A stretch of 64,000 nt of DNA from Candidatus Krumholzibacteriia bacterium (GCA_963836185.1 CAWIIQ010000001.1:1440001-1504000); one strand, 5' to 3'. Shown: positions 1 to 64,000, counted from the first letter of the stretch. A program made the numbers and translations. Notes: generated by a model not told the origin, from the sequence alone.

Positions 1-257
1 ACCGTACAGCTAATGGAGCGGAACAGAAGCAGACGATGGTCGCTGTGGGGAAATATCTTTCCGAAGGTCTCTACGTGAAGTACAGACAGGGGCTTGCGAT
101 CTCCACTGTCAGGCAGATCGAGGTCGAGTACAGGATAAGCAGGCTTTTTCTGATAAGAACACAGCTGATAAAGCATTCCGATTCGACCATGCAGGGAGAG
201 AGTTCGAGGAGCACAGACGAGTATAACGTCGATCTCAAGCTGCGCTGGGAGTTCTGA
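1..257 (+). CDS. tamB: TamB/DUF490-like C-terminal end (partial, runs off window start)
   Basis: C-terminus 'VAVGKYLSEGLYVKYRQG...IEVEYRISR...VDLKLRWEF' matches the typical TamB terminus; precedes an Omp85 gene. Confidence 0.75.
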   Translation, partial: RTANGAEQKQTMVAVGKYLSEGLYVKYRQGLAISTVRQIEVEYRISRLFLIRTQLIKHSDSTMQGESSRSTDEYNVDLKLRWEF

Positions 258-344
258 CCTCACGGAATATTCGTTAAATCACTTGAAAATAAACAAATCA
301 GGGGACATCTTTAGACAGGATTAAGCCCCGCGGGAGGATAGTAG

Positions 345-3300
345 ATGAGGCGGTCCATAAACCGTCTGCTGGCGCTAGCGCTGATCTTGATAGCCATATC
401 AGCCGCGACGGTGGAAAATGCCGGCGCGCAGGCGTGGTGGTTCGGTAAAAACAAGGTCCAGTACAACAAATTCAAATGGAGTGTCCTCAAGACACCCCAT
501 TTCGATGTGCATTTCCACGAGGGATACCGGGACCTTGCCGCCAGAACCGCCGTGATCCTCGAGTACGGGTACGGCAAGCTCTCTAACGATTTCGATCACA
601 ATATCGGGTGGAGGATCCCGGTCATCCTCTATGCGAGCCATTCACTTTTCCAGCAGACCAATATCACATGGGGCCTCCTGCCCGAAGGCGTCCAGGCTTT
701 CGCCGAGCCGACGCGGAAGAGAATGGTGCTGCACTTCAGTGGCACGAACGAGGATTTCGCCCATACTGCGATCCATGAGCTCGTACACATGTTTGAATTC
801 GATATCATATACGGGTCCCTGCTAAGGTCCGCCTTCGCTCAGGGAGCTCTCTTCAACATTCCCCTGTGGTTTGCCGAGGGTATCTCAGAGTACTACTCTG
901 TCGGCGGCATGGACGCCACGGCGAGGATGTTCATGCGCGACGCCACTGTCTTCGATTATCTGCCCTATGATCTGAACTACGCGGGCGGATACATGAACTA
1001 CAAGGCTGGGCAGTCCGCCATCAACTACATAAATGAGACTTACGGACCTGGCAAGGTCGTGGAGATCATGGACCAGTTGAGGTACCAGCGCTCCCTGGAT
1101 GCTGCGCTCCAGTCTACGCTCGGTATAAATACCAGTGAGCTGTCGAAGGCGTGGAAGAAGGAACTGCGGCGCAAGTACTGGCCGAACTATGCCGACAAGA
1201 TGGAGCCCGAGCATCACGGCCGGCGACTGACCGATCATCTCAAGGAGCACAGCTACCAGAACACGAAGCCCGAGTTCTCTCCTGACGGCGAGTATATCAT
1301 CTTCTACTCGGACAAGAAGGGCCTCGACGGCATCTACCTGATGAACGCCATTACCGGCAAGATAGAGAAGAAGATGTTGACGGGATCGCTGTCCGAGAAG
1401 TTCGAGTCGATACGGTCGATGAAATCCAGCCTAGCCTGGGCGCCCGATGGGCAAAGCATCGCGTTCGTCGCCAAGTCGGACGGGCGCGACAGGTTGTTCG
1501 TCCTCTCCGTACCGAGGGGCAAGATCCTCAAAGAGGTCGATATGCCGGTCGACTTCTTCTTCAGCCCGACCATCTCTCCCGACGGGAAGATGGTAGCCTT
1601 TGTAGGGACTCATAAGGGCCGGACCGATCTGTATGTCTACGATTTTGATAAAGAGACGACGACTCAGGTGACCGACGATATGAATGACGAGGCGGATCCT
1701 TCCTGGTTCCCTTCCGGCAGGAAGCTTGCCTACAGCAGGCATCCTCTCGTCGCCGTCCAGCCGATATTCGCGCCGGACAGCGCGGGGGTCGAGAGGCTCG
1801 CCGGCGTCAACCTCCAGCTCAGCGACAACGTCCTGGAGGTAGAAACTGATATATGGACCGTTGATGTCGATACGAAAGAGAAAGAACTGCTTATCTCTAC
1901 CCCTGGTAACGACAGCGCTCCGCTGATAATCAACGGGGGTGAGGAGCTCATATTCACCTCGGACGAGACGGACGTTACAAATCTTTACAGGGGTAACGTG
2001 GTCAATGGTGCGTATCACCGCTTTACCGATGTTCTCGGCGGTATTTTTACACCCTCTATCTCAGAGGACAGGGACAGGCTCGTATTCAGCGCCTTCAACC
2101 AGGGCGGATACGACCTCTTCGTAATGGAACAGTTCTCCCAGAAGTCATCGGTCTCGTATTCCACGGGGAGCCCGATGCTCTCGGAGGCCCGTGATACGGC
2201 CAGGCCATTCGGGCAGGTGCCTGATTACAGTATCAAGGCGCCGGAGCTCTCGTCAGGGGAAACCGCTTCGACTGATCCGGCCGATTCACTCCTTAACACG
2301 ATCGACCTCGGTAAGAGGTGGCTCGGTGACGGCGATAATGTCGTGTCAGGGTCGGTCAGCGGCGAGATCTCGGGAACAGGGAGCAAACCTCCCTCTGACA
2401 AGGGAATTCCCGAGACCGGGTTTGAGCAGGATCCTCCGTTCATAGTGATAAATGAGGATTCGAAGGAAGATATCCATCCCGATTCGCTTGAGGCGAAAAG
2501 GGAGATCATGAAGCAGAAGATAGGCACGATCGAGCCGTACCACCTGAAATTCCAGCCCGATTACATCGGTAACGGAGTAGGGCTCTTCTTCTCGACAGGG
2601 CTCGGTTTCGGCCTGGCCAACCAGGTCGCGTTCAGCGATCTGCTCGGTGACCATCACATTTTCCTGCAGTTCGGCCTGTACGGGTCGCTCGAGGACAGCG
2701 ACATCATGCTGAGCTACTATTACCTCAAGCGCAGGCTCGACTACTCGTTCGGTATATTCCAGTTCAAGAACTATCTCAACTCGAGGGTTTCTTCGGTCGG
2801 GGAGATATTCACCGACTACAGGTATTTTTCAGAACGGAATTACGGAGTATACGGCAATGTCAGCTTTCCGTTCTCGATGTTCACAAGGGCCGACCTTGAT
2901 GTGCAGGCGTTCATCTCGGAGCGTGAGTTCTTCCTCACGCAGGATATGGTCGGTACACCCGAGGAGGAATATTTTCTCAGCAACGGGCTTTCTCAGAGAA
3001 GGCTCTTCCAGCCGACCATCTCAATGGTCCATGACTCGGCATATTACGGATCGTTCGGTCCGGCGATCGGGTCGAGGTGGATGATAAGTGCTTCGCGGGC
3101 TGTAGGATTCACGAGCAAGGACATCTCGAGGACGACCTTCCTGCTGGACTACAGGAAGTACATGCCTCTGTGGTACAGGAACTCGCTTGCCCTGCGAGCC
3201 GTGACGAGTATGAGCACCGGCCCTGACAGGCGATTCTTCTTCCTCGGCGGACCGCTTACGCTCAGGGGTTACGAGTACCTGCAGTTCCAGGGACCGAAGA

Positions 3301-3623
3301 TGATACTGGTAAATCTCGAGTACAGGTATCCTCTGATCGACGCGTTGATATTCGGGTGGCCCGGAAGGTGGGGGATCGGGAATATCGGCGGGACTCTCTT
3401 CTTCGACACTGGTTCGGTATGGGGAAATCCTGTCTTCATCGAGCCGATGGACCCGAGGCTGAAGCCGAGGGAGGTCAATGGGCTCGACTTCTGGAGCGAC
3501 TTCGGTGTAGGATTCTACATGAGGTTCGGGTACATGGTGCTCGACTTCCAGCTGGGCTGGCCGACCGACTTCAGGTATACAGGCAGTCCGGCATTCCATT
3601 TCTATATCGGGCCGCAATTCTAG
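345..3623 (+). CDS. Omp85/BamA-TamA family outer-membrane protein with N-terminal zincin (peptidase MA-like) and PD40 beta-propeller domains
   Basis: Signal peptide; 'FGKNKVQY'; HELVH and 'PLWFAEGISEY' zincin motifs; SPDG repeats; 'FFLGGPLTLRGYEY' Omp85 motif; terminal aromatic 'FHFYIGPQF'. Confidence 0.85.
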   Translation: MRRSINRLLALALILIAISAATVENAGAQAWWFGKNKVQYNKFKWSVLKTPHFDVHFHEGYRDLAARTAVILEYGYGKLSNDFDHNIGWRIPVILYASHSLFQQTNITWGLLPEGVQAFAEPTRKRMVLHFSGTNEDFAHTAIHELVHMFEFDIIYGSLLRSAFAQGALFNIPLWFAEGISEYYSVGGMDATARMFMRDATVFDYLPYDLNYAGGYMNYKAGQSAINYINETYGPGKVVEIMDQLRYQRSLDAALQSTLGINTSELSKAWKKELRRKYWPNYADKMEPEHHGRRLTDHLKEHSYQNTKPEFSPDGEYIIFYSDKKGLDGIYLMNAITGKIEKKMLTGSLSEKFESIRSMKSSLAWAPDGQSIAFVAKSDGRDRLFVLSVPRGKILKEVDMPVDFFFSPTISPDGKMVAFVGTHKGRTDLYVYDFDKETTTQVTDDMNDEADPSWFPSGRKLAYSRHPLVAVQPIFAPDSAGVERLAGVNLQLSDNVLEVETDIWTVDVDTKEKELLISTPGNDSAPLIINGGEELIFTSDETDVTNLYRGNVVNGAYHRFTDVLGGIFTPSISEDRDRLVFSAFNQGGYDLFVMEQFSQKSSVSYSTGSPMLSEARDTARPFGQVPDYSIKAPELSSGETASTDPADSLLNTIDLGKRWLGDGDNVVSGSVSGEISGTGSKPPSDKGIPETGFEQDPPFIVINEDSKEDIHPDSLEAKREIMKQKIGTIEPYHLKFQPDYIGNGVGLFFSTGLGFGLANQVAFSDLLGDHHIFLQFGLYGSLEDSDIMLSYYYLKRRLDYSFGIFQFKNYLNSRVSSVGEIFTDYRYFSERNYGVYGNVSFPFSMFTRADLDVQAFISEREFFLTQDMVGTPEEEYFLSNGLSQRRLFQPTISMVHDSAYYGSFGPAIGSRWMISASRAVGFTSKDISRTTFLLDYRKYMPLWYRNSLALRAVTSMSTGPDRRFFFLGGPLTLRGYEYLQFQGPKMILVNLEYRYPLIDALIFGWPGRWGIGNIGGTLFFDTGSVWGNPVFIEPMDPRLKPREVNGLDFWSDFGVGFYMRFGYMVLDFQLGWPTDFRYTGSPAFHFYIGPQF

Positions 3624-3671
3624 GATGCCGTCCGGCATAAGTCTCTGATTGAAACGAAAGGGCTCCGCAGC

Positions 3672-5831
3672 TTGAAGACCGAACTGAATCCGCAACAGAC
3701 GCAGGCCGTCGAGAAGACGAATGGTCATATCCTCGTTCTCGCCGGAGCAGGAAGCGGGAAGACGAGGGTCCTCACCGAAAGGATCGCCTATCTTGTCAGG
3801 GAGAAGAAGGTCTCCCCGGACCGTATTCTCGCTTTCACATTCACAAACAAGGCTGCAGGCGAGATGCGCGGCCGGGTCGCCAGGGCGGTCTCCGGTATGG
3901 GGGCGCCTTCGTGGATCGGCACCTTTCACGCGACCGGCCTTCGGATCCTCAGACGCGAGGCGAAACATATAGGGTTTAAAAACAATTTCGCGATATACGA
4001 TGAAGTCGACGTTACGAGCCTTATCAAGGATATCATGAAGAAGAAGGGGTGGAAGCTCGATGAGTACCCGCCCTCGGCGATAAGGAGCAGGATATCACGC
4101 TGGAAAACCGGTCTTGTTCCTCCTGGAGAGGCCTTCGACAAAGCGGTGGACAGGCTCGAGGAACTGTACGCCACTGTCTACGGCGAATACGACCGGCAGT
4201 TGAAGAAATGCAACGCTTTCGACTTCGATGACCTTATCGTACGGGTTGTGGAGCTCTTTGCCGCCCATCCGAAGGTGCTTGACCGGTACGCCAGGCAGTT
4301 CAAGTATGTCCTTGTCGATGAGTTTCAGGACACGAACACGATCCAGATGGTAATGATAGACATGCTCGCATCAAAGCATCGCAATCTGTTCGTGGTAGGA
4401 GACGACGACCAGTCGATATACGGCTGGAGGGGAGCAACGATAGAGAACATCCTCCAGTTCGACCGCGTCTACGCGGACACCTTGACGATCAAGCTCGAGG
4501 AGAACTACCGGTCGACAGGGACGATCCTCGACGCTTCGAACGCCGTTATCGCCAACAACGCGGGCCGCAAAGGGAAAAGCCTCTGGTCGAAGAAAGAGCG
4601 CGGTGAGGCAGTAAAGATATACCATGCGTCAGACGATCGCGGCGAGGCGCTGGAGGTCAGGCAGGCAATAGTCAAACTTATCAGGTCGGGCTGCAAGCGT
4701 GACGAGATAGCCGTCCTCTACCGTACGCACGCGCAGTCACGGGCGCTCGAGTCGGCGTTGATGAAGGGTGGGCTTCCGTACCAGATAATCGGCGGTGTTC
4801 GCTTCTACGAGAGAAAAGAGATAAAGGACCTGCTCGCATACCTCAAGCTGATCAGCAATCCCGACGACGACGTAGCCTTCCGCCGGGTGCTGAATGTCCC
4901 GAAACGCGGCATAGGGGGAGTGACGCTTTCAAAGATAGAGGAGGAGGCGGCGGGCGAGAGCCTTCATCCGTTCATCCGAAGGCCCGGTGCCCTTGACAGC
5001 CTCGGCTCGGCACAGAGGACGAGGGCGATCGAGTTCTCGAAGATGATGGCATCGTTCGAGCTGATGGCTCCCGACCAGACGGCGCACGAACTTCTGTCGA
5101 CCGTCATCGAGAGGACCGGATACAGGGATTATCTCAAGGAGGACCCGGCCACGGCGCAGACTAGGCTGGAGAATGTCGAGGAACTCCTCAACGAGACGAT
5201 GAGATTCTCCTCCTCGTCCGAGAATCCCGTGCTGGCAGTCTTTCTCGAGGAGATAGCCCTGCTGAGCGACCTCGATGCAATGAAGAACGAGGAGAAGGTC
5301 AACCTGATGACCCTTCATAACTCGAAGGGGCTCGAGTTCAGAGCGGTTCTGATCACCGGGCTAGAGGAGGGACTGCTTCCGCACTACTCGGCTTTCGATG
5401 ACGACACCGAGCTCGAGGAGGAGAGAAGGCTCTTCTACGTCGGTATGACGAGGGCGATGGAGCAGCTCTATCTATACTGCGCAGCGAGCAGGATGCAGTT
5501 CGGCAGCTGGACGGGCAACAGGCCGTCGAGGTTTTTAGCCGAAGTGCCGGAGGAGCATACTGAAGTCACGGGCCTTACTGCTCCGAAAAGGTCCTTCTCT
5601 GACGTCGCGGCATCGATCCCGTCGTTCGATTCGTTCTCGGACAGCTCGGACGTACACCGCGAGGACTCGAGGTACCGCGTCGGAGTCACTGTTTTCCATC
5701 CAAAATTCGGTGAGGGAAAGATCAAGAGCCTCGAGGGATCGGGTGCCGAGCTGAAGGTCTCAGTCCAGTTCCCCGGCTACGGAACGAAGAAGTTCCTCGC
5801 CAGCTACGCTCCGTTTACGTTCAGGCGATAA
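3672..5831 (+). CDS. uvrD: ATP-dependent DNA helicase UvrD/PcrA
   Basis: LAGAGSGKT Walker A, VDEFQDTN, GDDDQSIY, LMTLHNSKGLEF, EEERRLFYVGMTRA, C-terminal Tudor-like HPKFGEG; TTG start. Confidence 0.95.
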   Translation: MKTELNPQQTQAVEKTNGHILVLAGAGSGKTRVLTERIAYLVREKKVSPDRILAFTFTNKAAGEMRGRVARAVSGMGAPSWIGTFHATGLRILRREAKHIGFKNNFAIYDEVDVTSLIKDIMKKKGWKLDEYPPSAIRSRISRWKTGLVPPGEAFDKAVDRLEELYATVYGEYDRQLKKCNAFDFDDLIVRVVELFAAHPKVLDRYARQFKYVLVDEFQDTNTIQMVMIDMLASKHRNLFVVGDDDQSIYGWRGATIENILQFDRVYADTLTIKLEENYRSTGTILDASNAVIANNAGRKGKSLWSKKERGEAVKIYHASDDRGEALEVRQAIVKLIRSGCKRDEIAVLYRTHAQSRALESALMKGGLPYQIIGGVRFYERKEIKDLLAYLKLISNPDDDVAFRRVLNVPKRGIGGVTLSKIEEEAAGESLHPFIRRPGALDSLGSAQRTRAIEFSKMMASFELMAPDQTAHELLSTVIERTGYRDYLKEDPATAQTRLENVEELLNETMRFSSSSENPVLAVFLEEIALLSDLDAMKNEEKVNLMTLHNSKGLEFRAVLITGLEEGLLPHYSAFDDDTELEEERRLFYVGMTRAMEQLYLYCAASRMQFGSWTGNRPSRFLAEVPEEHTEVTGLTAPKRSFSDVAASIPSFDSFSDSSDVHREDSRYRVGVTVFHPKFGEGKIKSLEGSGAELKVSVQFPGYGTKKFLASYAPFTFRR

Positions 5832-5895
5832 GCTCCTTTCAGAACACCTGTTTACATGCAGGGGGGCACTGGTTCAAGTCCAGTATTGCCCGCCA
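5823..5895 (+). pseudogene. Degenerate tRNA-Val(TAC)
   Basis: Intact T-arm ACTGG-TTCAAGT-CCAGT, acceptor AGGCGAT/ATTGCCC, 3' GCCA; anticodon arm CCTG-TTTACAT-GCAGG one base short; D-arm collapsed. Confidence 0.75.
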
Positions 5896-5961
5896 TTTTA
5901 CTTCAAACACATCAAAGGGATACAGCGTCATCATGTAGGAGCCGGAGGCGTGATATGTCCC

Positions 5962-5982
5962 GGGGGCACCAGGGGGGCACCA
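5962..5982 (+). repeat. Direct repeat GGGGGCACCA x2 (integrase arm-site-like)
   Basis: gggggcacca-g-gggggcacca about 65 bp downstream of the tRNA remnant. Confidence 0.55.
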
Positions 5983-6080
5983 GTATGTTGGGAGGTAGAT
6001 CCTGAAGGAGATAGGGTTGCATTTCAGATATTACCAATTCAAACTGGATCCGTTCTAGGGGGTCAGGTCACACTGATATA

Positions 6081-6302
6081 GACGGGGGAGCGATATATAA
6101 TTACCATGCCAGCCCCGAGATCGACTTCTGTACCATAGCAGGCAATAAAGCAAGGGAAGGGGCCGGCATATACAGCATGTTTCCAACGTCACACCCGGTA
6201 GTGACGAACAGCATCCTGTGGAGCAACAATTCCCTGATCGGGCAGCCGCAGGTCCAGGACGTCGGAGGCGCGGTTACAAGTGTGACCTACACCGATTCGT
6301 AG
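6081..6302 (+). pseudogene. Startless fragment of a right-handed parallel beta-helix protein
   Basis: Manual translation DGGAIYNYHASPEIDFCTIAGNKAREGAGIYS...VVTNSILWSN...VTYTDS*; GGAI/N.A/NSILW.N repeats; no start codon. Confidence 0.6.
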
Positions 6303-6365
6303 ACAAAAAGAGTAAGATTGTCGGTCAGGTCACAAAGGGATAGGGGATCAGAGCCCTGATGATAT

Positions 6366-7563
6366 CTATACGATGAACTCCCTCGGCACGTCGTTCAGGC
6401 GCGCGATCTTCGTGATCTTGCCTTTCACATCGAAATTCATCGCACAGGAGACCGTACATGTGCCGCAGCTGCCGCACGGGTCGTTGTCCTTGACCGCATA
6501 GGACAGGGTGTCGTGGGCGTGAGCAAGATTGCGATAGCCGTATGCATACATGTGGCTGCGCATGAGAGTGGGGATGTCCAGTCCCTGGCTGCACTGAGGC
6601 AGACATATCCCGCACTGCTGGCAGAAGGGGCCATCGGGACTTTTCATGAAGACTCAGTTTCAGGTCAGACTTTTCCACGTCGCTGAGGGAAAGGTCAGCC
6701 ATCACGGAGATGTCTTTCTGGAGCTGATCGAATGTCGTAACGCCGGGCACGGCTGTATGGACGTTTTCATTCTGCAGGGCCCATTTAAGGGCCGCAGTCG
6801 AGTTGATCGGCTCTTTGCGGTCCTTGTCCCAGTAAGCACCCGCCATAGTCTTCATGGCTATGATACCCATACCATTCTTTGAGGCGTGGGCCATAGCCTC
6901 GCTGATTTCCTTGCTGTTGTTCTTTCTGAAGTTGTAGGCGACAAGGCAGACATCGTATATTTTCGCTTCTACCGCTGCCCGGATCGCTTCATCTTCATGG
7001 CTGTGGGTGGCGATCCCGATGAACCTCGCCTTGCCGGAATTCTTTATATCTTCCATCGCTTTGAGATAGGGAGCATAGAAGACTGATTCTCTTTTTGCCA
7101 TAAAGGGCAGCAGGAATATGTCTATATAGGCGACTCCCAGCCGGTCCAGGCTCTCATAGAACTTCTTGATGAAGGGCTCTACTTTGGCGCCTTCATTGAA
7201 TATCCCTTCCTTGTGATTGAAGTTCTCCGGCATGGCGCTCGTCATGATGATCACAGATTTCCTGTCACGATCCTTGATGACCTCTCCGATCATACTTTCA
7301 TTCTGTCCATTGCCGTAATACTGGGATGTGGCCAGGAGGGTCACACCTTCGTCCAGAGCGGCCCTGATCAATCCCGGATCATTGGTGTCTCCTGTACCGA
7401 TGCTGACGGCAGGCAGCTTGATCCCTGTTTTGCCCAGTTTACGGTAGACGAACTTCTTTTTTTCGGCTGATTTGGTCTCAGCTTTTACAGGGGAGCCTGA
7501 GAATACAGTCATCCCCGCTACGCCCGCGAGGCCGGTCTTCAGAAAGTCTCTGCGATTCTTCAT
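6366..7563 (-). CDS. Tat-exported aldo/keto reductase with C-terminal 4Fe-4S domain (frameshift near 6640)
   Basis: NRRDFLK Tat motif; YRKLGKTG, GKARFIG, IAMKTMAG; the Cys-rich tail CQQCGICLPQC lies in the adjacent frame (6366..6647). Confidence 0.85.
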
Positions 7564-7654
7564 TGTTCAACCCCTTGTGCTCGTGGAGGAGATCCGATAA
7601 TCGATAAACACCTGAAAGGTCATCATGTGCCAGAGCATTCCCCTGTTTATACTG

Positions 7655-8680
7655 TCAATCCCACTTCGCCGATGTGGCCAGGCTGTCGATAAAGGCTGCT
7701 TCCATCCACCAGACCGCCGGATTGCCGTAGCCCGGGGAGTTATGCATCTCCATCATGTGCTCTCGCGTAAGAGGCAGTTTATCAGACTCTTGCGCTTCTT
7801 TCTTTCTCGATGACATGAAGAAGAAATATTTACCGTCTGGAGAGACGTATGGAGAATACTCCAGGCCGCCCTCCGTATTGACGGGCTTGCCCATGTTGAT
7901 AAGGGCGCTCCATCTGTCATCATCGTTGCGGAAGGTGATGTAGTAATCGGTGGAGCCGTGGGAATCCTTTCGCCCGAATACGCAGACGATAAGGAAACGT
8001 TCATCGGGATCTATGAAAGCGTTGAACTGTGCGTTGGTCGTGTTTACATGGTCGGGGAGCTGCTCCGGTTCGGCGAATCCATCACCGTCCGGCCTGGCGC
8101 GGAATATTCTGCTCACCCTCGTTCCCGGTTCTTCGCGCGTGAAGTATATCGTCCCGTTTCTCGTGACAGAGGGGAAGTACTCAGGCGCTTCCGAGTTTAC
8201 CGGAGGCCCGAGGTTGTAAGCGTCAGTCCATCCATCTTCGGCACGGTCCGCTACCCAGATGTCCTGGTTGCCGCTTTTGTTCGAGATGAAGAAGAAGCGT
8301 GAGCCGTCTGGATGGATGAACGGCTCTATATTCATCCATGCCGGGTCGCAGGCGAATTCGAGCGCTTTCGGCTCGGTCCATCTGCCGTTCTCGAGTCGCG
8401 TTCCGAATATCGCCGTATAGGAGTAGTTGCCGACTATCGAGCAGAAATATATCTCCCTGCCGTCGGGTGTCATCGCGAGGTCACGGGTATATAGCCCCGT
8501 GCTGACGATGCCTTCAGCGAAGATGGCCGGTTCAGCCCCCGGAAGCTCCTGTCCGAGATAAGGCCCCCCTGAAGAGGGTGTGTTGCCGCTTCCTTCGGGA
8601 ATCCCGGAACACCCGGTGAGAAGAAGAGTGGAGGCGGCGATGATGAAAAAGGCGGTCAGGAGTCGTGCTCTATCGGTCAA
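7655..8680 (-). CDS. PD40/TolB-like beta-propeller lipoprotein
   Basis: Lipobox LLTGC; 'GPYLGQELPG..PAIFAEGIVS'; repeats TPDG, HPDG, 'NLGPPVNS', SPDGKYFFF. Confidence 0.8.
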   Translation of the reverse strand: MTDRARLLTAFFIIAASTLLLTGCSGIPEGSGNTPSSGGPYLGQELPGAEPAIFAEGIVSTGLYTRDLAMTPDGREIYFCSIVGNYSYTAIFGTRLENGRWTEPKALEFACDPAWMNIEPFIHPDGSRFFFISNKSGNQDIWVADRAEDGWTDAYNLGPPVNSEAPEYFPSVTRNGTIYFTREEPGTRVSRIFRARPDGDGFAEPEQLPDHVNTTNAQFNAFIDPDERFLIVCVFGRKDSHGSTDYYITFRNDDDRWSALINMGKPVNTEGGLEYSPYVSPDGKYFFFMSSRKKEAQESDKLPLTREHMMEMHNSPGYGNPAVWWMEAAFIDSLATSAKWD

Positions 8681-8692
8681 TTTGAGGTCCTT

Positions 8693-10471
8693 TCATCGTT
8701 CAGTTTCGACAAGCCCGTAGTATATAACAGTCCCGAGTGAACCAACGGCAAAGATATCCGTACTTGATGTACCCCATACGCCGCGGAGGTGTTCCCCCGT
8801 GCCGCAGTCTTCGAACGTCCATGACTCTCCATCGTACCTCAATACGGTGCCGTATTCTCCGACGGCGATAAGATCGTCAGCGGCGAATCCCCAGATCCCG
8901 TAGAGCGGCCTTGTAGTGGGCGTCTCCATCAGTTCCCACGCTGTCCCGTTGAAATGGACTATCGTGCCGCTCATCCCCACGGCGAAGATGTCCTGATCGG
9001 AACTTCCCCAGATGTCCATGAGCTGCCTGTCTACACCGCTGTTCATCGGTGTCCAGGTGTCACCGGAGAGCCGGAATATCCTTCCGCCGCTCCCGACCGC
9101 GAAGACATCACCCGGCGCCGGGCCCCAGACGCCCCAGAGCTGGTCGAAATCGGGATTTCCCGCCAGGGTCCATTCGGAACCTTCGAAGTGATAGATCCTG
9201 CCGTATGCCCCGACGCCCCAGACATCTGATTCGTTGAACCCCCATATATCATAGAGAGGAGTGACCTGTAATTCAGAGGGATTGTTCCACTGTGCGCCGT
9301 CGTATATATATGACATGCCTCCCTCGCTTGCCGCCATCATCCAGTCACCGTAGCGGCCCCAGAGGGAGTGGATGTTGTCGGAGGTGACAGATGTCGTAAC
9401 CTCCCAGACTTCCCGGTCGAAATGCAGTATCGTACCGGTCTGGCCGGCGGCGAACACGTGCTTTCCAGCCCCATGGACCGAATAGAGATGGGCATATGTC
9501 GTGCGGGATTCGATAAGCCAGTTCGCTCCATCGTATCTCAGTATCGCGCCGGGAGCGCCTACACACAAAGCCTCTCCGCCGCGGGCCCAGACAGATTCGA
9601 GGAAGAGATTGTGATCGGTGCCGGTCAGGTTCCACTGCTCTCCGTCATATTCAAGGATCGTTCCGTTGTCTCCGACCGCGAATATCTCACTGCTCGATAC
9701 TCCGTGGATATCCCGGAGCGGCTGGGACGTTCCGCTGCGCATCGTCGTCCAGATCCCCTGTGAATAGTGCAGTATAAATCCGCCGTAACAGACTATATAG
9801 ACATCACCCTCGGGATCGATCCATACCCCCATGCACCAGGCCATATAGGGTGTATGTAACCTTGTCCATTTTATTCCATCGAAATGCAGGACGATGTTGT
9901 ATTCCCCCACTGCGTAGATATTGCTGCCGGAAGTGCCGTATATATCATGGAGATCGACTGTTGTCCCGCTTTCCATCTCTGTCCATTGTGACCCATTGTA
10001 ATGGATGATCTTTCCGGACCTTCCCACAGCGAATACGTTGGAAGAAGAGGACCCCCAGACCGACAGGAGATCTGTCGAGACGGGAGTGGACTTGATCTTC
10101 CAGCTTCCGTCGTATTCAGCGGCAATTCCGGATTTGCCCACGGCGTAAAGCGTTCCGCTTGTGTCTCCCCATATGCCGGTGAGATCCTTGCTCGTTCCGA
10201 CAGGCATGGGCAGCCAACCCTCACCAGTGGAATAGAAGGCCATTCCGGCATCGCCGACCGCGTACGCCGTCGATTCTCCGTCAACCCAGACCGCGCGGAG
10301 TGTCTTTCCGGAAGCGAGGGTCGTCCATCTTATACCTGTCTCTGGAGGCGGATCGTCTATATTGACATCAAGTGGAGGGTCTTCGCCCGAGCATGAGGAC
10401 ATTATGAGGATGAAGGCAGCGATGACCGTCTTGCGGCCGCAGAGGGAGGGGAGTTTTGATCTTGAGGCCAT
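8693..10471 (-). CDS. Repeat-rich beta-propeller lipoprotein (L..VWG...D.FAVG..G.I.HY.G..W repeats)
   Basis: Lipobox MSSC; about 14 tandem repeats of roughly 39 aa. Confidence 0.75.
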   Translation of the reverse strand: MASRSKLPSLCGRKTVIAAFILIMSSCSGEDPPLDVNIDDPPPETGIRWTTLASGKTLRAVWVDGESTAYAVGDAGMAFYSTGEGWLPMPVGTSKDLTGIWGDTSGTLYAVGKSGIAAEYDGSWKIKSTPVSTDLLSVWGSSSSNVFAVGRSGKIIHYNGSQWTEMESGTTVDLHDIYGTSGSNIYAVGEYNIVLHFDGIKWTRLHTPYMAWCMGVWIDPEGDVYIVCYGGFILHYSQGIWTTMRSGTSQPLRDIHGVSSSEIFAVGDNGTILEYDGEQWNLTGTDHNLFLESVWARGGEALCVGAPGAILRYDGANWLIESRTTYAHLYSVHGAGKHVFAAGQTGTILHFDREVWEVTTSVTSDNIHSLWGRYGDWMMAASEGGMSYIYDGAQWNNPSELQVTPLYDIWGFNESDVWGVGAYGRIYHFEGSEWTLAGNPDFDQLWGVWGPAPGDVFAVGSGGRIFRLSGDTWTPMNSGVDRQLMDIWGSSDQDIFAVGMSGTIVHFNGTAWELMETPTTRPLYGIWGFAADDLIAVGEYGTVLRYDGESWTFEDCGTGEHLRGVWGTSSTDIFAVGSLGTVIYYGLVETER

Positions 10472-10501
10472 AACTTAAAATATGACCGCGGCAGGGGGGT
10501 G

Positions 10502-11026
10502 TCAACCGGGAAGCCCGAAGTATTCCATCTCGCCCGCGCCGGCGAATCTTGCAACGAGGTTGGCGGGGAAGGTGCTGATCGCCGTGTTGTGGATCATGAC
10601 AGTGTCGTTGTAGAACTGCCTCGAGAAACGGATGTCGTCCTCGAGTTTCGTCAGGTCACGGTGAAGTTCGAGGAAGAGAGTGTCCGCCTTGAGAGATGGA
10701 TACGCTTCTGCTACGGCGAAGAGTGTCTTTACAGCCGCGTCGAGTTTATCTTCCGCTCCGGCCTTTTCCCGGTTTGAGCCCGCTCCGACTGCGGCTGTCC
10801 TGGCCGCCGTGACCTTTTCGAGTGTCTCCTGTTCGTGAGAGGCATAACTTCCCACCGTGTCGACGAGTCTCGGGACGAGTTCATGCCGCTTCTGGATCTG
10901 GATATCGATCTGGGAAAGAGAGTTGACGCACCTGTTTCTCAGGGTGACGAACCTGTTGTACGTCAGGATGATCCAGATCCCGATTCCGCCGGCCAGGACG
11001 ATGATCACTATGTTCAATGGACTCAT
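10502..11026 (-). CDS. lemA: LemA family protein
   Basis: N-terminal TM; YNRFVTLRN, AVAEAYPSLKA, RQFYNDTV, FPANLVA. Confidence 0.9.
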   Translation of the reverse strand: MSPLNIVIIVLAGGIGIWIILTYNRFVTLRNRCVNSLSQIDIQIQKRHELVPRLVDTVGSYASHEQETLEKVTAARTAAVGAGSNREKAGAEDKLDAAVKTLFAVAEAYPSLKADTLFLELHRDLTKLEDDIRFSRQFYNDTVMIHNTAISTFPANLVARFAGAGEMEYFGLPG

Positions 11027-11046
11027 GCAGAGACTCCCTTATTATA

Positions 11047-12945
11047 TCAGCCAGCGCCGCTTCCGCCTCCACCACCGCCTCCGCCGCCTCCTCCGCTGAA
11101 ACCACCGCCTGACGAGGTCGATGTCGTCATAGCCGAGGAGAGGCTCTCGAGGTTGCTAAGCGAGGCCGTCATCGCGTCGAGAGAAGAGATGCCTTCACCC
11201 ACACCGCCGGGACCGAAAGAAGACGCATTCAAGGGGTGGAACCACACGGCCATCGGCACCGGAGTGTGATATTCCTTCGCTACGAGCTTGAGATTGTTTA
11301 TCAGTTTGTCGGCGACGCCGAGCGCTACGGCGTAGACCAGGTAATGCTCCCAGAGTGGAAGGAGAGAGGGCCCCGCATCTTTCATCGCTGAGAAGTCGCT
11401 CATGAACCTCTTGAAGGCCATCCATTTCTCATACTCGAGGGCCGCTTCCCTGGTCCTCCTTGCAAGGGGTATCGAGAGCAGGACACCCAGTATTATGACA
11501 AGAGGGGCGAAGCCGAAGAGGATGGGGCTTCTCAACCCGCCGAGGAAGAGGAGGACAAATATCAACCCGAAACCGAACGAGATACCCATGAATGTCTTTC
11601 GCGCCTTCTCACTTGCCGGGTCATCGAGTTTGAAATACTCCTTCTCGAAATTTCTCCTTAACTGTTTCTTGCGCCTGTCCATGAAATCCTTGAAATTCGA
11701 TTTCATCCCTGTCGTCTTCTTCGCCCATTCCTCGATCTCATGGCTCGTAACCTTGCTGCCGTCACCGGCTGCGATGAAGACGGTCCTGATGACGTCCTCC
11801 TCGAACGTGATAAGGGGTCGTTCATCCCCGGAAGGCTGGTAGCTGCCGGCAAGCAGCTCGTTTCCCTTAGGAGTGAGAGTGTATTCCAGACCTTTGCTTT
11901 TAAAGAGAAGCACCTTCTTTTCGGTCTCCGTTATCTCGATGTATCCGAGCCTCGCGGACTCGATGAGTGCGGCCGCGAAAGATTTTCCCATCTCGGTATC
12001 CTGCACCCCGCTCTGTGTGAGGATGGCGGGGAGGATGCACGGGGGGAGATCCCTCGGCGGCTCCCTCTCGTAATCGAACTGATAGCCGGTCTCCGGCTCC
12101 TTGCCGTATTTGAAGAAGAACCAGAGATACAGGGCGACCATCGCCAGGACGAGGATTATCCCTGCGACGACTCCGAACTTGAGCATGGCCTGACTGCGCG
12201 CGTAGCTGTCTATCCTCCCCTGCTCCCTTGCCCGCCACTCTTCGGTGACGCGTTTCTCGTCCTCAAGCAGGGAGCCGTGGGATTCGCCCGAGAGGAGGGG
12301 AGCGTCGGGGAATAGATCCGGGTCGAGAAGAACCCTCAGCTCTACGAAATCGTTGCGGCGGATCCCGGAGAGTTTCACGAACGAGCTGCTGAAATCATTC
12401 GCGAAATCGAGGGTGCCGGGCCGTGCATGAGAGTGAACGAAGACCTTGAAGAGACGGGGGCTGGGTCCTGGAGGGATGAGGTCGGCCCTGATGCTCTGTA
12501 TACGAGCGTGGCTGTCGCCGACTATCTTCCAGTAGAACTGGGCGGCGTCCAGGTATCTCTGGACGGCTTCCGTTACGCGGTATTTGATGAGGAAATCTCT
12601 CGTAGTGTTCTGTGCCGAGTAGTACCACTTTACCCCTTCAAGCCTGCCATCTCTATAGGTCTCTGAGCGAAGCTCTTCGCCCGAGTCGGCATCCCATACG
12701 CCGTGGAACTTGACGCCGTACGTGCCGTATTCACCTCGTGTATCCTTTTCGATGAAGGCCCACGAGAAGGAGCCGTCGAACTTGAAAGCTCTAGTCTCCT
12801 CTATCTCGGCGCTGCCATCGGGCAGGAATGTGATCTTGAAATCGATGAGGGGATGGTTATAGCTCTTGTCCGCCATGACCGGCGTCGACGCAACGAGAAT
12901 CACCGTCAACATCACGGCAGCGGCAGTATAAAGGGACGATCTCAT
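11047..12945 (-). CDS. DUF2207 family membrane protein
   Basis: Signal peptide; 'YWKIVG', 'LWEHYLVYAVALGVA', Gly-rich tail GGGFSGGGGGGG; next to lemA; start placed at the ATG behind GGAGG. Confidence 0.85.
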   Translation of the reverse strand: MRSSLYTAAAVMLTVILVASTPVMADKSYNHPLIDFKITFLPDGSAEIEETRAFKFDGSFSWAFIEKDTRGEYGTYGVKFHGVWDADSGEELRSETYRDGRLEGVKWYYSAQNTTRDFLIKYRVTEAVQRYLDAAQFYWKIVGDSHARIQSIRADLIPPGPSPRLFKVFVHSHARPGTLDFANDFSSSFVKLSGIRRNDFVELRVLLDPDLFPDAPLLSGESHGSLLEDEKRVTEEWRAREQGRIDSYARSQAMLKFGVVAGIILVLAMVALYLWFFFKYGKEPETGYQFDYEREPPRDLPPCILPAILTQSGVQDTEMGKSFAAALIESARLGYIEITETEKKVLLFKSKGLEYTLTPKGNELLAGSYQPSGDERPLITFEEDVIRTVFIAAGDGSKVTSHEIEEWAKKTTGMKSNFKDFMDRRKKQLRRNFEKEYFKLDDPASEKARKTFMGISFGFGLIFVLLFLGGLRSPILFGFAPLVIILGVLLSIPLARRTREAALEYEKWMAFKRFMSDFSAMKDAGPSLLPLWEHYLVYAVALGVADKLINNLKLVAKEYHTPVPMAVWFHPLNASSFGPGGVGEGISSLDAMTASLSNLESLSSAMTTSTSSGGGFSGGGGGGGGGGGSGAG

Positions 12946-13069
12946 TTGAACCTCCGGGTCAGCCGACTCAGCGGAGATGGTAAGACAGCCGCCGGCCGGG
13001 GTCAATTCAAAGATGATGTACAATATCGATACACCGGCGAAGGCTTACATATTCAAACCACGAATCGTT

Positions 13070-13099
13070 TTGACAGCGCGGCATCGGTACGGTTAGTCT
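13070..13099 (+). promoter_or_regulatory. Sigma70-type promoter of gatCAB
   Basis: TTGACA-N18-TAGTCT upstream of gatC. Confidence 0.45.
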
Positions 13100-13125
13100 A
13101 ACCGGGGAATGAAAGAGAGGAAGGC

Positions 13126-13435
13126 TTGAAACTGACAGAGATGGAATTCAGCGACCTCGAGGCCCTCGCCAGGATCGATCTTGACGAAGAGGAGCGTGAC
13201 AGGTTGAGGCTCCAGCTCGACAGGATCCTCGGATTCGTCAGGAAGTTGCAGGAGGTCGAGACCGGCGAGCCCGGCCCGGGCGCAGAGTGACTCTCAGCCC
13301 CCCATGCCTCCGGCTTCGGACGAGGTGCGTGAATGCCTCGACAGGGAAGAGGTCCTCAGACAGGCCCCCGACCGTGACGGCGGATTCTTCCGTGTCCCCC
13401 CTGTAATAGAGCGTGAGGACGGGGGGGGATCATGA
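13126..13435 (+). CDS. gatC: Asp/Glu-tRNA amidotransferase subunit C (frameshift near 13285; absent from ORF track)
   Basis: Manual translation 'LEALARIDLDEEERDRLRLQLDRILGFVRKLQEV', then in +1 frame 'DEVRECLDREEVLRQAPDRDGGFFRVPPVIE'; ATGA overlap with gatA. Confidence 0.85.
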
Positions 13436-14895
13436 GCACCATGGCGGGAAAGAGTGTCGGCGAGCTTCTTCGCATATACCGCGATAGCAGGGTAAAGCCT
13501 GCCGAGGTCGTGGCCGACTGTATAGACGCGATCGATACCCGCGACCGGGTTGCAGGCGCCTTTCTCGAGGTTTTCCGCGATGAGGCGATGAAACGTGCGG
13601 AAGAACTGGGAGGCGAGGATCCCGAAGGCTTGCCCCTCTACGGAATACCTGTCGCGGTCAAGGACAACATCTGCACGCGCGGGATGCCTACTACATGCGG
13701 TTCGAGGATACTGGCGGGATACCGTCCCCCGTACGATGCCACCGCCGTCGAAAGACTCACCGCAGCCGGAGCTGTGATCATCGGAAAAACGAACATGGAT
13801 GAGTTCGCCATGGGCTCCTCGAACGAGCACTCCGCATTCGGACGTGTGAGAAATCCATGGAACGAGGAATGCGCGCCCGGGGGATCGAGCGGCGGCTCGG
13901 CAGCCGCAGTCGCGGCGGGGATGGTGCCTGCCGCTCTCGGTTCGGACACGGGAGGTTCTATACGTCAGCCGGCCTCGTTCTGCGGAGTGACCGGGCTCAA
14001 GGGTACATATGGAAGGATATCGAGGTACGGGCTCGTTGCATTCGCGAGCAGTTTCGATCAGATAGGACCGATTGCGAATGATGCTGAAGGGTGCGCTCTC
14101 CTTATGCAGGCGCTTGCCGGACCTGACGGAAGGGACTCTACCGCCATCGAGGCTGAATGCCCCGACCTGCTCTCCGATCTCGATGCCGGGTTTGCCGGCC
14201 TGTCGGTCGGTGTCCCCGAAGAGCTTGGAGGATGGGATCTCGATCCGGCCTCAGCCGCGGCACTCGATGAGGCCTCACGAGCTCTTTCCGCCGCGGGCTC
14301 GGATTCAGGGGCAGTCTCCCTGCCGGGGATGGAGACCTCGATAGCATGCTATTACGTGATCGCCAATGCAGAGGCTTCCTCGAACCTCGCCAGGTTCGAC
14401 GGTGTGAGGTACGGGATGAGGGCCGGTGGAGATACGATCGACTCGCTCTATTCGTCGACGAGGACCGCGGGGTTCGGCGAGGAGGTAAAGCGCAGGATAC
14501 TGCTCGGTACATACGTCCTTTCGGCGGGGTATTACGATGCTTATTACGGCAAGGCGCTGGCAGTCAGAGAGATGATCAGGGAGGCCTTCCGCGACATCTT
14601 CTCACGGATCGACCTGCTGATGCTGCCGACGACGCCCGGCCCGGCGTTCCGGCTCGGCGAGAGGATCGACGATCCCGTTTCGATGTACCTCTCCGATATA
14701 TTTACCACCCCAGCCAACCTGGCGGGGCTTCCAGCCGTATCGATACCGGCCGGATTGTCGGCAGAGGGACTTCCGGTAGGGATCCAGCTCATCGCCGGCG
14801 CGGGCAGGGAGGACATTCTGCTCAGGGGAGCAAGGGGACTCGAAAAACTGTTCCGTTTCAGAGAGAGGTTCGTTCCCGGGGGAGGTGAGGTGTGA
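13432..14895 (+). CDS. gatA: Asp/Glu-tRNA amidotransferase subunit A
   Basis: Amidase signature GKTNMDEFAMGSS, PGGSSGGSAAAV, GSDTGGSIRQPA; EVKRRILLGTYVLSAGYYDAYY. Confidence 0.97.
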   Translation: MSTMAGKSVGELLRIYRDSRVKPAEVVADCIDAIDTRDRVAGAFLEVFRDEAMKRAEELGGEDPEGLPLYGIPVAVKDNICTRGMPTTCGSRILAGYRPPYDATAVERLTAAGAVIIGKTNMDEFAMGSSNEHSAFGRVRNPWNEECAPGGSSGGSAAAVAAGMVPAALGSDTGGSIRQPASFCGVTGLKGTYGRISRYGLVAFASSFDQIGPIANDAEGCALLMQALAGPDGRDSTAIEAECPDLLSDLDAGFAGLSVGVPEELGGWDLDPASAAALDEASRALSAAGSDSGAVSLPGMETSIACYYVIANAEASSNLARFDGVRYGMRAGGDTIDSLYSSTRTAGFGEEVKRRILLGTYVLSAGYYDAYYGKALAVREMIREAFRDIFSRIDLLMLPTTPGPAFRLGERIDDPVSMYLSDIFTTPANLAGLPAVSIPAGLSAEGLPVGIQLIAGAGREDILLRGARGLEKLFRFRERFVPGGGEV

Positions 14896-16334
14896 TGGCG
14901 CCTCGTATCGAATATCTCCCCGTGATCGGGCTCGAGGTACATGCCCAGCTCCTTACCCGTACAAAGATGTTCTGCCGCTGCCCGGCATCGTACGGCGGAG
15001 AACCCAACACGATGATATGTCCCGTCTGTCTCGGCCTGCCCGGAGCGCTTCCTTCAATAAACCGGGAAGCAGTATCGATGGCGGTCAGGCTCGGCCTGGC
15101 CCTCGGTTGCTCGATCGAAAGGGAGAGTGTTTTCGCCCGCAAGAACTACTTTTATCCCGACGCGCCGCGGAACTACCAGATATCGATGTACGACAGGCCG
15201 ATATGCACCGGAGGAAGTCTCGAATTCGAGGAAGGTGATGAAGAGGTCAGCATCGAGCTCGAGAGGATCCATCTGGAGGACGATGCCGGCAAACTTCTGC
15301 ATGGTCGGGGGGAACACAGCCTGATCGATTTTAACAGGTGCGGCGTGCCGCTCGTCGAGATCGTGACCAGGCCGGTGATCCACGGTCCGCGCCAGGCGTC
15401 TCTCTTCCTTCAGAACCTCAGGCGGATGATTCGCTACCTCGATATCTGCGACGGCAACCTCGAAGAAGGATCGATGCGCGTAGACGTTAACATCTCGATG
15501 AGGGCGAAGGGCGACGAGGTTCTGGGGACGAGGACCGAGATAAAGAACCTCAATTCTTTCAAGGCTGTCGAAGCGGGCATCGAGACAGAGATGGAGAGGC
15601 AGCGAAGCGATCTCGAGTCAGGCAGGGCGATCGTCCAGGTGACGAACCTCTGGGACGCGAAAGAGAGAAGACTTGTGACAATGCGCCGCAAGGAGCGGGC
15701 GCACGATTACAGGTATTTCCCGGAGCCGGACCTTCCTCTTCTCAGGGTCGATGAAGCGTGGATCGAGGAAGAGAGGGCGAAGATCCCGGAGCTGCCTCTG
15801 AAAAGGGCGCGGAGGTTCATGAAGGAATACGGCCTCTCCCCGTACGATGCGGGGGTCCTTACCGCGGAGAGCGATATCGCCGACTATTTCGAGGAAACGG
15901 TGAATTTGTCAGGTGAGTCGAAGGCGGCGGCAAACTGGGTGATGAGGGACGTGATGCGCGAACTGAAATCGAGGGGCGTGGGCATCGCGGAATTCCCTGT
16001 AAAGGCCGACGGCCTTGCAGGACTGATAGGACTCGTCAGCGGCGGGGTCGTATCGATCTCTGCCGCAGCCGAGGTTTTCACCGGGATGCTCGAATCGGGT
16101 GAGAGTGCTGAAGATGTGGTAAGGCGGCTCGGGCTGGAGCTTATGTCCGGCGGATCCGAGCTCGAAGGCATAGTCGAACGAGTCCTTGCATCGAATCCCG
16201 TTGAACTGGAGAAGTATCGTGCGGGAAAGAAGCAGTTGATGAAGTTCTTCATCGGGCAGGTCATGAAGGAGAGCGGCGGGAGGGCCGACCCGGTGACAGC
16301 GGGAGAGATCCTGCGGAGAAAACTCGACGGGTGA
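14892..16334 (+). CDS. gatB: Asp/Glu-tRNA amidotransferase subunit B
   Basis: VIGLEVHAQL, RKNYFYPD, EIKNLNSF, DYRYFPEPDL. Confidence 0.97.
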   Translation: MMAPRIEYLPVIGLEVHAQLLTRTKMFCRCPASYGGEPNTMICPVCLGLPGALPSINREAVSMAVRLGLALGCSIERESVFARKNYFYPDAPRNYQISMYDRPICTGGSLEFEEGDEEVSIELERIHLEDDAGKLLHGRGEHSLIDFNRCGVPLVEIVTRPVIHGPRQASLFLQNLRRMIRYLDICDGNLEEGSMRVDVNISMRAKGDEVLGTRTEIKNLNSFKAVEAGIETEMERQRSDLESGRAIVQVTNLWDAKERRLVTMRRKERAHDYRYFPEPDLPLLRVDEAWIEEERAKIPELPLKRARRFMKEYGLSPYDAGVLTAESDIADYFEETVNLSGESKAAANWVMRDVMRELKSRGVGIAEFPVKADGLAGLIGLVSGGVVSISAAAEVFTGMLESGESAEDVVRRLGLELMSGGSELEGIVERVLASNPVELEKYRAGKKQLMKFFIGQVMKESGGRADPVTAGEILRRKLDG

Positions 16335-16342
16335 GACGTGGA

Positions 16343-16898
16343 TCAGCGAAGTGTCTTGAGAGCCGCTATCATCCCTGCGGTGAAGATAACCAGTCCAAAT
16401 CCGGTCATACCCATAACGATGACCCAGGGATCCCCCGCAAAGATCGCTTCGACCTGGCTTGAAGATGCCGGCGATGATTCCGCTCATGGCCTCTGTCCAG
16501 TAATCCATCGACCTCGTAGTGGAATCGACAAACGATTCCTGTCCGGAGATCAGGGCGGAAACGTAGTCGAAACGGCTGATGAGCAGTATAAGTGCGGCCG
16601 TAGCCACGGAGAAAGTCCACACGAAGGACATGCGGCGGAAGATCCCCGCGATACTGTTCTTCTTTTCCAGTCCGAGACGGTCTGCGACCTCAGAAGCCAC
16701 TGTACGCGGATCGGGAATGAATCCGGGAATCGTCGAAAGGGAGCTCTCCAGAGCGCGGTATGTCTCGAGAGACTGCTCGCATGATTCGCATACGGCAAGA
16801 TGGGCGGTCACTCCGGCCGCTTCCTCAGCGGAGAGATCTCCGTCGATATAGAGGGGCAGCAGCTCCTCGATCCTTTCACATTCCATTGACCGCTTCAT
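16343..16898 (-). CDS. zf-HC2 membrane anti-sigma factor (frameshift near 16460)
   Basis: 'CERIEELLPLYIDGDL...HLAVCESC' ZAS motif; TM helices; AGGAGG before ATG 16898; C-terminus 'QVEAIFAGDPWVIVMG...LKTLR*' in +1 frame. Confidence 0.8.
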
Positions 16899-17457
16899 TT
16901 TCCCTCCTTCGGCCGAATCCCTCTCGTCCATCATCTTCTTCATCTTTATTCTGGCCCTGTGGATCAGTGTTTTTACCGTTCCCTCGGGTATCTCGAGTAT
17001 CTCCGCTATCTCGTGGTACTTCTTTCCCGCGAGGTAGCGCAGCTCGATCGCCTGCCTGTAATCTCCCTCGAGCCTTGAAAGAAGATATTCGATATCCTCA
17101 GCGGCGGAGCGCCTTGCGAACTCGGCTTCCGGTCCGGGCCTGTTCGAAGCGATATCGGCCGTGCTTGTCGATCGAGATGATATCGTCCCGTTCCTTCGCC
17201 CTGATATTGATCGCGTTGTTGCGGGCGACTGACCATATCCATGTCGAAAGCGATGACCGTCCGCTGAACGAGGGGAGGCCGCGGTAGACCCTGATAAATG
17301 CCTCCTGGACGGCGTCATCGATATCGCCGCGGTTTCCGAGCACTGAACGCACCGCCGCGTATACGACTCCCGTGTATTTCTCGACGATCTTTCCGAACGC
17401 CTTCCCGTCACCGGATTTCGCTTTCTCGAGCAGATCATGGTCAGTTTCACCTCTCAA
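16895..17457 (-). CDS. ECF RNA polymerase sigma factor (frameshift near 17160)
   Basis: Region 2 'DAVQEAFIRVYRGLPSFSGRSSLSTWIWSVARN'; region 4 'YHEIAEILEIPEGTVKTLIHRAR' in another frame; TTG start behind GGAGGAG. Confidence 0.85.
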
Positions 17458-17480
17458 TCCATGCTCCTCCATGACTATAG

Positions 17481-17507
17481 GACAGGGGAAGGGTCCGTTT
17501 TGTTTCA
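17481..17507 (-). promoter_or_regulatory. Putative ECF promoter of the sigma/anti-sigma operon
   Basis: TGAAAC-N17-TGTC on the minus strand. Confidence 0.55.
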
Positions 17508-17573
17508 AAAATACGGGTAGAAAGATGAAAATTACAGGAAAAAGGGGAAATTTTCATTTTTTCTATGAAAAGG

Positions 17574-17599
17574 TGAAACGAAATCGAAGACGTCCTGTC
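17574..17599 (+). promoter_or_regulatory. Putative ECF promoter of the divergent membrane protein gene
   Basis: TGAAAC-N16-TGTC on the plus strand, matching the divergent copy. Confidence 0.55.
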
Positions 17600-17665
17600 A
17601 TACCTGACGAGAACGAAAGATAACAAGGTAACTGGAACAGGTTGAAACGGAAAAGGAGGAGACAG

Positions 17666-18029
17666 ATGTTCGAGATCAATCCCGAATGTAGTAGCCATCA
17701 GTATCCCGATAATTTTCGTGCTCGGCGCTATCGCCGTCACAATCACCGCCCTGATACTGGACTCGAGCCGGAAGGACCGCAAGCACAAGGAGAGGCTTCT
17801 GGCTATGGAGAAGGGTATTGAACTGCCCGAAGAGCCTATCAAGACAAGTCCGCCGAGGTACCTCGCCATGAGAGCCTGGGGGTTCGTCTTTACATTCATC
17901 GGTATCGCGACAGTCATAGGGATCACGGCGGAAGAAGGTTTACAGCACGGGCTCTGGGGCCTGATGCCGCTGAGCATCGGTGCCGCGCTTCTCGTCGCCG
18001 CTTTCCTGGAGAAAAAAGAGATTTCCTGA
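17666..18029 (+). CDS. Small membrane protein, DUF6249-like (frameshift near 17684)
   Basis: AGGAGG then ATG 17666; 'HKERLLAMEKGIELP' motif followed by two TMs. Confidence 0.7.
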
Positions 18030-18055
18030 GAGCGTTCCGGATACGTTCGCCACAC

Positions 18056-18087
18056 GGGGGCCGGGGTTTGACACTCCGGCCCTCTTT
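18056..18087 (+). terminator. Rho-independent terminator
   Basis: GGGGGCCGGGGT-ttgac-ACTCCGGCCCTC-TTT. Confidence 0.6.
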
Positions 18088-18117
18088 CTGTATCCTCGGC
18101 AGCAGGAGGGTTTCCCG

Positions 18118-19612
18118 ATGAACAGTAGGAACTTGTTTATACTTGCCGCTGGCCGCGGTCATAGCTGCTGTCGGGCTGCCTCGTCAAACGCCTCGAAGAG
18201 CCGGTAGTCATCGATCCCTCTGCAGGCCGCGCATCTTTTCCCTGCTGCGTCCTCGACAATCATAACGGCAGGATCATTCATGTCGAATTCGAGCCGCGCA
18301 GCAATCGATCTCGTCTCCCTGAGCGAGGATGCCATCGACAAGTCGACGATGATCTTCTGGCACGGCGGCTCAGGCGCGATGATCGATTCATTTACAAATA
18401 TCAACAATGCCGACGGGGACGTCGAATTCAGCGAACACGGAAAGACGATCGGCATCGGAAGCATGACGCTCTTTCTTCTCGACTCGGAGAATTTCCGGCT
18501 TCTCAGGACGTTCGAGGCGGAGTCGTACGAATTCCAGAAGGTCATAGACCTCGAGTTCGGCGGCTTCGAATGGCCGTTCGCGACAAAGAGATATACAGTC
18601 GAAACGAGGTTCCGAAGGGTGACCTCGCTGTCGTTCTCTCCTGACGTAAGGTATGTAGCTTCCGGGCACGAGAACGGACAGGTCAAGATCTGGGAGATAA
18701 AGAGCGGGGATCTGCTCAACGTCATCTGGGCGACGAAGGTCTTCGGAGGGATAATCGATGTCGAATTCAGCCCTGACGGCAGGTTCATCGTCGCCTGTCA
18801 GGATGACGAGCGCCTGAGAGTGTGGCGCTTTCCTGATTTCCGAGAGAGGTTCCTGGTCGGCCATGAGAGGGCCGTATATGCCATCGATTTCGATCCTGTA
18901 ACGGGCCACCTCGTCTCGGCCGGGGTCGAGGGTTGTGTGAGGATCTGGGATATCGAGACGGGGGAGGCACTGGGGAAGATAGAGGCCCACGAAAAGGCGA
19001 TCATGGCAGTCGTGGTCACACGAGGATGGAAAGACGCTGTTCACGGGGAGCAAGGATAATACGATAGGTATCTGGGAACTGGATACGGGGCGCCTGATCG
19101 ACCAGATTTACGGTCACAAGAAACAGGTCAACTCGGTCGCAGTAAATGAAAACGCGACACTGCTGGCGAGCGGGAGCGACGATGGAACGGTGCGTATCTG
19201 GGATATCTCCAGCATGGGCCTGTGCGACAATATAACCCTTACCCCTGAGCCGGACTTCCCCGCGAAACTGGATGGAGAGGTATGGTTCGAGGATGATTCT
19301 GGTGACGGTGTGCTGTCGCCGGGCGAGAAAGGGAGATTCAAGCTGACTGTCTCGAATGTCGGGGAGGGGGCGGCATTTAACATCGTTACACTGGCGATAC
19401 CTGACACCCTTCCAGCGGGCCTTGAGATAGAGACGCCCGAGGTCATCCGGATGCTTCTTCCCGGCAGGTCGACAGGGCAGCTGGTCAGCCTCGAGAACCT
19501 CGGAGATGAGGAGATAGTCGATATCGTATTTACATTCAGGATACTGGAATCAAACGGATTTCACATAAATCCGCCCCTCAAATCATCGATTACTCGCATT
19601 CAGATTCGGTAG
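18118..19612 (+). CDS. Secreted WD40-repeat protein with C-terminal Ig-like domain (multiple frameshifts)
   Basis: WD40 repeats (FSPD..ASG..VKIWE, GH...VRIWD) continue across ORFs 18280..19059 and 19190..19612; 'DDSGDGVLSPGE...VSNVGEG' domain. Confidence 0.7.
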
Positions 19613-19880
19613 CGATACGGCTTACGACTAACTGGTATAATAATAACAAGATATCTATTATGTTGAGGATGCGGCCTGATCGTCTGTAGGTTGTTCTGCC
19701 TATGAATAATCTGGAAATACCGTTGTTGGTATGCTATAATCCGGTCACATATCAGGGATCAAAATGATCCCGTCTCTGTCTGGAACCCGGGGAACGGCGT
19801 TCGCAGCCTTTCCTTGAGATATTCATCCGAGTCCGCGGGTCCATACCGGTCATCCGGCAGGTACCCAGGGAGGGAACAGC

Positions 19881-20534
19881 ATGAGCTTGACTAGAGTACT
19901 GGTTGCGGCCGCAATCGCCCTTTCAATCCCAGCCCTCGCTTCGGGGGAGATAACAACGAGCCATATAGCATCTGACGCTGAACTGGTAGCGATGCTGTCC
20001 GACACGATGTTCGTCTCGGAAGGAAGGATAGGCGATCTAGGCGGCGCCGCTACGTTCGAGCTCGATCTCGGCCAGGATACCGGGGCGCCGTTTGTGTCGG
20101 CTCAGTACGCGTGGCAGAGTGGAGTAGTCGAACCCTTCATGATCACGTACGATGCAGGAACCAGTCTGGTTACATTTACACTCGGAGGGGTGACGCTCAA
20201 CTACAATACCCCGTGGTTCGATTTCGACCAGGTCTTCGTCAGGACGAGGGCCGTAAACGAGGGTAGCTCGGTGATGGTAAGCGACATCGTCATCGACGGG
20301 GAGAGCGTGATGGATCAGTCGCAGGCGGTCGGAAACGGCCTCGATAACCTCTGGATACAGGGAGCGATGCTGAACGACGGTTTCACCCTCACGGGAAACG
20401 CCGTCCTGTCCTGGACCGGGGCTGCGCCGACGCAGTCGCGTCTCGCCTTCCAGGTCAAGGTAGGAAAGCTCGGAATCGTTTCCACGGAGGAAAGCAGCTG
20501 GAGCGAGATAAAGAAGAGCTCCAGCATCGATTGA
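19881..20534 (+). CDS. Secreted protein, choice-of-anchor W-like domain, SW.xIK tail
   Basis: Signal peptide; 'FVSEGRIGD...FELDL', 'FTLTG...LSWTG..PTQSRLAFQVKVG'; tail 'VSTEESSWSEIKK'. Confidence 0.7.
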   Translation: MSLTRVLVAAAIALSIPALASGEITTSHIASDAELVAMLSDTMFVSEGRIGDLGGAATFELDLGQDTGAPFVSAQYAWQSGVVEPFMITYDAGTSLVTFTLGGVTLNYNTPWFDFDQVFVRTRAVNEGSSVMVSDIVIDGESVMDQSQAVGNGLDNLWIQGAMLNDGFTLTGNAVLSWTGAAPTQSRLAFQVKVGKLGIVSTEESSWSEIKKSSSID

Positions 20535-20560
20535 CATTTCCGATATCGCCTGGATCCATC

Positions 20561-20591
20561 AAAGGGGCCGCATCACGCGGTCCCTTTTTTT
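20561..20591 (+). terminator. Rho-independent terminator
   Basis: AAAGGGGCCGC-atcac-GCGGTCCC-TTTTTTT. Confidence 0.8.
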
Positions 20592-20677
20592 ATTGAAGGC
20601 CGAAGCGGTGACACGGTATAGTATGGCAGTCGCGCGGGCGGTCGGTACCGTGCCGGGCGGGGTGGAACGTTTTCCGT

Positions 20678-21340
20678 GTGGATGATGAAGGGAGGAAGAT
20701 GATGAGGAGGATGTTCCGTTTCTTTTATTGCCTCTGCGTGATCCTCGCCGCTACAGCGGCACTTACGGGGATTTCCGATGGACAGGTCCTTATCAACGAG
20801 TACATGCCTGACCCGGCCAGGGACTGGGACGGTGATGGCGAGTACGACTATCGCAGTGACGAATGGGTAGAGATCGTGAACACAGGCGACTCGGCAGTCG
20901 ATCTGAGCGCTTTTCTGCTCAGGGACGGTGGAGACCAGGTCCTCTGGAGGTACGGATTTTCCGGTGAGCTTGCTCCCGGGGAGACCAGGATTGTCTACGG
21001 GAGCGACGCTCTCGCATGGGAGGAAGCCAACGAGTTCCCCTCATACGGGCTCAGTCTCAATAATGCCGGCGACGAGATATTTCTCTGCCATATCGTCGAG
21101 GCCGAGACGCTCGTGGTGGACAGTTCCGCTTATGGAAGGAGCGCCGTCGATGACAGGTCGATCGGCAGAACAGTCGCCGACAGCAGTGTCTGGGCGATAT
21201 ACGATGCATGGAATCCCTGCTCGGACAGCTGCTCTCCGGATGGGAACGGCTGCATACCCACGCCTGGCGGGGTGAACGACTGTACGACCGCGGGCGCTCA
21301 GCAGAGCTGGGGTTCGATCAAGATGATCAAGAGGAGGTAG
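20678..21340 (+). CDS. Secreted lamin-tail-domain protein with SWGxIK tail
   Basis: 'VLINEYMPDP..DWDGDG..DEWVEIVN', 'LSLNNAGDEI', 'PTPGGVN'; tail 'QQSWGSIKMIKRR'. Confidence 0.8.
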   Translation: MDDEGRKMMRRMFRFFYCLCVILAATAALTGISDGQVLINEYMPDPARDWDGDGEYDYRSDEWVEIVNTGDSAVDLSAFLLRDGGDQVLWRYGFSGELAPGETRIVYGSDALAWEEANEFPSYGLSLNNAGDEIFLCHIVEAETLVVDSSAYGRSAVDDRSIGRTVADSSVWAIYDAWNPCSDSCSPDGNGCIPTPGGVNDCTTAGAQQSWGSIKMIKRR

Positions 21341-21451
21341 GCCCGCGGGCCGGCCCCGCCGAATAAATATGAAGATGTTCCATCCCCCCGGCGGCCGGCC
21401 CTGCTTCCTTTTCCGTTTACCCTCGCTCCTCCGTGTGCTAGCGTTTGAGAT

Positions 21452-23185
21452 ATGAAGGATTCAGATAAACAGGAAACAGGTACCGTGCTTCCAGGCAGGT
21501 ACGATGACGAGGTCATCAACCGCTGCTGGGAATATCTCGAGTGCAAGAACTCGGACTGTCCCGCGTACGGCCAGGATGAATCTCCCTGCTGGGAGGTCAC
21601 CGGCCACCGGTGCGGGGACAGGGTATTCGCGCGTCTCGAGGAGAAGCTGATCCAGTGCTGTTTCAAGTGCCCGTTCTTCAAGCAGCTCAAGGAAAGGGTC
21701 AAGGGGCGCAGGTGGGCTGATATTACACTGCTCGAGACGCTCGAGGATGCCCTCATCAGATCTTCGAAGTATTCCACCAAGGTCGAGGACCTCTACATGG
21801 AGGTCATCAGGCGCAGCAAGCTGATGAACCTTCTCGGCGAGGTAAGCAAGATAATCGCGAGGCTCGACAAGGAGGAGGATATCATCCTCGCCATCCTGAC
21901 CGTCACAACGGCACGGGAGGGACTGGGATTCAACAGGGCTTTCGCATTCCTTCGGGGCCAGGAATACAATCTCCTGCGCGGCAAGTACGCCCTGGGGCCT
22001 TCATCGCCCGAGGAGGCCGAGTCGATCTGGAAGATCCTCGACAAGGACAGCGACGCCTCTCTCGAGAAGCTGGTCAGCAAGGGCCAGAAGCTGCATTACC
22101 TGAGAAACAGTCCCCTCACGAAGATAACGCGGCGATATGCCATTTCACTCGATGACGAGGAAGGGATGATAGCTACCGGGATGAGCGAGGTCCGGTTCAT
22201 CTCGGGCAGGGATCTCAAGTCGGCAGGAGACCGGGAGATCGCCAGCGCCCTGGGCCTCGAGGACTTCTGCATAATCCCGATAGCCACGGTCGAGGACAGG
22301 CTGGGCCTGCTTATCGTCGATAATATCTTCACTGGCAAGGAAGTGACGGCCGAGGATGCGCATCTTTTAGAGATGGTTGTAAGTCACGCTACAACATCAC
22401 TTCGCGCGGCGCAGTTAAAGGAATCTCTAGGCAAGAATGTGGAGAGCCTCAAGGCCACTCACAGGAAACTCAAGGCGAACGAGGAGAGGATGCTCAGGGC
22501 CGAAAGGCTCGCTATCTCCGGAGAACTGACTTCCTCCGTCCTCCACGAGATCAAGAATCCGCTCGTCGCTATAGGCGGATTCGCCAGGAGTCTGTGGGAG
22601 AACGGGAAATTCGCCGAAAAGGACCGTGAAAAGGTCGAAATAATCATGAACGAGGCGCAGAGACTCGAGACTTATCTCGGCAGCCTGCAGTCGAACGTGA
22701 GCAGGCTGAAGATCGAGGACAGCGATATAAACCAGATAGTCGACGATGTCTGTCAGCTGATGCAGAATGAATTCTCGGAGCGCAACATCGAGCTTCGAAA
22801 GAGTTTGGCGCCCGGACTGCCCGGCTGCAGGATCGACCAGGTGAAGCTCCACGAGGCATTTCTGAACATCCTGACGAACGCCTCCGAGGCGATCGGAAAG
22901 GACGGCCGTGTCGTGGTAAGGACCTGGACTGACACCGCCGAGGGGCTCCTGCACATAGAGTTGACCGACAACGGAGGGGGGATCCCGAAGGAGAGGATCT
23001 CCAGGATCTTCATTCCGTTCTTTACTACGAAGGAATCCGGCTCCGGGCTGGGGCTCGCCTTCGTCCACAGGATCGTCCGTGATCACGGGGGGAATATCTC
23101 GGTCACGAGCAAGATGGGCAAGGGAACGACATTTATCATAACGCTTCCCGCCTATCCCCGCGAAGAGGCCGCTGCGCCCTCCTGA
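21452..23185 (+). CDS. Cytoplasmic sensor histidine kinase (Cys-rich two-CW-like domain, GAF, HisKA, HATPase)
   Basis: 'CWEYLEC...CPAY...CWEVTG..C...CCFKCPFF'; LHEIKNPL; DNGGGI, FFTTK, GSGLGL. Confidence 0.85.
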   Translation: MKDSDKQETGTVLPGRYDDEVINRCWEYLECKNSDCPAYGQDESPCWEVTGHRCGDRVFARLEEKLIQCCFKCPFFKQLKERVKGRRWADITLLETLEDALIRSSKYSTKVEDLYMEVIRRSKLMNLLGEVSKIIARLDKEEDIILAILTVTTAREGLGFNRAFAFLRGQEYNLLRGKYALGPSSPEEAESIWKILDKDSDASLEKLVSKGQKLHYLRNSPLTKITRRYAISLDDEEGMIATGMSEVRFISGRDLKSAGDREIASALGLEDFCIIPIATVEDRLGLLIVDNIFTGKEVTAEDAHLLEMVVSHATTSLRAAQLKESLGKNVESLKATHRKLKANEERMLRAERLAISGELTSSVLHEIKNPLVAIGGFARSLWENGKFAEKDREKVEIIMNEAQRLETYLGSLQSNVSRLKIEDSDINQIVDDVCQLMQNEFSERNIELRKSLAPGLPGCRIDQVKLHEAFLNILTNASEAIGKDGRVVVRTWTDTAEGLLHIELTDNGGGIPKERISRIFIPFFTTKESGSGLGLAFVHRIVRDHGGNISVTSKMGKGTTFIITLPAYPREEAAAPS

Positions 23186-23192
23186 ACCCGTA

Positions 23193-23221
23193 TTGACAAA
23201 TCATCCGTCATCGGATAATCT
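23193..23221 (+). promoter_or_regulatory. Sigma70-type promoter of the cobO-meaB-icm operon
   Basis: TTGACA-N17-TAATCT. Confidence 0.55.
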
Positions 23222-23278
23222 TCCCTTTCTACCGGCGAACTGCCGGAGGTCCGCCGGGCATTCAGATGAAAGGTCCTG

Positions 23279-23803
23279 ATGAGCGAGGGAAAGGGAATCG
23301 TCATGCTCTTCACCGGGGACGGCAAGGGCAAGACTACGGCCGCCGTCGGAGCCGCGGTCAGGGCCGCCGGGCACGGGGCTGATGTTCTGATCATCCAGTT
23401 CATGAAGGGAAGGCTCTACGGGGAGCTTGCCGCCGTCGATAAGATCGACAACCTCAGGATAGAGCAGCACGGGAGGGACGAGTTCGTCGACCCGAAGGAT
23501 CCCGAGAAGATAGATATCGAGCTGGCGGAGAAAGGCTGGGCGAGGGCGCTGGAGGCGGTCTCCTCAGGTCCGCCGTCGCTGCTCGTACTCGACGAGATAA
23601 ATGTAGCGGTATCGTTCGGGCTCATTCCGCTCGAGGAAGTCGTACGATTCGTTCGGGAACGGCCCGATGGGATGGACATGATACTCACGGGAAGGTATGC
23701 GGCTCCCGAACTGATCGATATCGCCGATACGGTCACGGAGATGAAAGAGATCAAACATCACTACAACGCAGGCGTTCAGATGAGGAAGGGCATAGAGTAC
23801 TGA
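23279..23803 (+). CDS. cobO: Cob(I)alamin adenosyltransferase (CobA/CobO/BtuR)
   Basis: FTGDGKGKTTAA, IQFMKG, LVLDEI, ILTGR, KHHY...RKGIEY. Confidence 0.92.
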   Translation: MSEGKGIVMLFTGDGKGKTTAAVGAAVRAAGHGADVLIIQFMKGRLYGELAAVDKIDNLRIEQHGRDEFVDPKDPEKIDIELAEKGWARALEAVSSGPPSLLVLDEINVAVSFGLIPLEEVVRFVRERPDGMDMILTGRYAAPELIDIADTVTEMKEIKHHYNAGVQMRKGIEY

Positions 23804-23805
23804 CG

Positions 23806-24771
23806 ATGCGCGGACGTCCCGATATCGAGAGGCTGCTCGAACTCTTTGCCGAGGGAAAGGTAGCCGCTGCTGCGCGCCTGATCACTATCCTTGAGGATGG
23901 CGGGGAGGATGCCGAGCGCGTTCTCGACAGCGTCTTCCATAAGACGGGCAGCGCGTACAGGATAGGTTTTACCGGCCCTCCGGGAGCAGGCAAGAGTTCA
24001 CTGCTCAACAGGATCACCGCAAAGTTCCGCGAGAAGGATCACAGGATAGGTATCATAGCTATCGACCCAACGAGCCCATTTACCGGCGGGGCCCTTCTCG
24101 GAGACAGGATAAGGATGCAGGCTCATTCGGAGGATCCCGAAGTCTTTGTCCGAAGCCTCGCGAGCAGGGGAGCCCTCGGAGGGATATCGAACTGTACCGA
24201 TGAAGTCGTCGACCTGATGGACGCTTTCGGCAAGGACCTCGTAATGATAGAGACTGTGGGCGTCGGCCAGTCTGAACTCGAGATCTCGGAGAAGGCGCAC
24301 ACCGTGGTGGTAGTGCTCGTCCCCGAGTCGGGCGACGGGATCCAGGCGATGAAAGCCGGGCTGATGGAGATCGGCGACATCTTCGTGATGAACAAGGCCG
24401 ATCACGATGACGCAGAAAGCGCAGCGAGAGAGATACAGGATACTCTTAGATTGAAGGATATCCCCGAAGGTGACTGGGAGCCGAGGGTCGTTCTTACTTC
24501 GGCCCGGGAGGAGACGGGGATAGGCGAACTTATAGATGTCATAGAGGAGCACCGCCGCCATCTGGAGGAGGGCGGACATTTTGCCAGCATGAGAAAGAAG
24601 ATACTGCGCTCGAGGGTCCGCAATGCCCTGATGGACAGGATGGAAAGGCGGCTTCGCGCAAGCGTCAAGGTAAGAGCGCTGGTAGAGCAGCGGATGGAAT
24701 CTGTGTACAAGGGTGAAATATCCCCTTACAAGGTCGTCAGGGAACTCGAGGAACTCGTCAACATACAGTGA
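23806..24771 (+). CDS. meaB: Acyl-CoA mutase-associated GTPase MeaB
   Basis: GFTGPPGAGKS, DPTSPFTGGALLGDRIRM, IETVGVGQSE, GDGIQAMKAGLMEI. Confidence 0.95.
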   Translation: MRGRPDIERLLELFAEGKVAAAARLITILEDGGEDAERVLDSVFHKTGSAYRIGFTGPPGAGKSSLLNRITAKFREKDHRIGIIAIDPTSPFTGGALLGDRIRMQAHSEDPEVFVRSLASRGALGGISNCTDEVVDLMDAFGKDLVMIETVGVGQSELEISEKAHTVVVVLVPESGDGIQAMKAGLMEIGDIFVMNKADHDDAESAAREIQDTLRLKDIPEGDWEPRVVLTSAREETGIGELIDVIEEHRRHLEEGGHFASMRKKILRSRVRNALMDRMERRLRASVKVRALVEQRMESVYKGEISPYKVVRELEELVNIQ

Positions 24772-24792
24772 CCGGCGGGAGAAGAAGAGAAG

Positions 24793-26448
24793 ATGGACAG
24801 GAAAAAATACGACGATGAAAAGAAGAAGTTCGAGGAGACACTTTCCGGGTGCGGGTGCCAGGATATCGAGTTCACTACGGTATCGGGTGAACCGGTAGGA
24901 GAGATCTATACACCCGATGAGATCGAGGGATTCGACTACAACGAAAAACTCGGATTTCCCGGCCAGTATCCCTACACGAGGGGCGTCTACCCGAACATGT
25001 ACCGGGGACGCATGTGGACGCAGCGGCAGTTCGCCGGGTTCGGAACGGCGAAGGACACAAACGGCAGGTACCACTATCTGCTCGACCATGGCCAGACCGG
25101 GCTCTCGGTCGCCTTCGACATGCCGACGATCATGGGCTACGACTCGGATCACAAACGCTCGGAGGGAGAGGTCGGCAGGTGCGGCGTGGCGATAGATTCG
25201 CTCAGGGATATGGAGATCCTCTTCGACGGGATCGACCTCGGGGTGATCACGACATCTATGACGATAAACGCTCCCGCCTCGATACTGCTCGCCTTCTATC
25301 TATGCGCCGGCGAGAAGAAGGGGACATCGCTGGACAGGATGGGCGGCACTATCCAGAACGACATACTCAAGGAGTACATCGCACAGAAGTCGTGGATATT
25401 TCCTCCCGAGGAGTCGATGAGGATAATCACGAATATCCTCGCTTTCTGTTCCGACCATGTTCCGAGGTGGAACACGATATCGATCAGCGGTTACCACATC
25501 CGCGAAGCGGGCTCGACGGCGATACAGGAACTGGCATTCACGCTGGCCGACGGATTCGCTTACGTCGAGGCCGGGATAGCGACGGGGCTGGATGTCGACA
25601 AGTTCGCGCCGAGGCTCTCGTTCTTCTTCAACTCGCATCTCGATTTCTTCGAGGAGATCGTAAAATACCGGGCCGCCCGAAGGATCTGGGCGAAGAGGAT
25701 GAAGGAGAAGTACGGAGCGAAGGATCCGAAATCGATGCTGCTGAGGTTCCATACGCAGACTGCCGGGTGCACGCTGACCGCGCAGCAGCCCGAGAACAAT
25801 ATAGTAAGGACAGCCTTCCAGGGCATGTCGGCCGTGCTGGGAGGGACGCAGTCTCTGCACACGAACTCGATGGATGAGACACTGGCTCTGCCGTCTGAGA
25901 AGGCTGTGATGATAGCGCTGCGCACGCAGCAGATCATCGCTCACGAGACCGGAGTTATCAATACGATCGATCCACTCGCCGGGAGTTATTTCATCGAGGC
26001 GCGCACCGACGAGATGGAGGAGGCGGCGGAGGCCTACTTCAGCAAGATCGACGAGCTCGGCGGTGTCGTCAAGGCTATCGACAAGGGATTCTTCCAGAGG
26101 GAGATCCAGAAATCGGCATACGAGTATCAGAAAGCAGTCGAGGCGGGCCGCAAGATCATCGTGGGGCTCAACCGCTTCGGTCTTGAGAACGAAGAGATAG
26201 ATATCCCGCTCCTGAGGATAGACGAAGAGGTCGAGAGGCAGCAGAAGAAGGCGGTCCACGATACGCGCTCCAGCCGTGACAACGACAAGGTGGCCAGGGA
26301 GCTCGAGCGCCTCAAGGCCGCTGCCGAGGGTACGGATAACCTCATGCCGGTCATAATCGACTGCGCGCGCTGCTACGCGACAGAGGGAGAGATAATAGAG
26401 ACGCTAAAGGGAGTATTCGGCGAATACAAGGAGCCGCTTTTCATATAA
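24793..26448 (+). CDS. icmA: B12-dependent acyl-CoA mutase large subunit, isobutyryl-CoA mutase type
   Basis: MCM-family fold with RQFAGF (Phe) and KEYIAQK (Gln) specificity residues. Confidence 0.8.
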
Positions 26449-26478
26449 CGGGCAGCGTGCCCGGAGGAGGATTCCGAG

Positions 26479-26877
26479 ATGGCGAGAAAAGTCAGGGTGC
26501 TCGTGGCGAAACCCGGACTGGACGGACACGACAGGGGCGCGAAGGTCGTCGCCAACGCACTCAAGGATGCCGGTATGGAGATCATCTACACGGGGCTGCA
26601 CCAGACGCCAGAGATGATAGCCGAATCGGCCGTCCAGGAGGATGTCGACGTAGTAGGCCTGAGCATACTGTCGGGAGCACACATGACGATGTTTCCGAGG
26701 GTGATGGAACTGATCAGGGAAAAGGGAGCGGAAGACATCGTCGTCTTCGGCGGCGGGATCATCCCGGCCGAGGATGTGGAGAAGCTCGAGGAGATCGGAG
26801 TCGCCCGGATATTCGGTCCGGGAACAGACACCGGTGATATCGTCAAGTTTATAAGAGAGAGATTTCCGGAAGAATAA
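26479..26877 (+). CDS. icmB: Cobalamin-binding small subunit of acyl-CoA mutase
   Basis: [14 protein letters not shown] (DxHxxG), [15 protein letters not shown]. Confidence 0.85.
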
Positions 26878-26909
26878 ACGCGACTGACATCGCAAGGAAG
26901 GAGCATTCG

Positions 26910-28091
26910 ATGAGCGAAGTCGTAATCGCCGGGGCGGTACGTACAGCACTGGGAAGATTTCAGGGAGGACTGTCCGGTTTCAAGGCGACAGATCTCGGAG
27001 CAATGGTAGTTGCCGAGGCTGTAAAGAGAGCGGGGATCGAGCCATCGGCCGTGACCGAAGTCATCATGGGCAACGTTATAGGTGCGGGGCTCGGCCAGAA
27101 TCCCGCCAGGCAGGCGGCGCTCGGCGCCAAGCTCGATTTTGCAGTTTCGGCCATGACTGTGAACAAGGTCTGCGGCTCGGGGCTCAAGGCCGTGGTGCTC
27201 GGCACCCAGGCTCTCAAGCTCGGTGACGAGGAGGTCGTGGTTGCGGGCGGCATGGAGAGCATGAGCAACGCTCCCTACATCCTCAGGAAGGCAAGGACCG
27301 GCTACAGGCTCGGAGACGGCAAGATCGTCGATACGATGATATACGACGGACTCTGGGATGCTTATAACGATATTCATATGGGGAACACGGGAGAGATCAC
27401 TTCTGAGCGGTATAACGTTCCCCGCGAGGAGATGGACGAGTACGCCTACAACAGCCACCGCAAGGCTGCCGAAGCGGCGGCCAACGGGCTCTTCAAGGAA
27501 GAGATGATGACAGTGGAGATCCCGCAGCGCAAGGGTGACCCTGTAGTCATCGACACCGACGAGGGTGTCAGGGCCGATGCGAGCCCCGAGTCGATGGGTA
27601 AGCTCAAACCCGTTTTCAAGAAGGATGGCGTGATCACCGCCGGTAACGCTTCGCAGCTCAGCGATGGCGCCGCGGCGATGGTCCTGATGACAGATACGAA
27701 GGCCGCCGAGCTCGGCGTCAAGCCGATGGCGAAGGTCACCGGTTACGCGACAGGCGGTCTGGAGCCCGAGCTCGTCATGATGGCTCCCACGATCGCTGTT
27801 CCCAAGCTTCTCGCGAAGACGGGATTGAAGCTCGAGGATTTCGATCTTATCGAGCTCAACGAGGCGTTCGCCGTCCAGCCCTGCGCCGTGATGGCGAACC
27901 TCGGCATGGATCCGGCGAAGGTCAACATACACGGCGGCGCCGTGGCGCTGGGACATCCGATCGGATGCTCGGGTACGCGTATACTTGTGACCCTGCTCTA
28001 CGCTCTCAAGCAGACGGGCGGGAAGAAGGGTCTGGCGACGCTGTGTCTCGGCGGAGGAAACGCCGTGGCGCTGAGCGTGGAGATGCTTTAA
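26910..28091 (+). CDS. atoB: Acetyl-CoA C-acetyltransferase (thiolase)
   Basis: [25 protein letters not shown]. Confidence 0.9.
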
Positions 28092-28122
28092 ATATTTAAC
28101 TCCAGGGAAGGGAGACAGGCTG

Positions 28123-28974
28123 ATGGCAATCGAGAAGGTCGCCGTAATAGGCGCCGGAACGATGGGGAACGGGATCGCGCAGGTATTCGCGGCCAAAGGA
28201 TTCTCCGTCATGATGATCGACATAAAGGACGAGTTCGTGCAGAAGGGCGTCGCGGCGATCGACAAGAGCCTTTCGCGCCTTGTTAAAAAGGAGAAGATCT
28301 CCGAGGACGCGAAGAACGAGATCCTCGGCCGAGTATCGACTTCCACAGAGCTGTCGGCAGCAAAGGATGCCGGCCTTGTCATCGAGGCGGTCTTCGAGGA
28401 CTTCGACGTCAAGACGAAGATATTCGGTGAGCTCGATGGAGTATGCGGGCCCGATGTAATCTTCGCGAGCAATACCTCGTCGATCTCGATAACTGCGATA
28501 GGCGCGACGACGTCGCGGCCGGAGAAGTTCATCGGGATGCATTTCATGAATCCCGTTCCGATGATGAAGCTCGTCGAGATCATCCGCGGCCTGGCCACCG
28601 ATGATGCCACGGCCAGGACGATCAACGAGTTGAGTGAGAAGCTCGGGAAGACCCCGATCGAGGTCAACGACTACCCCGGGTTCATCGCAAACAGGATACT
28701 GATGCCGATGATCAACGAGGCCTGTTTCTGCCTGATGGAAGGGGTCGCGACCGCCGAGGCTATCGACGGCGTGATGAAGCTCGGTATGGCGCATCCGATG
28801 GGCCCGCTGCAGCTCGCCGATCTTATCGGTCTCGACATCTGCCTCAATATCCTCAGGGTCCTTCACGACGGGCTCGGGGATCCGAAGTACAGGCCTTGCC
28901 CTCTGCTCGTTAAGAAGGTTGAGGCGGGATACCTCGGACGTAAGACAAAGAAGGGTTTCTACGACTACGAGTAG
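28123..28974 (+). CDS. hbd: 3-hydroxybutyryl-CoA dehydrogenase
   Basis: [35 protein letters not shown]. Confidence 0.92.
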
Positions 28975-28999
28975 GTCCGTGCGGAGATCAGTGTGAATG

Positions 29000-29040
29000 A
29001 TGAGGCGCGCTCCAAAAGGGCGCGCCTCATATTTATTGTT
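29000..29040. terminator. Hairpin terminator between convergent genes
   Basis: ATGAGGCGCGC-N-GCGCGCCTCAT inverted repeat followed by a T-rich tract. Confidence 0.75.
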
Positions 29041-29075
29041 CCTGGAATAATGTCACTCTGTTATGCAGGTATCTT

Positions 29076-29831
29076 CTATTCGAATATCCCCGCCTCCACA
29101 TAGAACCACTGACCATCGCGCTGTCCATAGAACCAGGCCATTCGATCGCTGCTGCCTGGATTCAGGGGCGTAAACCCACAGCATTTATATCTGACGATAT
29201 CGTCATATGTGTTCGAGACAGTATTTCCATTGTATGAGAGTCCATATTGGTCATTTTCATCTCTGAAGAGGAACAGGACATGGCCATTCAGGATTCTGTA
29301 ATGGAACACGGCGGGATAGCCTGATGCTTCGTTTTGATTGATGCAGTTCACATAGACCACATCGATGAACTCTATGACGTAACTGTCCTTCCAGGCGTAA
29401 GCAATCTGAAATGCTCCTGCGACTGGCGATCCTCTGGCAATGATATCACACCTTGTCTGATCATCCTCTGAGACCAGCACATGGATCTCCTCCTCCATCC
29501 CGACTGTTTCTCGCTCCAGGATCTCAAGAGTTACAATCTTCGATGGAAGTTCAAGAACACAAACCTCAGAATATAGCTGATGCTGATAGATCAGATTTGC
29601 CATTGCTTTCGTAGAGCGCCATTCAGCACGTCTGGATATGATTGACGAATCGCTCCAAACTTGCAGACGCTCTAAATCTTCCAGGGCTAACTCTTTCGTC
29701 GAGCCAAGCTCATATTCTTCTACGATCAATGTTTTTGATTCAGTGGTATTCGCGGATGTCAGGCAGACTGATAGCGCCAGACATCCCATAATTAGAATAA
29801 GGCTGATACGCTTCAAAGCCACTCCGCTCAA
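29076..29831 (-). CDS. Hypothetical exported protein (lower GC)
   Basis: 251-aa ORF with hydrophobic N-terminus; C-terminal 'YDDIVRYKCC...NP...WFY' motif. Confidence 0.6.
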   Translation of the reverse strand: MSGVALKRISLILIMGCLALSVCLTSANTTESKTLIVEEYELGSTKELALEDLERLQVWSDSSIISRRAEWRSTKAMANLIYQHQLYSEVCVLELPSKIVTLEILERETVGMEEEIHVLVSEDDQTRCDIIARGSPVAGAFQIAYAWKDSYVIEFIDVVYVNCINQNEASGYPAVFHYRILNGHVLFLFRDENDQYGLSYNGNTVSNTYDDIVRYKCCGFTPLNPGSSDRMAWFYGQRDGQWFYVEAGIFE

Positions 29832-29985
29832 ATAATTACGCGTTACATTACTGATTCCCGAATTCAGCTATTATCTCGAGATATGGCGGTAGTCCTTCGG
29901 GTATTACATTATTTCCGAAAGTTGATTGCGCAAAAACAGGGTGGTAATAAATTTACCGTCACCGGTGACGGTAAATAATCTTGCA

Positions 29986-30393
29986 CTACTCTTCCTCGAT
30001 CTCCAGCAGCACGCCGAGTGTCGACTTCGGATGCATGAAAGCGGTGAGGTGTCCCTCGGCGCCGGTCCGCGGTTCCTGGTCGATGAGCCGGACGCCGTCA
30101 TCGGCGAGCTCCTTCATCACTTTCCTGATATCATCGACCTCGAAGCTGAGGTGGTGGATGCCGGTGCCGCGCTTTTCGATGAATTTCGTGATGTTGCTCT
30201 CCGGAGTGGTGCCTTCGAGGAGCTCTATCTTGGTGTTGCCCGTCTCGAAGAATGCGACCTTGAGGCCTCGCTCGGGCATCTCCATCTCTTTTGTGAGGGT
30301 GAAGCCGAGGACTTCGCCGTAGAGCTTCTTCGCTTCTTCGAGATCGGTCACTGCGATGCCTATGTGTCCGAGTTTTCCGAGCCTGTCAGGCAT
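29986..30393 (-). CDS. mce: Methylmalonyl-CoA epimerase
   Basis: HIGIAV, KIELLE, GIHHLSFEVDDI, HPKSTLGVLLE. Confidence 0.93.
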   Translation of the reverse strand: MPDRLGKLGHIGIAVTDLEEAKKLYGEVLGFTLTKEMEMPERGLKVAFFETGNTKIELLEGTTPESNITKFIEKRGTGIHHLSFEVDDIRKVMKELADDGVRLIDQEPRTGAEGHLTAFMHPKSTLGVLLEIEEE

Positions 30394-30432
30394 GTTGTTC
30401 TCCGTATTCTATGATCAGGTTTACTTATATTA

Positions 30433-32101
30433 TCAGGAAGCTCCGGGCGAGTAGCGCCCGAATACCTTTTCCATCGATGCCGATATCTCGCCGAGTGTGC
30501 AGCCGCCCTTGACCGCCGCGATTATCGGCGGCATGAGATTGCCTGTGCCATGCGCAGTCTCTACGACATCGTTAAGCAGGCGGGCCGCTTCCGACGCGTC
30601 GCGCTGCTTTCTCATCCGGGCAAGGTTGTCGACATAGCTCTTCTCTATCTCGGGGTCGACCCTGAACTCGTTCTTTACCGTATAGTCACCGCCGGTGTAC
30701 TTGTTCACTCCGACTACGGTGATGTCCTCATGCTCGACGCCTCTCTGGTACTCCCACGAGGATCTCTCGATCTCTCTCTGGGGGAACTGAGCCTCGATAG
30801 CGTTCGCCATCCCGCCCATACCCTCGATCCTGTCCATCAGTTCGAGGATCTTCTCCTCGAGTTCATCTGTCATCTTCTCGACGAAATAGCTTCCGCCGAG
30901 GGGATCGATAGTCTCACAGACGCCTGATTCCTCAGCGATTATCTGCTGAGTGCGAAGAGCGGTAAGAGCCGATTCCTGGGAGGGGAGGCTGAGGGCCTCG
31001 TCTTTCGAGTTGGTGTGCAGCGACTGTGTTCCGCCGAGGACCGCGGCGAGGGCCTGCAGGGTGACGCGCACGACATTGTTCTCGATCTGCTGCGCGGTAA
31101 GGGAGCATCCGGCGGTCTGCGTGTGGAAGCGAAGGAGGCATGAATTCTTCTTCTTCGCCCCGAAACGTTCCTTCATTATCCTGGCGTAGATCCTTCTGGC
31201 GGCCCTGAACTTCGCGACCTCTTCGAGGACATTGTTGTGGACGCAGAAGAAGAAGGACAGCCTCGGCGCGAACTCGTCGACGTCGAGCCCTGCCTTTACA
31301 GCGGCGCCTACATACTCGACCGCGTCGGAAAGGGTGAACGCTACTTCCTGGACGGCGGACGAGCCTGCTTCGCGGATGTGGTACCCGCTTATCGATATCG
31401 TGTTCCACTTAGGGGCGTTTTCCTTGCACCAGGCGAATATATCGGTGATGATCCGCATCGAAGGGCCGGGAGGGTAGATGTAGGTGCCCCTCGCGTAATA
31501 TTCCTTCAGTATGTCGTTCTGAATCGTCCCCTTGATCGATTCGACAGGTACGCCTGTCTCTTCGGCGAGCGCTACGTACATAGCCAGCAGTATCGCGGCC
31601 GTCGCGTTGATCGTCATCGAAGTGCTGACCTTGTCGAGAGGGATGCCGCTGAGCAGGGTCCTGAAATCGTCGAGGGTAGTCTATCGCCACTCCGACCCTG
31701 CCTACTTCGCCGAAGGCCATGGGGGAGTCGGAATCGTATCCCATCTGTGTCGGCAGGTCGAAGGCGACAGAGAGCCCTGTCTGGCCCTTGTCGAGAAGGT
31801 ACCTGAATCGCTTGTTCGTCTCTTTGGCGCTGCCGAACCCGGCGTACTGGCGCATCGTCCAGAGGCGGCCCCTGTACATCGTCGGGTAGACGCCCCTGGT
31901 GAAGGGGTAGGAGCCGGGCATCCCGAGCCTGTCGTCGTATGAATCCTCCCGAGCATCGAGAGGAGTAGCGATCGGGCCGATCTCGATATCCGAGGTCGTG
32001 ACGAACTTCTCGCGGCGCTCGCCGCCCTTCTCTTTGAACGGGCCGTAGACGTTATTTTCCCAGTCCTTCAGCCGGTCGGCATCGCTTTTCTTGCCGGCCA
32101 T
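30433..32101 (-). CDS. mcmA: Methylmalonyl-CoA mutase large subunit (frameshift near 31678)
   Basis: RQYAGF (Tyr) and KEYYARG (Arg); ORFs 31409..32101 and 30433..31617 join on removing one base. Confidence 0.88.
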
Positions 32102-32116
32102 AGGTCTACCTCCATC

Positions 32117-33671
32117 TTAAAGCGGGATGTTGCCGTGCTTCTTCGGCGGGAGGGTCTGCCTCTTGTTGAGCAGGTTCTCCAGCGCGTGAATGACCATCGG
32201 CCTCGTCGCTTCGGGCATGATCACATCGTCGAGGTATCCGAGCGCCGCGGCGACGTACGGGTTGTTGAAGCGGTCGGTATACTCGTCCATCTTTTTCTGT
32301 CTTTCCATCTTAGGGTCGTCCGCTTCGGCGATGGCCTTCCTGTAAAGGATATTGACCGCGCCCTCGGCGCCCATGACGGCGAGTTCCGCGGTCGGCCAGG
32401 CTACGTTATAGTCCGACCTGATATGCTTGCTCGACATCACGCAGTAGGCTCCGCCGTAGGCCTTTCGTCGTGACCACGGTGAGCTTCGGGACGGTCGCCT
32501 CGCAGTACGCGTATATCAGTTTCGCTCCATGCCTGATTATCCCGTTCCACTCCTGGTCGGTACCGGGCAGGAACCCCGGCACGTCCTCGAATGTGAGAAG
32601 CGGGATGTTGAAGGCATCGCAGAAACGGATAAAGCGGGCTCCCTTGATCGAGCTCTCGATATCGAGTACCCCGGCCATGTGCGCGGGCTGGTTGGCGACT
32701 ATACCGACCGAGTGCCCGTTGAGGCGGCAGTACCCTACCACGATGTTCTGCGCGTGAAGGGGCATGACCTCGAAGAACTCGCCGTCATCCACGACGAGCT
32801 TGATAACGTCCTTTATATCGTAAGGGGCCCTTGGATCGTCGGGGACGAGTTCCCTGAGCTCCGGTGACTGCCTGTTAGGGTCATCGACCGGCGTAACGAA
32901 TGGGGGATCCTCGAGATTGTTCTGCGGTATGTATGAGAGCAGGTCCTTGATCATCTCGATGCAGTCCTCATCGTCTTCGGCCATGAAGTGAGCCACGCCG
33001 CTTTTCGAGTTGTGCGCGTAGGCGCCGCCCAGGTCCTCGTGCGATACGTCCTCGTGCGTGACCTGTTTGATCACGTTGGGGCCTGTGATGTACATGTGAC
33101 TCGTCTTGTCGACCATGAATATGAAATCGGTGAGGGCGGGGGAGTAGACCGCACCGCCGGCGCTGGGGCCCATGATCGCCGATATCTGGGGGACGACACC
33201 CGAGGCGAGAGTATTGCGCAGGAAGATCTCCGCGTACCCGGCAAGGGCCGCGACGCCTTCCTGGATCCTCGCGCCGCCGCTGTCGGAGATCCCGACCACG
33301 GGGGCGCCGTTCTCCATCGCCATATCCATCAGCCGGAGGATCTTTCCAGCGTGAGCTTCGCCTAACGAGCCTCCAAACACAGTGAAGTCCTGAGCGAAAG
33401 AAAATGTCAGTCTTCCATTTACAAGACCCTGTCCGCAGACGACGCCGTCTCCGACCATCTTCTTCTCAGCCAGCCCGGGCCATGTGCTGCGGTGGGTCAC
33501 GAAGACACCCATCTCCTGAAATGTCCCCTCGTCGAAGAGGATATGGATCCTCTCTCGAGCCGTCAGCCGGCCCGATTCGTGGATCTTCTCTATTCTCGGC
33601 CTTCCTCCTCCGAGGAGGGCCTGTTCGCGTTTTTTCTCCAGGTCGTCGTACTTTTCCTGACGGTTCTTCAA
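32117..33671 (-). CDS. pccB: Acyl-CoA carboxylase beta subunit / methylmalonyl-CoA carboxyltransferase (frameshift near 32468)
   Basis: [47 protein letters not shown]; TTG start behind GAGGAGG. Confidence 0.85.
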
Positions 33672-33905
33672 TTCATCCTCCTCCCGCGAGGTCGCCTGAG
33701 GCTCCTGCGGGGCGTGGGGGTCCCTGATATCAGACCCGAACATATTATTGAAAGGGGCGTTAAGGGTCAATCGGAATATCATCAGTCGAAATGGTTTGAA
33801 TCCGGTGTGCCATAGGGTTTATCATTGATAATGATAGGACTTGAGAAGTTACGTTGTTTTTAACATCTTACAGAAAGGATGGATACGATGACCTGGAGTG
33901 AGAAT

Positions 33906-34471
33906 ATGAGAAAGATATCGCCTCTATTGATCCTCGTCCTGCTTCCTGTACTGGCCCTGTCGTGCGCCGGGGAAAAGGAGGCCGAGAAGGAAACGGAGAA
34001 ACCGGCTGCGACGAAGGATGAGACTATCGAATATGTCGACGAAGAGGTCAGTTACGGGCTTTTCTTCGATGAAGAGGGGACGAAGAGGACGCTGAAGCTC
34101 AAAAGGGGCCAGGAGGAGTTCATCGGTTATTTCTTCCTCATGGTCCGGCGTACAAGGAGATCTCTTCCACGCAGTTCCGTCTCGTTATGCCGGAAGGCGT
34201 AGTCATCGAGAACGACAAGTACCGGAATGGCAGGGTATTGTCGATGGGCACCTTCGAGAGAGGTATCAGCGAGAATTTCGTGCCGTGCATCCCGGGACCG
34301 AAGATACTGCTTCACACATTCACATTCAGGGTGACGGCTCCTCTCGACAACGCGGTCTTTACGGTACTGCACTCGGTCGACAGTGATTTCCTGGCCGTGG
34401 CCGAATGTGAGGAAGGGTTCCCGATCATAAGGGCATCGGCTTTCAAGGCTGTAGTGAATCCCTCTGATTAG
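33906..34471 (+). CDS. Hypothetical lipoprotein (frameshift near 34143)
   Basis: Lipobox LALSC; ORFs 33879..34202 and 34187..34471 read as one domain. Confidence 0.6.
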
Positions 34472-34479
34472 ATGAAAGT

Positions 34480-37400
34480 ATGATGAACAGCTCATTTATA
34501 AAGAAGATTCTACCGGCAGCTTTGCTGCCGGTTTTTTATTTGCTGCTTTTCAGCGCGGGCGCCGGGGCTATCGTATCGCCGCGCACAGGGGGAGAACTCC
34601 CCGAGGGATTCAGGGCAGCCAAGGATAAGGATCCGCGTTCCTTCCTGCCGGGGAGAGGTTGGATCGAAAGGGCCGCCTCGGTCCGCGCCGGATCGATGCC
34701 AGCCCTGTCTTCAGGCGCCAGGTCACAAGCGGCGCTCTCCGGTACGCTGCGGGTCCCCGTCATAGGCGGGCTATATACGAATTATGTCGGGCATCCACTG
34801 CAGAGCCTTCCCCTGCTGCAGGTAGAGCTTTTTGACGGGCCCTGGTCAACGGGGACTATGGAAGAGTATTTCACGGAAGCATCGAGTGGTCTTTTCAATG
34901 TCACAGGCGAGGTCTACGGATGGGTGGAGCTTGCCAATGACGAGGATTATTACGTCGTCTTTCCTACTGCGGGGACGACGGTCGGTGTATCGAGAACGGA
35001 TGAATTCATCGAGGAGGCTGTAGCCGGCGTCGATGACCAGGTCGATTTCGGTCAATATGACAACGATGGTCCTGACGGGATCCCGAATTCGGGGGACGAT
35101 GACGGGTACGTAGATGTACTGGTCCTGGTCCACCCCGCGTTCGGAGCAGAGTGCACAAGCACTCCTTCCCGCATGTGGTCGCATTCATACCAGTACAGTC
35201 TGTGGGACGGTCAGCCCGGTGGAGCGCTCGCGACGGGAGATCCCTCGGCAAACGGAGGGATGATACTCGTCGATGACTACATCATGGCTCCGACGGTCTC
35301 GTGCGATGAGGGCCTGATCGAGATAGGAGTCTTCTGCCACGAACTCGGGCACACGATCGGGCTGCCGGACCTGTATGACGATTACGGATCGTACGGTATC
35401 GGGTACTGGGGACTGATGGGAAGCGGTAACTGGAACACACCCGAGTCTCCGGCCCATCCCTGCGGGTGGTCAAAGGATCAGCTCGGGTGGGTCGACGTCG
35501 TCGAGATCGGGTGGGAACCTGTCCAGTACGATCTCCAGCCCGTTATCGAGTCGGGCGAAGTGATCCGGATGAGTACTCCGGCAAGGAGGTTCAGGAGGAA
35601 TTATCCGCTATCCCCTGAACAAGGATGGGGAATGGTCTGCGGATACAGTCTGGCTGAAACGGAATTCAGGGAATGGCCGGGTGAAGGGTATGGAAATCTC
35701 TGGGAGGAGTCGATAAGCCGGGCCTTCAGCTTCGACGGCAGCGGCCCTGTCACCCTGGAGTACTATATCGAGACAGATATCGAAGCATATTACGACTTCG
35801 TATATACCGTTCTAAGCTACCAGGATGGATCGGAATCAGAGACGGTCGCTGTCTACACCGGAACGAATCCGCTCTCTCTTGAGTCGATCGACCTGAGCGG
35901 ATATCTTTCCCATCCCCAGATCGATGAGGGGTACTCGATATCGTTTGTGCTTGTCACTGACTACAACTTCAGTGACGAGGACGGTTATTTCCAGTCGACT
36001 TCCGCTCCACCCCTTCTCATCGACGAGGTCAGGGTCTCGGGAGGCGGCGAGGATTATTTCACCGACTTCGAGCAGGATACGGGCGGATGGAGGGAGACAT
36101 CTCCGCAGGCTGAATATTTCATCGTGGAGAACAGGACGAGGACAGGATTCGACGCTCATCTTCCCGGGCAGGGCCTGCTTGTCTGGCACGCGGAAAACAG
36201 TACAGCGTATTCTTTTCTCGGGAATTCAGGGGGGGCGAGCAACAGACAGACGAGGGGACTTGTCCTCGAGGAAGCTGACGGCAACTACGATCTTCTCAAT
36301 GCGGTAAACACAGGTGACGCCGGTGACCCCTTTCCCGGAAGTTCAGCAAAAATCGCTTTTGACTCCTTCACTTTGCCTTCAAGCGATGATAACAACGGGG
36401 AGCCCACCCCTGTCACGGTCACTGGAATAAGCAATGGGGCGGGTCTTTTCAAGGCGGGGATGCCGGCTCCTTCAGTCGCCTCCGTCTATCCCACAGAGGT
36501 CGACAAGGGCGATGATGACACACTTTATTTCGACATCAGAGGCACAGGTATTCTCTACGGGGCGGATTGCTCGATAGCGAGGATGGGGCAGACGCTGCAA
36601 GCCGTTTCAGTTGAATGGCTCGGTGAAAACAGGATCATCGCCGGATTCAGGTCTGTCGGCCTGTTTTCCGGAAGATGGGATGTTACCGTTATCAGCGGAG
36701 ACGGCCAGACGGGCACGCTCGAAGAAGCGCTGACTGTCAATTCAAACATAATCTCCGCGGGCGTTCGGGCAGGGCTTGAATATATAGCGCCGTACTGGTC
36801 CGTCAGCACTGTAGGGAACCTGATCGGCAGCCTTCTCTTCCGGTCCGAGGCGGGCGGGCCTTTCGTCCAGCAGGGGGACACGCTTCGAAACGCGTCGGGC
36901 GATTTCGAATATATCGACGAGGATGTCGTTGCAGGCACTGGATACAGGTACAGTATCAGGGTGATCTACGAGACGATGCACGAAGACTTCGATTTCTCCG
37001 GTGAGTACACGACGATCATCCATGACTTCCAGGTCATCGCTTCAGACGTAAAGGCAGGCCTCTTTTACCTGGAGCCGGTATGGCTCGTCAGCCCGGTCGA
37101 CCGCCTCGTCGGCAGCCTTGTCTTCAGATCGGATGACGGGGGGGCATTCACGCAGCTCGGAGATACGTTGAGGAGCGAGACGGGCGGCTTTGAATATCTC
37201 GATGAGGCTGTGGTGCCGGGAGTGAGCTACCGGTACAGCGCCAGAGTGATCTATGAGTACACTGAAGATGAATTCAATTTTCCAGGGGAATACTCGATCG
37301 GCGAGTACGATTTCCATGTCATCGGTCAGTATCCCAATCCATTCAGCCAGTCGACGAAGATAGCTTTTTTTACGCCAGACCAGAGAACTGTGACGATCAG

Positions 37401-37575
37401 GTTCTACGACGTCTCCGGGAGGCTGGTCGATAGACTCGGCGCCGTAAAATACGATCGCGGTATCCACGAACCCGTCTGGAATCCGGACCCCGGAAAGATC
37501 GCGAGCGGCGTGTATTTCTGTACCGTCTCCGCTGGAAACAGCAGTACTGCGATCAAGGTCGTTCTTGTCAGATGA
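34480..37575 (+). CDS. M6-family (immune inhibitor A-like) metalloprotease with FN3-like duplication and FlgD-Ig/T9SS-like C-terminal domain
   Basis: IGVFCHELGHTIGLPDLYD, WGLMGSG, EYFIVENR, GLLVWH; tail 'YPNPF...SGVYF...KVVLVR'. Confidence 0.88.
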   Translation: MMNSSFIKKILPAALLPVFYLLLFSAGAGAIVSPRTGGELPEGFRAAKDKDPRSFLPGRGWIERAASVRAGSMPALSSGARSQAALSGTLRVPVIGGLYTNYVGHPLQSLPLLQVELFDGPWSTGTMEEYFTEASSGLFNVTGEVYGWVELANDEDYYVVFPTAGTTVGVSRTDEFIEEAVAGVDDQVDFGQYDNDGPDGIPNSGDDDGYVDVLVLVHPAFGAECTSTPSRMWSHSYQYSLWDGQPGGALATGDPSANGGMILVDDYIMAPTVSCDEGLIEIGVFCHELGHTIGLPDLYDDYGSYGIGYWGLMGSGNWNTPESPAHPCGWSKDQLGWVDVVEIGWEPVQYDLQPVIESGEVIRMSTPARRFRRNYPLSPEQGWGMVCGYSLAETEFREWPGEGYGNLWEESISRAFSFDGSGPVTLEYYIETDIEAYYDFVYTVLSYQDGSESETVAVYTGTNPLSLESIDLSGYLSHPQIDEGYSISFVLVTDYNFSDEDGYFQSTSAPPLLIDEVRVSGGGEDYFTDFEQDTGGWRETSPQAEYFIVENRTRTGFDAHLPGQGLLVWHAENSTAYSFLGNSGGASNRQTRGLVLEEADGNYDLLNAVNTGDAGDPFPGSSAKIAFDSFTLPSSDDNNGEPTPVTVTGISNGAGLFKAGMPAPSVASVYPTEVDKGDDDTLYFDIRGTGILYGADCSIARMGQTLQAVSVEWLGENRIIAGFRSVGLFSGRWDVTVISGDGQTGTLEEALTVNSNIISAGVRAGLEYIAPYWSVSTVGNLIGSLLFRSEAGGPFVQQGDTLRNASGDFEYIDEDVVAGTGYRYSIRVIYETMHEDFDFSGEYTTIIHDFQVIASDVKAGLFYLEPVWLVSPVDRLVGSLVFRSDDGGAFTQLGDTLRSETGGFEYLDEAVVPGVSYRYSARVIYEYTEDEFNFPGEYSIGEYDFHVIGQYPNPFSQSTKIAFFTPDQRTVTIRFYDVSGRLVDRLGAVKYDRGIHEPVWNPDPGKIASGVYFCTVSAGNSSTAIKVVLVR
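36751..37320 (+). repeat. Intragenic tandem duplication of about 95 aa
   Basis: 'V.AGL.Y..P.W.VS.V..L.GSL.FRS..GG.F.Q.GDTLR...G.FEY.DE.VV.G..YRYS.RVIYE' occurs twice, 285 nt apart. Confidence 0.85.
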
Positions 37576-37579
37576 TCGA

Positions 37580-38170
37580 TCAGAAGGTATACGAAGCGCC
37601 TATGAAGAAAGCGAGATGAGTGAATCTCGCCTCGGTCACCTCGACGTACTGCCTGTAGAATTCGTAAATCCTGTAGCTGTATGGTGTGAAGAGGAGGTCG
37701 GCGCCTGCCTCGAGCTGGAATGACGCGCTTATCGCTCTCGTGATCCCTATCCCGGCAACGCAGTAGAAGACAGTCTGGGACGGGCGGAATTCCTCTACCG
37801 GATCCGAGATGACCGGATTCGCCGTCATCAGGGCCAGGGCGAACCGGGCCGAAGGGCGCCAGGGTATCCATACAGGAAGAAACGCGGTAACCCCGACCTG
37901 CCCATTGAATCCAGTGATACTGTTGCCGTCCTGATCAGCGGCGTATCCGCCGAGGCGGTTCTCGATGAAGATGCTCTGCCTGATCTCATACCTGAGGAGA
38001 AGGTCCGCGCCTACACCGTTTCCGATGCCGAAATAATCTTCGTCAAAGGCGTAGAAGACAGGTACAAGGCCGACATTGAGACGACGCATCTCCTGAGCTT
38101 CCGCGCCTGATATGGCCGCAAGGAGTATGATTCCGATAATGACCGCGGGAACGAACCGCCGTAGAAACAA
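37580..38170 (-). CDS. Outer-membrane beta-barrel protein (8-strand type)
   Basis: Signal peptide, alternating amphipathic strands, terminal 'IGASYTF'. Confidence 0.7.
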   Translation of the reverse strand: MFLRRFVPAVIIGIILLAAISGAEAQEMRRLNVGLVPVFYAFDEDYFGIGNGVGADLLLRYEIRQSIFIENRLGGYAADQDGNSITGFNGQVGVTAFLPVWIPWRPSARFALALMTANPVISDPVEEFRPSQTVFYCVAGIGITRAISASFQLEAGADLLFTPYSYRIYEFYRQYVEVTEARFTHLAFFIGASYTF

Positions 38171-38302
38171 GTTATCTCCTTTCGGGGGTCTCTGCCTGAC
38201 ACTTTATTATATAAAGTCAACGCCCCGGAGAAAAGCATTATCAGGATTGACATGGACATCTCCAATGACTTAGTTTCCGCCTGTAACCAGGAGGAACCGG
38301 AT

Positions 38303-38980
38303 TTGAACAACGAGAGCGCGTGCTACCACGATCCACTTGACGAGATACTCGAAAGCGTCTGGATGCTGACTGAGGCCGGCGAGGACAGGTCTGCCGCGAA
38401 GATCATCGAGAACAGCCATACCGGCGCCGCGGATATGCGGCATATTGAGAAACTGGTCGAGCATGGATATCTTACCGGTTCTGGTAATGACAGTTACGAA
38501 TTCACTGATAAAGGGAAAGACAGGGCGAGCAATATCATCAGGAGGCACAGGCTTGCAGAGCGTCTCCTCGTGGATGTGCTCAATGTCCGGGAGAATGTGG
38601 CGATAGAATCTGACGCATGCGCTTTCGAGCATTTTCTCTCGCCGGAAGTGACGGATCATATATGCACACTGCTGGGTCACCCGGCAAAATGTCCTCACGG
38701 ACATGATATTCCCAGGGGCAAGTGCTGCGAGAGGGCGCAGACCCAGGTCGCGACGGCTGTCATGCCTCTTGGCGAGCTGGCCGCGGGAGAGAGCGGCAGA
38801 GTAGTATACATCGCTACTTCGGATCACCACAGGCTGGACAGACTCACGGCGCTGGGGCTTTTCCCGGGAAGGGTCGTGAAAGTCCATCAGAAGGAACCAC
38901 TCCTGATACTCCTTCTTGGAGAGACCCAGCTTGCCCTGGAAAAGAGACTTGTAGACGACGTCCATGTTGTCCGCAGCTGA
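38303..38980 (+). CDS. DtxR/MntR-family metal-dependent regulator with C-terminal FeoA domain
   Basis: IIRRHRLAERLL, ACAFEH, LLGHPAKCPHG..IP, RLTALGLFPG; likely TTG start behind AGGAGG. Confidence 0.88.
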   Translation: MNNESACYHDPLDEILESVWMLTEAGEDRSAAKIIENSHTGAADMRHIEKLVEHGYLTGSGNDSYEFTDKGKDRASNIIRRHRLAERLLVDVLNVRENVAIESDACAFEHFLSPEVTDHICTLLGHPAKCPHGHDIPRGKCCERAQTQVATAVMPLGELAAGESGRVVYIATSDHHRLDRLTALGLFPGRVVKVHQKEPLLILLLGETQLALEKRLVDDVHVVRS

Positions 38981-39004
38981 AGCGGCAAACGGGATCCATT
39001 CGAC

Positions 39005-41132
39005 ATGAAGAACAGAAAGCGACACCGAAAGTTCCGGCACCATCATATTGCCGATGGTGAGACGGGCAGGGTGCTGCTTGTCGGCAACCCCAATGTCGGC
39101 AAGAGTGTCGTCTTTTCATATCTGACAGGAAGATATTCGATCGCATCCAACTATCCCGGTACAACTGTGGAGATATCGACCGGAGTTATGGGCCCGAGGG
39201 AGGGCCGGGAGGTAGTCGACACTCCGGGGGTCAATTCCCTGCTTCCGCGAAGTGAGGATGAAAAGGTCACAAGGGATATCATCCTTGCCGCAGAAGACGC
39301 TACCGTCGTGCAGGTCGCGGACGCGAAGAATCTGTTCAGGGCCCTGCTTCTGACGAGTCAGCTCGCAGAGATAGGATGCAGGATGATACTCGTCCTGAAC
39401 ATGATGGACGAGGCGAGGCAGAGAGGCTTCGACATAGACACAGGTGAGCTCTCGTCGCGACTCGGAATAGAGGTTATTGAGACAGTCGCCGTAGAGAAGG
39501 TCGGTCTGAACAAGCTTGCCGCCGCTATCAACGGAGGACTCGCGAGAGTTCCCGAAATAAAGGTCACGTACTCCGGCAGGCTGATCGAGGCGATCCGTGA
39601 GACCGGTGAGGATCTGGGAGATATCAATCCTTACGGGATGTTCGGCGCACTGTCGATGTTGACGGGTGGGGATGATATATTCGGCAGTTCAGACCGGGGC
39701 TTCCTTCGTGAGGCGAGGGAGAAGCTCGAGGAGCGGAAAGAGAGATTCTTCGAGCCGTTCGGGTACGCGATCGCGGGCGCGCGCAAGGACTGGGCCGGCA
39801 ATATCGTCGCCGGCTGCGTCATGGTGGAAGACAGCGGAAAAAGAGGAGGAGAAGGAGGCTGGCGTAAGTTCATGCCGGCCGCCGGGATCGCAGCCGTCAC
39901 CACCGCGCTCCTCATCCTGTTCGGGAAGGACTCGTTGACCTCCGCCGGGCTTTTCCCGGCCTTGCTGGTCCTCCTGGCCGTTGTCCTCGGGATTACTCTC
40001 GCGGGGGCGAAACGTATGGGGATGCTGACCCTGCATCCTGTATACGGCGGTGTCATCCTGGTACTCGTTCTATATATGATCTACATGTTCGTGGGGGTAT
40101 TCGCCGCGGGTACTCTCGTCGATTTCCTCGAGAACGGGGTATTCGGGCGTTACATCACTCCCGCAGCGGGGCGTCTGCTCTCGGACGGTTTCTTCAAGGA
40201 TCTGCTCGTCGGCGAATATCGGACTCCTCAGCATGGGGATCACATACGCGATCTCGATCGTGCTGCCTATCGTAGTCGTCTTTTTCCTTATATTCGGAGT
40301 GCTGGAGGATACGGGTTATTTCCCGCGCCTTACCGTGCTTACGAACAACGCGTTGAAACTGGTTGGTGTCAACGGGAAGGCGACCCTTCCGTTCGTCCTC
40401 GGGTTCGGGTGCGTGACGATGGCGGTTCTCTCAAGCAGGATACTGGAGACGCGCAGGGAGAGGATCATAGTGATCGCGCTGCTCTCTCTGGCGATTCCAT
40501 GCTCCGCACAGCTCGGGGTGATCATGGCCCTGCTATCCGCCGTATCACTGACAGGCGTCTTTGTCATCACCGCTGTGATCGTGATCGAGTTCGTACTTGC
40601 CGGAATGGCGCTCGGGCGTCTGATCCCGGGCAAGACGTCGGATTTCATGCTCGAGCTTCCGCCGCTGCGGACCCCCAGAGCGGGGAATGTACTCTTGAAG
40701 ACGAAGATGAGGGCTGTCTGGTTCCTCAAGGAAGCGCTGCCCTTCTTTCTCGCCGCTACGGTCGTTCTCTTTACGCTCGACAAGACCGGTGCCATGAACG
40801 GCCTTCACAGGATAATCGCGCCGGTAGTAGTAAGGTTTCTCGGGCTTCCGGTGGAGAGCGCGGCAGCGTTTATACTGGGATTCTTCAGGAGGGACTACGG
40901 CGCTGCCGGTCTCTTCAGACTCTGGCAGGACGGACTGCTCGACGGGAACCAGGTCGTCGTCTCGCTGGTCGTGATGAGTCTGTTCATTCCCTGTCTTGCT
41001 ACAGTCATCGTGACGATAAAGGAAGTCGGTATCCGGAGGGCTGCGGTGATCTTCTTCGCGGTACTCTCTGTCTCAGTCCTGACTGGAGGGCTGCTGCACT
41101 TTCTGTTGAATCTGACGGGCGTGAATCTCTGA
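39005..41132 (+). CDS. feoB: Ferrous iron transporter FeoB (frameshift near 40220)
   Basis: VGNPNVGKS, NYPGTTVE, DTPG, NMMDEA; LEDTGYFPR, GFGC, IPCSAQ, ELPPLR, FIPC in +1 frame. Confidence 0.9.
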
Positions 41133-41147
41133 CGGCGTCCGGAATCC

Positions 41148-43791
41148 CTATTTGACCTTCTTGACCGAGTTCGTACCGCCGAAACCGTCCGGTTCCGTCC
41201 CTGTCGCAGCTGGATCCGGCAGTTTCTGCTTACGGTCGACAAGGAACTTATAGGAATAGGTTCCCGGCGGCAGCAGCACGGTGACGCTCCACATGCCGCT
41301 CCCTGAAAGCTTCATCGGCGCCGAATCGGGGGACCAGTTATTGAACTCACCGATAAGGGAGATCTCGGAGGCATCTGGATTATTGAGAGTGAAAGTGACC
41401 TCCCGTGCTTCACCGCTGCCGGAAGATGCTTTAGCGCCTGAGCCGCCCGTAGACTCGGAGACCCTGGCGAAATCTCTTACGACCGCGTCGACATCATTGC
41501 CTACCCCGGCCAGCGGCATTCCGTTCTCATCGCTGATCTCGAGCATGACCCTGTCAGGGAACTCACTCCACGCGGAGGAGAGTAGAATTGAATTTCGCCC
41601 CTCGCGGAGCATCGTTACGCCGCTCTTCGAAGATCCTGATGAAGAAGCGTCGAGAAGCGTGATCTCGTTCACCCAGAGATTCGATACGTTGTCAGACCTT
41701 ATCTTCCAGCTGACCTTGCGCCGCTTGTCCGATGTTATGACAGTGTAGAGGAGCATGCATCTGTCACTGCCGCTCCCGTACAATCTGTCCGGGATCACGG
41801 CTCCGTATTCATCGAAAGCTCCCTGCGGGATCCTGCTCCATCTCAATTCTCTGCCGCTGGAAAGAGTGTGACTGCCGTACAGGTCGCTTTGCAGTGAAGT
41901 AGCATTGTCTATGACCCATTCGCGGTTCGGAAGGGGGCCGAGATGCAGCCAGCGGACAGGCCTGACAAGCTCATCCTCAAATGCCGCGACGGTGCTTCCA
42001 TCGATCTTCACCGATATGGTGAAAGGATACCTTCCCGGGGGAAGAGTCTCCGGCGGATCTATCGTCAGGGGAAGAGTGGTGATGTCAGCGTTCTCCCTGA
42101 TCACGAACTTCGCGGGCAGTTCAGGAGTGCAGCCGAGATCGCTGTAGAAGATACCTTCGACTGATCCCTGTATAGGATGTTCCGTCCCGTATCGGACCGT
42201 TATGTTCAGAGGGAGAGCGCTGTCGCCGAGCCGCCTTCCTGCCGGGTAGTTGAGAGATATGTCATAACCGCTTGTAAGAATGACGCAGGCCCTCGAGTGG
42301 ATCTCGACCCTCTTGCCTCCGGTCATGAAATCGAAAAAGAGCGGAACCGGTTTCAGGCCAGGTTCGGTTCCGGGAGGGACGCCGAGTGAGCGCTGCCATG
42401 TGACTGGAGCGGCTCCCGGCTTCAGTTCTACAGATTCACCGGATTCCGTGAACTTCCACCTGTTTGAGCCGGTCTGCAGATAGATCCTCTCGATATCGAG
42501 CCGGATTCCTTCCGTCCACATGCGGGCCTCGAGATCGATCTTGCGCCCGGCCGGAATCGGCCTGTCAGGAAGCCGCACATCAGCGTGAAGGCTGTTTGTC
42601 CGGCTAAATTCATCCGAGCTGATCCTCTTCGCTTCCAGCAACTCTTCGGTTGAAGATGTGAATGCTTCCGCGATTCTTTTCTGCTCTCGCCTGGAAAGTC
42701 TGTCCCATCTGTATTCCTCGAAGATCTTCCATATGCGTTCGCCGTCCTCGATCGTCGAGTTGATCCCTGAAAAGGAGGCAAGCATCCTGTTGACTGTGGA
42801 TACCGCTTCGATGTGGGTCTCAAGATCGATCGTATCCCTCGAGAGCATCAGCCTCAGCGTGTCGAGTTCCGAGGACTGGATCTCGATACCGTCTTCGAGC
42901 ATCAGGCCGCTCTCTTCGAGGTATGCCGTGAGGTTTGTGAGGACGAAGAGTTCGTCGAGATCCGGGAAAGATCGTTCCTGAGACTTCATCACGATCGTTC
43001 CACAGCGACCGCCATTCTGCCGGGACCAGTGCGCCTCCGGAATGGTGAGGAAGTCTCTCGAGCCTTCCCTGAGGAAATCCTTCCGACCCTGTAAGAAGCG
43101 AGGTGAGCATCACCCGCGCGTCAGGATCATCCCACAGGGTCGGCGGCCCGCTGCCGCTTCTCGATGTCTCATGAAGGAGTCTCTCCGCTATCCGTGTACC
43201 TGTATCGACATCGATCCTTACGTCAAGGATGAGGGGAAGGAGCTGGCCTGGCAGATAGACTGGCGCGTATGATCCGTCGGATGAGACGGGCAGGAAGAGT
43301 CCGTTGGTATGGTCGAAGAAATAATCGGTGATCGCGGTGATATAGTCGCGTGAGAGTTTTCTCAGTTCGATCGCTTCTATGCGATGGCCGGCCGCGGACG
43401 CTATCAGGGAGAGTGAGTGAAGGTCCAGTGCGGCGAGAGTATTCAGGCCCGGGCAGACCGCCCCGGAGGTCCTGTCGTCGAGCCAGTATCCGGAGATAAA
43501 ATTATTAGCTGTTGAGCGCTCATCAGAGAAGTATCCCATCACCGTTTCGTCGATGACCGGGAAGAGTTCCGTGAGGAGGTATGGATCGTCATTGAAGAGG
43601 AGCCAGGCTACGGTCGCTGTAACGGGCGCCTTCTTCAGGGTGGCCAGGGGATGGTTATCCGGAATGGCGGATGCATCACTGCCGCTCCGGAGATAACCAG
43701 CCATCTGCTGTTTAAGCGCTGCCGTTCCGTTTCCAAGAGATACCCCGGGAAGCAGAATCAATAATATCAGTGTCAATACAGCTTTACGCAT
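41148..43791 (-). CDS. Large secreted protein with C-terminal CBM48/AMPK-type glycogen-binding domain (frameshift near 42965)
   Basis: Signal peptide; tail 'ASEISLIGEFNNW...WSVTVLLPPGTYSYKFLVD...DP...DGFGGTNSV'; ORFs 42820..43830 and 41148..42992 join. Confidence 0.65.
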
Positions 43792-43848
43792 GGCATAATC
43801 CGCCCTCGGTATCCGCCCGAATGGCGGCACCGGGCCGGCAATTTAATA

Positions 43849-43877
43849 TTGACAGCAACCTATATGCCATCTTTAAT
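43849..43877 (+). promoter_or_regulatory. Sigma70-type promoter of the crotonase gene
   Basis: TTGACA-N17-TTTAAT. Confidence 0.55.
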
Positions 43878-43902
43878 AGCGGTTCGGAGAAAGGAGTAAA
43901 TA

Positions 43903-44685
43903 ATGTCTTTTGAATGCATTAAGGTAGAAAAGTCTGGCGGGATAGCTACAGTTTCCCTGAACAGGCCGGATAAGCTCAACGCGTTGAATATTAATACGAT
44001 AAAGGAGCTTATCGAGGCGTTCACCGATCTGAGGGATGACGATGAGGTCAAGGTCGCCGTTCTGACAGGTGAGGGAGGGAAATCGTTCGCCGCCGGGGCC
44101 GATATACCTGAACTTTCGGGCCAGGGACTCGTCGGCGGCAAGGTGTTTTCAGAACGCGGACACCGTCTGTGCAATCTCATAGAGAACCTTGGCAAGCCCG
44201 TTATAGCAGCTGTGAACGGCTTCGCGCTAGGCGGGGGCTGTGAGATCGCCATGGCCTGCACGCTGAGGATAGCCGGCGACAGGGCGAGGATGGGGCAGCC
44301 GGAGATAACTCTCGGCACGATCCCGGGTTATGGTGGTACGGTCAGGCTTGCCAGGCTCGTTCCCAGGGGAATAGCGATGGAACTGATGCTGACCGGCAGG
44401 GTAATAAGGGCTGAAGAAGCCCTTGCGATCGGGCTGGTCAACAAGGTCGTACCTCAGGATGACCTGACCGATGAGGTCATGAAACTGGCCGGGGTCCTGA
44501 TGAGCAAGCCGCCGTTTGCCGTCAAGGCGATCATGGAGGCTGTAAACCACGGTACCGAAATGGCTTTCGAGGAAGGGTGCAGGCTGGAGCAGGACCTCTT
44601 TGCGATCACATGCGGTACCGAGGATTTCAAGGAAGGGATGAGCGCCTTCCTGGAGAAGCGTGACGCGGAGTTCAAGGGGCGCTGA
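43903..44685 (+). CDS. crt: Enoyl-CoA hydratase / crotonase
   Basis: LNRPDKLNAL, FAAGADI, AVNGFALGGGCE, GQPEITLG.IPGYGGT. Confidence 0.88.
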   Translation: MSFECIKVEKSGGIATVSLNRPDKLNALNINTIKELIEAFTDLRDDDEVKVAVLTGEGGKSFAAGADIPELSGQGLVGGKVFSERGHRLCNLIENLGKPVIAAVNGFALGGGCEIAMACTLRIAGDRARMGQPEITLGTIPGYGGTVRLARLVPRGIAMELMLTGRVIRAEEALAIGLVNKVVPQDDLTDEVMKLAGVLMSKPPFAVKAIMEAVNHGTEMAFEEGCRLEQDLFAITCGTEDFKEGMSAFLEKRDAEFKGR

Positions 44686-44842
44686 CCCGGTCCGGGCCGT
44701 GGCAGAGGTTTTGCAGTAAAGGACATTGAAAAATAGACTGTCACCTATTAGATTAAGCGTTACGCAGTGAGGCGTCGATTTTCGCGTGATGCGCGTTTGC
44801 GTTGGAACCTCCTGTAATAAAATCGCTTATATGTATGGTTAT

Positions 44843-44928
<86 letters not shown>

Positions 44929-44981
44929 GGGTGAAAAAATTACCGGCAGGTGGATGATTAACGACTGCCGGAGAGGAAAAA

Positions 44982-46302
44982 ATGACTGAAGAGCAAGGCA
45001 TGGAAGGGATAAGTGTAGAGGTCACTGAAGGCGGAGATTGCCGCAGGACGTTACTGATCGAGCTCGAACCCGGACTTCTCGCTGACGAGAAGGGAAAGAT
45101 CCTCGCTGACTTCGCGAAGGATGTCACTATTCCGGGGTTCAGGAAGGGGAAAGCGCCGAAGGATGCCATCCGCCAGCGCTTCGCCGATGAGATCGAGACA
45201 GAGGCGATCAAGTCCATTCTGCCGGATGCTTATGCCCATGCAGTCTCATCGGAGAAGCTGCGTCCGATAGGCGATCCCGTATTCAGGGATATTTCCGTCG
45301 AGGACGATAAGCCGATGAAGTTCAAGGTCGAGCTCGAGGTCGAACCGGTCATCGAGCTCAAAGAGTACAAAGGCATCAAGGTTGATAAGGACGAGGTCAA
45401 GGTCGACGACGAGGAAGTCGACAGGGTCCTCGAGAGCCTCAAGGAGCGCTACGCCGATTACGAGCCTGTCGACAGGGAAGCCGCGACATCAGATGTCGTG
45501 GTGCTCGAGTACATTCCGTCCGGTGATGACGGAGAACTCGATGAGTCGAAGAAGGTAGCGGACTATCCGGTGCAGCTTGGCGCGGGACAGCTCTTTCCGG
45601 AGTTCGAGGAAGCGGTCATAGGCAAGAAATCCGGTGAGACAGGCGAAGCTGTAGATAGCGTATCCGGATGATTACAAGCCCGAGCGCCTTGCCGGACAGA
45701 AGGTAAGGTACAGCTTTACCGTCAAAGAGGTGAAGGAGAAGAAACTTCCCGAGCTCAACGATGAGTTCGCTTCTACGGTCGATGAGAAGTTCACGAGCCT
45801 CTCCGATCTGCGCGAGGATATAAGCAGCCGCATGAAGGAAGAGAAAGAAGAGGAGGCGCGGCGGAAGATGGAAGAATCCGCCATCGACAAGATCCTCGAG
45901 GACAATTCCTTCGATGTGCCGGCCACGATGATCGACCGGTACAGGAGCGAGCTCGCGAAAGAGGATGAGAAGCGCAGAAATATGGCTGGTGTGGAAGTGG
46001 AAGAGGATGAGGCGAAGAAAAAAGAGATAGAAGAGCTTTTCGACAGGATCGCACGCAGGAGCATAAAGAGATTTTTCCTCATCGACCATATCGCCGGTCT
46101 CGAGGGTATAAAGATCACCGATGCTGAAATGGAAGCGGAGATCGATCGTATCGCGGCCGGAAGCGGCAGGCCTTTAGAAGAGATACGCCCCTATTTCGAG
46201 AAGGGCGGAGAGCAGAGAAGGAACCTGATGGGCAGGATCAGGGAGCGAATGGTATTCGACCTGATCCTCGGGCGTGAATCCACCCCAAAGGAGAATGACT
46301 GA
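44982..46302 (+). CDS. tig: Trigger factor (frameshift near 45657)
   Basis: [10 protein letters not shown]; FKBP domain continues 'YPDDY...LAGQKV...[17 protein letters not shown]' in +1 frame. Confidence 0.92.
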
Positions 46303-46922
46303 TGTCAGAAGAGAAGCTGATCAAGAGCGCGGCGATTCCGTACGTGATCGAGACCAAAGGACGCGAGGAGAGGGTCTACGACATCTACTCGCGGCTGCTC
46401 AAGGACAGGATCATATTCATCGGTTATCCGATCGAGGATATGATGGCTAATTCCATCATCGCACAGCTGCTCTTCCTCGAAGCTGACGATCCTGAGAGGG
46501 ATATCTTCATATACGTCAACAGCCCCGGTGGTGTAGTCTCTGCCGGACTGGCGATATACGACACCATGCAGTATATTTCATGTGACGTGGCGACGATCTG
46601 CATGGGCCAGGCGGCAAGCATGGGAGCGATTCTGCTTGCCGCGGGTACAAAGGGTAAGAGATCTGCCCTTCCTCACGCACGTGTTATGATCCACCAGCCT
46701 TCTGGCGGATCGCAGGGTCAGGCAAGCACGATAGAGATCTATACGAAAGAGATCCTGAAACTCAAGACGAGGCTCAATGAGCTGCTTGCCAGCCACACCG
46801 GACAGAGCCTGAAAAAAGTCGCAAAGGATACTGACAGGGATTATTTCATGTCGGCCGAGGAAGCGCTCGAGTACGGACTCATCGACAACGTGCTCCATTC
46901 GAAGAGCGATCTTAAGAAGTAA
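46302..46922 (+). CDS. clpP: ATP-dependent Clp protease proteolytic subunit
   Basis: [32 protein letters not shown]. Confidence 0.97.
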
Positions 46923-46949
46923 CGGGCCGCAGGGAAGGTCAACTACCTG

Positions 46950-48200
46950 ATGAAGAAGAAATCACAGTCTCCGAGAGCTATAAAGTGCTCCTTCTGCGGA
47001 CGCGGCCAGGACGAGGTGGCCAAGCTCGTCTCCGGACCGAGCGTCTATATCTGCAACGAGTGCATCCGCCTCTGTAACGAGATCCTCGAGGAGGAGATGG
47101 CCGGCTCCGTCATGTTCGACGACGACCATTTTCCCAAGCCGAAAGAGATCAGGGAATATCTCGACAGTTATGTGATCGGGCAGGACAGGGCCAAGGTCAC
47201 ACTGTCAGTCGCTGTGTACAACCATTACAAGCGGATCAGGCACGAGAGAAGCACTGACGATATCGAGATAGATAAGAGCAACATCCTGATGGTCGGCCCG
47301 ACCGGAGTCGGAAAGACGCTGCTCGCGCAGACTCTTGCCCGGTTCCTCAAAGTCCCGTTCGCCATAGCAGATGCGACAAGCCTTACCGAGGCGGGATATG
47401 TGGGTGAGGATGTCGAGAATATCCTCGTACGGCTGCTGCAGAGCGCCGACTATAATCTTGCCTGGGCGGAGCGCGGTATAATCTATATCGACGAGCTCGA
47501 CAAGATCGCCCGAAAGAGCGAGAATCCTTCGATAACGAGGGATGTCTCGGGAGAGGGTGTTCAGCAGGCTCTTCTGAAGATCCTCGAGGGAACTGTAGCC
47601 AACGTTCCGCCGCAGGGTGGGCGAAAGCATCCCCAGCAGAAGTTCATCGAGGTGGACACGAAAAACATCCTCTTTATCTGCGGCGGTGCTTTCCAGGGTC
47701 TCGAGGAGATCGTGGAGAGGCGGATCGGCCGCAAGGTCGTCGGTTTCGGAGCCGATCGCGGGCCTGGTTACCGTAAGGAAATCAATGAGATAATGAAGCA
47801 TACTCAGCCCGAGGATCTGATCAAGTTCGGGCTTATTCCCGAGCTGGTCGGCAGGCTTCCCATCGTCGCTCCGCTCCAGGATCTCGACGAGGTGGCACTG
47901 ATCGACATCATGCTCAAGCCGAAGAGCGCGTTGGTCAAGCAGTACAAGAAGCTTTTCGACATGGAGGACGTGGAGCTCGAGTTCACTCCCGGTGCTCTGA
48001 AATCTATCGCCAAGCTCGCGATGGAACGAAAGACAGGAGCGAGAGGATTGAGAGCCATACTCGAGGATACTATGCTGACGATCATGTACGACATCCCCTC
48101 GAGACCGGAAGTCAGCAAGATACTGATCAAAGAGGAAACGATCCTGAACAGGGACGAGCCGGAGATCTTCCTCGAGAAGGAAAAACAGAAAAGGGCATAG
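46950..48200 (+). CDS. clpX: ATP-dependent Clp protease ATP-binding subunit
   Basis: CSFCG zinc finger, [32 protein letters not shown]. Confidence 0.97.
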
Positions 48201-48248
48201 AGCCTCGCCGGCACGTTTTATATAGTATTACCCCATTGACGGAGAATA

Positions 48249-50661
48249 GTGAACAGTATGGACGACAGCATCAAAGATACGCCCGATACCATCCTGCCCA
48301 TGGTCCCACTGCGGGACGTCGTGGTCTTTCCGTCCACGACGACAGCCATACTTGTCGGCAGGCAGCCGTCGATCAACGCGGTGGAAAGGGCGATCGAGAC
48401 AGACAAGGTCCTCCTTGTCGTCACGCAGAAGGATCCTTCTGATAACGAACCAGGACCGGAAGGGTTGTATCCCGGTCGGCACGATCGTGCGGATAGGTAT
48501 TTTCCTGAGGCTGCCCGACGGGACCCTCAAGATCATGCTGGAGGGACTCACCAGGGTCAGGATCAACGAGTACGTCGAGATGGATAACTATCTCGGCGCG
48601 AGGGTCGAGCCTTTCGACGAGGCCGAAAGTATGACCAAAGAGGTCGAGGCGTTGTCGCGTAAGGTCGAGGCCCAGTTCGAAGAGTACGTGAAGCTGAATC
48701 AGAGGATCCCCAACGAGGTCATGCTCTCGCTTCAGGCTCTCGATGACAGGTCGACCCTGGCGGACACCGTCGCGGCGCATCTGCAGGTGAGAAACGAGCT
48801 CAAGCAGGAACTGCTGGAGACGACAGGCCTGGAAGATCAGCTCTTGTTTATAAGCCGTACTCTCCTCGAGGAACTGGAGATGCTCCGGCTCGAGAAGAAC
48901 ATAGATGACAAGGTCACAAGCCAGGTGACGAAGAACCAGAAGGAACTCTTCCTTCATGAGAAGATGAAGGCGATCCGCAGCGAGCTCGGGCACGGCGACG
49001 AGGCCGACATGTTCGAGGATCTCGAGAAGAAGATCAAAAGAGCGCGTATGTCCAAGGATGCCCAGAAAATCGCCTGGAAGGAGCTCGAAAGGCTCCGGAT
49101 GATGTCGATGATGAGCCCCGAGGCGACAGTCGTGCGAAATTATATCGACACGCTCGTCGCACTCCCGTGGAAGAAACGGACTAAGGACAATCTCGACATA
49201 AATGACGTCAAAAAGAGACTCGATGACGATCACTACGGTCTCGACAAGGTGAAGGAAAGGATCCTCGAGTTCCTCTCGGTCGTAAAGCTCGCCGGTAAAC
49301 TCAAGGGCCCTATTCTCTGTTTTGTCGGTCCTCCGGGAGTCGGCAAGACCTCTCTGGGGCGTTCGATAGCCGATGCGACGGGGCGCAAATTCGTGCGCGT
49401 TTCCCTCGGTGGTACGAGGGACGAAGCGGAGATCAGGGGGCACAGGCGGACCTATATCGGATCGATGCCCGGCCGCATCATCCAGGGGCTCAAGAAAGCC
49501 GGTTCGCGCAATCCCGTATTCCTGCTCGATGAGATCGACAAGCTCAGCAGCGATTTCAGAGGAGATCCGTCGTCGGCGCTTCTCGAGGTTCTCGATCCCG
49601 AACAGAACAGTCATTTCAGCGATAACTACCTCGAAGTGGATTTCGACGTAAGCGAGGTCATGTTCATCACGACGGCTAACGTGATCTACTCGATTCCGCC
49701 GGCATTGCAGGACAGGATGGAGATCATTCGCCTGCCCGGTTACCTTCTCCATGAGAAGATCAAGATCGCCCAGAAATTCCTTCTGCCGAAGCAGATGGAG
49801 CAGCACGGGATAAAGCCCGATCAGCTTACGATCTCCGAGGCTACTATGAAGGATGTCGTAAGGCAGTATACCCGTGAGTCGGGCGTGAGAAACCTCGAGA
49901 GAGAACTCGCATCTATCTGCCGAAAGGTCGCCAAGAAGCTCGCCTCGGAGGAGAAGACCGGGAAGATAAGGATCACAAGGACGAACATCGAATCGTACCT
50001 CGGGATACCCAAGTTCACTGAGAGTGAGATCGACTCGAAGCTGGCGGTCGGGGTCGCTACTGGACTCGCCTGGACCGAGGCGGGAGGGGAGATCCTCAAT
50101 ATCGAGGTGACCCTGATGCCCGGAAAGGGAGAGTTGATACTTACCGGGCAGCTCGGAGACGTGATGCAGGAGTCAGCCCGGATCGCGATGAGCTATGCGA
50201 GAAACAAGTCGCGGATGCTGAAGCTCGAGAACGACATCTTTTCGACGGTAGATGTGCATGTGCACGTTCCCGAGGGGGCTATACCGAAGGACGGCCCCAG
50301 TGCGGGTATCGCGATCGGTACGGCTCTCGTTTCGGCATTCTTCGACATCCCGATCAAGAGGGACGTCGCCATGACAGGTGAGCTTACTCTTCGAGGCAAG
50401 GTGCTTCCCATCGGCGGGATCAACGAGAAGTCGGTCGCCGCGCTGAGAGCTGGAGTGAAGACTATCCTCCTGCCTAAGGGAAACGAGAAGAACATCAAGG
50501 AGCTCCCCGAAGAGGTCAAAAAGAAGATGAAGATAATCGTCGTCGACAACATAGAGGATGTCCTGAAGAACGCATTATCCAAGCAGCTCGAGTGGGGCGT
50601 CAGGCATCGCGGCAAGATCGGCGGCTTCTTCAACGATTCCGAGCCGAAGCAGGCTAACTGA
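48249..50661 (+). CDS. lon: Lon protease (frameshift near 48474)
   Basis: PLRDVVVFP N-domain; GPPGVGKTS, PKDGPSAG, IGGINEK. Confidence 0.95.
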
Positions 50662-50664
50662 CCG

Positions 50665-51288
50665 ATGAAGATCAGATCACTCGAGCTTGAATCCACTGTT
50701 CTCGATCATTCGGAATTCCCCGGATCGGGGATGCCTGAAATCGCGGTCTCCGGCCGTTCCAATGTCGGCAAATCATCCGTGCTCAATCTCCTTTTCAACA
50801 GGAAGAACCTCGCCCGCACGAGCAGGGAGCCAGGCAAGACGAGGACCGTGAATTTCTTTCTGATAAATGAAAGCTTCTACCTCGTGGATCTGCCCGGGTA
50901 CGGGTACGCGAAGGTGTCCAAAGTACAGAGAGATGCCTGGCAAAGGGTTATCGCTGGGTACATCAAGCACAGGGAGACCCTTTCAGGGGTCATCCAGCTG
51001 GTCGATTCACGCCATGATCCTACGAAAGACGACCTGATGCTCTTCCAGGGGCTGATCGATGCCGAGAAGGATTTTCTTGTAGTCCTTACAAAATCGGACA
51101 AGATCAAGAGATCCCATAGAGCGGCGAAGATCGCAACGCTCAGATCGTACTTTGCAGGCATAAGCGTGGGACCCGCTGGCGGCAGGGATGAGGACGGGGA
51201 GCCGTTCGAGGTGCCGTTCGTCTTCTCCTCGGCCGTTACAAGGGAAGGAAAGGACGAGATCTGGAAATGGATCGAAGAGAGGATCTGA
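50665..51288 (+). CDS. engB: Ribosome biogenesis GTP-binding protein YihA/YsxC
   Basis: GRSNVGKSS, PGKT, VDLPGYGYA, TKSDK. Confidence 0.95.
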   Translation: MKIRSLELESTVLDHSEFPGSGMPEIAVSGRSNVGKSSVLNLLFNRKNLARTSREPGKTRTVNFFLINESFYLVDLPGYGYAKVSKVQRDAWQRVIAGYIKHRETLSGVIQLVDSRHDPTKDDLMLFQGLIDAEKDFLVVLTKSDKIKRSHRAAKIATLRSYFAGISVGPAGGRDEDGEPFEVPFVFSSAVTREGKDEIWKWIEERI

Positions 51289-52410
51289 TACTTCTCACAC
51301 CCGGCCCGGTACACATCGACTCGAGGCGCTTTGCCGCTTTGCCCCCGATGCATCACAGAACAGGACGTTTCCGCGAAATGGTGATCGAAACAGGCCGCAT
51401 GATCGGAGATCTGTGCGGCACCCGGGGAACGGCATTCCTCTTTGCCGCGTCGGGCACGGGAGCAATGGAAGCGATCGTGGCGAATGTGGCGCATCCCGGA
51501 GCGAAGGTCCTCGTCATCGAAGGCGGGAAGTTTGGACGCCGATGGGGAGAGATAGCGCGAGCGTTCGAATGTGAAGTCGATCTTCTCCAGTTCAGCATGG
51601 GTGAAAGTGTGGATCCCACGCTGGTGGCAGAGCGGGTGGAGAAGTCTTCCCCTGACCTTATCGCCCTGACACATGTCGAATCATCGACCGGCCTGCGGCT
51701 GGATCTTGAAGGGATCCTTTCCGCGCTGCCCGACAGGCGGCCGCTGATAGCTCTCGATGCCATCGCTTCGGCGGGATCTGAGAAGATCATGATGGATCAG
51801 TGGGGGATAGATGTTCTTGCCGGAGCGGGGCAGAAGGCACTGGCGGCCCCGGCAGGTGTGAGTTTCGTAATTGCAGGGCCGAGGGCGATGGAGGCTGCAT
51901 CAAGGAATCCGAGGCCCGGATTCTACTTTTCTTTTGACAGGTACGGCGAGGGGATGAATACAGGTGACACTCCATTTACGCCAGCCGTGCATTCGGTGCA
52001 GCTGCTGCACGGGTCTCTGGAAAGTATCCGGGATGCCGGTATGGACGTGGTGCTCGGCAGGCACGAGGCATCTTCAAACGCCCTGTCCAGCGCTTTTGAA
52101 ATACTCGGGATGAGATCGTTCCCTGATCCTTCCCTCGAGATCGGTCCAGGCTTTTCTTCCGCCGGAAGGTATTTCATGTGAAGCAGTTATAGCCTTCCTC
52201 GGCGAAAAGCACGGAATCATTATAGCCGGGGGGCAGGATGAGATGGCCGGGCGGATAATCAGGACGGGATTCCCCGGGATATACAGCGGCCGGGTGCTCG
52301 AAAGGCTTGTCATCGGTCTAGCCGAATCTCTCGGTGCGGGGGATGCGGATGAGGCTCTTGTTCCCCTTGATCCGGTCAGGGACCTGCCGCCCCTTTTTAG
52401 CGCCCCTTGA
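51267..52410 (+). CDS. Class V aminotransferase (serine-pyruvate/alanine-glyoxylate type; frameshift near 52131)
   Basis: LLTPGP, SGTGAME, HVESSTG, DAIAS, GQKAL..PAG, TPFTP; 'IAGGQDEMAGRIIRTG' in +1 frame ending at TGA 52410. Confidence 0.85.
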
Positions 52411-52435
52411 CATAAATGCTTGTCACTGCTATAAT
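52407..52435 (+). promoter_or_regulatory. Perfect consensus sigma70 promoter
   Basis: TTGACA-N17-TATAAT followed by AAGGAGG and a TTG start. Confidence 0.85.
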
Positions 52436-52456
52436 TTGTCTAGTAAGGAGGTGCGG

Positions 52457-52885
52457 TTGAGTCCAAAGCTAAAGCGCCGTGGTCTCATCACGCTTGTAGT
52501 GTGTATCGGGGCATTCACCTCGGGCGCACTGCTCAGCAGCGAGACCTTCATGTCAAAACTCCCCGTATACGAACGCTACAAGTGCGCTTTGTGCCATACT
52601 GTATCCGAGCCTGTTACAGGAAACGCACCTCTCAATACTTTCGGCACCGAATTCCACGCGAACGGAGACAAGTGGGACAATACCCTGGCCGCGAAGGATT
52701 CGGATCAGGACGGATTCTCAAACGGATTTGAGCTCGGTGACGAAGATGGCGATGGGACCTCGACGGTAACCTCAGAAAGAAGCAATCCCGGCGATCCTTA
52801 TGACAGTCCCAGTTCTCTCGATGAGAGGTCCTGGGGTATCATCAAGAAGCTTTTTACCGATGAGCAGAAGCGCAGTATGATGTGA
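52457..52885 (+). CDS. Small secreted CxxCH / temptin-like Ca-binding protein with SWGxIK tail
   Basis: Signal peptide; CALCH, 'LNTFGTEF...W...LAAKDSDQDGFSNGFELGD'; tail 'ERSWGIIKKLF'. Confidence 0.7.
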   Translation: MSPKLKRRGLITLVVCIGAFTSGALLSSETFMSKLPVYERYKCALCHTVSEPVTGNAPLNTFGTEFHANGDKWDNTLAAKDSDQDGFSNGFELGDEDGDGTSTVTSERSNPGDPYDSPSSLDERSWGIIKKLFTDEQKRSMM

Positions 52886-52908
52886 TCGGTTCCTGGAGAA
52901 TCCGCAGG

Positions 52909-52930
52909 ACCGCCGGCAGGCGGTTTTTTT
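52909..52930 (+). terminator. Rho-independent terminator
   Basis: ACCGCC-ggca-GGCGGT-TTTTTT. Confidence 0.8.
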
Positions 52931-53025
52931 ATGTCCCGAATGAGATATAAATCGGTTGCGGACAATCATTTCATTACATAAACTACAAGTCGATGCCCCT
53001 ATACTGAATAGACAGGAGTAACAGA

Positions 53026-54306
53026 ATGCCCGCTACAGTGATATTGGGTGGCCAGTGGGGAGACGAGGGCAAAGCCAAGGTCGTCGACTTTCTGATGTCC
53101 CGCCATGATGCCGTGATCCGCTTCCAGGGAGGAGCGAACGCAGGTCATACCGTGGTGAACGATGAGGGAACATTCAAGTTTCACCAGATACCCTCCGGAA
53201 TACTTTATCCTGATGTGACGGCCGTGATGGGAAACGGAATGGTCATCGATCCGTTTTCCTTCAGAGATGAACTCGGTGAACTTCTCAAGAGGAGCATCGA
53301 TGTGGCTGGGAGACTTTTCCTGAGCTCAGCCGCACAGGTCGTTATGCCGCACCACAAGTTCATAGACAGTCTCATGGAGGGGGAGCTCAAGAAGAATCAT
53401 ATCGGAAGTACGGGAAAGGGAATCGGTCCCGCTTACTCGTCCAAGCACAGCAGGCGCGGTATGAGGATGGGCGATTTTCTCCTCTCCAAGGAAGATCTGC
53501 ACGAACTGGTCACAAGGGCAACGGAGTGGGGTAACAGGGATATCGAATTATTTGGAGCTCCTCCGCTTTCCACGAAGAAGGTAGCGGCCGATTTCGTGAA
53601 TATACAGGAACTGCTCAGCCCGATGATCATCGACACTCAGGAACTCGTGACACGGTGGAAGCAGGAGGGAAAGAATATCATGCTCGAGGGCGCCCAGGGC
53701 ACCCTTCTCGATATAGATCACGGGACATATCCATTCGTGACATCGAGCAATTGCTCTATCGGTGGAGCCATCACGGGAAGCGGGCTCTCACACAGGGACA
53801 TCGGCAGGGCGATAGGGATATTCAAGGCTTATACGACAAGGGTCGGAAACGGACCCTTCCCGACAGAGCTCGAGGACGATACGGGCGACTGCCTTCGCGA
53901 CAAGGGGAACGAATTCGGGACAACGACGGGAAGGCCGAGGCGCTGCGGATGGTTCGATCTCGTCGCGGCACGATACGCGGTAAACCTCAATGGCCTCGAG
54001 GAGATCGCGTTGACCAAGCTCGATGTGCTCTCGGGGCAGGAGACGATCAAATTCTGCGTGGCATACGAGCTTGATGGAGAGAGGATCGACTATTTCCCGC
54101 AGAACGTGAATCTTCTCAATCGCTGCAAGCCCGTCTACGAAGAGATGCCGGGCTGGCCCGACCAGAAACTCGGGGGAGACTTCGAGGATCTGCCTGAAAA
54201 CGCGAAGGCTTACGTAAATATGCTCGAGGAGAGGCTCGGGATCCGCGCCTCGTTCATCTCGACAGGTCCCGAGCGAAGCAGCACGATCGTAAGGGAAGGC
54301 GCCTGA
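53026..54306 (+). CDS. purA: Adenylosuccinate synthetase
   Basis: GGQWGDEGKAK, GGANAGHT, EGAQGTLLDIDHGTYPFVTSS, TTGRPRRCGW. Confidence 0.97.
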   Translation: MPATVILGGQWGDEGKAKVVDFLMSRHDAVIRFQGGANAGHTVVNDEGTFKFHQIPSGILYPDVTAVMGNGMVIDPFSFRDELGELLKRSIDVAGRLFLSSAAQVVMPHHKFIDSLMEGELKKNHIGSTGKGIGPAYSSKHSRRGMRMGDFLLSKEDLHELVTRATEWGNRDIELFGAPPLSTKKVAADFVNIQELLSPMIIDTQELVTRWKQEGKNIMLEGAQGTLLDIDHGTYPFVTSSNCSIGGAITGSGLSHRDIGRAIGIFKAYTTRVGNGPFPTELEDDTGDCLRDKGNEFGTTTGRPRRCGWFDLVAARYAVNLNGLEEIALTKLDVLSGQETIKFCVAYELDGERIDYFPQNVNLLNRCKPVYEEMPGWPDQKLGGDFEDLPENAKAYVNMLEERLGIRASFISTGPERSSTIVREGA

Positions 54307-54310
54307 ACAG

Positions 54311-54339
54311 TTGACATATCGCCTCGCTGCTATTAGATT
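54311..54339 (+). promoter_or_regulatory. Promoter of tRNA-Lys
   Basis: TTGACA-N17-TAGATT. Confidence 0.55.
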
Positions 54340-54392
54340 GATTTCGCCGCCGCTGTACGAGCGGCGGCTATACATTTCAGACTGCCATTTAT

Positions 54393-54466
54393 GGGCCGCT
54401 AGCTCATCCGGTTAGAGCACCTGCCTTTTAAGCAGGGGGTGCCAGGTTCAAGTCCTGGGCGGCTCA
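54393..54466 (+). tRNA. tRNA-Lys(TTT), CCA not encoded
   Basis: GGGCCGC/GCGGCTC acceptor, CCTGC-CTTTTAA-GCAGG anticodon arm, CCAGG-TTCAAGT-CCTGG T-arm. Confidence 0.95.
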
Positions 54467-54521
54467 TTTTTTCATGTATTCACTGTTAAAAGCTAGTCAG
54501 TGTTGATAATCACGTAAGTGA

Positions 54522-56450
54522 TTACTCCATGATTTCTATATTCAGCGGTGTTTTGATAGAAGAGGTGTCGAAGCCGTTCTCTTCGAGATGATCGATTATC
54601 ATCTGTCCTATTTTCTGGGGATCGGGAAGATCATCCTCTCTGCACGGCGCGGTATGGCCTTCCATATCGGAGATGGTCAGTATGCTTTCCCTGAGAAGCA
54701 ATTTGTAATATTTCTGATGATAGAATATGCCAACCGATCCAATCGAGTAGAACGGTGGTGAGATTTTGCGGATGTCCAGCTGCTTTCCATACTTCTTTTG
54801 TGTGACAAGACCGCGTTCACGGGTGGCAGTGAAAATAAAGCGTCGGGAATCGACATCGGATGACAGAAGGGACATTCCTCCCATCCACTCGGGCTGCGCG
54901 ATATCCATATAGTCCAGGATCGTTGGAGCGATGTCGAGATTCTGAACATTAGCTTTTATTCGTCTCTTGTGCTTTCCGTCGGGAAAAATAAACATCAAAG
55001 GTACTCGAACATCAACTGTCCATCGAGGACCATGATCGGTACAGATGACCACTATGGTGTTATGCGAGACATTGCTCTCCTTGAGTTTCTGCATAAGCTC
55101 CTCGATAAAACCATCAAAACCCAATATGGAATCATCATAGAAATCGGTCATCCATGGGTCTGTCTCTTTCTTATTTGCTGAAAAGACTCGATTGCTGAGA
55201 CGGAACAAGGGACCGTGAGTTCCGAGCAGATGTACATGTACAAAGAATGGGGAATGAGAACTATCAATAATCGTAAACAGGTCCTTGATTCTCTCTTTGT
55301 CCCAGTTGTATCTTCTCCCGGTTGTGCCCAGTTCAGCCATCGGATCTCTCATGTGCTGCATATTGAATACATGCAGGAAACGAATCGTTATCCTTTCTCG
55401 CATCGCGTTGATAAAATAAACAGATTTGTCACCCAGCAACGCCTGGGATAAGACTTCCAGATTATCCCGCTCAATTTCTCTACGATTGGCCCAATGGAAC
55501 GAGTTAAGCATATTCATGTCTATCGGGTCGGCATGATGGCGAGTGCTGATATCAGAGTTTCGAAAACCGTATTTTCTCAGTTCGCCGGGTAGATGTTGAT
55601 AGGCATCATCACCTTCCAGTATCTGAGGAGGGAACATCAGCCTTGTTCTGGTAGGGAGCTTCCCTGTAAACATCGAGGCAATTGAAGCGCTGGAAGCATC
55701 GGCGTTGGTGAAACAGTTTTCACATAGAAGGAGATCTTGGGAAATCTTATCGAGGTATGGAGTCGTTTTCCGTTCATATCCGTAAACGGACATATGTCGT
55801 GCGTCAAGACCGTCGCTGGACAGAATAATGATATTCGGTGGATTTTCAAGCGAGAGGGACCTTTCGTTCCACTTGAGATTCTCAAGTTGGGACTTATCAA
55901 CGCTTGTGGCGATGAACACGATAGAGACGAGTATCAGTCCCAAAACCAATGTGACTACAGCGCGGAATGAATACTTGCCTGAAAACATTTTCTTGAGATT
56001 AGGAAGTTCCACATAGAAGATGAACGCAAGAATAAGCATCAGTAACCAATAGGCCGCCAGACCTACACCACTTACGTTTCTTACACCGAAGTGCAGAACT
56101 GTATATGTGAAATTGTCTACGAGAAGGAGGGATATCGCGACAAGTACCAAGGTCGTAATTATAGAGGCTGTCGTCGAGCATATACGCAGGACGAACGCAT
56201 TTTTCGTAATGATGAACGGGAGGAAGCAAAGGAACATGGCGAGTGTTCCGATAATAACCGGTGGTATTGGCGAAACGAGCAGAATCTGGATCTTCTCCAA
56301 AAGGCCCATCTTGTCCATGAATGACGGCTTTGTTATATAAAAAAGCCATTCCAGCAGAACGTGAAGATATACCAGGAGTACGATCAGAGTGATCTGAACC
56401 TTCCAGCCGCTTTTTCTCCCGGCCTGATCGTCGGACATCGCGCTAATCAT
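54522..56450 (-). CDS. Membrane-anchored alkaline-phosphatase-superfamily (LtaS/sulfatase-like) hydrolase/transferase
   Basis: About 5 N-terminal TMs; NIIILSSDG, YGY...TTP, SIASMFTG, HLLGTHGP, TDHG, NLDIAPT. Confidence 0.8.
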   Translation of the reverse strand: MISAMSDDQAGRKSGWKVQITLIVLLVYLHVLLEWLFYITKPSFMDKMGLLEKIQILLVSPIPPVIIGTLAMFLCFLPFIITKNAFVLRICSTTASIITTLVLVAISLLLVDNFTYTVLHFGVRNVSGVGLAAYWLLMLILAFIFYVELPNLKKMFSGKYSFRAVVTLVLGLILVSIVFIATSVDKSQLENLKWNERSLSLENPPNIIILSSDGLDARHMSVYGYERKTTPYLDKISQDLLLCENCFTNADASSASIASMFTGKLPTRTRLMFPPQILEGDDAYQHLPGELRKYGFRNSDISTRHHADPIDMNMLNSFHWANRREIERDNLEVLSQALLGDKSVYFINAMRERITIRFLHVFNMQHMRDPMAELGTTGRRYNWDKERIKDLFTIIDSSHSPFFVHVHLLGTHGPLFRLSNRVFSANKKETDPWMTDFYDDSILGFDGFIEELMQKLKESNVSHNTIVVICTDHGPRWTVDVRVPLMFIFPDGKHKRRIKANVQNLDIAPTILDYMDIAQPEWMGGMSLLSSDVDSRRFIFTATRERGLVTQKKYGKQLDIRKISPPFYSIGSVGIFYHQKYYKLLLRESILTISDMEGHTAPCREDDLPDPQKIGQMIIDHLEENGFDTSSIKTPLNIEIME

Positions 56451-57822
56451 CTTTCCTCATCATGTAGAGGGTTCTCAGGGAATCGACGACCTTTTCGGCG
56501 CGCTCGATCCTGAAATACCGCGAGAAGGCTTCTTCGAAATTCTCCTTCGTGTAATCATCGAAGACATCCTCACGGCACACGAGGAGGCGACGGACCTGCG
56601 AATCTTCCTTGGGAACGAATTCTACGATCAAGACGTCGCATACCCTGCTGAGGAACTCCGCTATCCTGTCCAGGGGAAGGTTGTTTGATATCGCCAGATG
56701 ATGGATCAGTGCTAGAGCCAGAGCCACATCGGCGGGTCCACGCTCGATCAGAGACATCCGTTCGCGGCCGCTCCAGCCCATGCCGGATGTCGGATTAGTC
56801 AAATCGAGAACGAGAGGAAGAATGTTCTTTTTTGCCTTCTGGACGCACTCGAGATAATTCCTCTCGACTGCCGCGGGATCGACATCGAACGAAAGGACAT
56901 ATCCGCCCCCGGAGGCGGCAATCGCGCTGTACCGACCCGTATTCGCGCCGAGGTCCCACACGACACGGGTCCGGACGGCATCCAGGAACTCGCCGATGAG
57001 TCTGTCTTTGTATACGAGACCTTCTGCGGTGTAGTTAGTATCCTCGTAATATTCTGCCCACTCAGTGCCGCGCGGCGCCCATTTAAGTCGCTTGATCGCT
57101 GAATCCAGACTGTCGATGATTCCGAGCAAGGCAGTGCGGCTCACCTTTCCGCGTTTAACGGGCTTCTTTGTCTCATCCGCATATTTAGCCTGGTAACGGG
57201 AATGGAGATGAATATGTGTTATTAGAGGAAACGAGAGGTAAGAGCGAAAAGGCAGAAGGGCGCTTGCGAGATCGAGCGGTATGCCGTCTATATATATCTG
57301 GAAGAGCTGGCTGAGGCGCACATCCTTGTAGCTCATGAGGGCTAGCGGCGCGAGAAAGTGCTGGCAGAACTGGCGGTAGGCGACCCAGGGCTGGCCTTCC
57401 CGGTACCGCTCGAATGAGAGCGTGTCGATGAAGACCGCTCTTCCCCCTTCGAACTGCACGTTGAACGCGCTGCAATCCTTCAGCGACATATCGTGCTCGA
57501 GCGCTTTCTTCTGTACCGCGAGTGTCAGGAGGGCGGCATCTTTCAACTGACTGAAACACCACTCGTGGGGATACGAGATAAAAGGGATGATCCGGGGGTG
57601 CAGTATCTTATACGCGTCGTCTGAGACGGTGAGGGAGAGGTCTGCCTCTTCGTGCTCTACGATCAATCGATCAGAAACGAGCTGTTCGTAGAGTCCGGAC
57701 TGGATAAAATGCTCGTATTCTTGCTGGTAGCGTTTATTGATCTGCCGGTACAGCTGTCCTTCTCTGAAAAACATGAATCCGTTTGGATCGCGGAAGGAAC
57801 CGCCGTGCGTCTCTTTATCCAT
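56443..57822 (-). CDS. NoeA-like protein: N-terminal kinase-like domain plus class I SAM methyltransferase
   Basis: SFRDPNG, ISYPHEW, LKDCSAFNVQF, FIDTLSF; VWDLGANTG, ALALIHHL, EFVPKED. Confidence 0.8.
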   Translation of the reverse strand: MDKETHGGSFRDPNGFMFFREGQLYRQINKRYQQEYEHFIQSGLYEQLVSDRLIVEHEEADLSLTVSDDAYKILHPRIIPFISYPHEWCFSQLKDAALLTLAVQKKALEHDMSLKDCSAFNVQFEGGRAVFIDTLSFERYREGQPWVAYRQFCQHFLAPLALMSYKDVRLSQLFQIYIDGIPLDLASALLPFRSYLSFPLITHIHLHSRYQAKYADETKKPVKRGKVSRTALLGIIDSLDSAIKRLKWAPRGTEWAEYYEDTNYTAEGLVYKDRLIGEFLDAVRTRVVWDLGANTGRYSAIAASGGGYVLSFDVDPAAVERNYLECVQKAKKNILPLVLDLTNPTSGMGWSGRERMSLIERGPADVALALALIHHLAISNNLPLDRIAEFLSRVCDVLIVEFVPKEDSQVRRLLVCREDVFDDYTKENFEEAFSRYFRIERAEKVVDSLRTLYMMRKDD

Positions 57823-58066
57823 CTTTACCTGGAGGATCGTCTTTTCGCTGATCGTTTTTTCTGAGGATGTTGTTGCTTACGAAGAACTGGATCCTTTTCC
57901 AAAAAAGTTTGAGCATGAAGGCGGTGCCGACAAGGCCGGCCAGGACGATCTGCAGGATGTAACTTCCCGTCCCCGGGTCTACATACGCATGGGCGCTGCC
58001 GCAGAGAAGCATGACTGCGCAGGTTGACAATACGACCGTGCTTAACAGAAATCGTATATGCCGCAT
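57815..58066 (-). CDS. Small membrane protein with AYVDPGTGS motif
   Basis: Signal peptide ending AHA, YVDPGTGS, one TM helix, basic tail; overlaps the next gene. Confidence 0.8.
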   Translation of the reverse strand: MRHIRFLLSTVVLSTCAVMLLCGSAHAYVDPGTGSYILQIVLAGLVGTAFMLKLFWKRIQFFVSNNILRKNDQRKDDPPGKDG

Positions 58067-58208
58067 ATAATTGTTCTCCCTGCTGGAAACGATATCTCGA
58101 GGATGTATCGACTCAGTTTCCTGAGGCCGTTAGTATCAAGAAATACAGGACTTATCGGAATTTTAACAGAATCAGGCCGGCATTGCCAGCAGAATGTCTT
58201 TTATCCCG

Positions 58209-58814
58209 TTACAGTATCTGCCCCTCGTCCTTCTCCCGGAGAAATACCATCGCGGCCGTGACGCACCAGACTGGCATCAATACGAGGGCGAGCGGAGAGA
58301 GCACGACAGTCAGTTCCAGGACTCCCATGACGAGGGTCACGTATGCGAAGACTTTCATCAGCTCGTTCTTCCTCTCTTTCATCTGCAGGAGCCGCAGGCC
58401 GATGAAGATCTCGATGATGCCGGCGGAGGTCATGGAGACGACCCAGAATATGATCAGTGCGATCAGTGACGTCATGTCCGGAGCGGGCCATGTCGTATCG
58501 GCGAATAAGATCATGCCGAAAGAAGCGATAGTGAATACTATGTACCAGATTATGGAGGCATTGATCGGCCCGTCAGCTTTCGAATAGCCGTATCGATCCC
58601 TGAGGAGCTTTCGAAGCATAAGAAGCACAAAGATCATGACAGCAGCGATGACAACAGTGGAAAGGTCCTCGATACTGAGGCCTGGATCATCCATTCCCAT
58701 CATGTGTTTGCCGACGAACGTCTCGGCGAGACCGAAGGCGAACATAAGGGGGAGGAAGACCGCCAGGGCGATCGAAAGCCAGCCCGCAACTGTATAGCTC
58801 TTATCCGTCATCAT
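58209..58814 (-). CDS. Hypothetical polytopic membrane protein
   Basis: About 6 hydrophobic helices; GGAGG RBS. Confidence 0.7.
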   Translation of the reverse strand: MMTDKSYTVAGWLSIALAVFLPLMFAFGLAETFVGKHMMGMDDPGLSIEDLSTVVIAAVMIFVLLMLRKLLRDRYGYSKADGPINASIIWYIVFTIASFGMILFADTTWPAPDMTSLIALIIFWVVSMTSAGIIEIFIGLRLLQMKERKNELMKVFAYVTLVMGVLELTVVLSPLALVLMPVWCVTAAMVFLREKDEGQIL

Positions 58815-58866
58815 CGGACCTCCAGGAATGGATTCTCATTTCGACGCGGGGCAGGAGAGTGCCGGA

Positions 58867-59073
58867 TCAATCCGGAATATACTCGAGGATATCACCGGGC
58901 TGACAATCAAGCTCCCGGCATATCGAACTGAGAGAACCGAACCTGAGGCCCTTCATCTTACCCGTCTTGAAGAGGGAAAGAGCGGTAAGGGACAGTCCGA
59001 CCCTGTTCGACAGCTCGGTCAGCGACATCTTTCTCCTGGCCAGCATCACATCCAGATTTATTTGAATAGCCAT
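58867..59073 (-). CDS. XRE/Cro-C1 (YozG-like) HTH regulator
   Basis: 'MAIQINLDVMLARRKMSLTELS...LDCQPGDILEY'. Confidence 0.9.
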   Translation of the reverse strand: MAIQINLDVMLARRKMSLTELSNRVGLSLTALSLFKTGKMKGLRFGSLSSICRELDCQPGDILEYIPD

Positions 59074-59079
59074 GACTGA

Positions 59080-59132
59080 ATTATATTCCAGAAATTTAAG
59101 TTGTCAAGCTAATAATTTAAGCAAAACTTAAA
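59080..59132 (-). promoter_or_regulatory. Leaderless-type promoter and candidate operator of the XRE gene
   Basis: TTGACA-N16-TATAAT ending 6 nt before the ATG; TTTAAG-N5-CTTAAA palindrome at 59116..59132. Confidence 0.55.
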
Positions 59133-59315
59133 ATACTATAACTAATAGTAGTATATACCCCGGAAGAGATATCACATTCCCTGGTTCATATTGCATAGAA
59201 TACCCGTTCCCGGTCTAAATGGCTTAGAAGCCAGTCATTCTAAGATTCCTCTCGATTAGTTCGTGTTTCTTGCTTATAGTCCGTTTCGGAATATTTCGTT
59301 TATCGGGAGAATATA

Positions 59316-60278
59316 TTGAGATCGAAATCAGCTTCCTTGTTTATCCTGCTGGCTTTGGCCGTCCTGATAGTATCAGGCTGTAACGAAGATACAGCGGTTC
59401 CTGAGTGCTCTGATAAATCGGAAACGCTTCGGAACTACCTGATCGACAATGATATGGACCTGCCCGAACTGCTTGCCGATTGCCTAATAGAAGCCAATGC
59501 GGTTCATGGTAACGAGGCGGCTTACCACGTTATGGATATCCGGAGTGAGGGTGCCTATGATCAGGGTCACATTCCCGGAGCTGTCCTCTCATCACTGACC
59601 AGTATTCTGGCTGATGCGGTCGATAACAACGGTAAACCCATTGTCGTTGTGTGCTATACCGGCCAGACCGCCGGGTATGCCGTAATGGCTTTACGCCTCA
59701 GCGGCTATTCTGACGCCAGGGTCCTTAAGTTCGGTATGAGCTCCTGGCATAGTCATTTCGATTTCTGGACGACAAACTGTGCGGATATCGGTATCGGTCA
59801 TCCCAACTGGATCGAACCTCCTGGAAATATTGAAGCAGACGAAGAACACAGCTATCCTTCGATATCCGTCTGCACATCCGACGGCGCGAGCATCCTTGCA
59901 GAGCGGGTGACCGAAATGCTCAAGGGAGGATTCAAGGGCATCAACGGTAGCGAAGTTCTCAATACACCGGCAGGATATTTCATCAATATCTACTGGCTGG
60001 CAGGTGATGTCGTCTCCTATGGAAATATATCCGGCTCCAGGAGAATATATCCAATGTCGCTGGTGAACGGCGAACTCAGCTTCTGCGAGCCCGGCGCCAT
60101 GGTAGTCTCTTACAGCTGGACGGGGCATACATCCTCGATGATCACTGCATACCTGACTGTTCTGGGCTATAAAGCCGTCAGCCTCAGGTATGGTGTGAAC
60201 GGCATGATCCACGCCAACCTCACCTCGAACAAGTGGAATGGCTCGTTCGATTACACCTACGAAGAAACGAATCCATAG
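59316..60278 (+). CDS. Tandem-rhodanese lipoprotein
   Basis: Lipobox VSGC; DIR...GHIPGA, VVCYTGQTA, LKFGMSSW; second domain YSWTGHTS, LRYGVNG. Confidence 0.85.
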   Translation: MRSKSASLFILLALAVLIVSGCNEDTAVPECSDKSETLRNYLIDNDMDLPELLADCLIEANAVHGNEAAYHVMDIRSEGAYDQGHIPGAVLSSLTSILADAVDNNGKPIVVVCYTGQTAGYAVMALRLSGYSDARVLKFGMSSWHSHFDFWTTNCADIGIGHPNWIEPPGNIEADEEHSYPSISVCTSDGASILAERVTEMLKGGFKGINGSEVLNTPAGYFINIYWLAGDVVSYGNISGSRRIYPMSLVNGELSFCEPGAMVVSYSWTGHTSSMITAYLTVLGYKAVSLRYGVNGMIHANLTSNKWNGSFDYTYEETNP

Positions 60279-60372
60279 TATTCGATTCCTCGTGGGGGGG
60301 CTGATAGAGTCAACTGGGTTTTATTATCGCAGAGTAAGACCTATTCAATTATATTCTGGTCAGGAGGCTTTC

Positions 60373-61503
60373 ATGCATTCTGCCGGAATAATACTGACGC
60401 TCAGCGCTCTTTTACTTTCTTCGCCCGCATGCCTCGAAGAGACGGGCCTCGATCCCGATTCAGGAAGATCTGCCGTGGACGGACCACCCGTCACCCGGAG
60501 CCAGGCGGTCCTTACTGCGGACAGATATGCCAGGGCCCACTGGACCATGACGGTGGAGAGCCGTACAGGTGTGACCTGCAACGGTACTTTTGTGAGCAAC
60601 TATCCTGTGGGCGACAGGATCGGTGTGGGATACAAGTGGGGAGGCTGGACAGAACTCGATGATTTTCTCGACAGGGTCTCCAGGGGCTGGGCGACAGGAA
60701 CGGGAGGGTATATCACGTGGGAGACGATACCTTTCGATTGCGTCGTCGGCGTCTCCTGCACCGGGCTTGTATCAAGGGCCTGGCATCTCGATAACAAGTA
60801 TACTCTGAATTACGATGATCCGGAGATACCCAGGCAATTCGGGGAGATCACTCATGTGATCGAAGGTGTAGACCTGTCGGCGCGCAAGGTGTCCGCTTTG
60901 AAAAAAGGGGACGCCCTTATCAACAAGTATCATGTGGTGCTGTTCGTATACGAGACGATCCACGGGATGGCGATGATCATAGATTCCTCCTATCCTGGGG
61001 TCAGGTTCAGGCCCGTTTCATGGTACGACCTGGCTGCCGACGGATATACAGCGATACGGTACAACAACATCGTTGATGACAGGGATCCTTCAGGAACGAT
61101 CTCGAATCCGATAGAGCTGGAGGCCGGCGGGATGGATCTGTTGGTCGGCGGGAATACACGCGATTTTGTCAGTCTGGAATTTCACAATTATTCGATAGCC
61201 CCTTCGTCCCGTCAGCCGGGACCGGAGATGATATATGCACTGAGTATTCCGGAGGATGGCGTTCTCGATGCTTCCATCACACAGTTCAAGGAAGAGGGGA
61301 TAGACAACGATATCCACCTTCTCGGATCGTTCGAGAAGGACGCGCAGGGTATGGCTCTCGACTGCCTGGCGCGAGGGGATTACAGTATCGAAGCGTCAGT
61401 CAGCGCCGGGACGTACTACATAGTCATAGATGGACGCAACAATACACCTGGAGAATACACACTCACGGTTAGATTCAGACCGGATTCCTTCCCCGGCCGA
61501 TAA
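60373..61503 (+). CDS. Lipoprotein with NlpC/P60-like cysteine-peptidase domain and C-terminal PPC-like domain
   Basis: GVGYKWGGW, GVSCTGLVSRAW, KGDALI..HVVLF; 'AGTYYIVIDG...GEYTLTV'; ATG 60373 behind AGGAGG. Confidence 0.65.
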   Translation: MHSAGIILTLSALLLSSPACLEETGLDPDSGRSAVDGPPVTRSQAVLTADRYARAHWTMTVESRTGVTCNGTFVSNYPVGDRIGVGYKWGGWTELDDFLDRVSRGWATGTGGYITWETIPFDCVVGVSCTGLVSRAWHLDNKYTLNYDDPEIPRQFGEITHVIEGVDLSARKVSALKKGDALINKYHVVLFVYETIHGMAMIIDSSYPGVRFRPVSWYDLAADGYTAIRYNNIVDDRDPSGTISNPIELEAGGMDLLVGGNTRDFVSLEFHNYSIAPSSRQPGPEMIYALSIPEDGVLDASITQFKEEGIDNDIHLLGSFEKDAQGMALDCLARGDYSIEASVSAGTYYIVIDGRNNTPGEYTLTVRFRPDSFPGR

Positions 61504-61553
61504 CACTTGAAATTTCTGCTGTCTGGTGCAACACTTTCCGCGGAGGTACAAGC

Positions 61554-62111
61554 ATGCAGATAAAGGGATTGATACTTCACGCCAGGGTAGAGTTCGTCAA
61601 GGATCACTTCGGTGAGGATGCCTGGAACAATGTCCTCAACTCGATGAGCGATGAGGACCGCCAGATCCTCGGGGATATGATAGTAACAGCGAAGTGGTAC
61701 CCCTTCGAAGTCGGCGAGAGACTCGACAGGGCTATTGTCGATGTCCTAGGGGCAGGGGATGAGGGGATATTCGAGGATATAGGCGTCAGGTCCGCCCGTC
61801 GAAGTCTCTTGAAGGTCCACAAATCATTCCTTACGCCGGGCGATCCGCAGGCCTTCATGAAGAAGGCTGATATGATCTACAAGTTCTATTATGATACGGG
61901 TCACAGGGAATACAAGGAGACAGGTCCCAACTCGGGCGTGATCTCTACATACGAAGCGGAGACGTTCTCTGCCGCTGACTGTTTGACTGTCCTCGGGTGG
62001 TACAAAGAGGCGCTGAAGATGTGCGGCGCTAAAAATGTGCAGGGCGCGGAGGAGGAGTGCAGGGCTAAAAACGGCACATGCTGCAGGTACCGTTTCAGCT
62101 GGGAGATGTGA
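61554..62111 (+). CDS. TIGR02265/V4R-like (heme-NO-binding-like fold) hypothetical protein
   Basis: 'IKG....R..FV...FG...W', 'WYP', 'YYDTG', 'C...G..CC.YRFSW'. Confidence 0.6.
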   Translation: MQIKGLILHARVEFVKDHFGEDAWNNVLNSMSDEDRQILGDMIVTAKWYPFEVGERLDRAIVDVLGAGDEGIFEDIGVRSARRSLLKVHKSFLTPGDPQAFMKKADMIYKFYYDTGHREYKETGPNSGVISTYEAETFSAADCLTVLGWYKEALKMCGAKNVQGAEEECRAKNGTCCRYRFSWEM

Positions 62112-62117
62112 TCCGCC

Positions 62118-63257
62118 TTGTCCCGGACAAGATATGTCGTATGCGCTCTCCTGACGATAATACTCCTTCTGGTCGTTCTCGAACTGATCACGATGACAGC
62201 GTTCCGGATCTTCAAGGACCGGTTCACATTCTATTCATCAGACAGATACGTGCTGTCGGAGAATGATGTAGAGCGGATCTCCACATGGTTCGACGCCGGG
62301 CTCGGATGGTCATATCACTACGATACTCCTTTCTCTGAAAGGCCGAGAGAGATGGAGTACGGGAGACCTCTTATATCCGCGTTCGGGGATTCATACACAC
62401 ATTGTACTGATGTAGAAGATGATGAGAGCTGGCAGCATTACATCTCTGTGATCCTGGAAGCCGACGCGTATAATTTCGGTACGGGCGGATACGGGACGGA
62501 TCAGGCATGCCTGAAATTCCTCGAGATCGCGCCGCTGCTCAGAACCGATGTCGTCGTAATTGGCCTTACTCCTGAGAACATAAACAGGATCGTCAATGTC
62601 TACAGGCCGTTCTACTTCTCGAAAACCGGAATAAAGCTGCCCAAGCCCCGTTTCGTGATCGACGGTGGAGCTCTGAAGCTCCTGAAGAATCCGATCGGAG
62701 ACAAGACAGAGATCAAACGTCTTGTCGACCGGGATTTTGTCATGAGTCTCGGTGAGAATGACTGGTGGTTTAACAGGGACCGGCACCCTGTGCTGGGATT
62801 CCCGCACCTCGGAATCCTGTTTAACAAGAGGATGTGGTTCGAAGCGACTCACGGAAAGAAGAAAGGCGGAGGACTGGACGACACGGTGCCGAGACCCTGG
62901 GAGAACCTCTGGGAGAATGATGAAGCCTGCAGGCTCATGGAGATGCTTTTGACTGAATTCATTGAAGAGATCAAAGAGAGGGGTTCAGCCCCGGTTGTTA
63001 TGATCTCAGCGATGCAAGCAGATGTTTTCAGGAAATTCATGACCGGGGATGACCCGGTCCCCGTGCAGCGGATAAAGGAATTCTGCGCATCGAGGGATTG
63101 TCTGTGTTTTGACGCTGTCGAGGTCCTTGCTTCAAGTGTCTCCGATATGGAACAGATCCCGGAACTTTACAACGTTCATGTATCGCCGAAGGGGAACAGG
63201 ATCATCGCGGAGAATTTTGCCGTTTTCCTCGAGGAACACAATCTGATCAGAGAGTAA
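62118..63257 (+). CDS. Membrane-anchored SGNH/GDSL hydrolase-like protein
   Basis: N-terminal TM; FGDSYT, NFGTGGYGTDQ, KPRF, HVSPKGN. Confidence 0.8.
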   Translation: MSRTRYVVCALLTIILLLVVLELITMTAFRIFKDRFTFYSSDRYVLSENDVERISTWFDAGLGWSYHYDTPFSERPREMEYGRPLISAFGDSYTHCTDVEDDESWQHYISVILEADAYNFGTGGYGTDQACLKFLEIAPLLRTDVVVIGLTPENINRIVNVYRPFYFSKTGIKLPKPRFVIDGGALKLLKNPIGDKTEIKRLVDRDFVMSLGENDWWFNRDRHPVLGFPHLGILFNKRMWFEATHGKKKGGGLDDTVPRPWENLWENDEACRLMEMLLTEFIEEIKERGSAPVVMISAMQADVFRKFMTGDDPVPVQRIKEFCASRDCLCFDAVEVLASSVSDMEQIPELYNVHVSPKGNRIIAENFAVFLEEHNLIRE

Positions 63258-63269
63258 AAGGTGGATATT

Positions 63270-64000
63270 ATGAGACGCTTTTTGTCACTGTTCATTTTCT
63301 CGATATTATTGACCGTTCTATTCTCTTCCGGTGTCAGCGCGGAAACAGTCACCTCTCCTTCAGGAGAGATAAGCCTGACTGTGCGCCTGGAGAACGGCCG
63401 GCCGATGTACAGTATAGCTTTTAATAAAAAGCCGGTAGTAAACGATAGCCACCTGGGCCTGATAATGGCCGAAGGGACAGACCTCTCGGCCGGACTAAGG
63501 GTAATCGATACCGCCAGGGAAAGTGTTGATGGCAGATGGACCCAGCCATGGGGGGAGAGGCGCGAAGTGCTCGACAGGCACAACGAGCTCAGGCTGGTGC
63601 TCGCCAGGGAAGGCTCGGATGATCCGGAGCTAATACTTGTGTTCAGGGTCTTTGTCGATGGTGTGGGATTCAGATACGAACTGCCGAAGAACAACGGTCC
63701 GGATGAATTCATCATAGCTGATGAAAAGACCGAGTTCGCCCTGGCAGGGGATAACAGGGTATGGTGGATACCTGCTTTCGAAAACAACAGATACGAATAT
63801 CTTTACACCGAGTCTGATGTCAGCGGCCTGAGATCGGTGCATACTCCGCTGACGATGGTTACGAAAGATGGTATTCATCTCTCGGTCGACGAGGCGGCGC
63901 TTACTGACTGGGCCAGCATGACATTGAAAAAGGCAGCCGGGAACATCCTCGAGTGTGAACTTGTCCCCTGGTCAAATGGGGACAAGGTCAGGGGGCGAAG
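63270..64000 (+). CDS. Glycoside hydrolase family 97 (partial, runs off window end)
   Basis: Manual translation: signal peptide, VTSPSG, 'SHLGL', 'WTQPWGERREVLDRHNEL', 'FRVFVDGVGFRYE', 'RYEYLY', 'HTPLT', 'EAALTDWASM'. Confidence 0.85.
   Translation, partial: MRRFLSLFIFSILLTVLFSSGVSAETVTSPSGEISLTVRLENGRPMYSIAFNKKPVVNDSHLGLIMAEGTDLSAGLRVIDTARESVDGRWTQPWGERREVLDRHNELRLVLAREGSDDPELILVFRVFVDGVGFRYELPKNNGPDEFIIADEKTEFALAGDNRVWWIPAFENNRYEYLYTESDVSGLRSVHTPLTMVTKDGIHLSVDEAALTDWASMTLKKAAGNILECELVPWSNGDKVRGR

What the first reader, a model, noticed from the sequence alone, without database searches (positions are those of the whole stretch)
19881..52885. Shared C-terminal SW[G/S]xIK tail on three unrelated secreted proteins: candidate novel sorting signal
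Seen: three short proteins with Sec signal peptides and unrelated passenger domains end in the same motif. These are 19881..20534 'VSTEESSWSEIKK', 20678..21340 'GAQQSWGSIKMIKRR' and 52457..52885 'LDERSWGIIKKLF'. The motif lies 5-17 residues from the C-terminus, has no TM helix and is followed by basic residues. Known: choice-of-anchor domains are named for occurring with interchangeable C-terminal anchors (PEP-CTERM, T9SS CTD), and here the tail occupies that slot. Inference: a short amphipathic export or surface-attachment signal distinct from PEP-CTERM, LPXTG and the T9SS CTD; the latter type also occurs in this window on the M6 protease. I recall similar TWG.IK tails on hypothetical proteins of FCB candidate phyla but know of no characterised machinery.
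Basis: partly seen in the sequence, partly recalled or inferred. Interest (0 to 1): 0.8.

Follow-up and report, generated by a model that had tools for sequence, protein, structure and literature searches.

The report
Short helix tag, second PorU sortase
About 30 mostly unrelated small proteins of this uncultured bacterium end in the same short tail, which also recurs in several little-known bacterial phyla and is likely an undescribed surface-sorting tag, probably cut and anchored by a second relative of the type IX secretion sortase whose gene sits beside a conserved set of tagged genes.

Summary
Observation confirmed and much larger than reported. 31 genes of this genome (probably Krumholzibacteriota) end in [VTI][GAS]TEE[ST][ST]WGxIKx(M/I/L)(Y/H/F)(R/K); shuffles give 0.64. 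No Pfam or NCBIfam model matches the tail. It is a predicted amphipathic helix with no membrane span. It sits where relatives carry PEP-CTERM, LPXTG-like or T9SS signals. It is multi-copy in four GTDB phyla.

A conserved gene cluster links it to a candidate enzyme: Ig-dockerin gene, then 1-5 tagged cohesin-fold genes, then a second PorU-like C25 protease with intact His/Cys. Tagged genes lie upstream in 26 of 30 close and 18 of 20 distant loci, against 0 of 13 canonical PorU loci.

Against a strict pairing: 17 of 61 Zixibacteria genomes carry one perfectly conserved tail but no second PorU. Cleavage, export and binding are untested.

Eight literature searches found no description. This scan found the same tail, and once the same cluster, on other genomes.

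The parts
19881..20534 (+). Signal-peptide protein with choice-of-anchor W domain and the tail
   Evidence: NF041928 186 bits; close homologues carry the tail in 112 of 120; distant ones carry PEP-CTERM-like (78 of 150), tail (33) or LPXTG-like (3) ends
20478..20531 (+). Tail of protein 1, VSTEESSWSEIKKSSSID (WS variant)
   Evidence: 20.7 bits
20678..21340 (+). Signal-peptide protein with lamin tail domain and the tail
   Evidence: PF00932 52 bits; tail regex met in 118 of 120 homologues, the two misses having longer extensions
21287..21337 (+). Tail of protein 2, TAGAQQSWGSIKMIKRR
   Evidence: 23.4 bits
52457..52885 (+). Small CxxCH / Temptin_C-like protein with hydrophobic N-terminus and the tail
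   Evidence: PF24784; matches in 37 of 41 genomes, tail kept in 26 of 27 orthologues read
52811..52882 (+). Tail of protein 3, SSLDERSWGIIKKLFTDEQKRSMM (extended variant)
   Evidence: (18.0 bits)
34480..37575 (+). Comparator, not part of the tail system: M6 metalloprotease with a conventional T9SS type A C-terminal domain
   Evidence: PF05547 and PF18962; TIGR04183 41 bits

Best explanation
The tail is a roughly 16-residue end segment shared by 31 mostly unrelated small proteins of this genome, and it likely acts as a sorting tag that a second PorU-like protease probably cuts and swaps for a surface anchor after presumed export through the type IX pore. SHOWN: the tail's position, copy number, passenger diversity and exchange with other anchors; the presence of SprA, PorV-family and two PorU-like genes; the conserved cluster Ig-dockerin gene / tagged genes / second PorU-like gene ('PorU-b' below); the conserved His and Cys of PorU-b. 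PREDICTED: the tail is an amphipathic helix (W, I, M/L, Y/F on one face, an almost invariant Lys) after a flexible acidic linker; the cluster's tagged proteins have a cohesin fold. INFERRED, step by step: (1) Sec export to the periplasm; (2) passage of the folded small protein through SprA, with the helix read by a PorV-family shuttle or by PorU-b itself; (3) PorU-b, which has its own PorU-type C-terminal domain and would be at the surface, cleaves in the linker (most likely before the small residue of [VTI]-[GAS]-[TV]-E, like the PT/GI site of T9SS cargo; cleavage after the Lys is an alternative) and transfers the new C-terminus to an amine on a glycolipid or glycan; (4) canonical PorU, next to PorV, handles the roughly 100 large CTD cargoes, and PorU-b the small tagged ones; (5) the anchored cohesin-fold proteins give docking sites for the co-encoded dockerin protein. 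My odds: portable envelope-sorting signal 0.85-0.9; PorU-b is its processing enzyme, given that, about 0.6.
For: Enrichment and diversity: (22 passenger clusters; signal-peptide heuristic 20 of 31 against 477 of 1843 similar-sized proteins; 30 of 31 without internal TM). Anchor exchange: choice-of-anchor W homologues end in PEP-CTERM-like 78, tail 33, LPXTG-like 3, other 36 of 150 (TIGR02595 confirmed on some). In this genome the cohesin-like, beta-helix and FG-GAP passengers also occur in T9SS-CTD proteins. Machinery: SprA TIGR04189 over cut-off; six PorV-family hits over cut-off; PorU NF033707 554 bits next to PorV; PorU-b at C2:80601-84740 directly after three tagged genes and a dockerin-like gene. 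Linkage: tagged gene within about 1.4 kb upstream of PorU-b in 26 of 30 close loci (23, 3 more; 3 of the 4 misses have under 300 bp upstream); 18 of 20 loci from six other families of the phylum (two have only F/L variants); 11 of 20 loci from genomes picked by the tail; 0 of 13 canonical PorU loci, all 13 followed by PorV instead. Tagged genes are about 1% of genes here. Co-occurrence: PorU-b-level hit (350 bits or more) in 71 of 81 Eisenbacteria-labelled genomes, 72 of 81 with the tail pattern, and in 25 of 31 genomes of a further phylum. PorU-b rows form one side of a branch (24 rows, SH-aLRT 89), apart from PorU (99) (quick tree). His and Cys invariant in 26 of 26 and aligned with the PorU/gingipain dyad region. 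Linker resembles T9SS linkers of this genome: regex 24 of 96 against 7 of 96 control segments, PSSM p=0.009. PMC11969387 (passages) gives the T9SS cleavage consensus PT/GI with a small residue after the cut.
Against: Zixibacteria-labelled phylum: 17 of 61 genomes have one 140-aa exported protein ending in invariant TWGKIKALF[KR], yet 0 of 61 have a PorU-b-level hit (best 260 bits). The seven sampled are canonical PorU with PorV, and none of 21 C25 loci in five tail-positive genomes is PorU-b. So the tail is conserved without PorU-b. G181 (38 tail matches), G191 (13) and G266 (17) show no PorU-b in their assemblies; completeness unknown. Seven Eisenbacteria genomes have PorU-b with no strict tail match; only 2 of those 7 showed a variant tail upstream. 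The four tail-rich phyla are probably related, so co-occurrence is not independent evidence. Known T9SS signals are beta structures of 40 residues or more (PMC11969387), not a helix. PorU-b has no PorV next to it. No GldM/PorM motor was found with TIGR03517 in this 92.5% complete genome. The linker likeness is weak, and many tails elsewhere have Pro at the proposed P1' position. In Eisenbacteria the cluster is mostly not conserved.
Confidence: 0.52

Rival explanations
1. The tail is a sorting signal read by parts shared with Zixibacteria (SprA, a PorV-family shuttle, canonical PorU, or an unidentified factor). PorU-b sits beside the cohesin genes for another reason, for example acting only on them or on the dockerin protein.
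For: The tail is invariant in 17 Zixibacteria genomes without PorU-b. This genome has six PorV-family genes over cut-off, two of them (C1:1618161, plus weaker ones) without an adjacent cargo. Dedicated shuttles for distinct signals are known in Flavobacterium (PMC12618676, passages). Most tagged genes are scattered, not near PorU-b.
Against: Where only canonical PorU exists the tail never expanded beyond 1 copy per genome by the strict pattern; where PorU-b is phylum-wide the tail is multi-copy. No tagged gene lay beside canonical PorU/PorV in 13 loci.
Confidence: 0.22
2. The tail is an uncleaved amphipathic helix that holds proteins on a membrane face or in a receptor groove without covalent attachment, in the periplasm or at the surface.
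For: Hydrophobic moment 0.436 against 0.319 for shuffles (max 0.40 of 200); net charge +1.9 after the Trp. Predicted as a separate helix of lower confidence in two unrelated passengers. W-to-F/L changes are tolerated in two families. Needs no enzyme, which fits Zixibacteria.
Against: Near-invariant Gly and invariant Lys and fixed spacing to the C-terminus (26 of 34 with 9-10 residues after Trp) are stricter than lipid binding needs. It does not explain the conserved link to an intact cysteine protease.
Confidence: 0.18
3. The tail is a known signal in disguise (degenerate PEP-CTERM or remnant T9SS CTD) or a chance resemblance.
For: Same slot as PEP-CTERM in homologues; linker resembles T9SS linkers; the genome has an exosortase-family gene.
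Against: No TM segment; no match to any Pfam or NCBIfam sorting model in 34 proteins scanned against both or in 71 scanned against Pfam. The exosortase has its own adjacent PEP-CTERM protein, the only one over cut-off. Chance is excluded by shuffles and reversed-pattern controls.
Confidence: 0.04

Closest known systems
T9SS type A C-terminal domain (TIGR04183 / PF18962) with the PorU sortase (NF033707, PDB 6za2) and PorV shuttle
   Same: N-terminal signal peptide plus C-terminal signal on many unrelated passengers; a linker like the PT/GI cleavage site; a C25 protease with His/Cys; the same passenger domains use either signal in this genome.
   Different: About 16 residues and a predicted helix, not a 40-82 residue beta structure; passengers are small (70-368 aa, against a median of 705); the linked enzyme is a separate clade scoring 131 against a cut-off of 420, with an xHA[NS]R / GCH site instead of GHG / SC, and no adjacent PorV.
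Short T9SS CTDs of Prevotella intermedia (PMC11969387)
   Same: Shows that T9SS signals can shrink to 40-51 residues and still be cleaved and glycosylated.
   Different: They keep motifs B, D, E and a three-stranded sheet; the tail has none of these.
Tripartite C-terminal sorting domains: PEP-CTERM/exosortase, LPXTG/sortase, GlyGly-CTERM, MYXO-CTERM (10.1101/2023.06.07.544157)
   Same: Short, at the C-terminus, many copies per genome, signature motif, exchangeable on choice-of-anchor W proteins.
   Different: No transmembrane segment, so no inner-membrane stop; the candidate enzyme is a secreted C25 protease, not an intramembrane protease or sortase A.
Cohesin-dockerin anchoring (Clostridium thermocellum OlpC/OlpA type; PF00963, PF00404)
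   Same: The cluster's tagged proteins are predicted single cohesin-fold modules (Foldseek best E 6e-7, OlpC cohesin), encoded after an Ig-dockerin gene.
   Different: 8-15% identity, TM-scores about 0.5, no PF00963 match in 71 members; a diderm host; only two clear dockerin proteins of this type in the genome, no cellulosome enzyme set seen; binding untested.
NCBIfam 'putative PorU2' (NF052324)
   Same: A second PorU-like protein in T9SS genomes.
   Different: PorU-b scores 73.7 against a cut-off of 450, lower than canonical PorU does (120); it is not that family.

Membership tests
Tripartite sorting domains (PEP-CTERM, LPXTG, GlyGly, MYXO-CTERM) | Close to the C-terminus, many copies per genome, signature motif | tested here: met
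   31 genes, 7-17 residues after the Trp
Tripartite sorting domains (PEP-CTERM, LPXTG, GlyGly, MYXO-CTERM) | Hydrophobic transmembrane segment after the motif | tested here: not met
   Mean hydrophobicity about 0, amphipathic instead; only 7-17 residues follow the Trp
Tripartite sorting domains (PEP-CTERM, LPXTG, GlyGly, MYXO-CTERM) | Terminal basic cluster | tested here: inconclusive
   Net +1.9 from Trp to end, usually single K and R rather than a run
Tripartite sorting domains (PEP-CTERM, LPXTG, GlyGly, MYXO-CTERM) | Match to a curated model | tested here: not met
T9SS type A CTD | Match to TIGR04183 / PF18962 | tested here: not met
   No tagged protein scanned matches, while 106 other places in the genome do
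T9SS type A CTD | Beta-sheet or beta-sandwich of 40 residues or more with motifs B, D, E | tested here: not met
   Predicted single helix; definition from PMC11969387 passages
T9SS type A CTD | N-terminal signal peptide | tested here: met
   Heuristic 20 of 31 against 477 of 1843; several misses are frameshifted or mis-started calls; no SignalP
T9SS type A CTD | Cleavage-site-like linker before the signal | tested here: inconclusive
   Weak enrichment, 24 of 96 against 7 of 96
T9SS type A CTD | SprA, PorV and PorU present in the genome | tested here: met
   GldM not found with TIGR03517; PorK/L/N not searched
T9SS type A CTD | Export through SprA, cleavage and attachment to a glycolipid | not testable with these tools
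   needs proteomics or genetics
PorU sortase (for the second C25 protein) | NF033707 above cut-off | tested here: not met
   130.6 against 420; the canonical copy scores 553.9
PorU sortase (for the second C25 protein) | C25 domain with catalytic His and Cys, PorU-like length and C-terminal domain | tested here: met
   PF01364 189 bits, FlgD_ig 26 bits just under cut-off; His and Cys invariant in 26 of 26; best PDB match 6za2 E 3e-32
PorU sortase (for the second C25 protein) | Gene next to porV | tested here: not met
   followed by anmK-like, SpoIID and NagZ-like genes here; canonical copies have PorV in 13 of 13
PorU sortase (for the second C25 protein) | Transpeptidase activity | not testable with these tools
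   needs an assay
Cohesin (for the cluster's tagged proteins) | Cohesin beta-sandwich fold | tested here: met
   AF2 pLDDT 89.5; 40 of 41 listed Foldseek rows are cohesin entries, best E 6e-7; a prediction, not a solved structure
Cohesin (for the cluster's tagged proteins) | PF00963 match | tested here: not met
   0 of 71; nearest named Atlas cluster has PF00963 in 16% of members
Cohesin (for the cluster's tagged proteins) | Binds a dockerin | not tested
Dockerin type I (for the cluster's first gene) | Two calcium-loop/helix repeats, PF00404 | tested here: inconclusive
   PF00404 in 4 of 13 members, best E 1e-5; two D-rich repeats visible in alignment A2

The most novel reading that the evidence does not exclude
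A third class of type IX signal, a 16-residue helix rather than a beta domain, with its own dedicated surface transpeptidase, conserved across at least four uncultured phyla. In the boldest form the enzyme links the cohesin-fold subunits to the envelope or to each other, building a covalent cohesin coat or chain on a two-membrane bacterium, a counterpart of pilus-building sortases, on which dockerin proteins dock.
Probability: 0.3. Interest if true: 0.85.

Novelty: new variant of a known kind. Interest (0 to 1): 0.68.

Why it matters
Known small C-terminal sorting signals rely on a transmembrane helix, and known type IX signals are beta domains. A 16-residue helix with neither property would be a new design. 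It would let thousands of hypothetical proteins in Krumholzibacteriota, Eisenbacteria and neighbouring phyla be annotated as envelope proteins. It offers a role for an orphan, phylum-wide PorU relative. It would extend type IX biology to bacteria in which no PorM motor was detected, and it suggests cohesin-dockerin surface assembly in diderms. The hypothesis is directly testable with one purified enzyme and one small substrate, and a very short surface-display tag would be useful in its own right.

Tried and rejected
Complex prediction of PorU-b (residues 250-1085, alignment A3) with the last 36 residues of a tagged protein: score 0.00 in two runs, 'no answer', controls not folded; it carries no weight either way. 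VIA-align fold comparisons were not obtained, so the cohesin call rests on Foldseek and the Atlas lead. Sequence search of the cohesin-like family against the PDB found nothing meaningful. Exosortase as reader: rejected; one fragmented gene with its own PEP-CTERM neighbour. NCBIfam PorU2 and PorV2 families: below cut-off. A hidden PorU-b in tail-positive Zixibacteria: none among 21 C25 loci of five genomes. The Zixibacteria protein as a shared component of the system: no homologue in this genome; its fold is a small transthyretin-like/Ig sandwich with weak matches only. A PorV-family gene tied to tagged genes: none among nine neighbourhoods in this genome, apart from one tagged gene about 2.7 kb from a PorV on the opposite strand; not profiled across genomes. 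Two matches in called genes (C1:150916 and the DUF2490 barrel at C2:3970) fit the regex but not the HMM and were dropped from the count of 31; one further seed row was not recovered. The careful tree did not finish; the quick tree is quoted. Literature searches that found no description of the tail or cluster; the one 'PorU2' hit (PMC12365241) shows no such protein in the passage returned. Subscription journals and supplements were not covered. Related Trp tails in Poribacteria or Hinthialibacterota (recalled, and in earlier scan notes) could not be reached and were not tested.
Full report
OBSERVATION. The three genes and motifs are in the window as described, on unrelated passengers: choice-of-anchor W, lamin tail domain, and a CxxCH/Temptin_C-like protein. 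I laid the genome (3.50 Mb, 6 contigs, 92.5% complete) and called 3154 genes with a codon model of my own. In all six-frame ORFs, 33 of 36 motif matches lie within 18 residues of a stop. In called genes 34 of 40 matches of the slightly looser motif lie in the last 25 residues, against 0.64 in shuffles. An HMM of the tail gives 31 genes at 17-39 bits and nothing else above 8 (the 31 were in its seed). The consensus is [VTI][GAS]TEE[ST][ST]WG[AS]IKx(M/I/L)(Y/H/F)(R/K), with 9-10 residues after the Trp in most. The assembly has frameshifts (for example in three tagged genes and in sprA), so some lengths are fragments.

NATURE OF THE TAIL. The 31 passengers fall into 22 BLAST clusters; 30 have no internal membrane span; a crude signal-peptide test is met by 20 of 31 against 477 of 1843 proteins of like size. 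They are small (70-368 aa) next to the 103 CTD proteins found by motif (median 705); TIGR04183 matches 106 places. No Pfam or NCBIfam model covers the tail. It is acidic before the Trp (net -1.5) and basic after it (+1.9), with a helical hydrophobic moment above all 200 shuffles. AlphaFold2 models of two unrelated passengers show it as a separate terminal helix of lower confidence. It is exchangeable. Of the best 150 relatives of the window's choice-of-anchor W protein, 78 end in PEP-CTERM-like signals, 33 in the tail, 3 in LPXTG-like signals and 36 otherwise (my regex classes, with NCBIfam confirming PEP-CTERM on some of the 103 scanned). Within this genome the cohesin-like, beta-helix and FG-GAP passengers also occur in proteins with a T9SS CTD. 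The tail is kept in 112 of 120, 118 of 120 and 26 of 27 homologues of the three window proteins.

RANGE. A strict DNA pattern hits 100 of 151 genomes of this phylum (reversed control: 3 genomes, one hit each). Homologue labels and the Atlas point to Krumholzibacteriota. The pattern included the stop codon, so the 131 matches ending at a stop is by construction; their long open frames and signal-like starts are not. A pattern without the stop hits 72 of 81 genomes in the Eisenbacteria-labelled phylum, 12 of 12 in a small third phylum, and 41 and 38 times in two genomes of a fourth; controls were 0. In two families the Trp can be Phe or Leu, so strict counts are lower bounds.

CANDIDATE MACHINERY. 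An earlier scan note suggested a second PorU, and I tested it. The genome has six full C25 proteins. One is canonical PorU (NF033707 554 bits) followed by PorV. Another, PorU-b (C2:80601-84740, 1379 aa; 131 bits), follows a 214-aa Ig-dockerin-like gene and three tagged genes. SprA and six PorV-family genes are present; GldM was not found. The arrangement is conserved: tagged genes upstream of PorU-b in 26 of 30 close loci, in 18 of 20 loci from six other families, with a dockerin-like gene found by regex in 11 of those 20, and in 11 of 20 loci from tail-selected genomes mostly of other phyla, 5 with the dockerin gene (four of the misses are cut by contig ends). None of 13 canonical PorU loci had a tagged gene nearby, though their flanks were shorter. 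PorU-b keeps His and Cys in 26 of 26 aligned rows, with an xHA[NS]R / GCH site, and groups apart from PorU in a quick tree (89 and 99). PorU-b-level hits occur in 71 of 81 Eisenbacteria-labelled genomes (5 more with fragments) and 25 of 31 in the fourth phylum (4 more with fragments). In my own phylum both queries match 149-151 of 151 genomes, but those single-protein searches do not by themselves separate the paralogues. The cluster's tagged proteins (71 aligned, 20% mean column identity, only the tail Lys invariant) are predicted to have a cohesin fold. The first gene matches Dockerin_1 in 4 of 13 members.

RESULTS AGAINST. In the Zixibacteria-labelled phylum 16 of 61 genomes have exactly one strict match. 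Most belong to one 140-aa exported protein, often just after a rex-like gene (label from my recall of the sequence), found in 17 of 61 genomes, always ending TWGKIKALF[KR]. None of the 61 has PorU-b. So the tail is under selection without PorU-b, though it did not spread there. G181, G191 and G266 have many tails and no PorU-b in their assemblies. Seven genomes have PorU-b without a strict match, two of them with a variant upstream. The tail-rich phyla are kin, so their agreement is not independent. The likeness of the linker to T9SS cleavage linkers is real but weak.

MECHANISM. I commit to a T9SS-associated sorting tag processed by PorU-b (0.52). Sec export is followed by passage through SprA, cleavage in the linker and transfer to an envelope amine; anchored cohesin-fold proteins then serve as docking sites. 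Everything from export onward is inference by analogy with PorU, whose action on CTD cargo I take from PMC11969387 and PMC12618676 (passages). The abstract listing of PMC4804311 says PorU cleavage is sequence-independent, which lowers the weight of the linker motif. Rivals: a signal read by shared core parts (0.22); an uncleaved membrane or receptor helix (0.18); a known signal or chance (0.04).

COMPARISON AND NOVELTY. It works like a T9SS CTD or PEP-CTERM in position and exchangeability but is a member of neither: no transmembrane segment (tripartite definition from 10.1101/2023.06.07.544157, passages), no beta domain, no model match. PorU-b is PorU-like but below the family cut-off, and it is not NF052324. 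Eight searches of the open-access library found no description; subscription papers and supplements were not seen, and bioRxiv supplements were closed. Papers seen: PMC11969387 (outline, abstract, passages), PMC12618676 (abstract, passages), 10.1101/2023.06.07.544157 (passages), PMC4804311 (listing, passages), PMC12365241 (one passage). The scan's own notes report this tail on four other genomes and the same cluster on one; I read the cluster note only after finding the cluster here. The Zixibacteria exception and the canonical-PorU control were not in the lines of those notes that I saw.

VERDICT. Real, widespread and apparently undescribed: a new variant of a known kind (C-terminal sorting signal with a sortase-like partner). 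Interest 0.68.

Noticed in passing
G000:C2:77723-84740 (L030:1224-8241), outside the window: The cluster itself: Ig-dockerin gene, three tagged cohesin-fold genes (each frameshifted in the assembly), PorU-b, then anmK-like, SpoIID/LytB and NagZ-like cell-wall recycling genes; in many relatives a gene that looks like murQ follows (label from recall).
   Followed up: yes
L229:9806-10222 and L228-L238, L292-L308 (Zixibacteria-labelled phylum): A single conserved 140-aa exported Ig/transthyretin-like protein ending in invariant TWGKIKALF[KR], usually right after a rex-like gene, in 17 of 61 genomes that lack PorU-b; no Pfam family over cut-off; Atlas look-alikes in Chloroflexota.
   Followed up: partly
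window 33879-34471 (+): Two ORFs that look like one frameshifted lipoprotein (LALSC signal) with a weak match to the cohesin-like profile (30 bits), directly upstream of the M6 protease with T9SS CTD.
   Followed up: partly
G000 whole genome: A type IX set with SprA (split in the assembly), about 100 type A cargoes, two PorU-like and six or more PorV-family genes but no GldM/PorM match; TolQ/ExbD/TonB-like genes lie near one PorV (C4:6399-11494). What powers secretion here is open.
   Followed up: partly
G000:C1:1230982-1235244, C1:1280477-1297334, C1:1969747-1975153, C2:136061-138559, C2:159664-161497, C4:4344-7343: Several large proteins with a variant CTD (ending like KVAIIR, KIAVAK, AVAVIK) are each followed directly by their own PorV-family gene, recalling the dedicated cargo-shuttle pairs of type B signals; one cargo is 5346 aa.
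   Followed up: no
L279-L285 (Zixibacteria-labelled): The gene after canonical PorU is an 800-930 aa protein whose PorV-like part is fused to a long extra region, not a 330-aa PorV.
   Followed up: no
L210:8100-9167, L211, L212, L216, L218: In the fourth phylum a cytochrome c554-like gene (PF13435) is inserted between the tagged genes and PorU-b.
   Followed up: no
L217 (G179:C12:19000-38000) and G179:C49: One Eisenbacteria-labelled genome has three PorU-b-level genes, two in tandem.
   Followed up: no
G000:C1:244051-245159: A lone exosortase-family gene (fragmented in the assembly) beside the genome's only PEP-CTERM protein over cut-off: a dedicated pair.
   Followed up: partly
window 345-3623 (+): 1092-aa exported protein with peptidase MA-like, PD40 propeller and Omp85 barrel domains.
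   Followed up: no
G000:C1:317732-322996 and C3:248820-252771: Large T9SS cargoes with two copies of the same cohesin-like domain, one at each end of the passenger; the second gene is split in the assembly.
   Followed up: partly

What the first reader, a model, noticed from the sequence alone, without database searches (positions are those of the whole stretch)
54522..58066. Coupled three-gene cassette: AYVDPGTGS microprotein + kinase/methyltransferase + LtaS-like transferase
Seen: three genes overlapping by 8 nt each (57815/57822 and 56443/56450), implying translational coupling. Gene 1 is a signal peptide, YVDPGTGS, one TM and a basic tail. Gene 2 fuses a kinase-like half (KDCSAFN resembling the D-x4-N catalytic loop, FID resembling DFG) to a class I SAM methyltransferase (DLGANTG). 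Gene 3 has about 5 TMs and an AP-superfamily domain whose nucleophile region 'ASSASIAS' lacks the CxPxR formylglycine motif. Known: WbdD uses kinase and methyltransferase domains to cap O9a O-antigen with methyl-phosphate, and LtaS/EptA enzymes transfer phospho-headgroups via a hydroxyl nucleophile. Inference: an uncharacterised envelope-modification pathway making a methyl-phospho donor and transferring it outside the membrane, with the microprotein as acceptor, carrier or accessory subunit.
Basis: partly seen in the sequence, partly recalled or inferred. Interest (0 to 1): 0.75.

Follow-up and report, generated by a model that had tools for sequence, protein, structure and literature searches.

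The report
NoeA/NoeB-type envelope phospho-decoration cassette
The three overlapping genes are real and belong to a widespread, biochemically unstudied gene set, first seen as noeA/noeB in the alfalfa symbiont, that pairs a tiny membrane protein with a kinase-like/methyltransferase enzyme and a membrane phosphotransferase-like enzyme, and that likely adds a phosphate-based decoration to a cell-surface sugar polymer.

Summary
Three minus-strand ORFs of 83, 459 and 642 aa overlap by 8 nt each.

Gene 2 is a full-length homologue of Sinorhizobium NoeA (36% identity, E 1e-70). It belongs to the Lani_1194 kinase-methyltransferase family described by bioinformatics in 2022 (PMC9758233). Its N-terminal half folds like a protein kinase, with invariant D116, N121 and D133, and Arg26 where kinases have the lysine.

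Gene 1 sits upstream of gene 2 in 76 of 80 loci from many phyla; the other four are cut by contig ends. It also lies, unnamed, between nodL and noeA on pSymA. Its invariant Y-x-D-P-G-T/S-G-S begins the predicted mature protein, which would be N-out and C-in. The same module is fused to TagF-like glycerophosphotransferases.

Gene 3 has 5 TM segments and an alkaline-phosphatase-superfamily domain, with Ser/Thr at the nucleophile position and no formylglycine motif. It is one variant of a changeable third slot, most often filled by a NoeB-type gene: 45 of 75 loci have such a gene directly downstream.

The chemistry is untested; WbdD-like methyl-phosphate addition is the best guess. An earlier report of this scan (e1-1394469) described the same module on other DNA. 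This is a new member of a known, uncharacterised kind.

The parts
57815..58066 (-). Gene 1: an 83-aa microprotein, homologous to the unnamed ORF upstream of noeA.
   Evidence: ORF. 26 relatives were found, with invariant A27, Y28, D30-S35, Q39 and W56. It lies upstream of gene 2 in 76 of 80 loci. A 71-aa homologue sits on pSymA between nodL and noeA.
57986..58066 (-). Gene 1 residues 1-27: a predicted cleavable signal peptide (basic N-terminus, hydrophobic 4-22, A-H-A).
   Evidence: Hydropathy. The -3/-1 residues before Tyr are A-x-A in 20 of 58 homologues that have a long N-terminus, and small residues in most others. Six homologues, all Chloroflexota, have 12 or fewer residues before Tyr. 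Cleavage is inferred, not shown.
57962..57985 (-). The invariant motif Y-V-D-P-G-T-G-S (residues 28-35), predicted to sit outside the cytoplasm at the mature N-terminus.
   Evidence: 64 of 65 aligned homologues match the motif. A motif-first scan found the same word followed by a hydrophobic stretch in 77 of 80 metagenome loci.
57899..57961 (-). The single membrane span of gene 1 (residues 36-56, with conserved Q39 and W56), followed by a basic juxtamembrane tail.
   Evidence: The juxtamembrane net charge averages +3.8 in 64 homologues, which predicts the C-terminus is inside.
56443..57822 (-). Gene 2: a NoeA / Lani_1194-family bifunctional enzyme, with no TM segment.
   Evidence: tblastn gives 36% identity, 99% cover and E 1e-70 to genes annotated 'nodulation protein NoeA'. 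The AF2 model has pLDDT 95.7. There are 1984 50%-identity clusters at E<=1e-30.
57073..57822 (-). Gene 2 residues 1-250: an atypical protein-kinase-like domain (R26, D116, N121, D133).
   Evidence: Folded alone, pLDDT 89.2. The Foldseek top 50 are all kinase folds, E about 1e-4. The VIA-align top 50 are all protein kinases, Z 8.5-10.1. There is no sequence-level hit in Pfam or PDB.
56446..57072 (-). Gene 2 residues 251-459: a class I SAM-dependent methyltransferase domain (D290-x-G-x-N-x-G).
   Evidence: VIA-align gives Z 16-18.4; MePCE is top at 18.4 and WbdD scores 16.9. Foldseek ranks 1, 2, 4 and 9 are WbdD. In the profile search, WbdD scores E 0.002-0.003 over 123 residues. Pfam gives only a weak Methyltransf_12 match at 0.012.
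54522..56450 (-). Gene 3: a membrane alkaline-phosphatase-superfamily enzyme with a 5-TM N-terminus and an outward-facing catalytic domain.
   Evidence: Pfam Sulfatase 8.9e-35 at residues 205-517. TM segments. Orthologues occur in 10 of 120 other genomes of the phylum, and all 10 also carry gene 2.
55692..55694 (-). The codon of Ser253, at the position that aligns with the sulfatase formylglycine residue; it is the predicted hydroxyl nucleophile.
   Evidence: Alignment to solved sulfatases. The position is Ser in 8 and Thr in 3 of the 11 true gene 3-family sequences aligned (the twelfth row, L079, was a wrongly picked different gene). Pro and Arg of C/S-x-P-x-R are absent. D213, S256, H407, H412, D472 and H473 are invariant.
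54392..54467 (+). tRNA-Lys (UUU), flanking the 3' end of the cassette.
   Evidence: GC drops to 45% across gene 3, against 55% in gene 2.
58160..58189 (-). A weak sigma-70-like promoter match upstream of gene 1.
   Evidence: 9 of 12 positions. This is a consensus match only; the number found in the region is no higher than in shuffles.

Best explanation
This is a NoeA/NoeB-type cassette. Gene 2 is a NoeA-family enzyme with a protein-kinase-like N-terminal half and a SAM-methyltransferase C-terminal half. It likely phosphorylates and then methylates a membrane-linked glycan or lipid on the cytoplasmic face, as WbdD does.

Gene 1 is a single-pass microprotein predicted to lie N-out and C-in, with Y-x-D-P-G-T-G-S at its mature N-terminus. 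It would hold or couple gene 2 at the membrane.

Gene 3 is a 5-TM alkaline-phosphatase-superfamily enzyme with a Ser nucleophile. It would act on the same polymer outside the membrane as a phospho-group transferase or hydrolase.

Shown here: the homology to NoeA, the conserved pairing, the folds and the invariant residues. Inferred: kinase activity, methyl-phosphate chemistry, the substrate, the topology, and any contact between the three proteins.
For: Family:
- Gene 2 matches pSymA noeA over 99% of its length at E 1e-70.
- pSymA carries the same order: a 71-aa ORF with A-H-A then Y-L-D-P-G-T-G-S overlapping noeA by 23 nt, then noeB.
- NoeB matches the profile of the commonest third-slot family at 98.3% probability, E 2e-14, over 284 columns.
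- PMC9758233 (section 8 read; supplements searched) describes the same traits for Lani_1194: Arg in place of the Lys, no ion-pair Glu, D/N/D kept, a C-terminal methyltransferase, and a short hypothetical plus an ALP-like/EptA-like neighbour.

Kinase-like domain:
- Searches give the fold.
- D116, N121, D133 and R26 are invariant in 63 and in 41 sequences. The spacing is 5 and 12 residues; that this matches the usual protein-kinase spacing is recalled, not from a call.

Methyltransferase domain:
- WbdD is Foldseek rank 1 (E 9.8e-8).
- WbdD gives the longest profile match in the PDB (E 0.002).
- The phosphate methyltransferase MePCE tops VIA-align at Z 18.4.

Pairing:
- A gene 1-like ORF lies upstream in 76 of 80 loci; the 4 misses are cut at a contig end.
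- The junction overlaps in 60 of 74 loci.
- Motif-first sampling: of 67 loci with at least 500 nt downstream, 44 have gene 2 directly downstream and 6 have a TagF-like enzyme fused or adjacent. Pfam confirms PF04464 in 3 of 3 tested.

Third slot:
- An AP-superfamily membrane gene lies directly downstream in 45 of 75 loci.
- All 10 phylum genomes with a gene 3 orthologue also have gene 2, against 38 of 120 overall.

Context elsewhere:
- GT2 genes occur in 16 of 80 loci, a Wzt-type ABC ATPase in 5, and a cytidylyltransferase in 5.
Against: - No activity has been measured for any member of the family.
- The kinase-like domain is seen only by predicted fold. TM is about 0.4, rmsd 4-5 Å and Z about 10. 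Pfam gives 0 of 41 significant hits and the PDB profile search gives none.
- The domain lacks the Lys-Glu pair. Kinase folds can also carry out AMPylation or glutamylation (abstract of PMC10870513, seen in the listing).
- The methyltransferase matches to WbdD and MePCE are tied within about 2 Z units with many generic methyltransferases. A conserved N-P-x-P segment at residues 343-346 would fit N-methylation instead (that motif link is recalled, not tested).
- The exoplasmic motif of gene 1 stays conserved even when the module is fused to an enzyme, so plain anchoring does not explain it.
- Gene 3 differs in GC from genes 1 and 2 (45% against 51-55%).
- 7 of the 12 gene 3 orthologue sites in the phylum have no gene 2 within 1.5 kb.
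- 24 of 80 loci have no AP-type gene within about 6 kb.
- In this window no glycosyltransferase or transporter genes flank the cassette.
Confidence: 0.4

Rival explanations
1. The microprotein is the substrate. The outward-facing AP-superfamily enzyme transfers a phospho-group onto Thr33 or Ser35 of the exposed N-terminal motif, in the way EptC and PptA modify periplasmic proteins. Gene 2 would act elsewhere or regulate the process.
For: T33/S35 and the whole motif are nearly invariant and predicted to face outside, next to the catalytic domain of gene 3. In one metagenome locus (L155) the microprotein is followed directly by a PF00884 gene with no gene 2 between them.
Against: The tightest partner is the cytoplasmic gene 2 (76 of 80), not the AP gene (45 of 75 directly downstream; none in 24 of 80 loci). 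The module is also fused to cytoplasmic TagF-like enzymes, which fits a structural module better than a consumable acceptor.
Confidence: 0.12
2. Gene 2 makes a soluble head-group. A small alcohol or amine is phosphorylated and then N- or O-methylated, for example in a phosphocholine-like route, and other enzymes later attach the product. No lipid-linked glycan would be its substrate.
For: Weak profile and fold matches to phosphoethanolamine N-methyltransferases (E 0.022-0.48; Z 16.1; E 0.33). Small-molecule kinases of the same fold appear among the Foldseek hits (AmiN). Cytidylyltransferase genes occur in 5 of 80 loci.
Against: A soluble pathway gives no reason for an obligate, translationally coupled membrane microprotein. 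The matches to those methyltransferases are no better than matches to generic ones.
Confidence: 0.15
3. Gene 3 is an unrelated passenger, acquired separately next to the tRNA gene. Its overlap with gene 2 would be incidental.
For: A sharp GC step falls at the gene 2 / gene 3 boundary (55% to 45%). tRNA-Lys is adjacent. 7 of the 12 gene 3 orthologue sites in the phylum lack gene 2 within 1.5 kb. The overlap disappears if Met5 is the true start.
Against: All 10 genomes with a gene 3 orthologue also carry gene 2, against 38 of 120 overall (relatives are not independent samples). In 4 sites gene 2 is directly upstream and in one the order is gene 3 - gene 1 - gene 2. The third slot is filled by the same superfamily in 45 of 75 loci across phyla.
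Confidence: 0.1
4. The kinase-like half is not a kinase. It could be a pseudokinase scaffold or an enzyme with other nucleotide chemistry such as AMPylation, and only the methyltransferase would modify the substrate.
For: Arg replaces the beta3 Lys and no ion-pair Glu is found (PMC9758233 section 8). Fold similarity is modest.
Against: The three residues that position Mg-ATP and the acceptor (D116, N121, D133) are invariant across phyla. That is unusual for a pseudokinase.
Confidence: 0.1
5. As proposed for NoeA/NoeB, the cassette decorates a secreted signal molecule of the Nod-factor type rather than an envelope polymer.
For: In S. meliloti the homologous genes sit in the flavonoid-inducible nodL-noeA-noeB host-range operon (passages of PMC9048898 and PMC4053727; Ardourel 1995 is cited there but was not read).
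Against: The family occurs in archaea, candidate-phyla bacteria, Chloroflexota and many non-symbionts. No nod genes lie nearby in the window.
Confidence: 0.06

Closest known systems
NoeA / NoeB of Sinorhizobium meliloti (nodL-noeA-noeB operon), equivalent to the Lani_1193-1194-1195 module of Legionella anisa (PMC9758233)
   Same: Gene 2 is 36% identical to NoeA over 99% of its length. The traits match: a kinase-like half with Arg in place of Lys and the D/N/D residues, plus a class I methyltransferase. A small membrane ORF with the same motif overlaps the start of noeA. A 5-TM alkaline-phosphatase-fold gene follows.
   Different: The third gene here is a PF00884 sulfatase-type protein. It matches the NoeB-type profile only over an 82-column core, and BLASTP against NoeB is not significant. 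There are no nod genes, and the host is a Krumholzibacteriota-like genome. The function of NoeA/NoeB is itself unknown.
WbdD of E. coli O9a (kinase-methyltransferase that caps the O antigen with methyl phosphate; PMC3482155)
   Same: A kinase fold and a class I methyltransferase sit in one polypeptide. WbdD is the best solved match for the methyltransferase half. Both act, or would act, at the cytoplasmic face of the membrane.
   Different: The domain order is reversed: WbdD runs methyltransferase, kinase, then a coiled coil at residues 460-708 (passages read). Gene 2 has no coiled coil and no membrane-binding tail. The kinase halves are not detectably similar in sequence. PMC9758233 treats such kinase-methyltransferase proteins as separate families: it calls WbdD and Lcin_0519 'clearly different, remotely related' and describes Lani_1194 as its own family.
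LtaS / EptA / OpgB-type membrane phosphotransferases
   Same: Five N-terminal TM segments precede an outward-facing alkaline-phosphatase-superfamily domain. The nucleophile position carries a hydroxyl residue, and the Asp/His metal ligands are conserved.
   Different: Scores to their curated models are far below cut-off: LtaS 27 bits against 970, CptA 29 against 404. By sequence the catalytic domain lies nearer to S1 sulfatases (E 2.6e-10).
TagF-like CDP-glycerol glycerophosphotransferases carrying the same N-terminal module
   Same: The N-terminal hydrophobic segment, A-Y-L-D-P-G-S-G-S and a TM segment are fused to PF04464. In two loci (L108, L146) a NoeB-type gene follows the fusion.
   Different: The cytoplasmic enzyme belongs to another family. 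The TM segment lacks the Q39 and W56 of gene 1.

Membership tests
NoeA / Lani_1194 kinase-methyltransferase family | Full-length similarity to NoeA | tested here: met
   tblastn against plasmids found 65 records, 57 of them Sinorhizobium. The match is 36% identical, covers 99% and scores E 1e-70; where annotation exists the gene is labelled 'nodulation protein NoeA'.
NoeA / Lani_1194 kinase-methyltransferase family | An N-terminal atypical kinase domain with Arg at the PKA K72 position, no ion-pair Glu, and the D166/N171/D184 equivalents kept (PMC9758233 section 8) | tested here: met
   R26, D116, N121 and D133 are invariant in A2 (63 sequences) and A3 (41 sequences). The kinase fold is supported. 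No conserved acidic residue lies in the helix after R26 (consensus).
NoeA / Lani_1194 kinase-methyltransferase family | A C-terminal class I SAM methyltransferase domain | tested here: met
   Z 16-18 to many class I methyltransferases over residues 250-459.
NoeA / Lani_1194 kinase-methyltransferase family | Conserved neighbours: a short hypothetical protein and an ALP-fold membrane protein | tested here: met
   Gene 1-like ORF in 76 of 80 loci. AP-type gene directly downstream in 45 of 75. The paper reports 65% and 38% of 816 neighbourhoods. Identity of gene 1 with Lani_1193 itself was not tested, because no sequence was at hand.
WbdD family | Domain order methyltransferase - kinase - C-terminal coiled coil (PMC3482155) | tested here: not met
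   Here the kinase-like half comes first and the methyltransferase second. The protein ends at residue 459 with no further domain.
WbdD family | Phosphorylation and then methylation of a glycan terminus | not testable with these tools
   The only evidence is fold and weak profile similarity of the methyltransferase half.
Type I (formylglycine) sulfatases | A C/S-x-P-x-R motif at the nucleophile | tested here: not met
   The aligned segment is S-S-A-S-I. Pro is replaced by Ala or Gly and Arg by Ile or Leu in the family, and the nucleophile position is Thr in 3 of the 11 true gene 3-family sequences aligned; a Thr cannot become formylglycine.
Type I (formylglycine) sulfatases | PF00884 catalytic fold with Asp/His metal ligands | tested here: met
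   PF00884 at 8.9e-35. D213, H407, H412, D472 and H473 are invariant.
LtaS / EptA-type membrane phosphotransferases | An N-terminal multi-TM domain followed by an extracytoplasmic AP-superfamily domain with a Ser/Thr nucleophile | tested here: met
   Five hydrophobic segments before residue 185. Ser or Thr at position 253. The topology itself is predicted, not measured.
LtaS / EptA-type membrane phosphotransferases | A score above the curated family cut-offs | tested here: not met
   NCBIfam scores: LtaS 27.4 bits (cut-off 970), CptA 29 (404), EptA 13.5 (561).
NoeB-type third-slot family (cluster c2) | A profile match over the catalytic domain | tested here: inconclusive
   hhalign of the c2 profile against gene 3 gives 96% probability but over only 82 columns. 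NoeB matches the same profile over 284 columns. The two families share the signature N-x3-[ST]-x2-S-[IL]-[AT]-S by eye.

The most novel reading that the evidence does not exclude
The Y-x-D-P-G-T/S-G-S microprotein is an unrecognised, very widespread transmembrane coupling module. Its eight-residue exoplasmic N-terminus docks the outward-facing alkaline-phosphatase-type enzyme, while its tail, or a direct fusion, holds a cytoplasmic phospho-group enzyme of the NoeA type or the TagF type. Inner-face and outer-face steps of glycopolymer phospho-decoration would then run as one machine. The same unnamed ORF would be a missing third player in the 30-year-old noeA/noeB host-range question.
Probability: 0.25. 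Interest if true: 0.7.

Novelty: new member of a known kind. Interest (0 to 1): 0.5.

Why it matters
The cassette family is very large. Gene 2 alone has 1984 50%-identity clusters at E<=1e-30 and occurs from archaea to candidate-phyla bacteria. It includes the rhizobial host-range genes noeA and noeB, whose biochemistry has never been worked out.

If gene 2 really makes a methyl-phosphate or related cap, that would be a second, far more common solution to a job so far known mainly from WbdD. The microprotein, mostly unannotated, carries a motif specific enough that 77 of 80 loci hit by its DNA pattern show it followed by a membrane span. It gives a simple marker for finding such phospho-decoration loci. 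It also gives a concrete third gene to delete in Sinorhizobium.

For this window in particular, the result is ordinary: it is one more member of the family, with a swapped third gene.

Tried and rejected
- **Complex prediction (gene 2 + gene 1):** the queue was full at every attempt and nothing was folded. There is therefore no computational test of binding.
- **Sequence-level search of the kinase-like half:** the PDB profile search gave only a chance hit at E 2. Pfam gave 0 of 41 significant hits; RIO1 at 0.072 appeared in 2.
- **ESM Atlas on residues 1-255:** the best score was 0.78, below the level the tool treats as usable.
- **Gene 1 in Pfam and NCBIfam:** only sub-threshold chance hits.
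- **Gene 1 fused to gene 2:** long N-terminal extensions of some gene 2 relatives (for example P0164) showed no microprotein sequence.
- **Motif elsewhere in the genome:** a search of the window's whole genome found only gene 1.
- **Literature on the motif:** searching for the motif strings returned 8 papers; the 4 listed are unrelated. A 2026 preprint on new kinase-like families does not mention methyltransferase, WbdD or sulfatase.
- **Ardourel 1995:** not held, so the primary noeA/noeB data were not seen.
- **Sequencing runs:** no RNA holder is listed, and the two DNA holders carry small shares (0.18 and 0.05).
- **Full Pfam annotation of 196 neighbour genes:** one call was over the size limit and I dropped the idea. 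Context counts rest on cluster representatives.
- **Rows dropped:** L040's 165-aa 'AP' hit is probably false, because Pfam calls it a phage-integrase fragment; the count of 45 of 75 may be 44. In one search the ORF picked for L079 was a different AP-family gene on the other strand, so only 11 of the 12 rows are true gene 3-family sequences.

Full report
**Observation.** The three minus-strand ORFs are present exactly as described: 57815-58066 (83 aa), 56443-57822 (459 aa) and 54522-56450 (642 aa). Each junction shares 8 nt between a start and a stop codon. Gene 3 has a second Met at codon 5, so its overlap depends on which start is used. The genome resembles Krumholzibacteriota, judging by the source names given to the closest gene 2 relatives.

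**Gene 2.**
- Pfam sees only a weak methyltransferase signal (Methyltransf_12, E 0.012) and nothing in the N-terminal half.
- The family is very large. The word-indexed search hit its ceiling of 8000 proteins, and the top 120 are all at least 58% identical. The exhaustive search found 6374 50%-identity clusters at E<=1e-3 and 1984 at E<=1e-30, nearly all full-length.
- An AlphaFold model built from 63 diverse sequences is confident (pLDDT 95.7).
- Residues 250-459 are a class I methyltransferase. VIA-align gives Z 16-18.4, with the phosphate methyltransferase MePCE on top and WbdD at 16.9, but these are tied with many generic enzymes. WbdD takes Foldseek ranks 1, 2, 4 and 9. WbdD is also the longest profile match among solved structures (E 0.002-0.003 over 123 residues).
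- Residues 1-255, folded alone (pLDDT 89.2), returned only kinase folds in the top 50 of Foldseek (E about 1e-4, TM about 0.4). The top 50 of the Foldseek-independent VIA-align search were also all kinases (Z 8.5-10.1, about 190-200 residues aligned, rmsd 4-5 Å).
R26 in the second N-lobe strand is also invariant.
- There is no sequence-level link to kinases.

**Literature.** These traits match a family already described by bioinformatics. PMC9758233 (section 8 read in full; supplements searched) reports the following for Lani_1194 of Legionella anisa:
- a kinase domain with Arg in place of the PKA Lys72, no ion-pair Glu, and the D166/N171/D184 equivalents conserved;
- a C-terminal SAM methyltransferase, present in 94% of about 2000 homologues;
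- two conserved neighbours: Lani_1193, a short hypothetical protein, in 65% of 816 neighbourhoods, and Lani_1195, ALP-like with HHpred to EptA at 3.2e-27, in 38%;
- rhizobial homologues NoeA and NoeB.

I tested the link directly.
- tblastn of gene 2 against plasmids hit 65 records, 57 of them Sinorhizobium. The matches are 36% identical, cover 99% and score E 1e-70. Where annotation exists, the gene is labelled 'nodulation protein NoeA'.
- On pSymA the order is nodL, an unnamed 71-aa ORF overlapping noeA by 23 nt, noeA, then noeB.
- The unnamed ORF has A-H-A followed by Y-L-D-P-G-T-G-S, a membrane span and a basic tail. It is a gene 1 homologue.
- noeA and noeB are host-range nodulation genes of unknown biochemistry (passages in PMC9048898, PMC4053727 and PMC10945364). 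The primary paper, Ardourel 1995, was not available.

**Gene 1.**
- Twenty-six close relatives share invariant A27, Y28, D30-S35, Q39 and W56.
- I examined 80 genome loci found with the gene 2 profile. They come from Clostridia, Planctomycetota, Chloroflexota, Desulfobacterota, Acidobacteriota, Chlamydiota, a Woesebacteria genome and a methanogen-lineage archaeon. A gene 1-like ORF lies upstream on the same strand in 76 of them.
- In the four exceptions, gene 2 lies at the very start of the contig. In two loci an AP-type gene sits between gene 1 and gene 2.
- The junction overlaps in 60 of 74 evaluable loci, and the gap is 0-30 nt in 7 more.
- Most homologues have a signal-peptide-like N-terminus with small residues at -3/-1 (A-x-A in 20 of 58). 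Six, all from Chloroflexota, start at or within 12 residues of the Tyr.
- The stretch after the membrane span is basic, with a mean net charge of +3.8.
- From this I infer a mature protein that begins at the motif, with the N-terminus outside and the C-terminus inside.

**The microprotein module in other settings.**
- A 'longer proteins' search with the gene 1 profile found five proteins in which the same module (hydrophobic segment, A-Y-L-D-P-G-S-G-S, membrane span) is fused to the N-terminus of a TagF-like CDP-glycerol glycerophosphotransferase. Four carry a precomputed PF04464 hit; the fifth (P0300) is a truncated form read by eye. A sixth hit (P0297, 232 aa) is gene 1 with an unrelated extension.
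- That TagF enzymes work on the cytoplasmic face is established knowledge, not something tested here.
Of the 80 loci fetched, 77 show the motif followed by a hydrophobic 19-mer.
- 67 of those loci have at least 500 nt downstream. In 44 of them gene 2 is directly downstream. In 6 a TagF-like enzyme is fused or adjacent. The remaining 17 differ: 4 have gene 2 elsewhere in the locus, 3 have a TagF-like gene elsewhere, one is fused to a NoeB-type remnant, one is followed directly by a PF00884 gene, and 8 have nothing identified.
- In L108 and L146 a NoeB-type gene follows the TagF fusion.
- The module therefore accompanies more than one kind of cytoplasmic phospho-group enzyme. Its outside-facing motif stays conserved even when it is fused, so it is probably more than an anchor.

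**Gene 3 and the third slot.**
- Gene 3 has five hydrophobic segments before residue 185 and a PF00884 domain (E 8.9e-35).
- Its closest solved relatives by sequence are true sulfatases (E 2.6e-10). However, the sulfatase S-x-P-S-R aligns to S-S-A-S-I.
- In the 11 true family members aligned, the nucleophile position is Ser (8) or Thr (3), and the Pro and Arg are absent. D213, S256, S259, T262, G263, H407, H412, D472 and H473 are invariant.
- Gene 3 scores far below the curated cut-offs for LtaS, CptA and EptA. It works like that group by architecture but is not a member of their families.
- Across the 80 loci the commonest downstream gene is a different family, cluster c2 (about 520 aa, 5 TM segments). 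Pfam barely sees it (Sulfatase 4.7e-5). Its profile hits solved sulfatases (1.1e-8), gene 3's catalytic core (96% probability over 82 columns) and NoeB (98.3%, E 2e-14, 284 columns).
- Counting both families with HMMs, an AP-type gene lies directly downstream on the same strand in 45 of 75 loci, is adjacent in 50 of 80, and lies anywhere in the locus in 56 of 80, often as 2-3 tandem copies. One of the 45 is probably false.
- Other fillers include a 330-aa two-TM protein of unknown family, a Capsule_synth protein, PMT_2 and Wzy_C proteins.
- Wider context, from cluster representatives: GT2 in 16 of 80 loci, NAD-epimerase in 7, a Wzt-type ABC ATPase in 5, a cytidylyltransferase in 5.

**Distribution in the phylum.**
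- Gene 2 was found in 38 of 120 other genomes and in none of 4 genomes of the same genus (93-99% complete).
- Gene 3 orthologues were found in 10 of 120, and all 10 also carry gene 2.
- Of the 12 gene 3 orthologue sites, 4 have gene 2 directly upstream, one has the order gene 3 - gene 1 - gene 2, and 7 have no gene 2 within 1.5 kb.
- Some gene 2 proteins from other phyla (59-62% identical) are closer to the window's copy than many from its own class (50-57%).
- In the window, gene 3 is 45% GC against 55% for gene 2 and about 56% for the surrounding region. The step falls at the gene boundary, and tRNA-Lys is adjacent.
- Together this points to a mobile accessory cassette with an exchangeable third gene.

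**Mechanism.**
- Shown: homology to NoeA, the conserved and tightly packed gene 1 - gene 2 pair, a kinase-like fold with an intact D/N/D set, a methyltransferase fold nearest to WbdD, and an AP-superfamily third gene with a hydroxyl nucleophile and no formylglycine motif.
- Inferred: gene 2 is an active kinase. It methylates the phosphate it installs, as WbdD does (passages of PMC3482155). Its substrate is membrane-bound. Gene 1 tethers or couples it. Gene 3 acts on the same polymer outside.
- I put this mechanism at about 0.4.
- The main rivals are that the microprotein is the acceptor, that gene 2 makes a soluble head-group, that gene 3 is a passenger, that the kinase-like half is not a kinase, and that the target is a secreted signal.

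**Standing.** But the module is already in print as a bioinformatic observation, and an earlier report of this scan (e1-1394469) described the same module on Acidobacteria DNA.
- the invariant N-terminal motif of the microprotein and its predicted topology;
- its presence as an unnamed ORF in the classic nod operon;
- its fusion to, and pairing with, TagF-like enzymes;
- the Ser/Thr nucleophile evidence for gene 3;
- the genome-level co-occurrence of gene 3 orthologues with gene 2.

Noticed in passing
window 58209-59107 (minus strand): An HTH_26 (Cro/C1-type) regulator of 68 aa (58867-59073; Pfam 1.8e-21) is followed by a 201-aa multi-TM protein with no family (58209-58814). A perfect sigma-70 consensus, TTGACA-16-TATAAT, lies at 59080-59107. 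The pair sits just upstream of the cassette on the same strand, so read-through into gene 1 is possible.
   Followed up: partly
window 54400-56400 against 56400-57600: GC steps from about 45% in gene 3 to about 55% in gene 2, exactly at the gene boundary. tRNA-Lys(UUU) lies at 54392-54467, next to the end of gene 3.
   Followed up: partly
L096:3751-3966 (S. meliloti pSymA, CP140958.1): An annotated but unnamed 71-aa 'hypothetical protein' lies between nodL and noeA and overlaps noeA by 23 nt. It carries the same A-H-A / Y-L-D-P-G-T-G-S motif and membrane span as gene 1.
   Followed up: yes
L134 and L143 (metagenome loci): A microprotein with the motif lies between a TagF-like gene and a YidC-like 60KD_IMP gene (Pfam about 1e-24). 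A nucleotidyltransferase-aminotransferase fusion follows. An insertase next to a small N-out protein is suggestive.
   Followed up: partly
L139:2369-3154: The motif is joined in frame to the C-terminal part of a NoeB-type protein (the segment with the conserved His-x4-His-Pro-Pro), with no membrane span after the motif. It looks like a deletion remnant or an assembly artefact.
   Followed up: no
L155:387-2636: A microprotein with the motif is followed directly by a 750-aa PF00884 protein, with no gene 2 between them.
   Followed up: partly
L040:1361-1858 and L044:5989-8226: In L040 a phage-integrase-like fragment lies directly after gene 2. In L044 the gene 2 homologue sits in a 745-aa ORF with a long C-terminal extension.
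   Followed up: no
L021, L029, L053, L054, L081, L018: In these Chloroflexota loci the third slot holds a conserved protein of about 330 aa with two TM segments and no Pfam family (cluster c5). In several of them the surrounding genes are conserved too: topoisomerase I upstream and GreA downstream.
   Followed up: no
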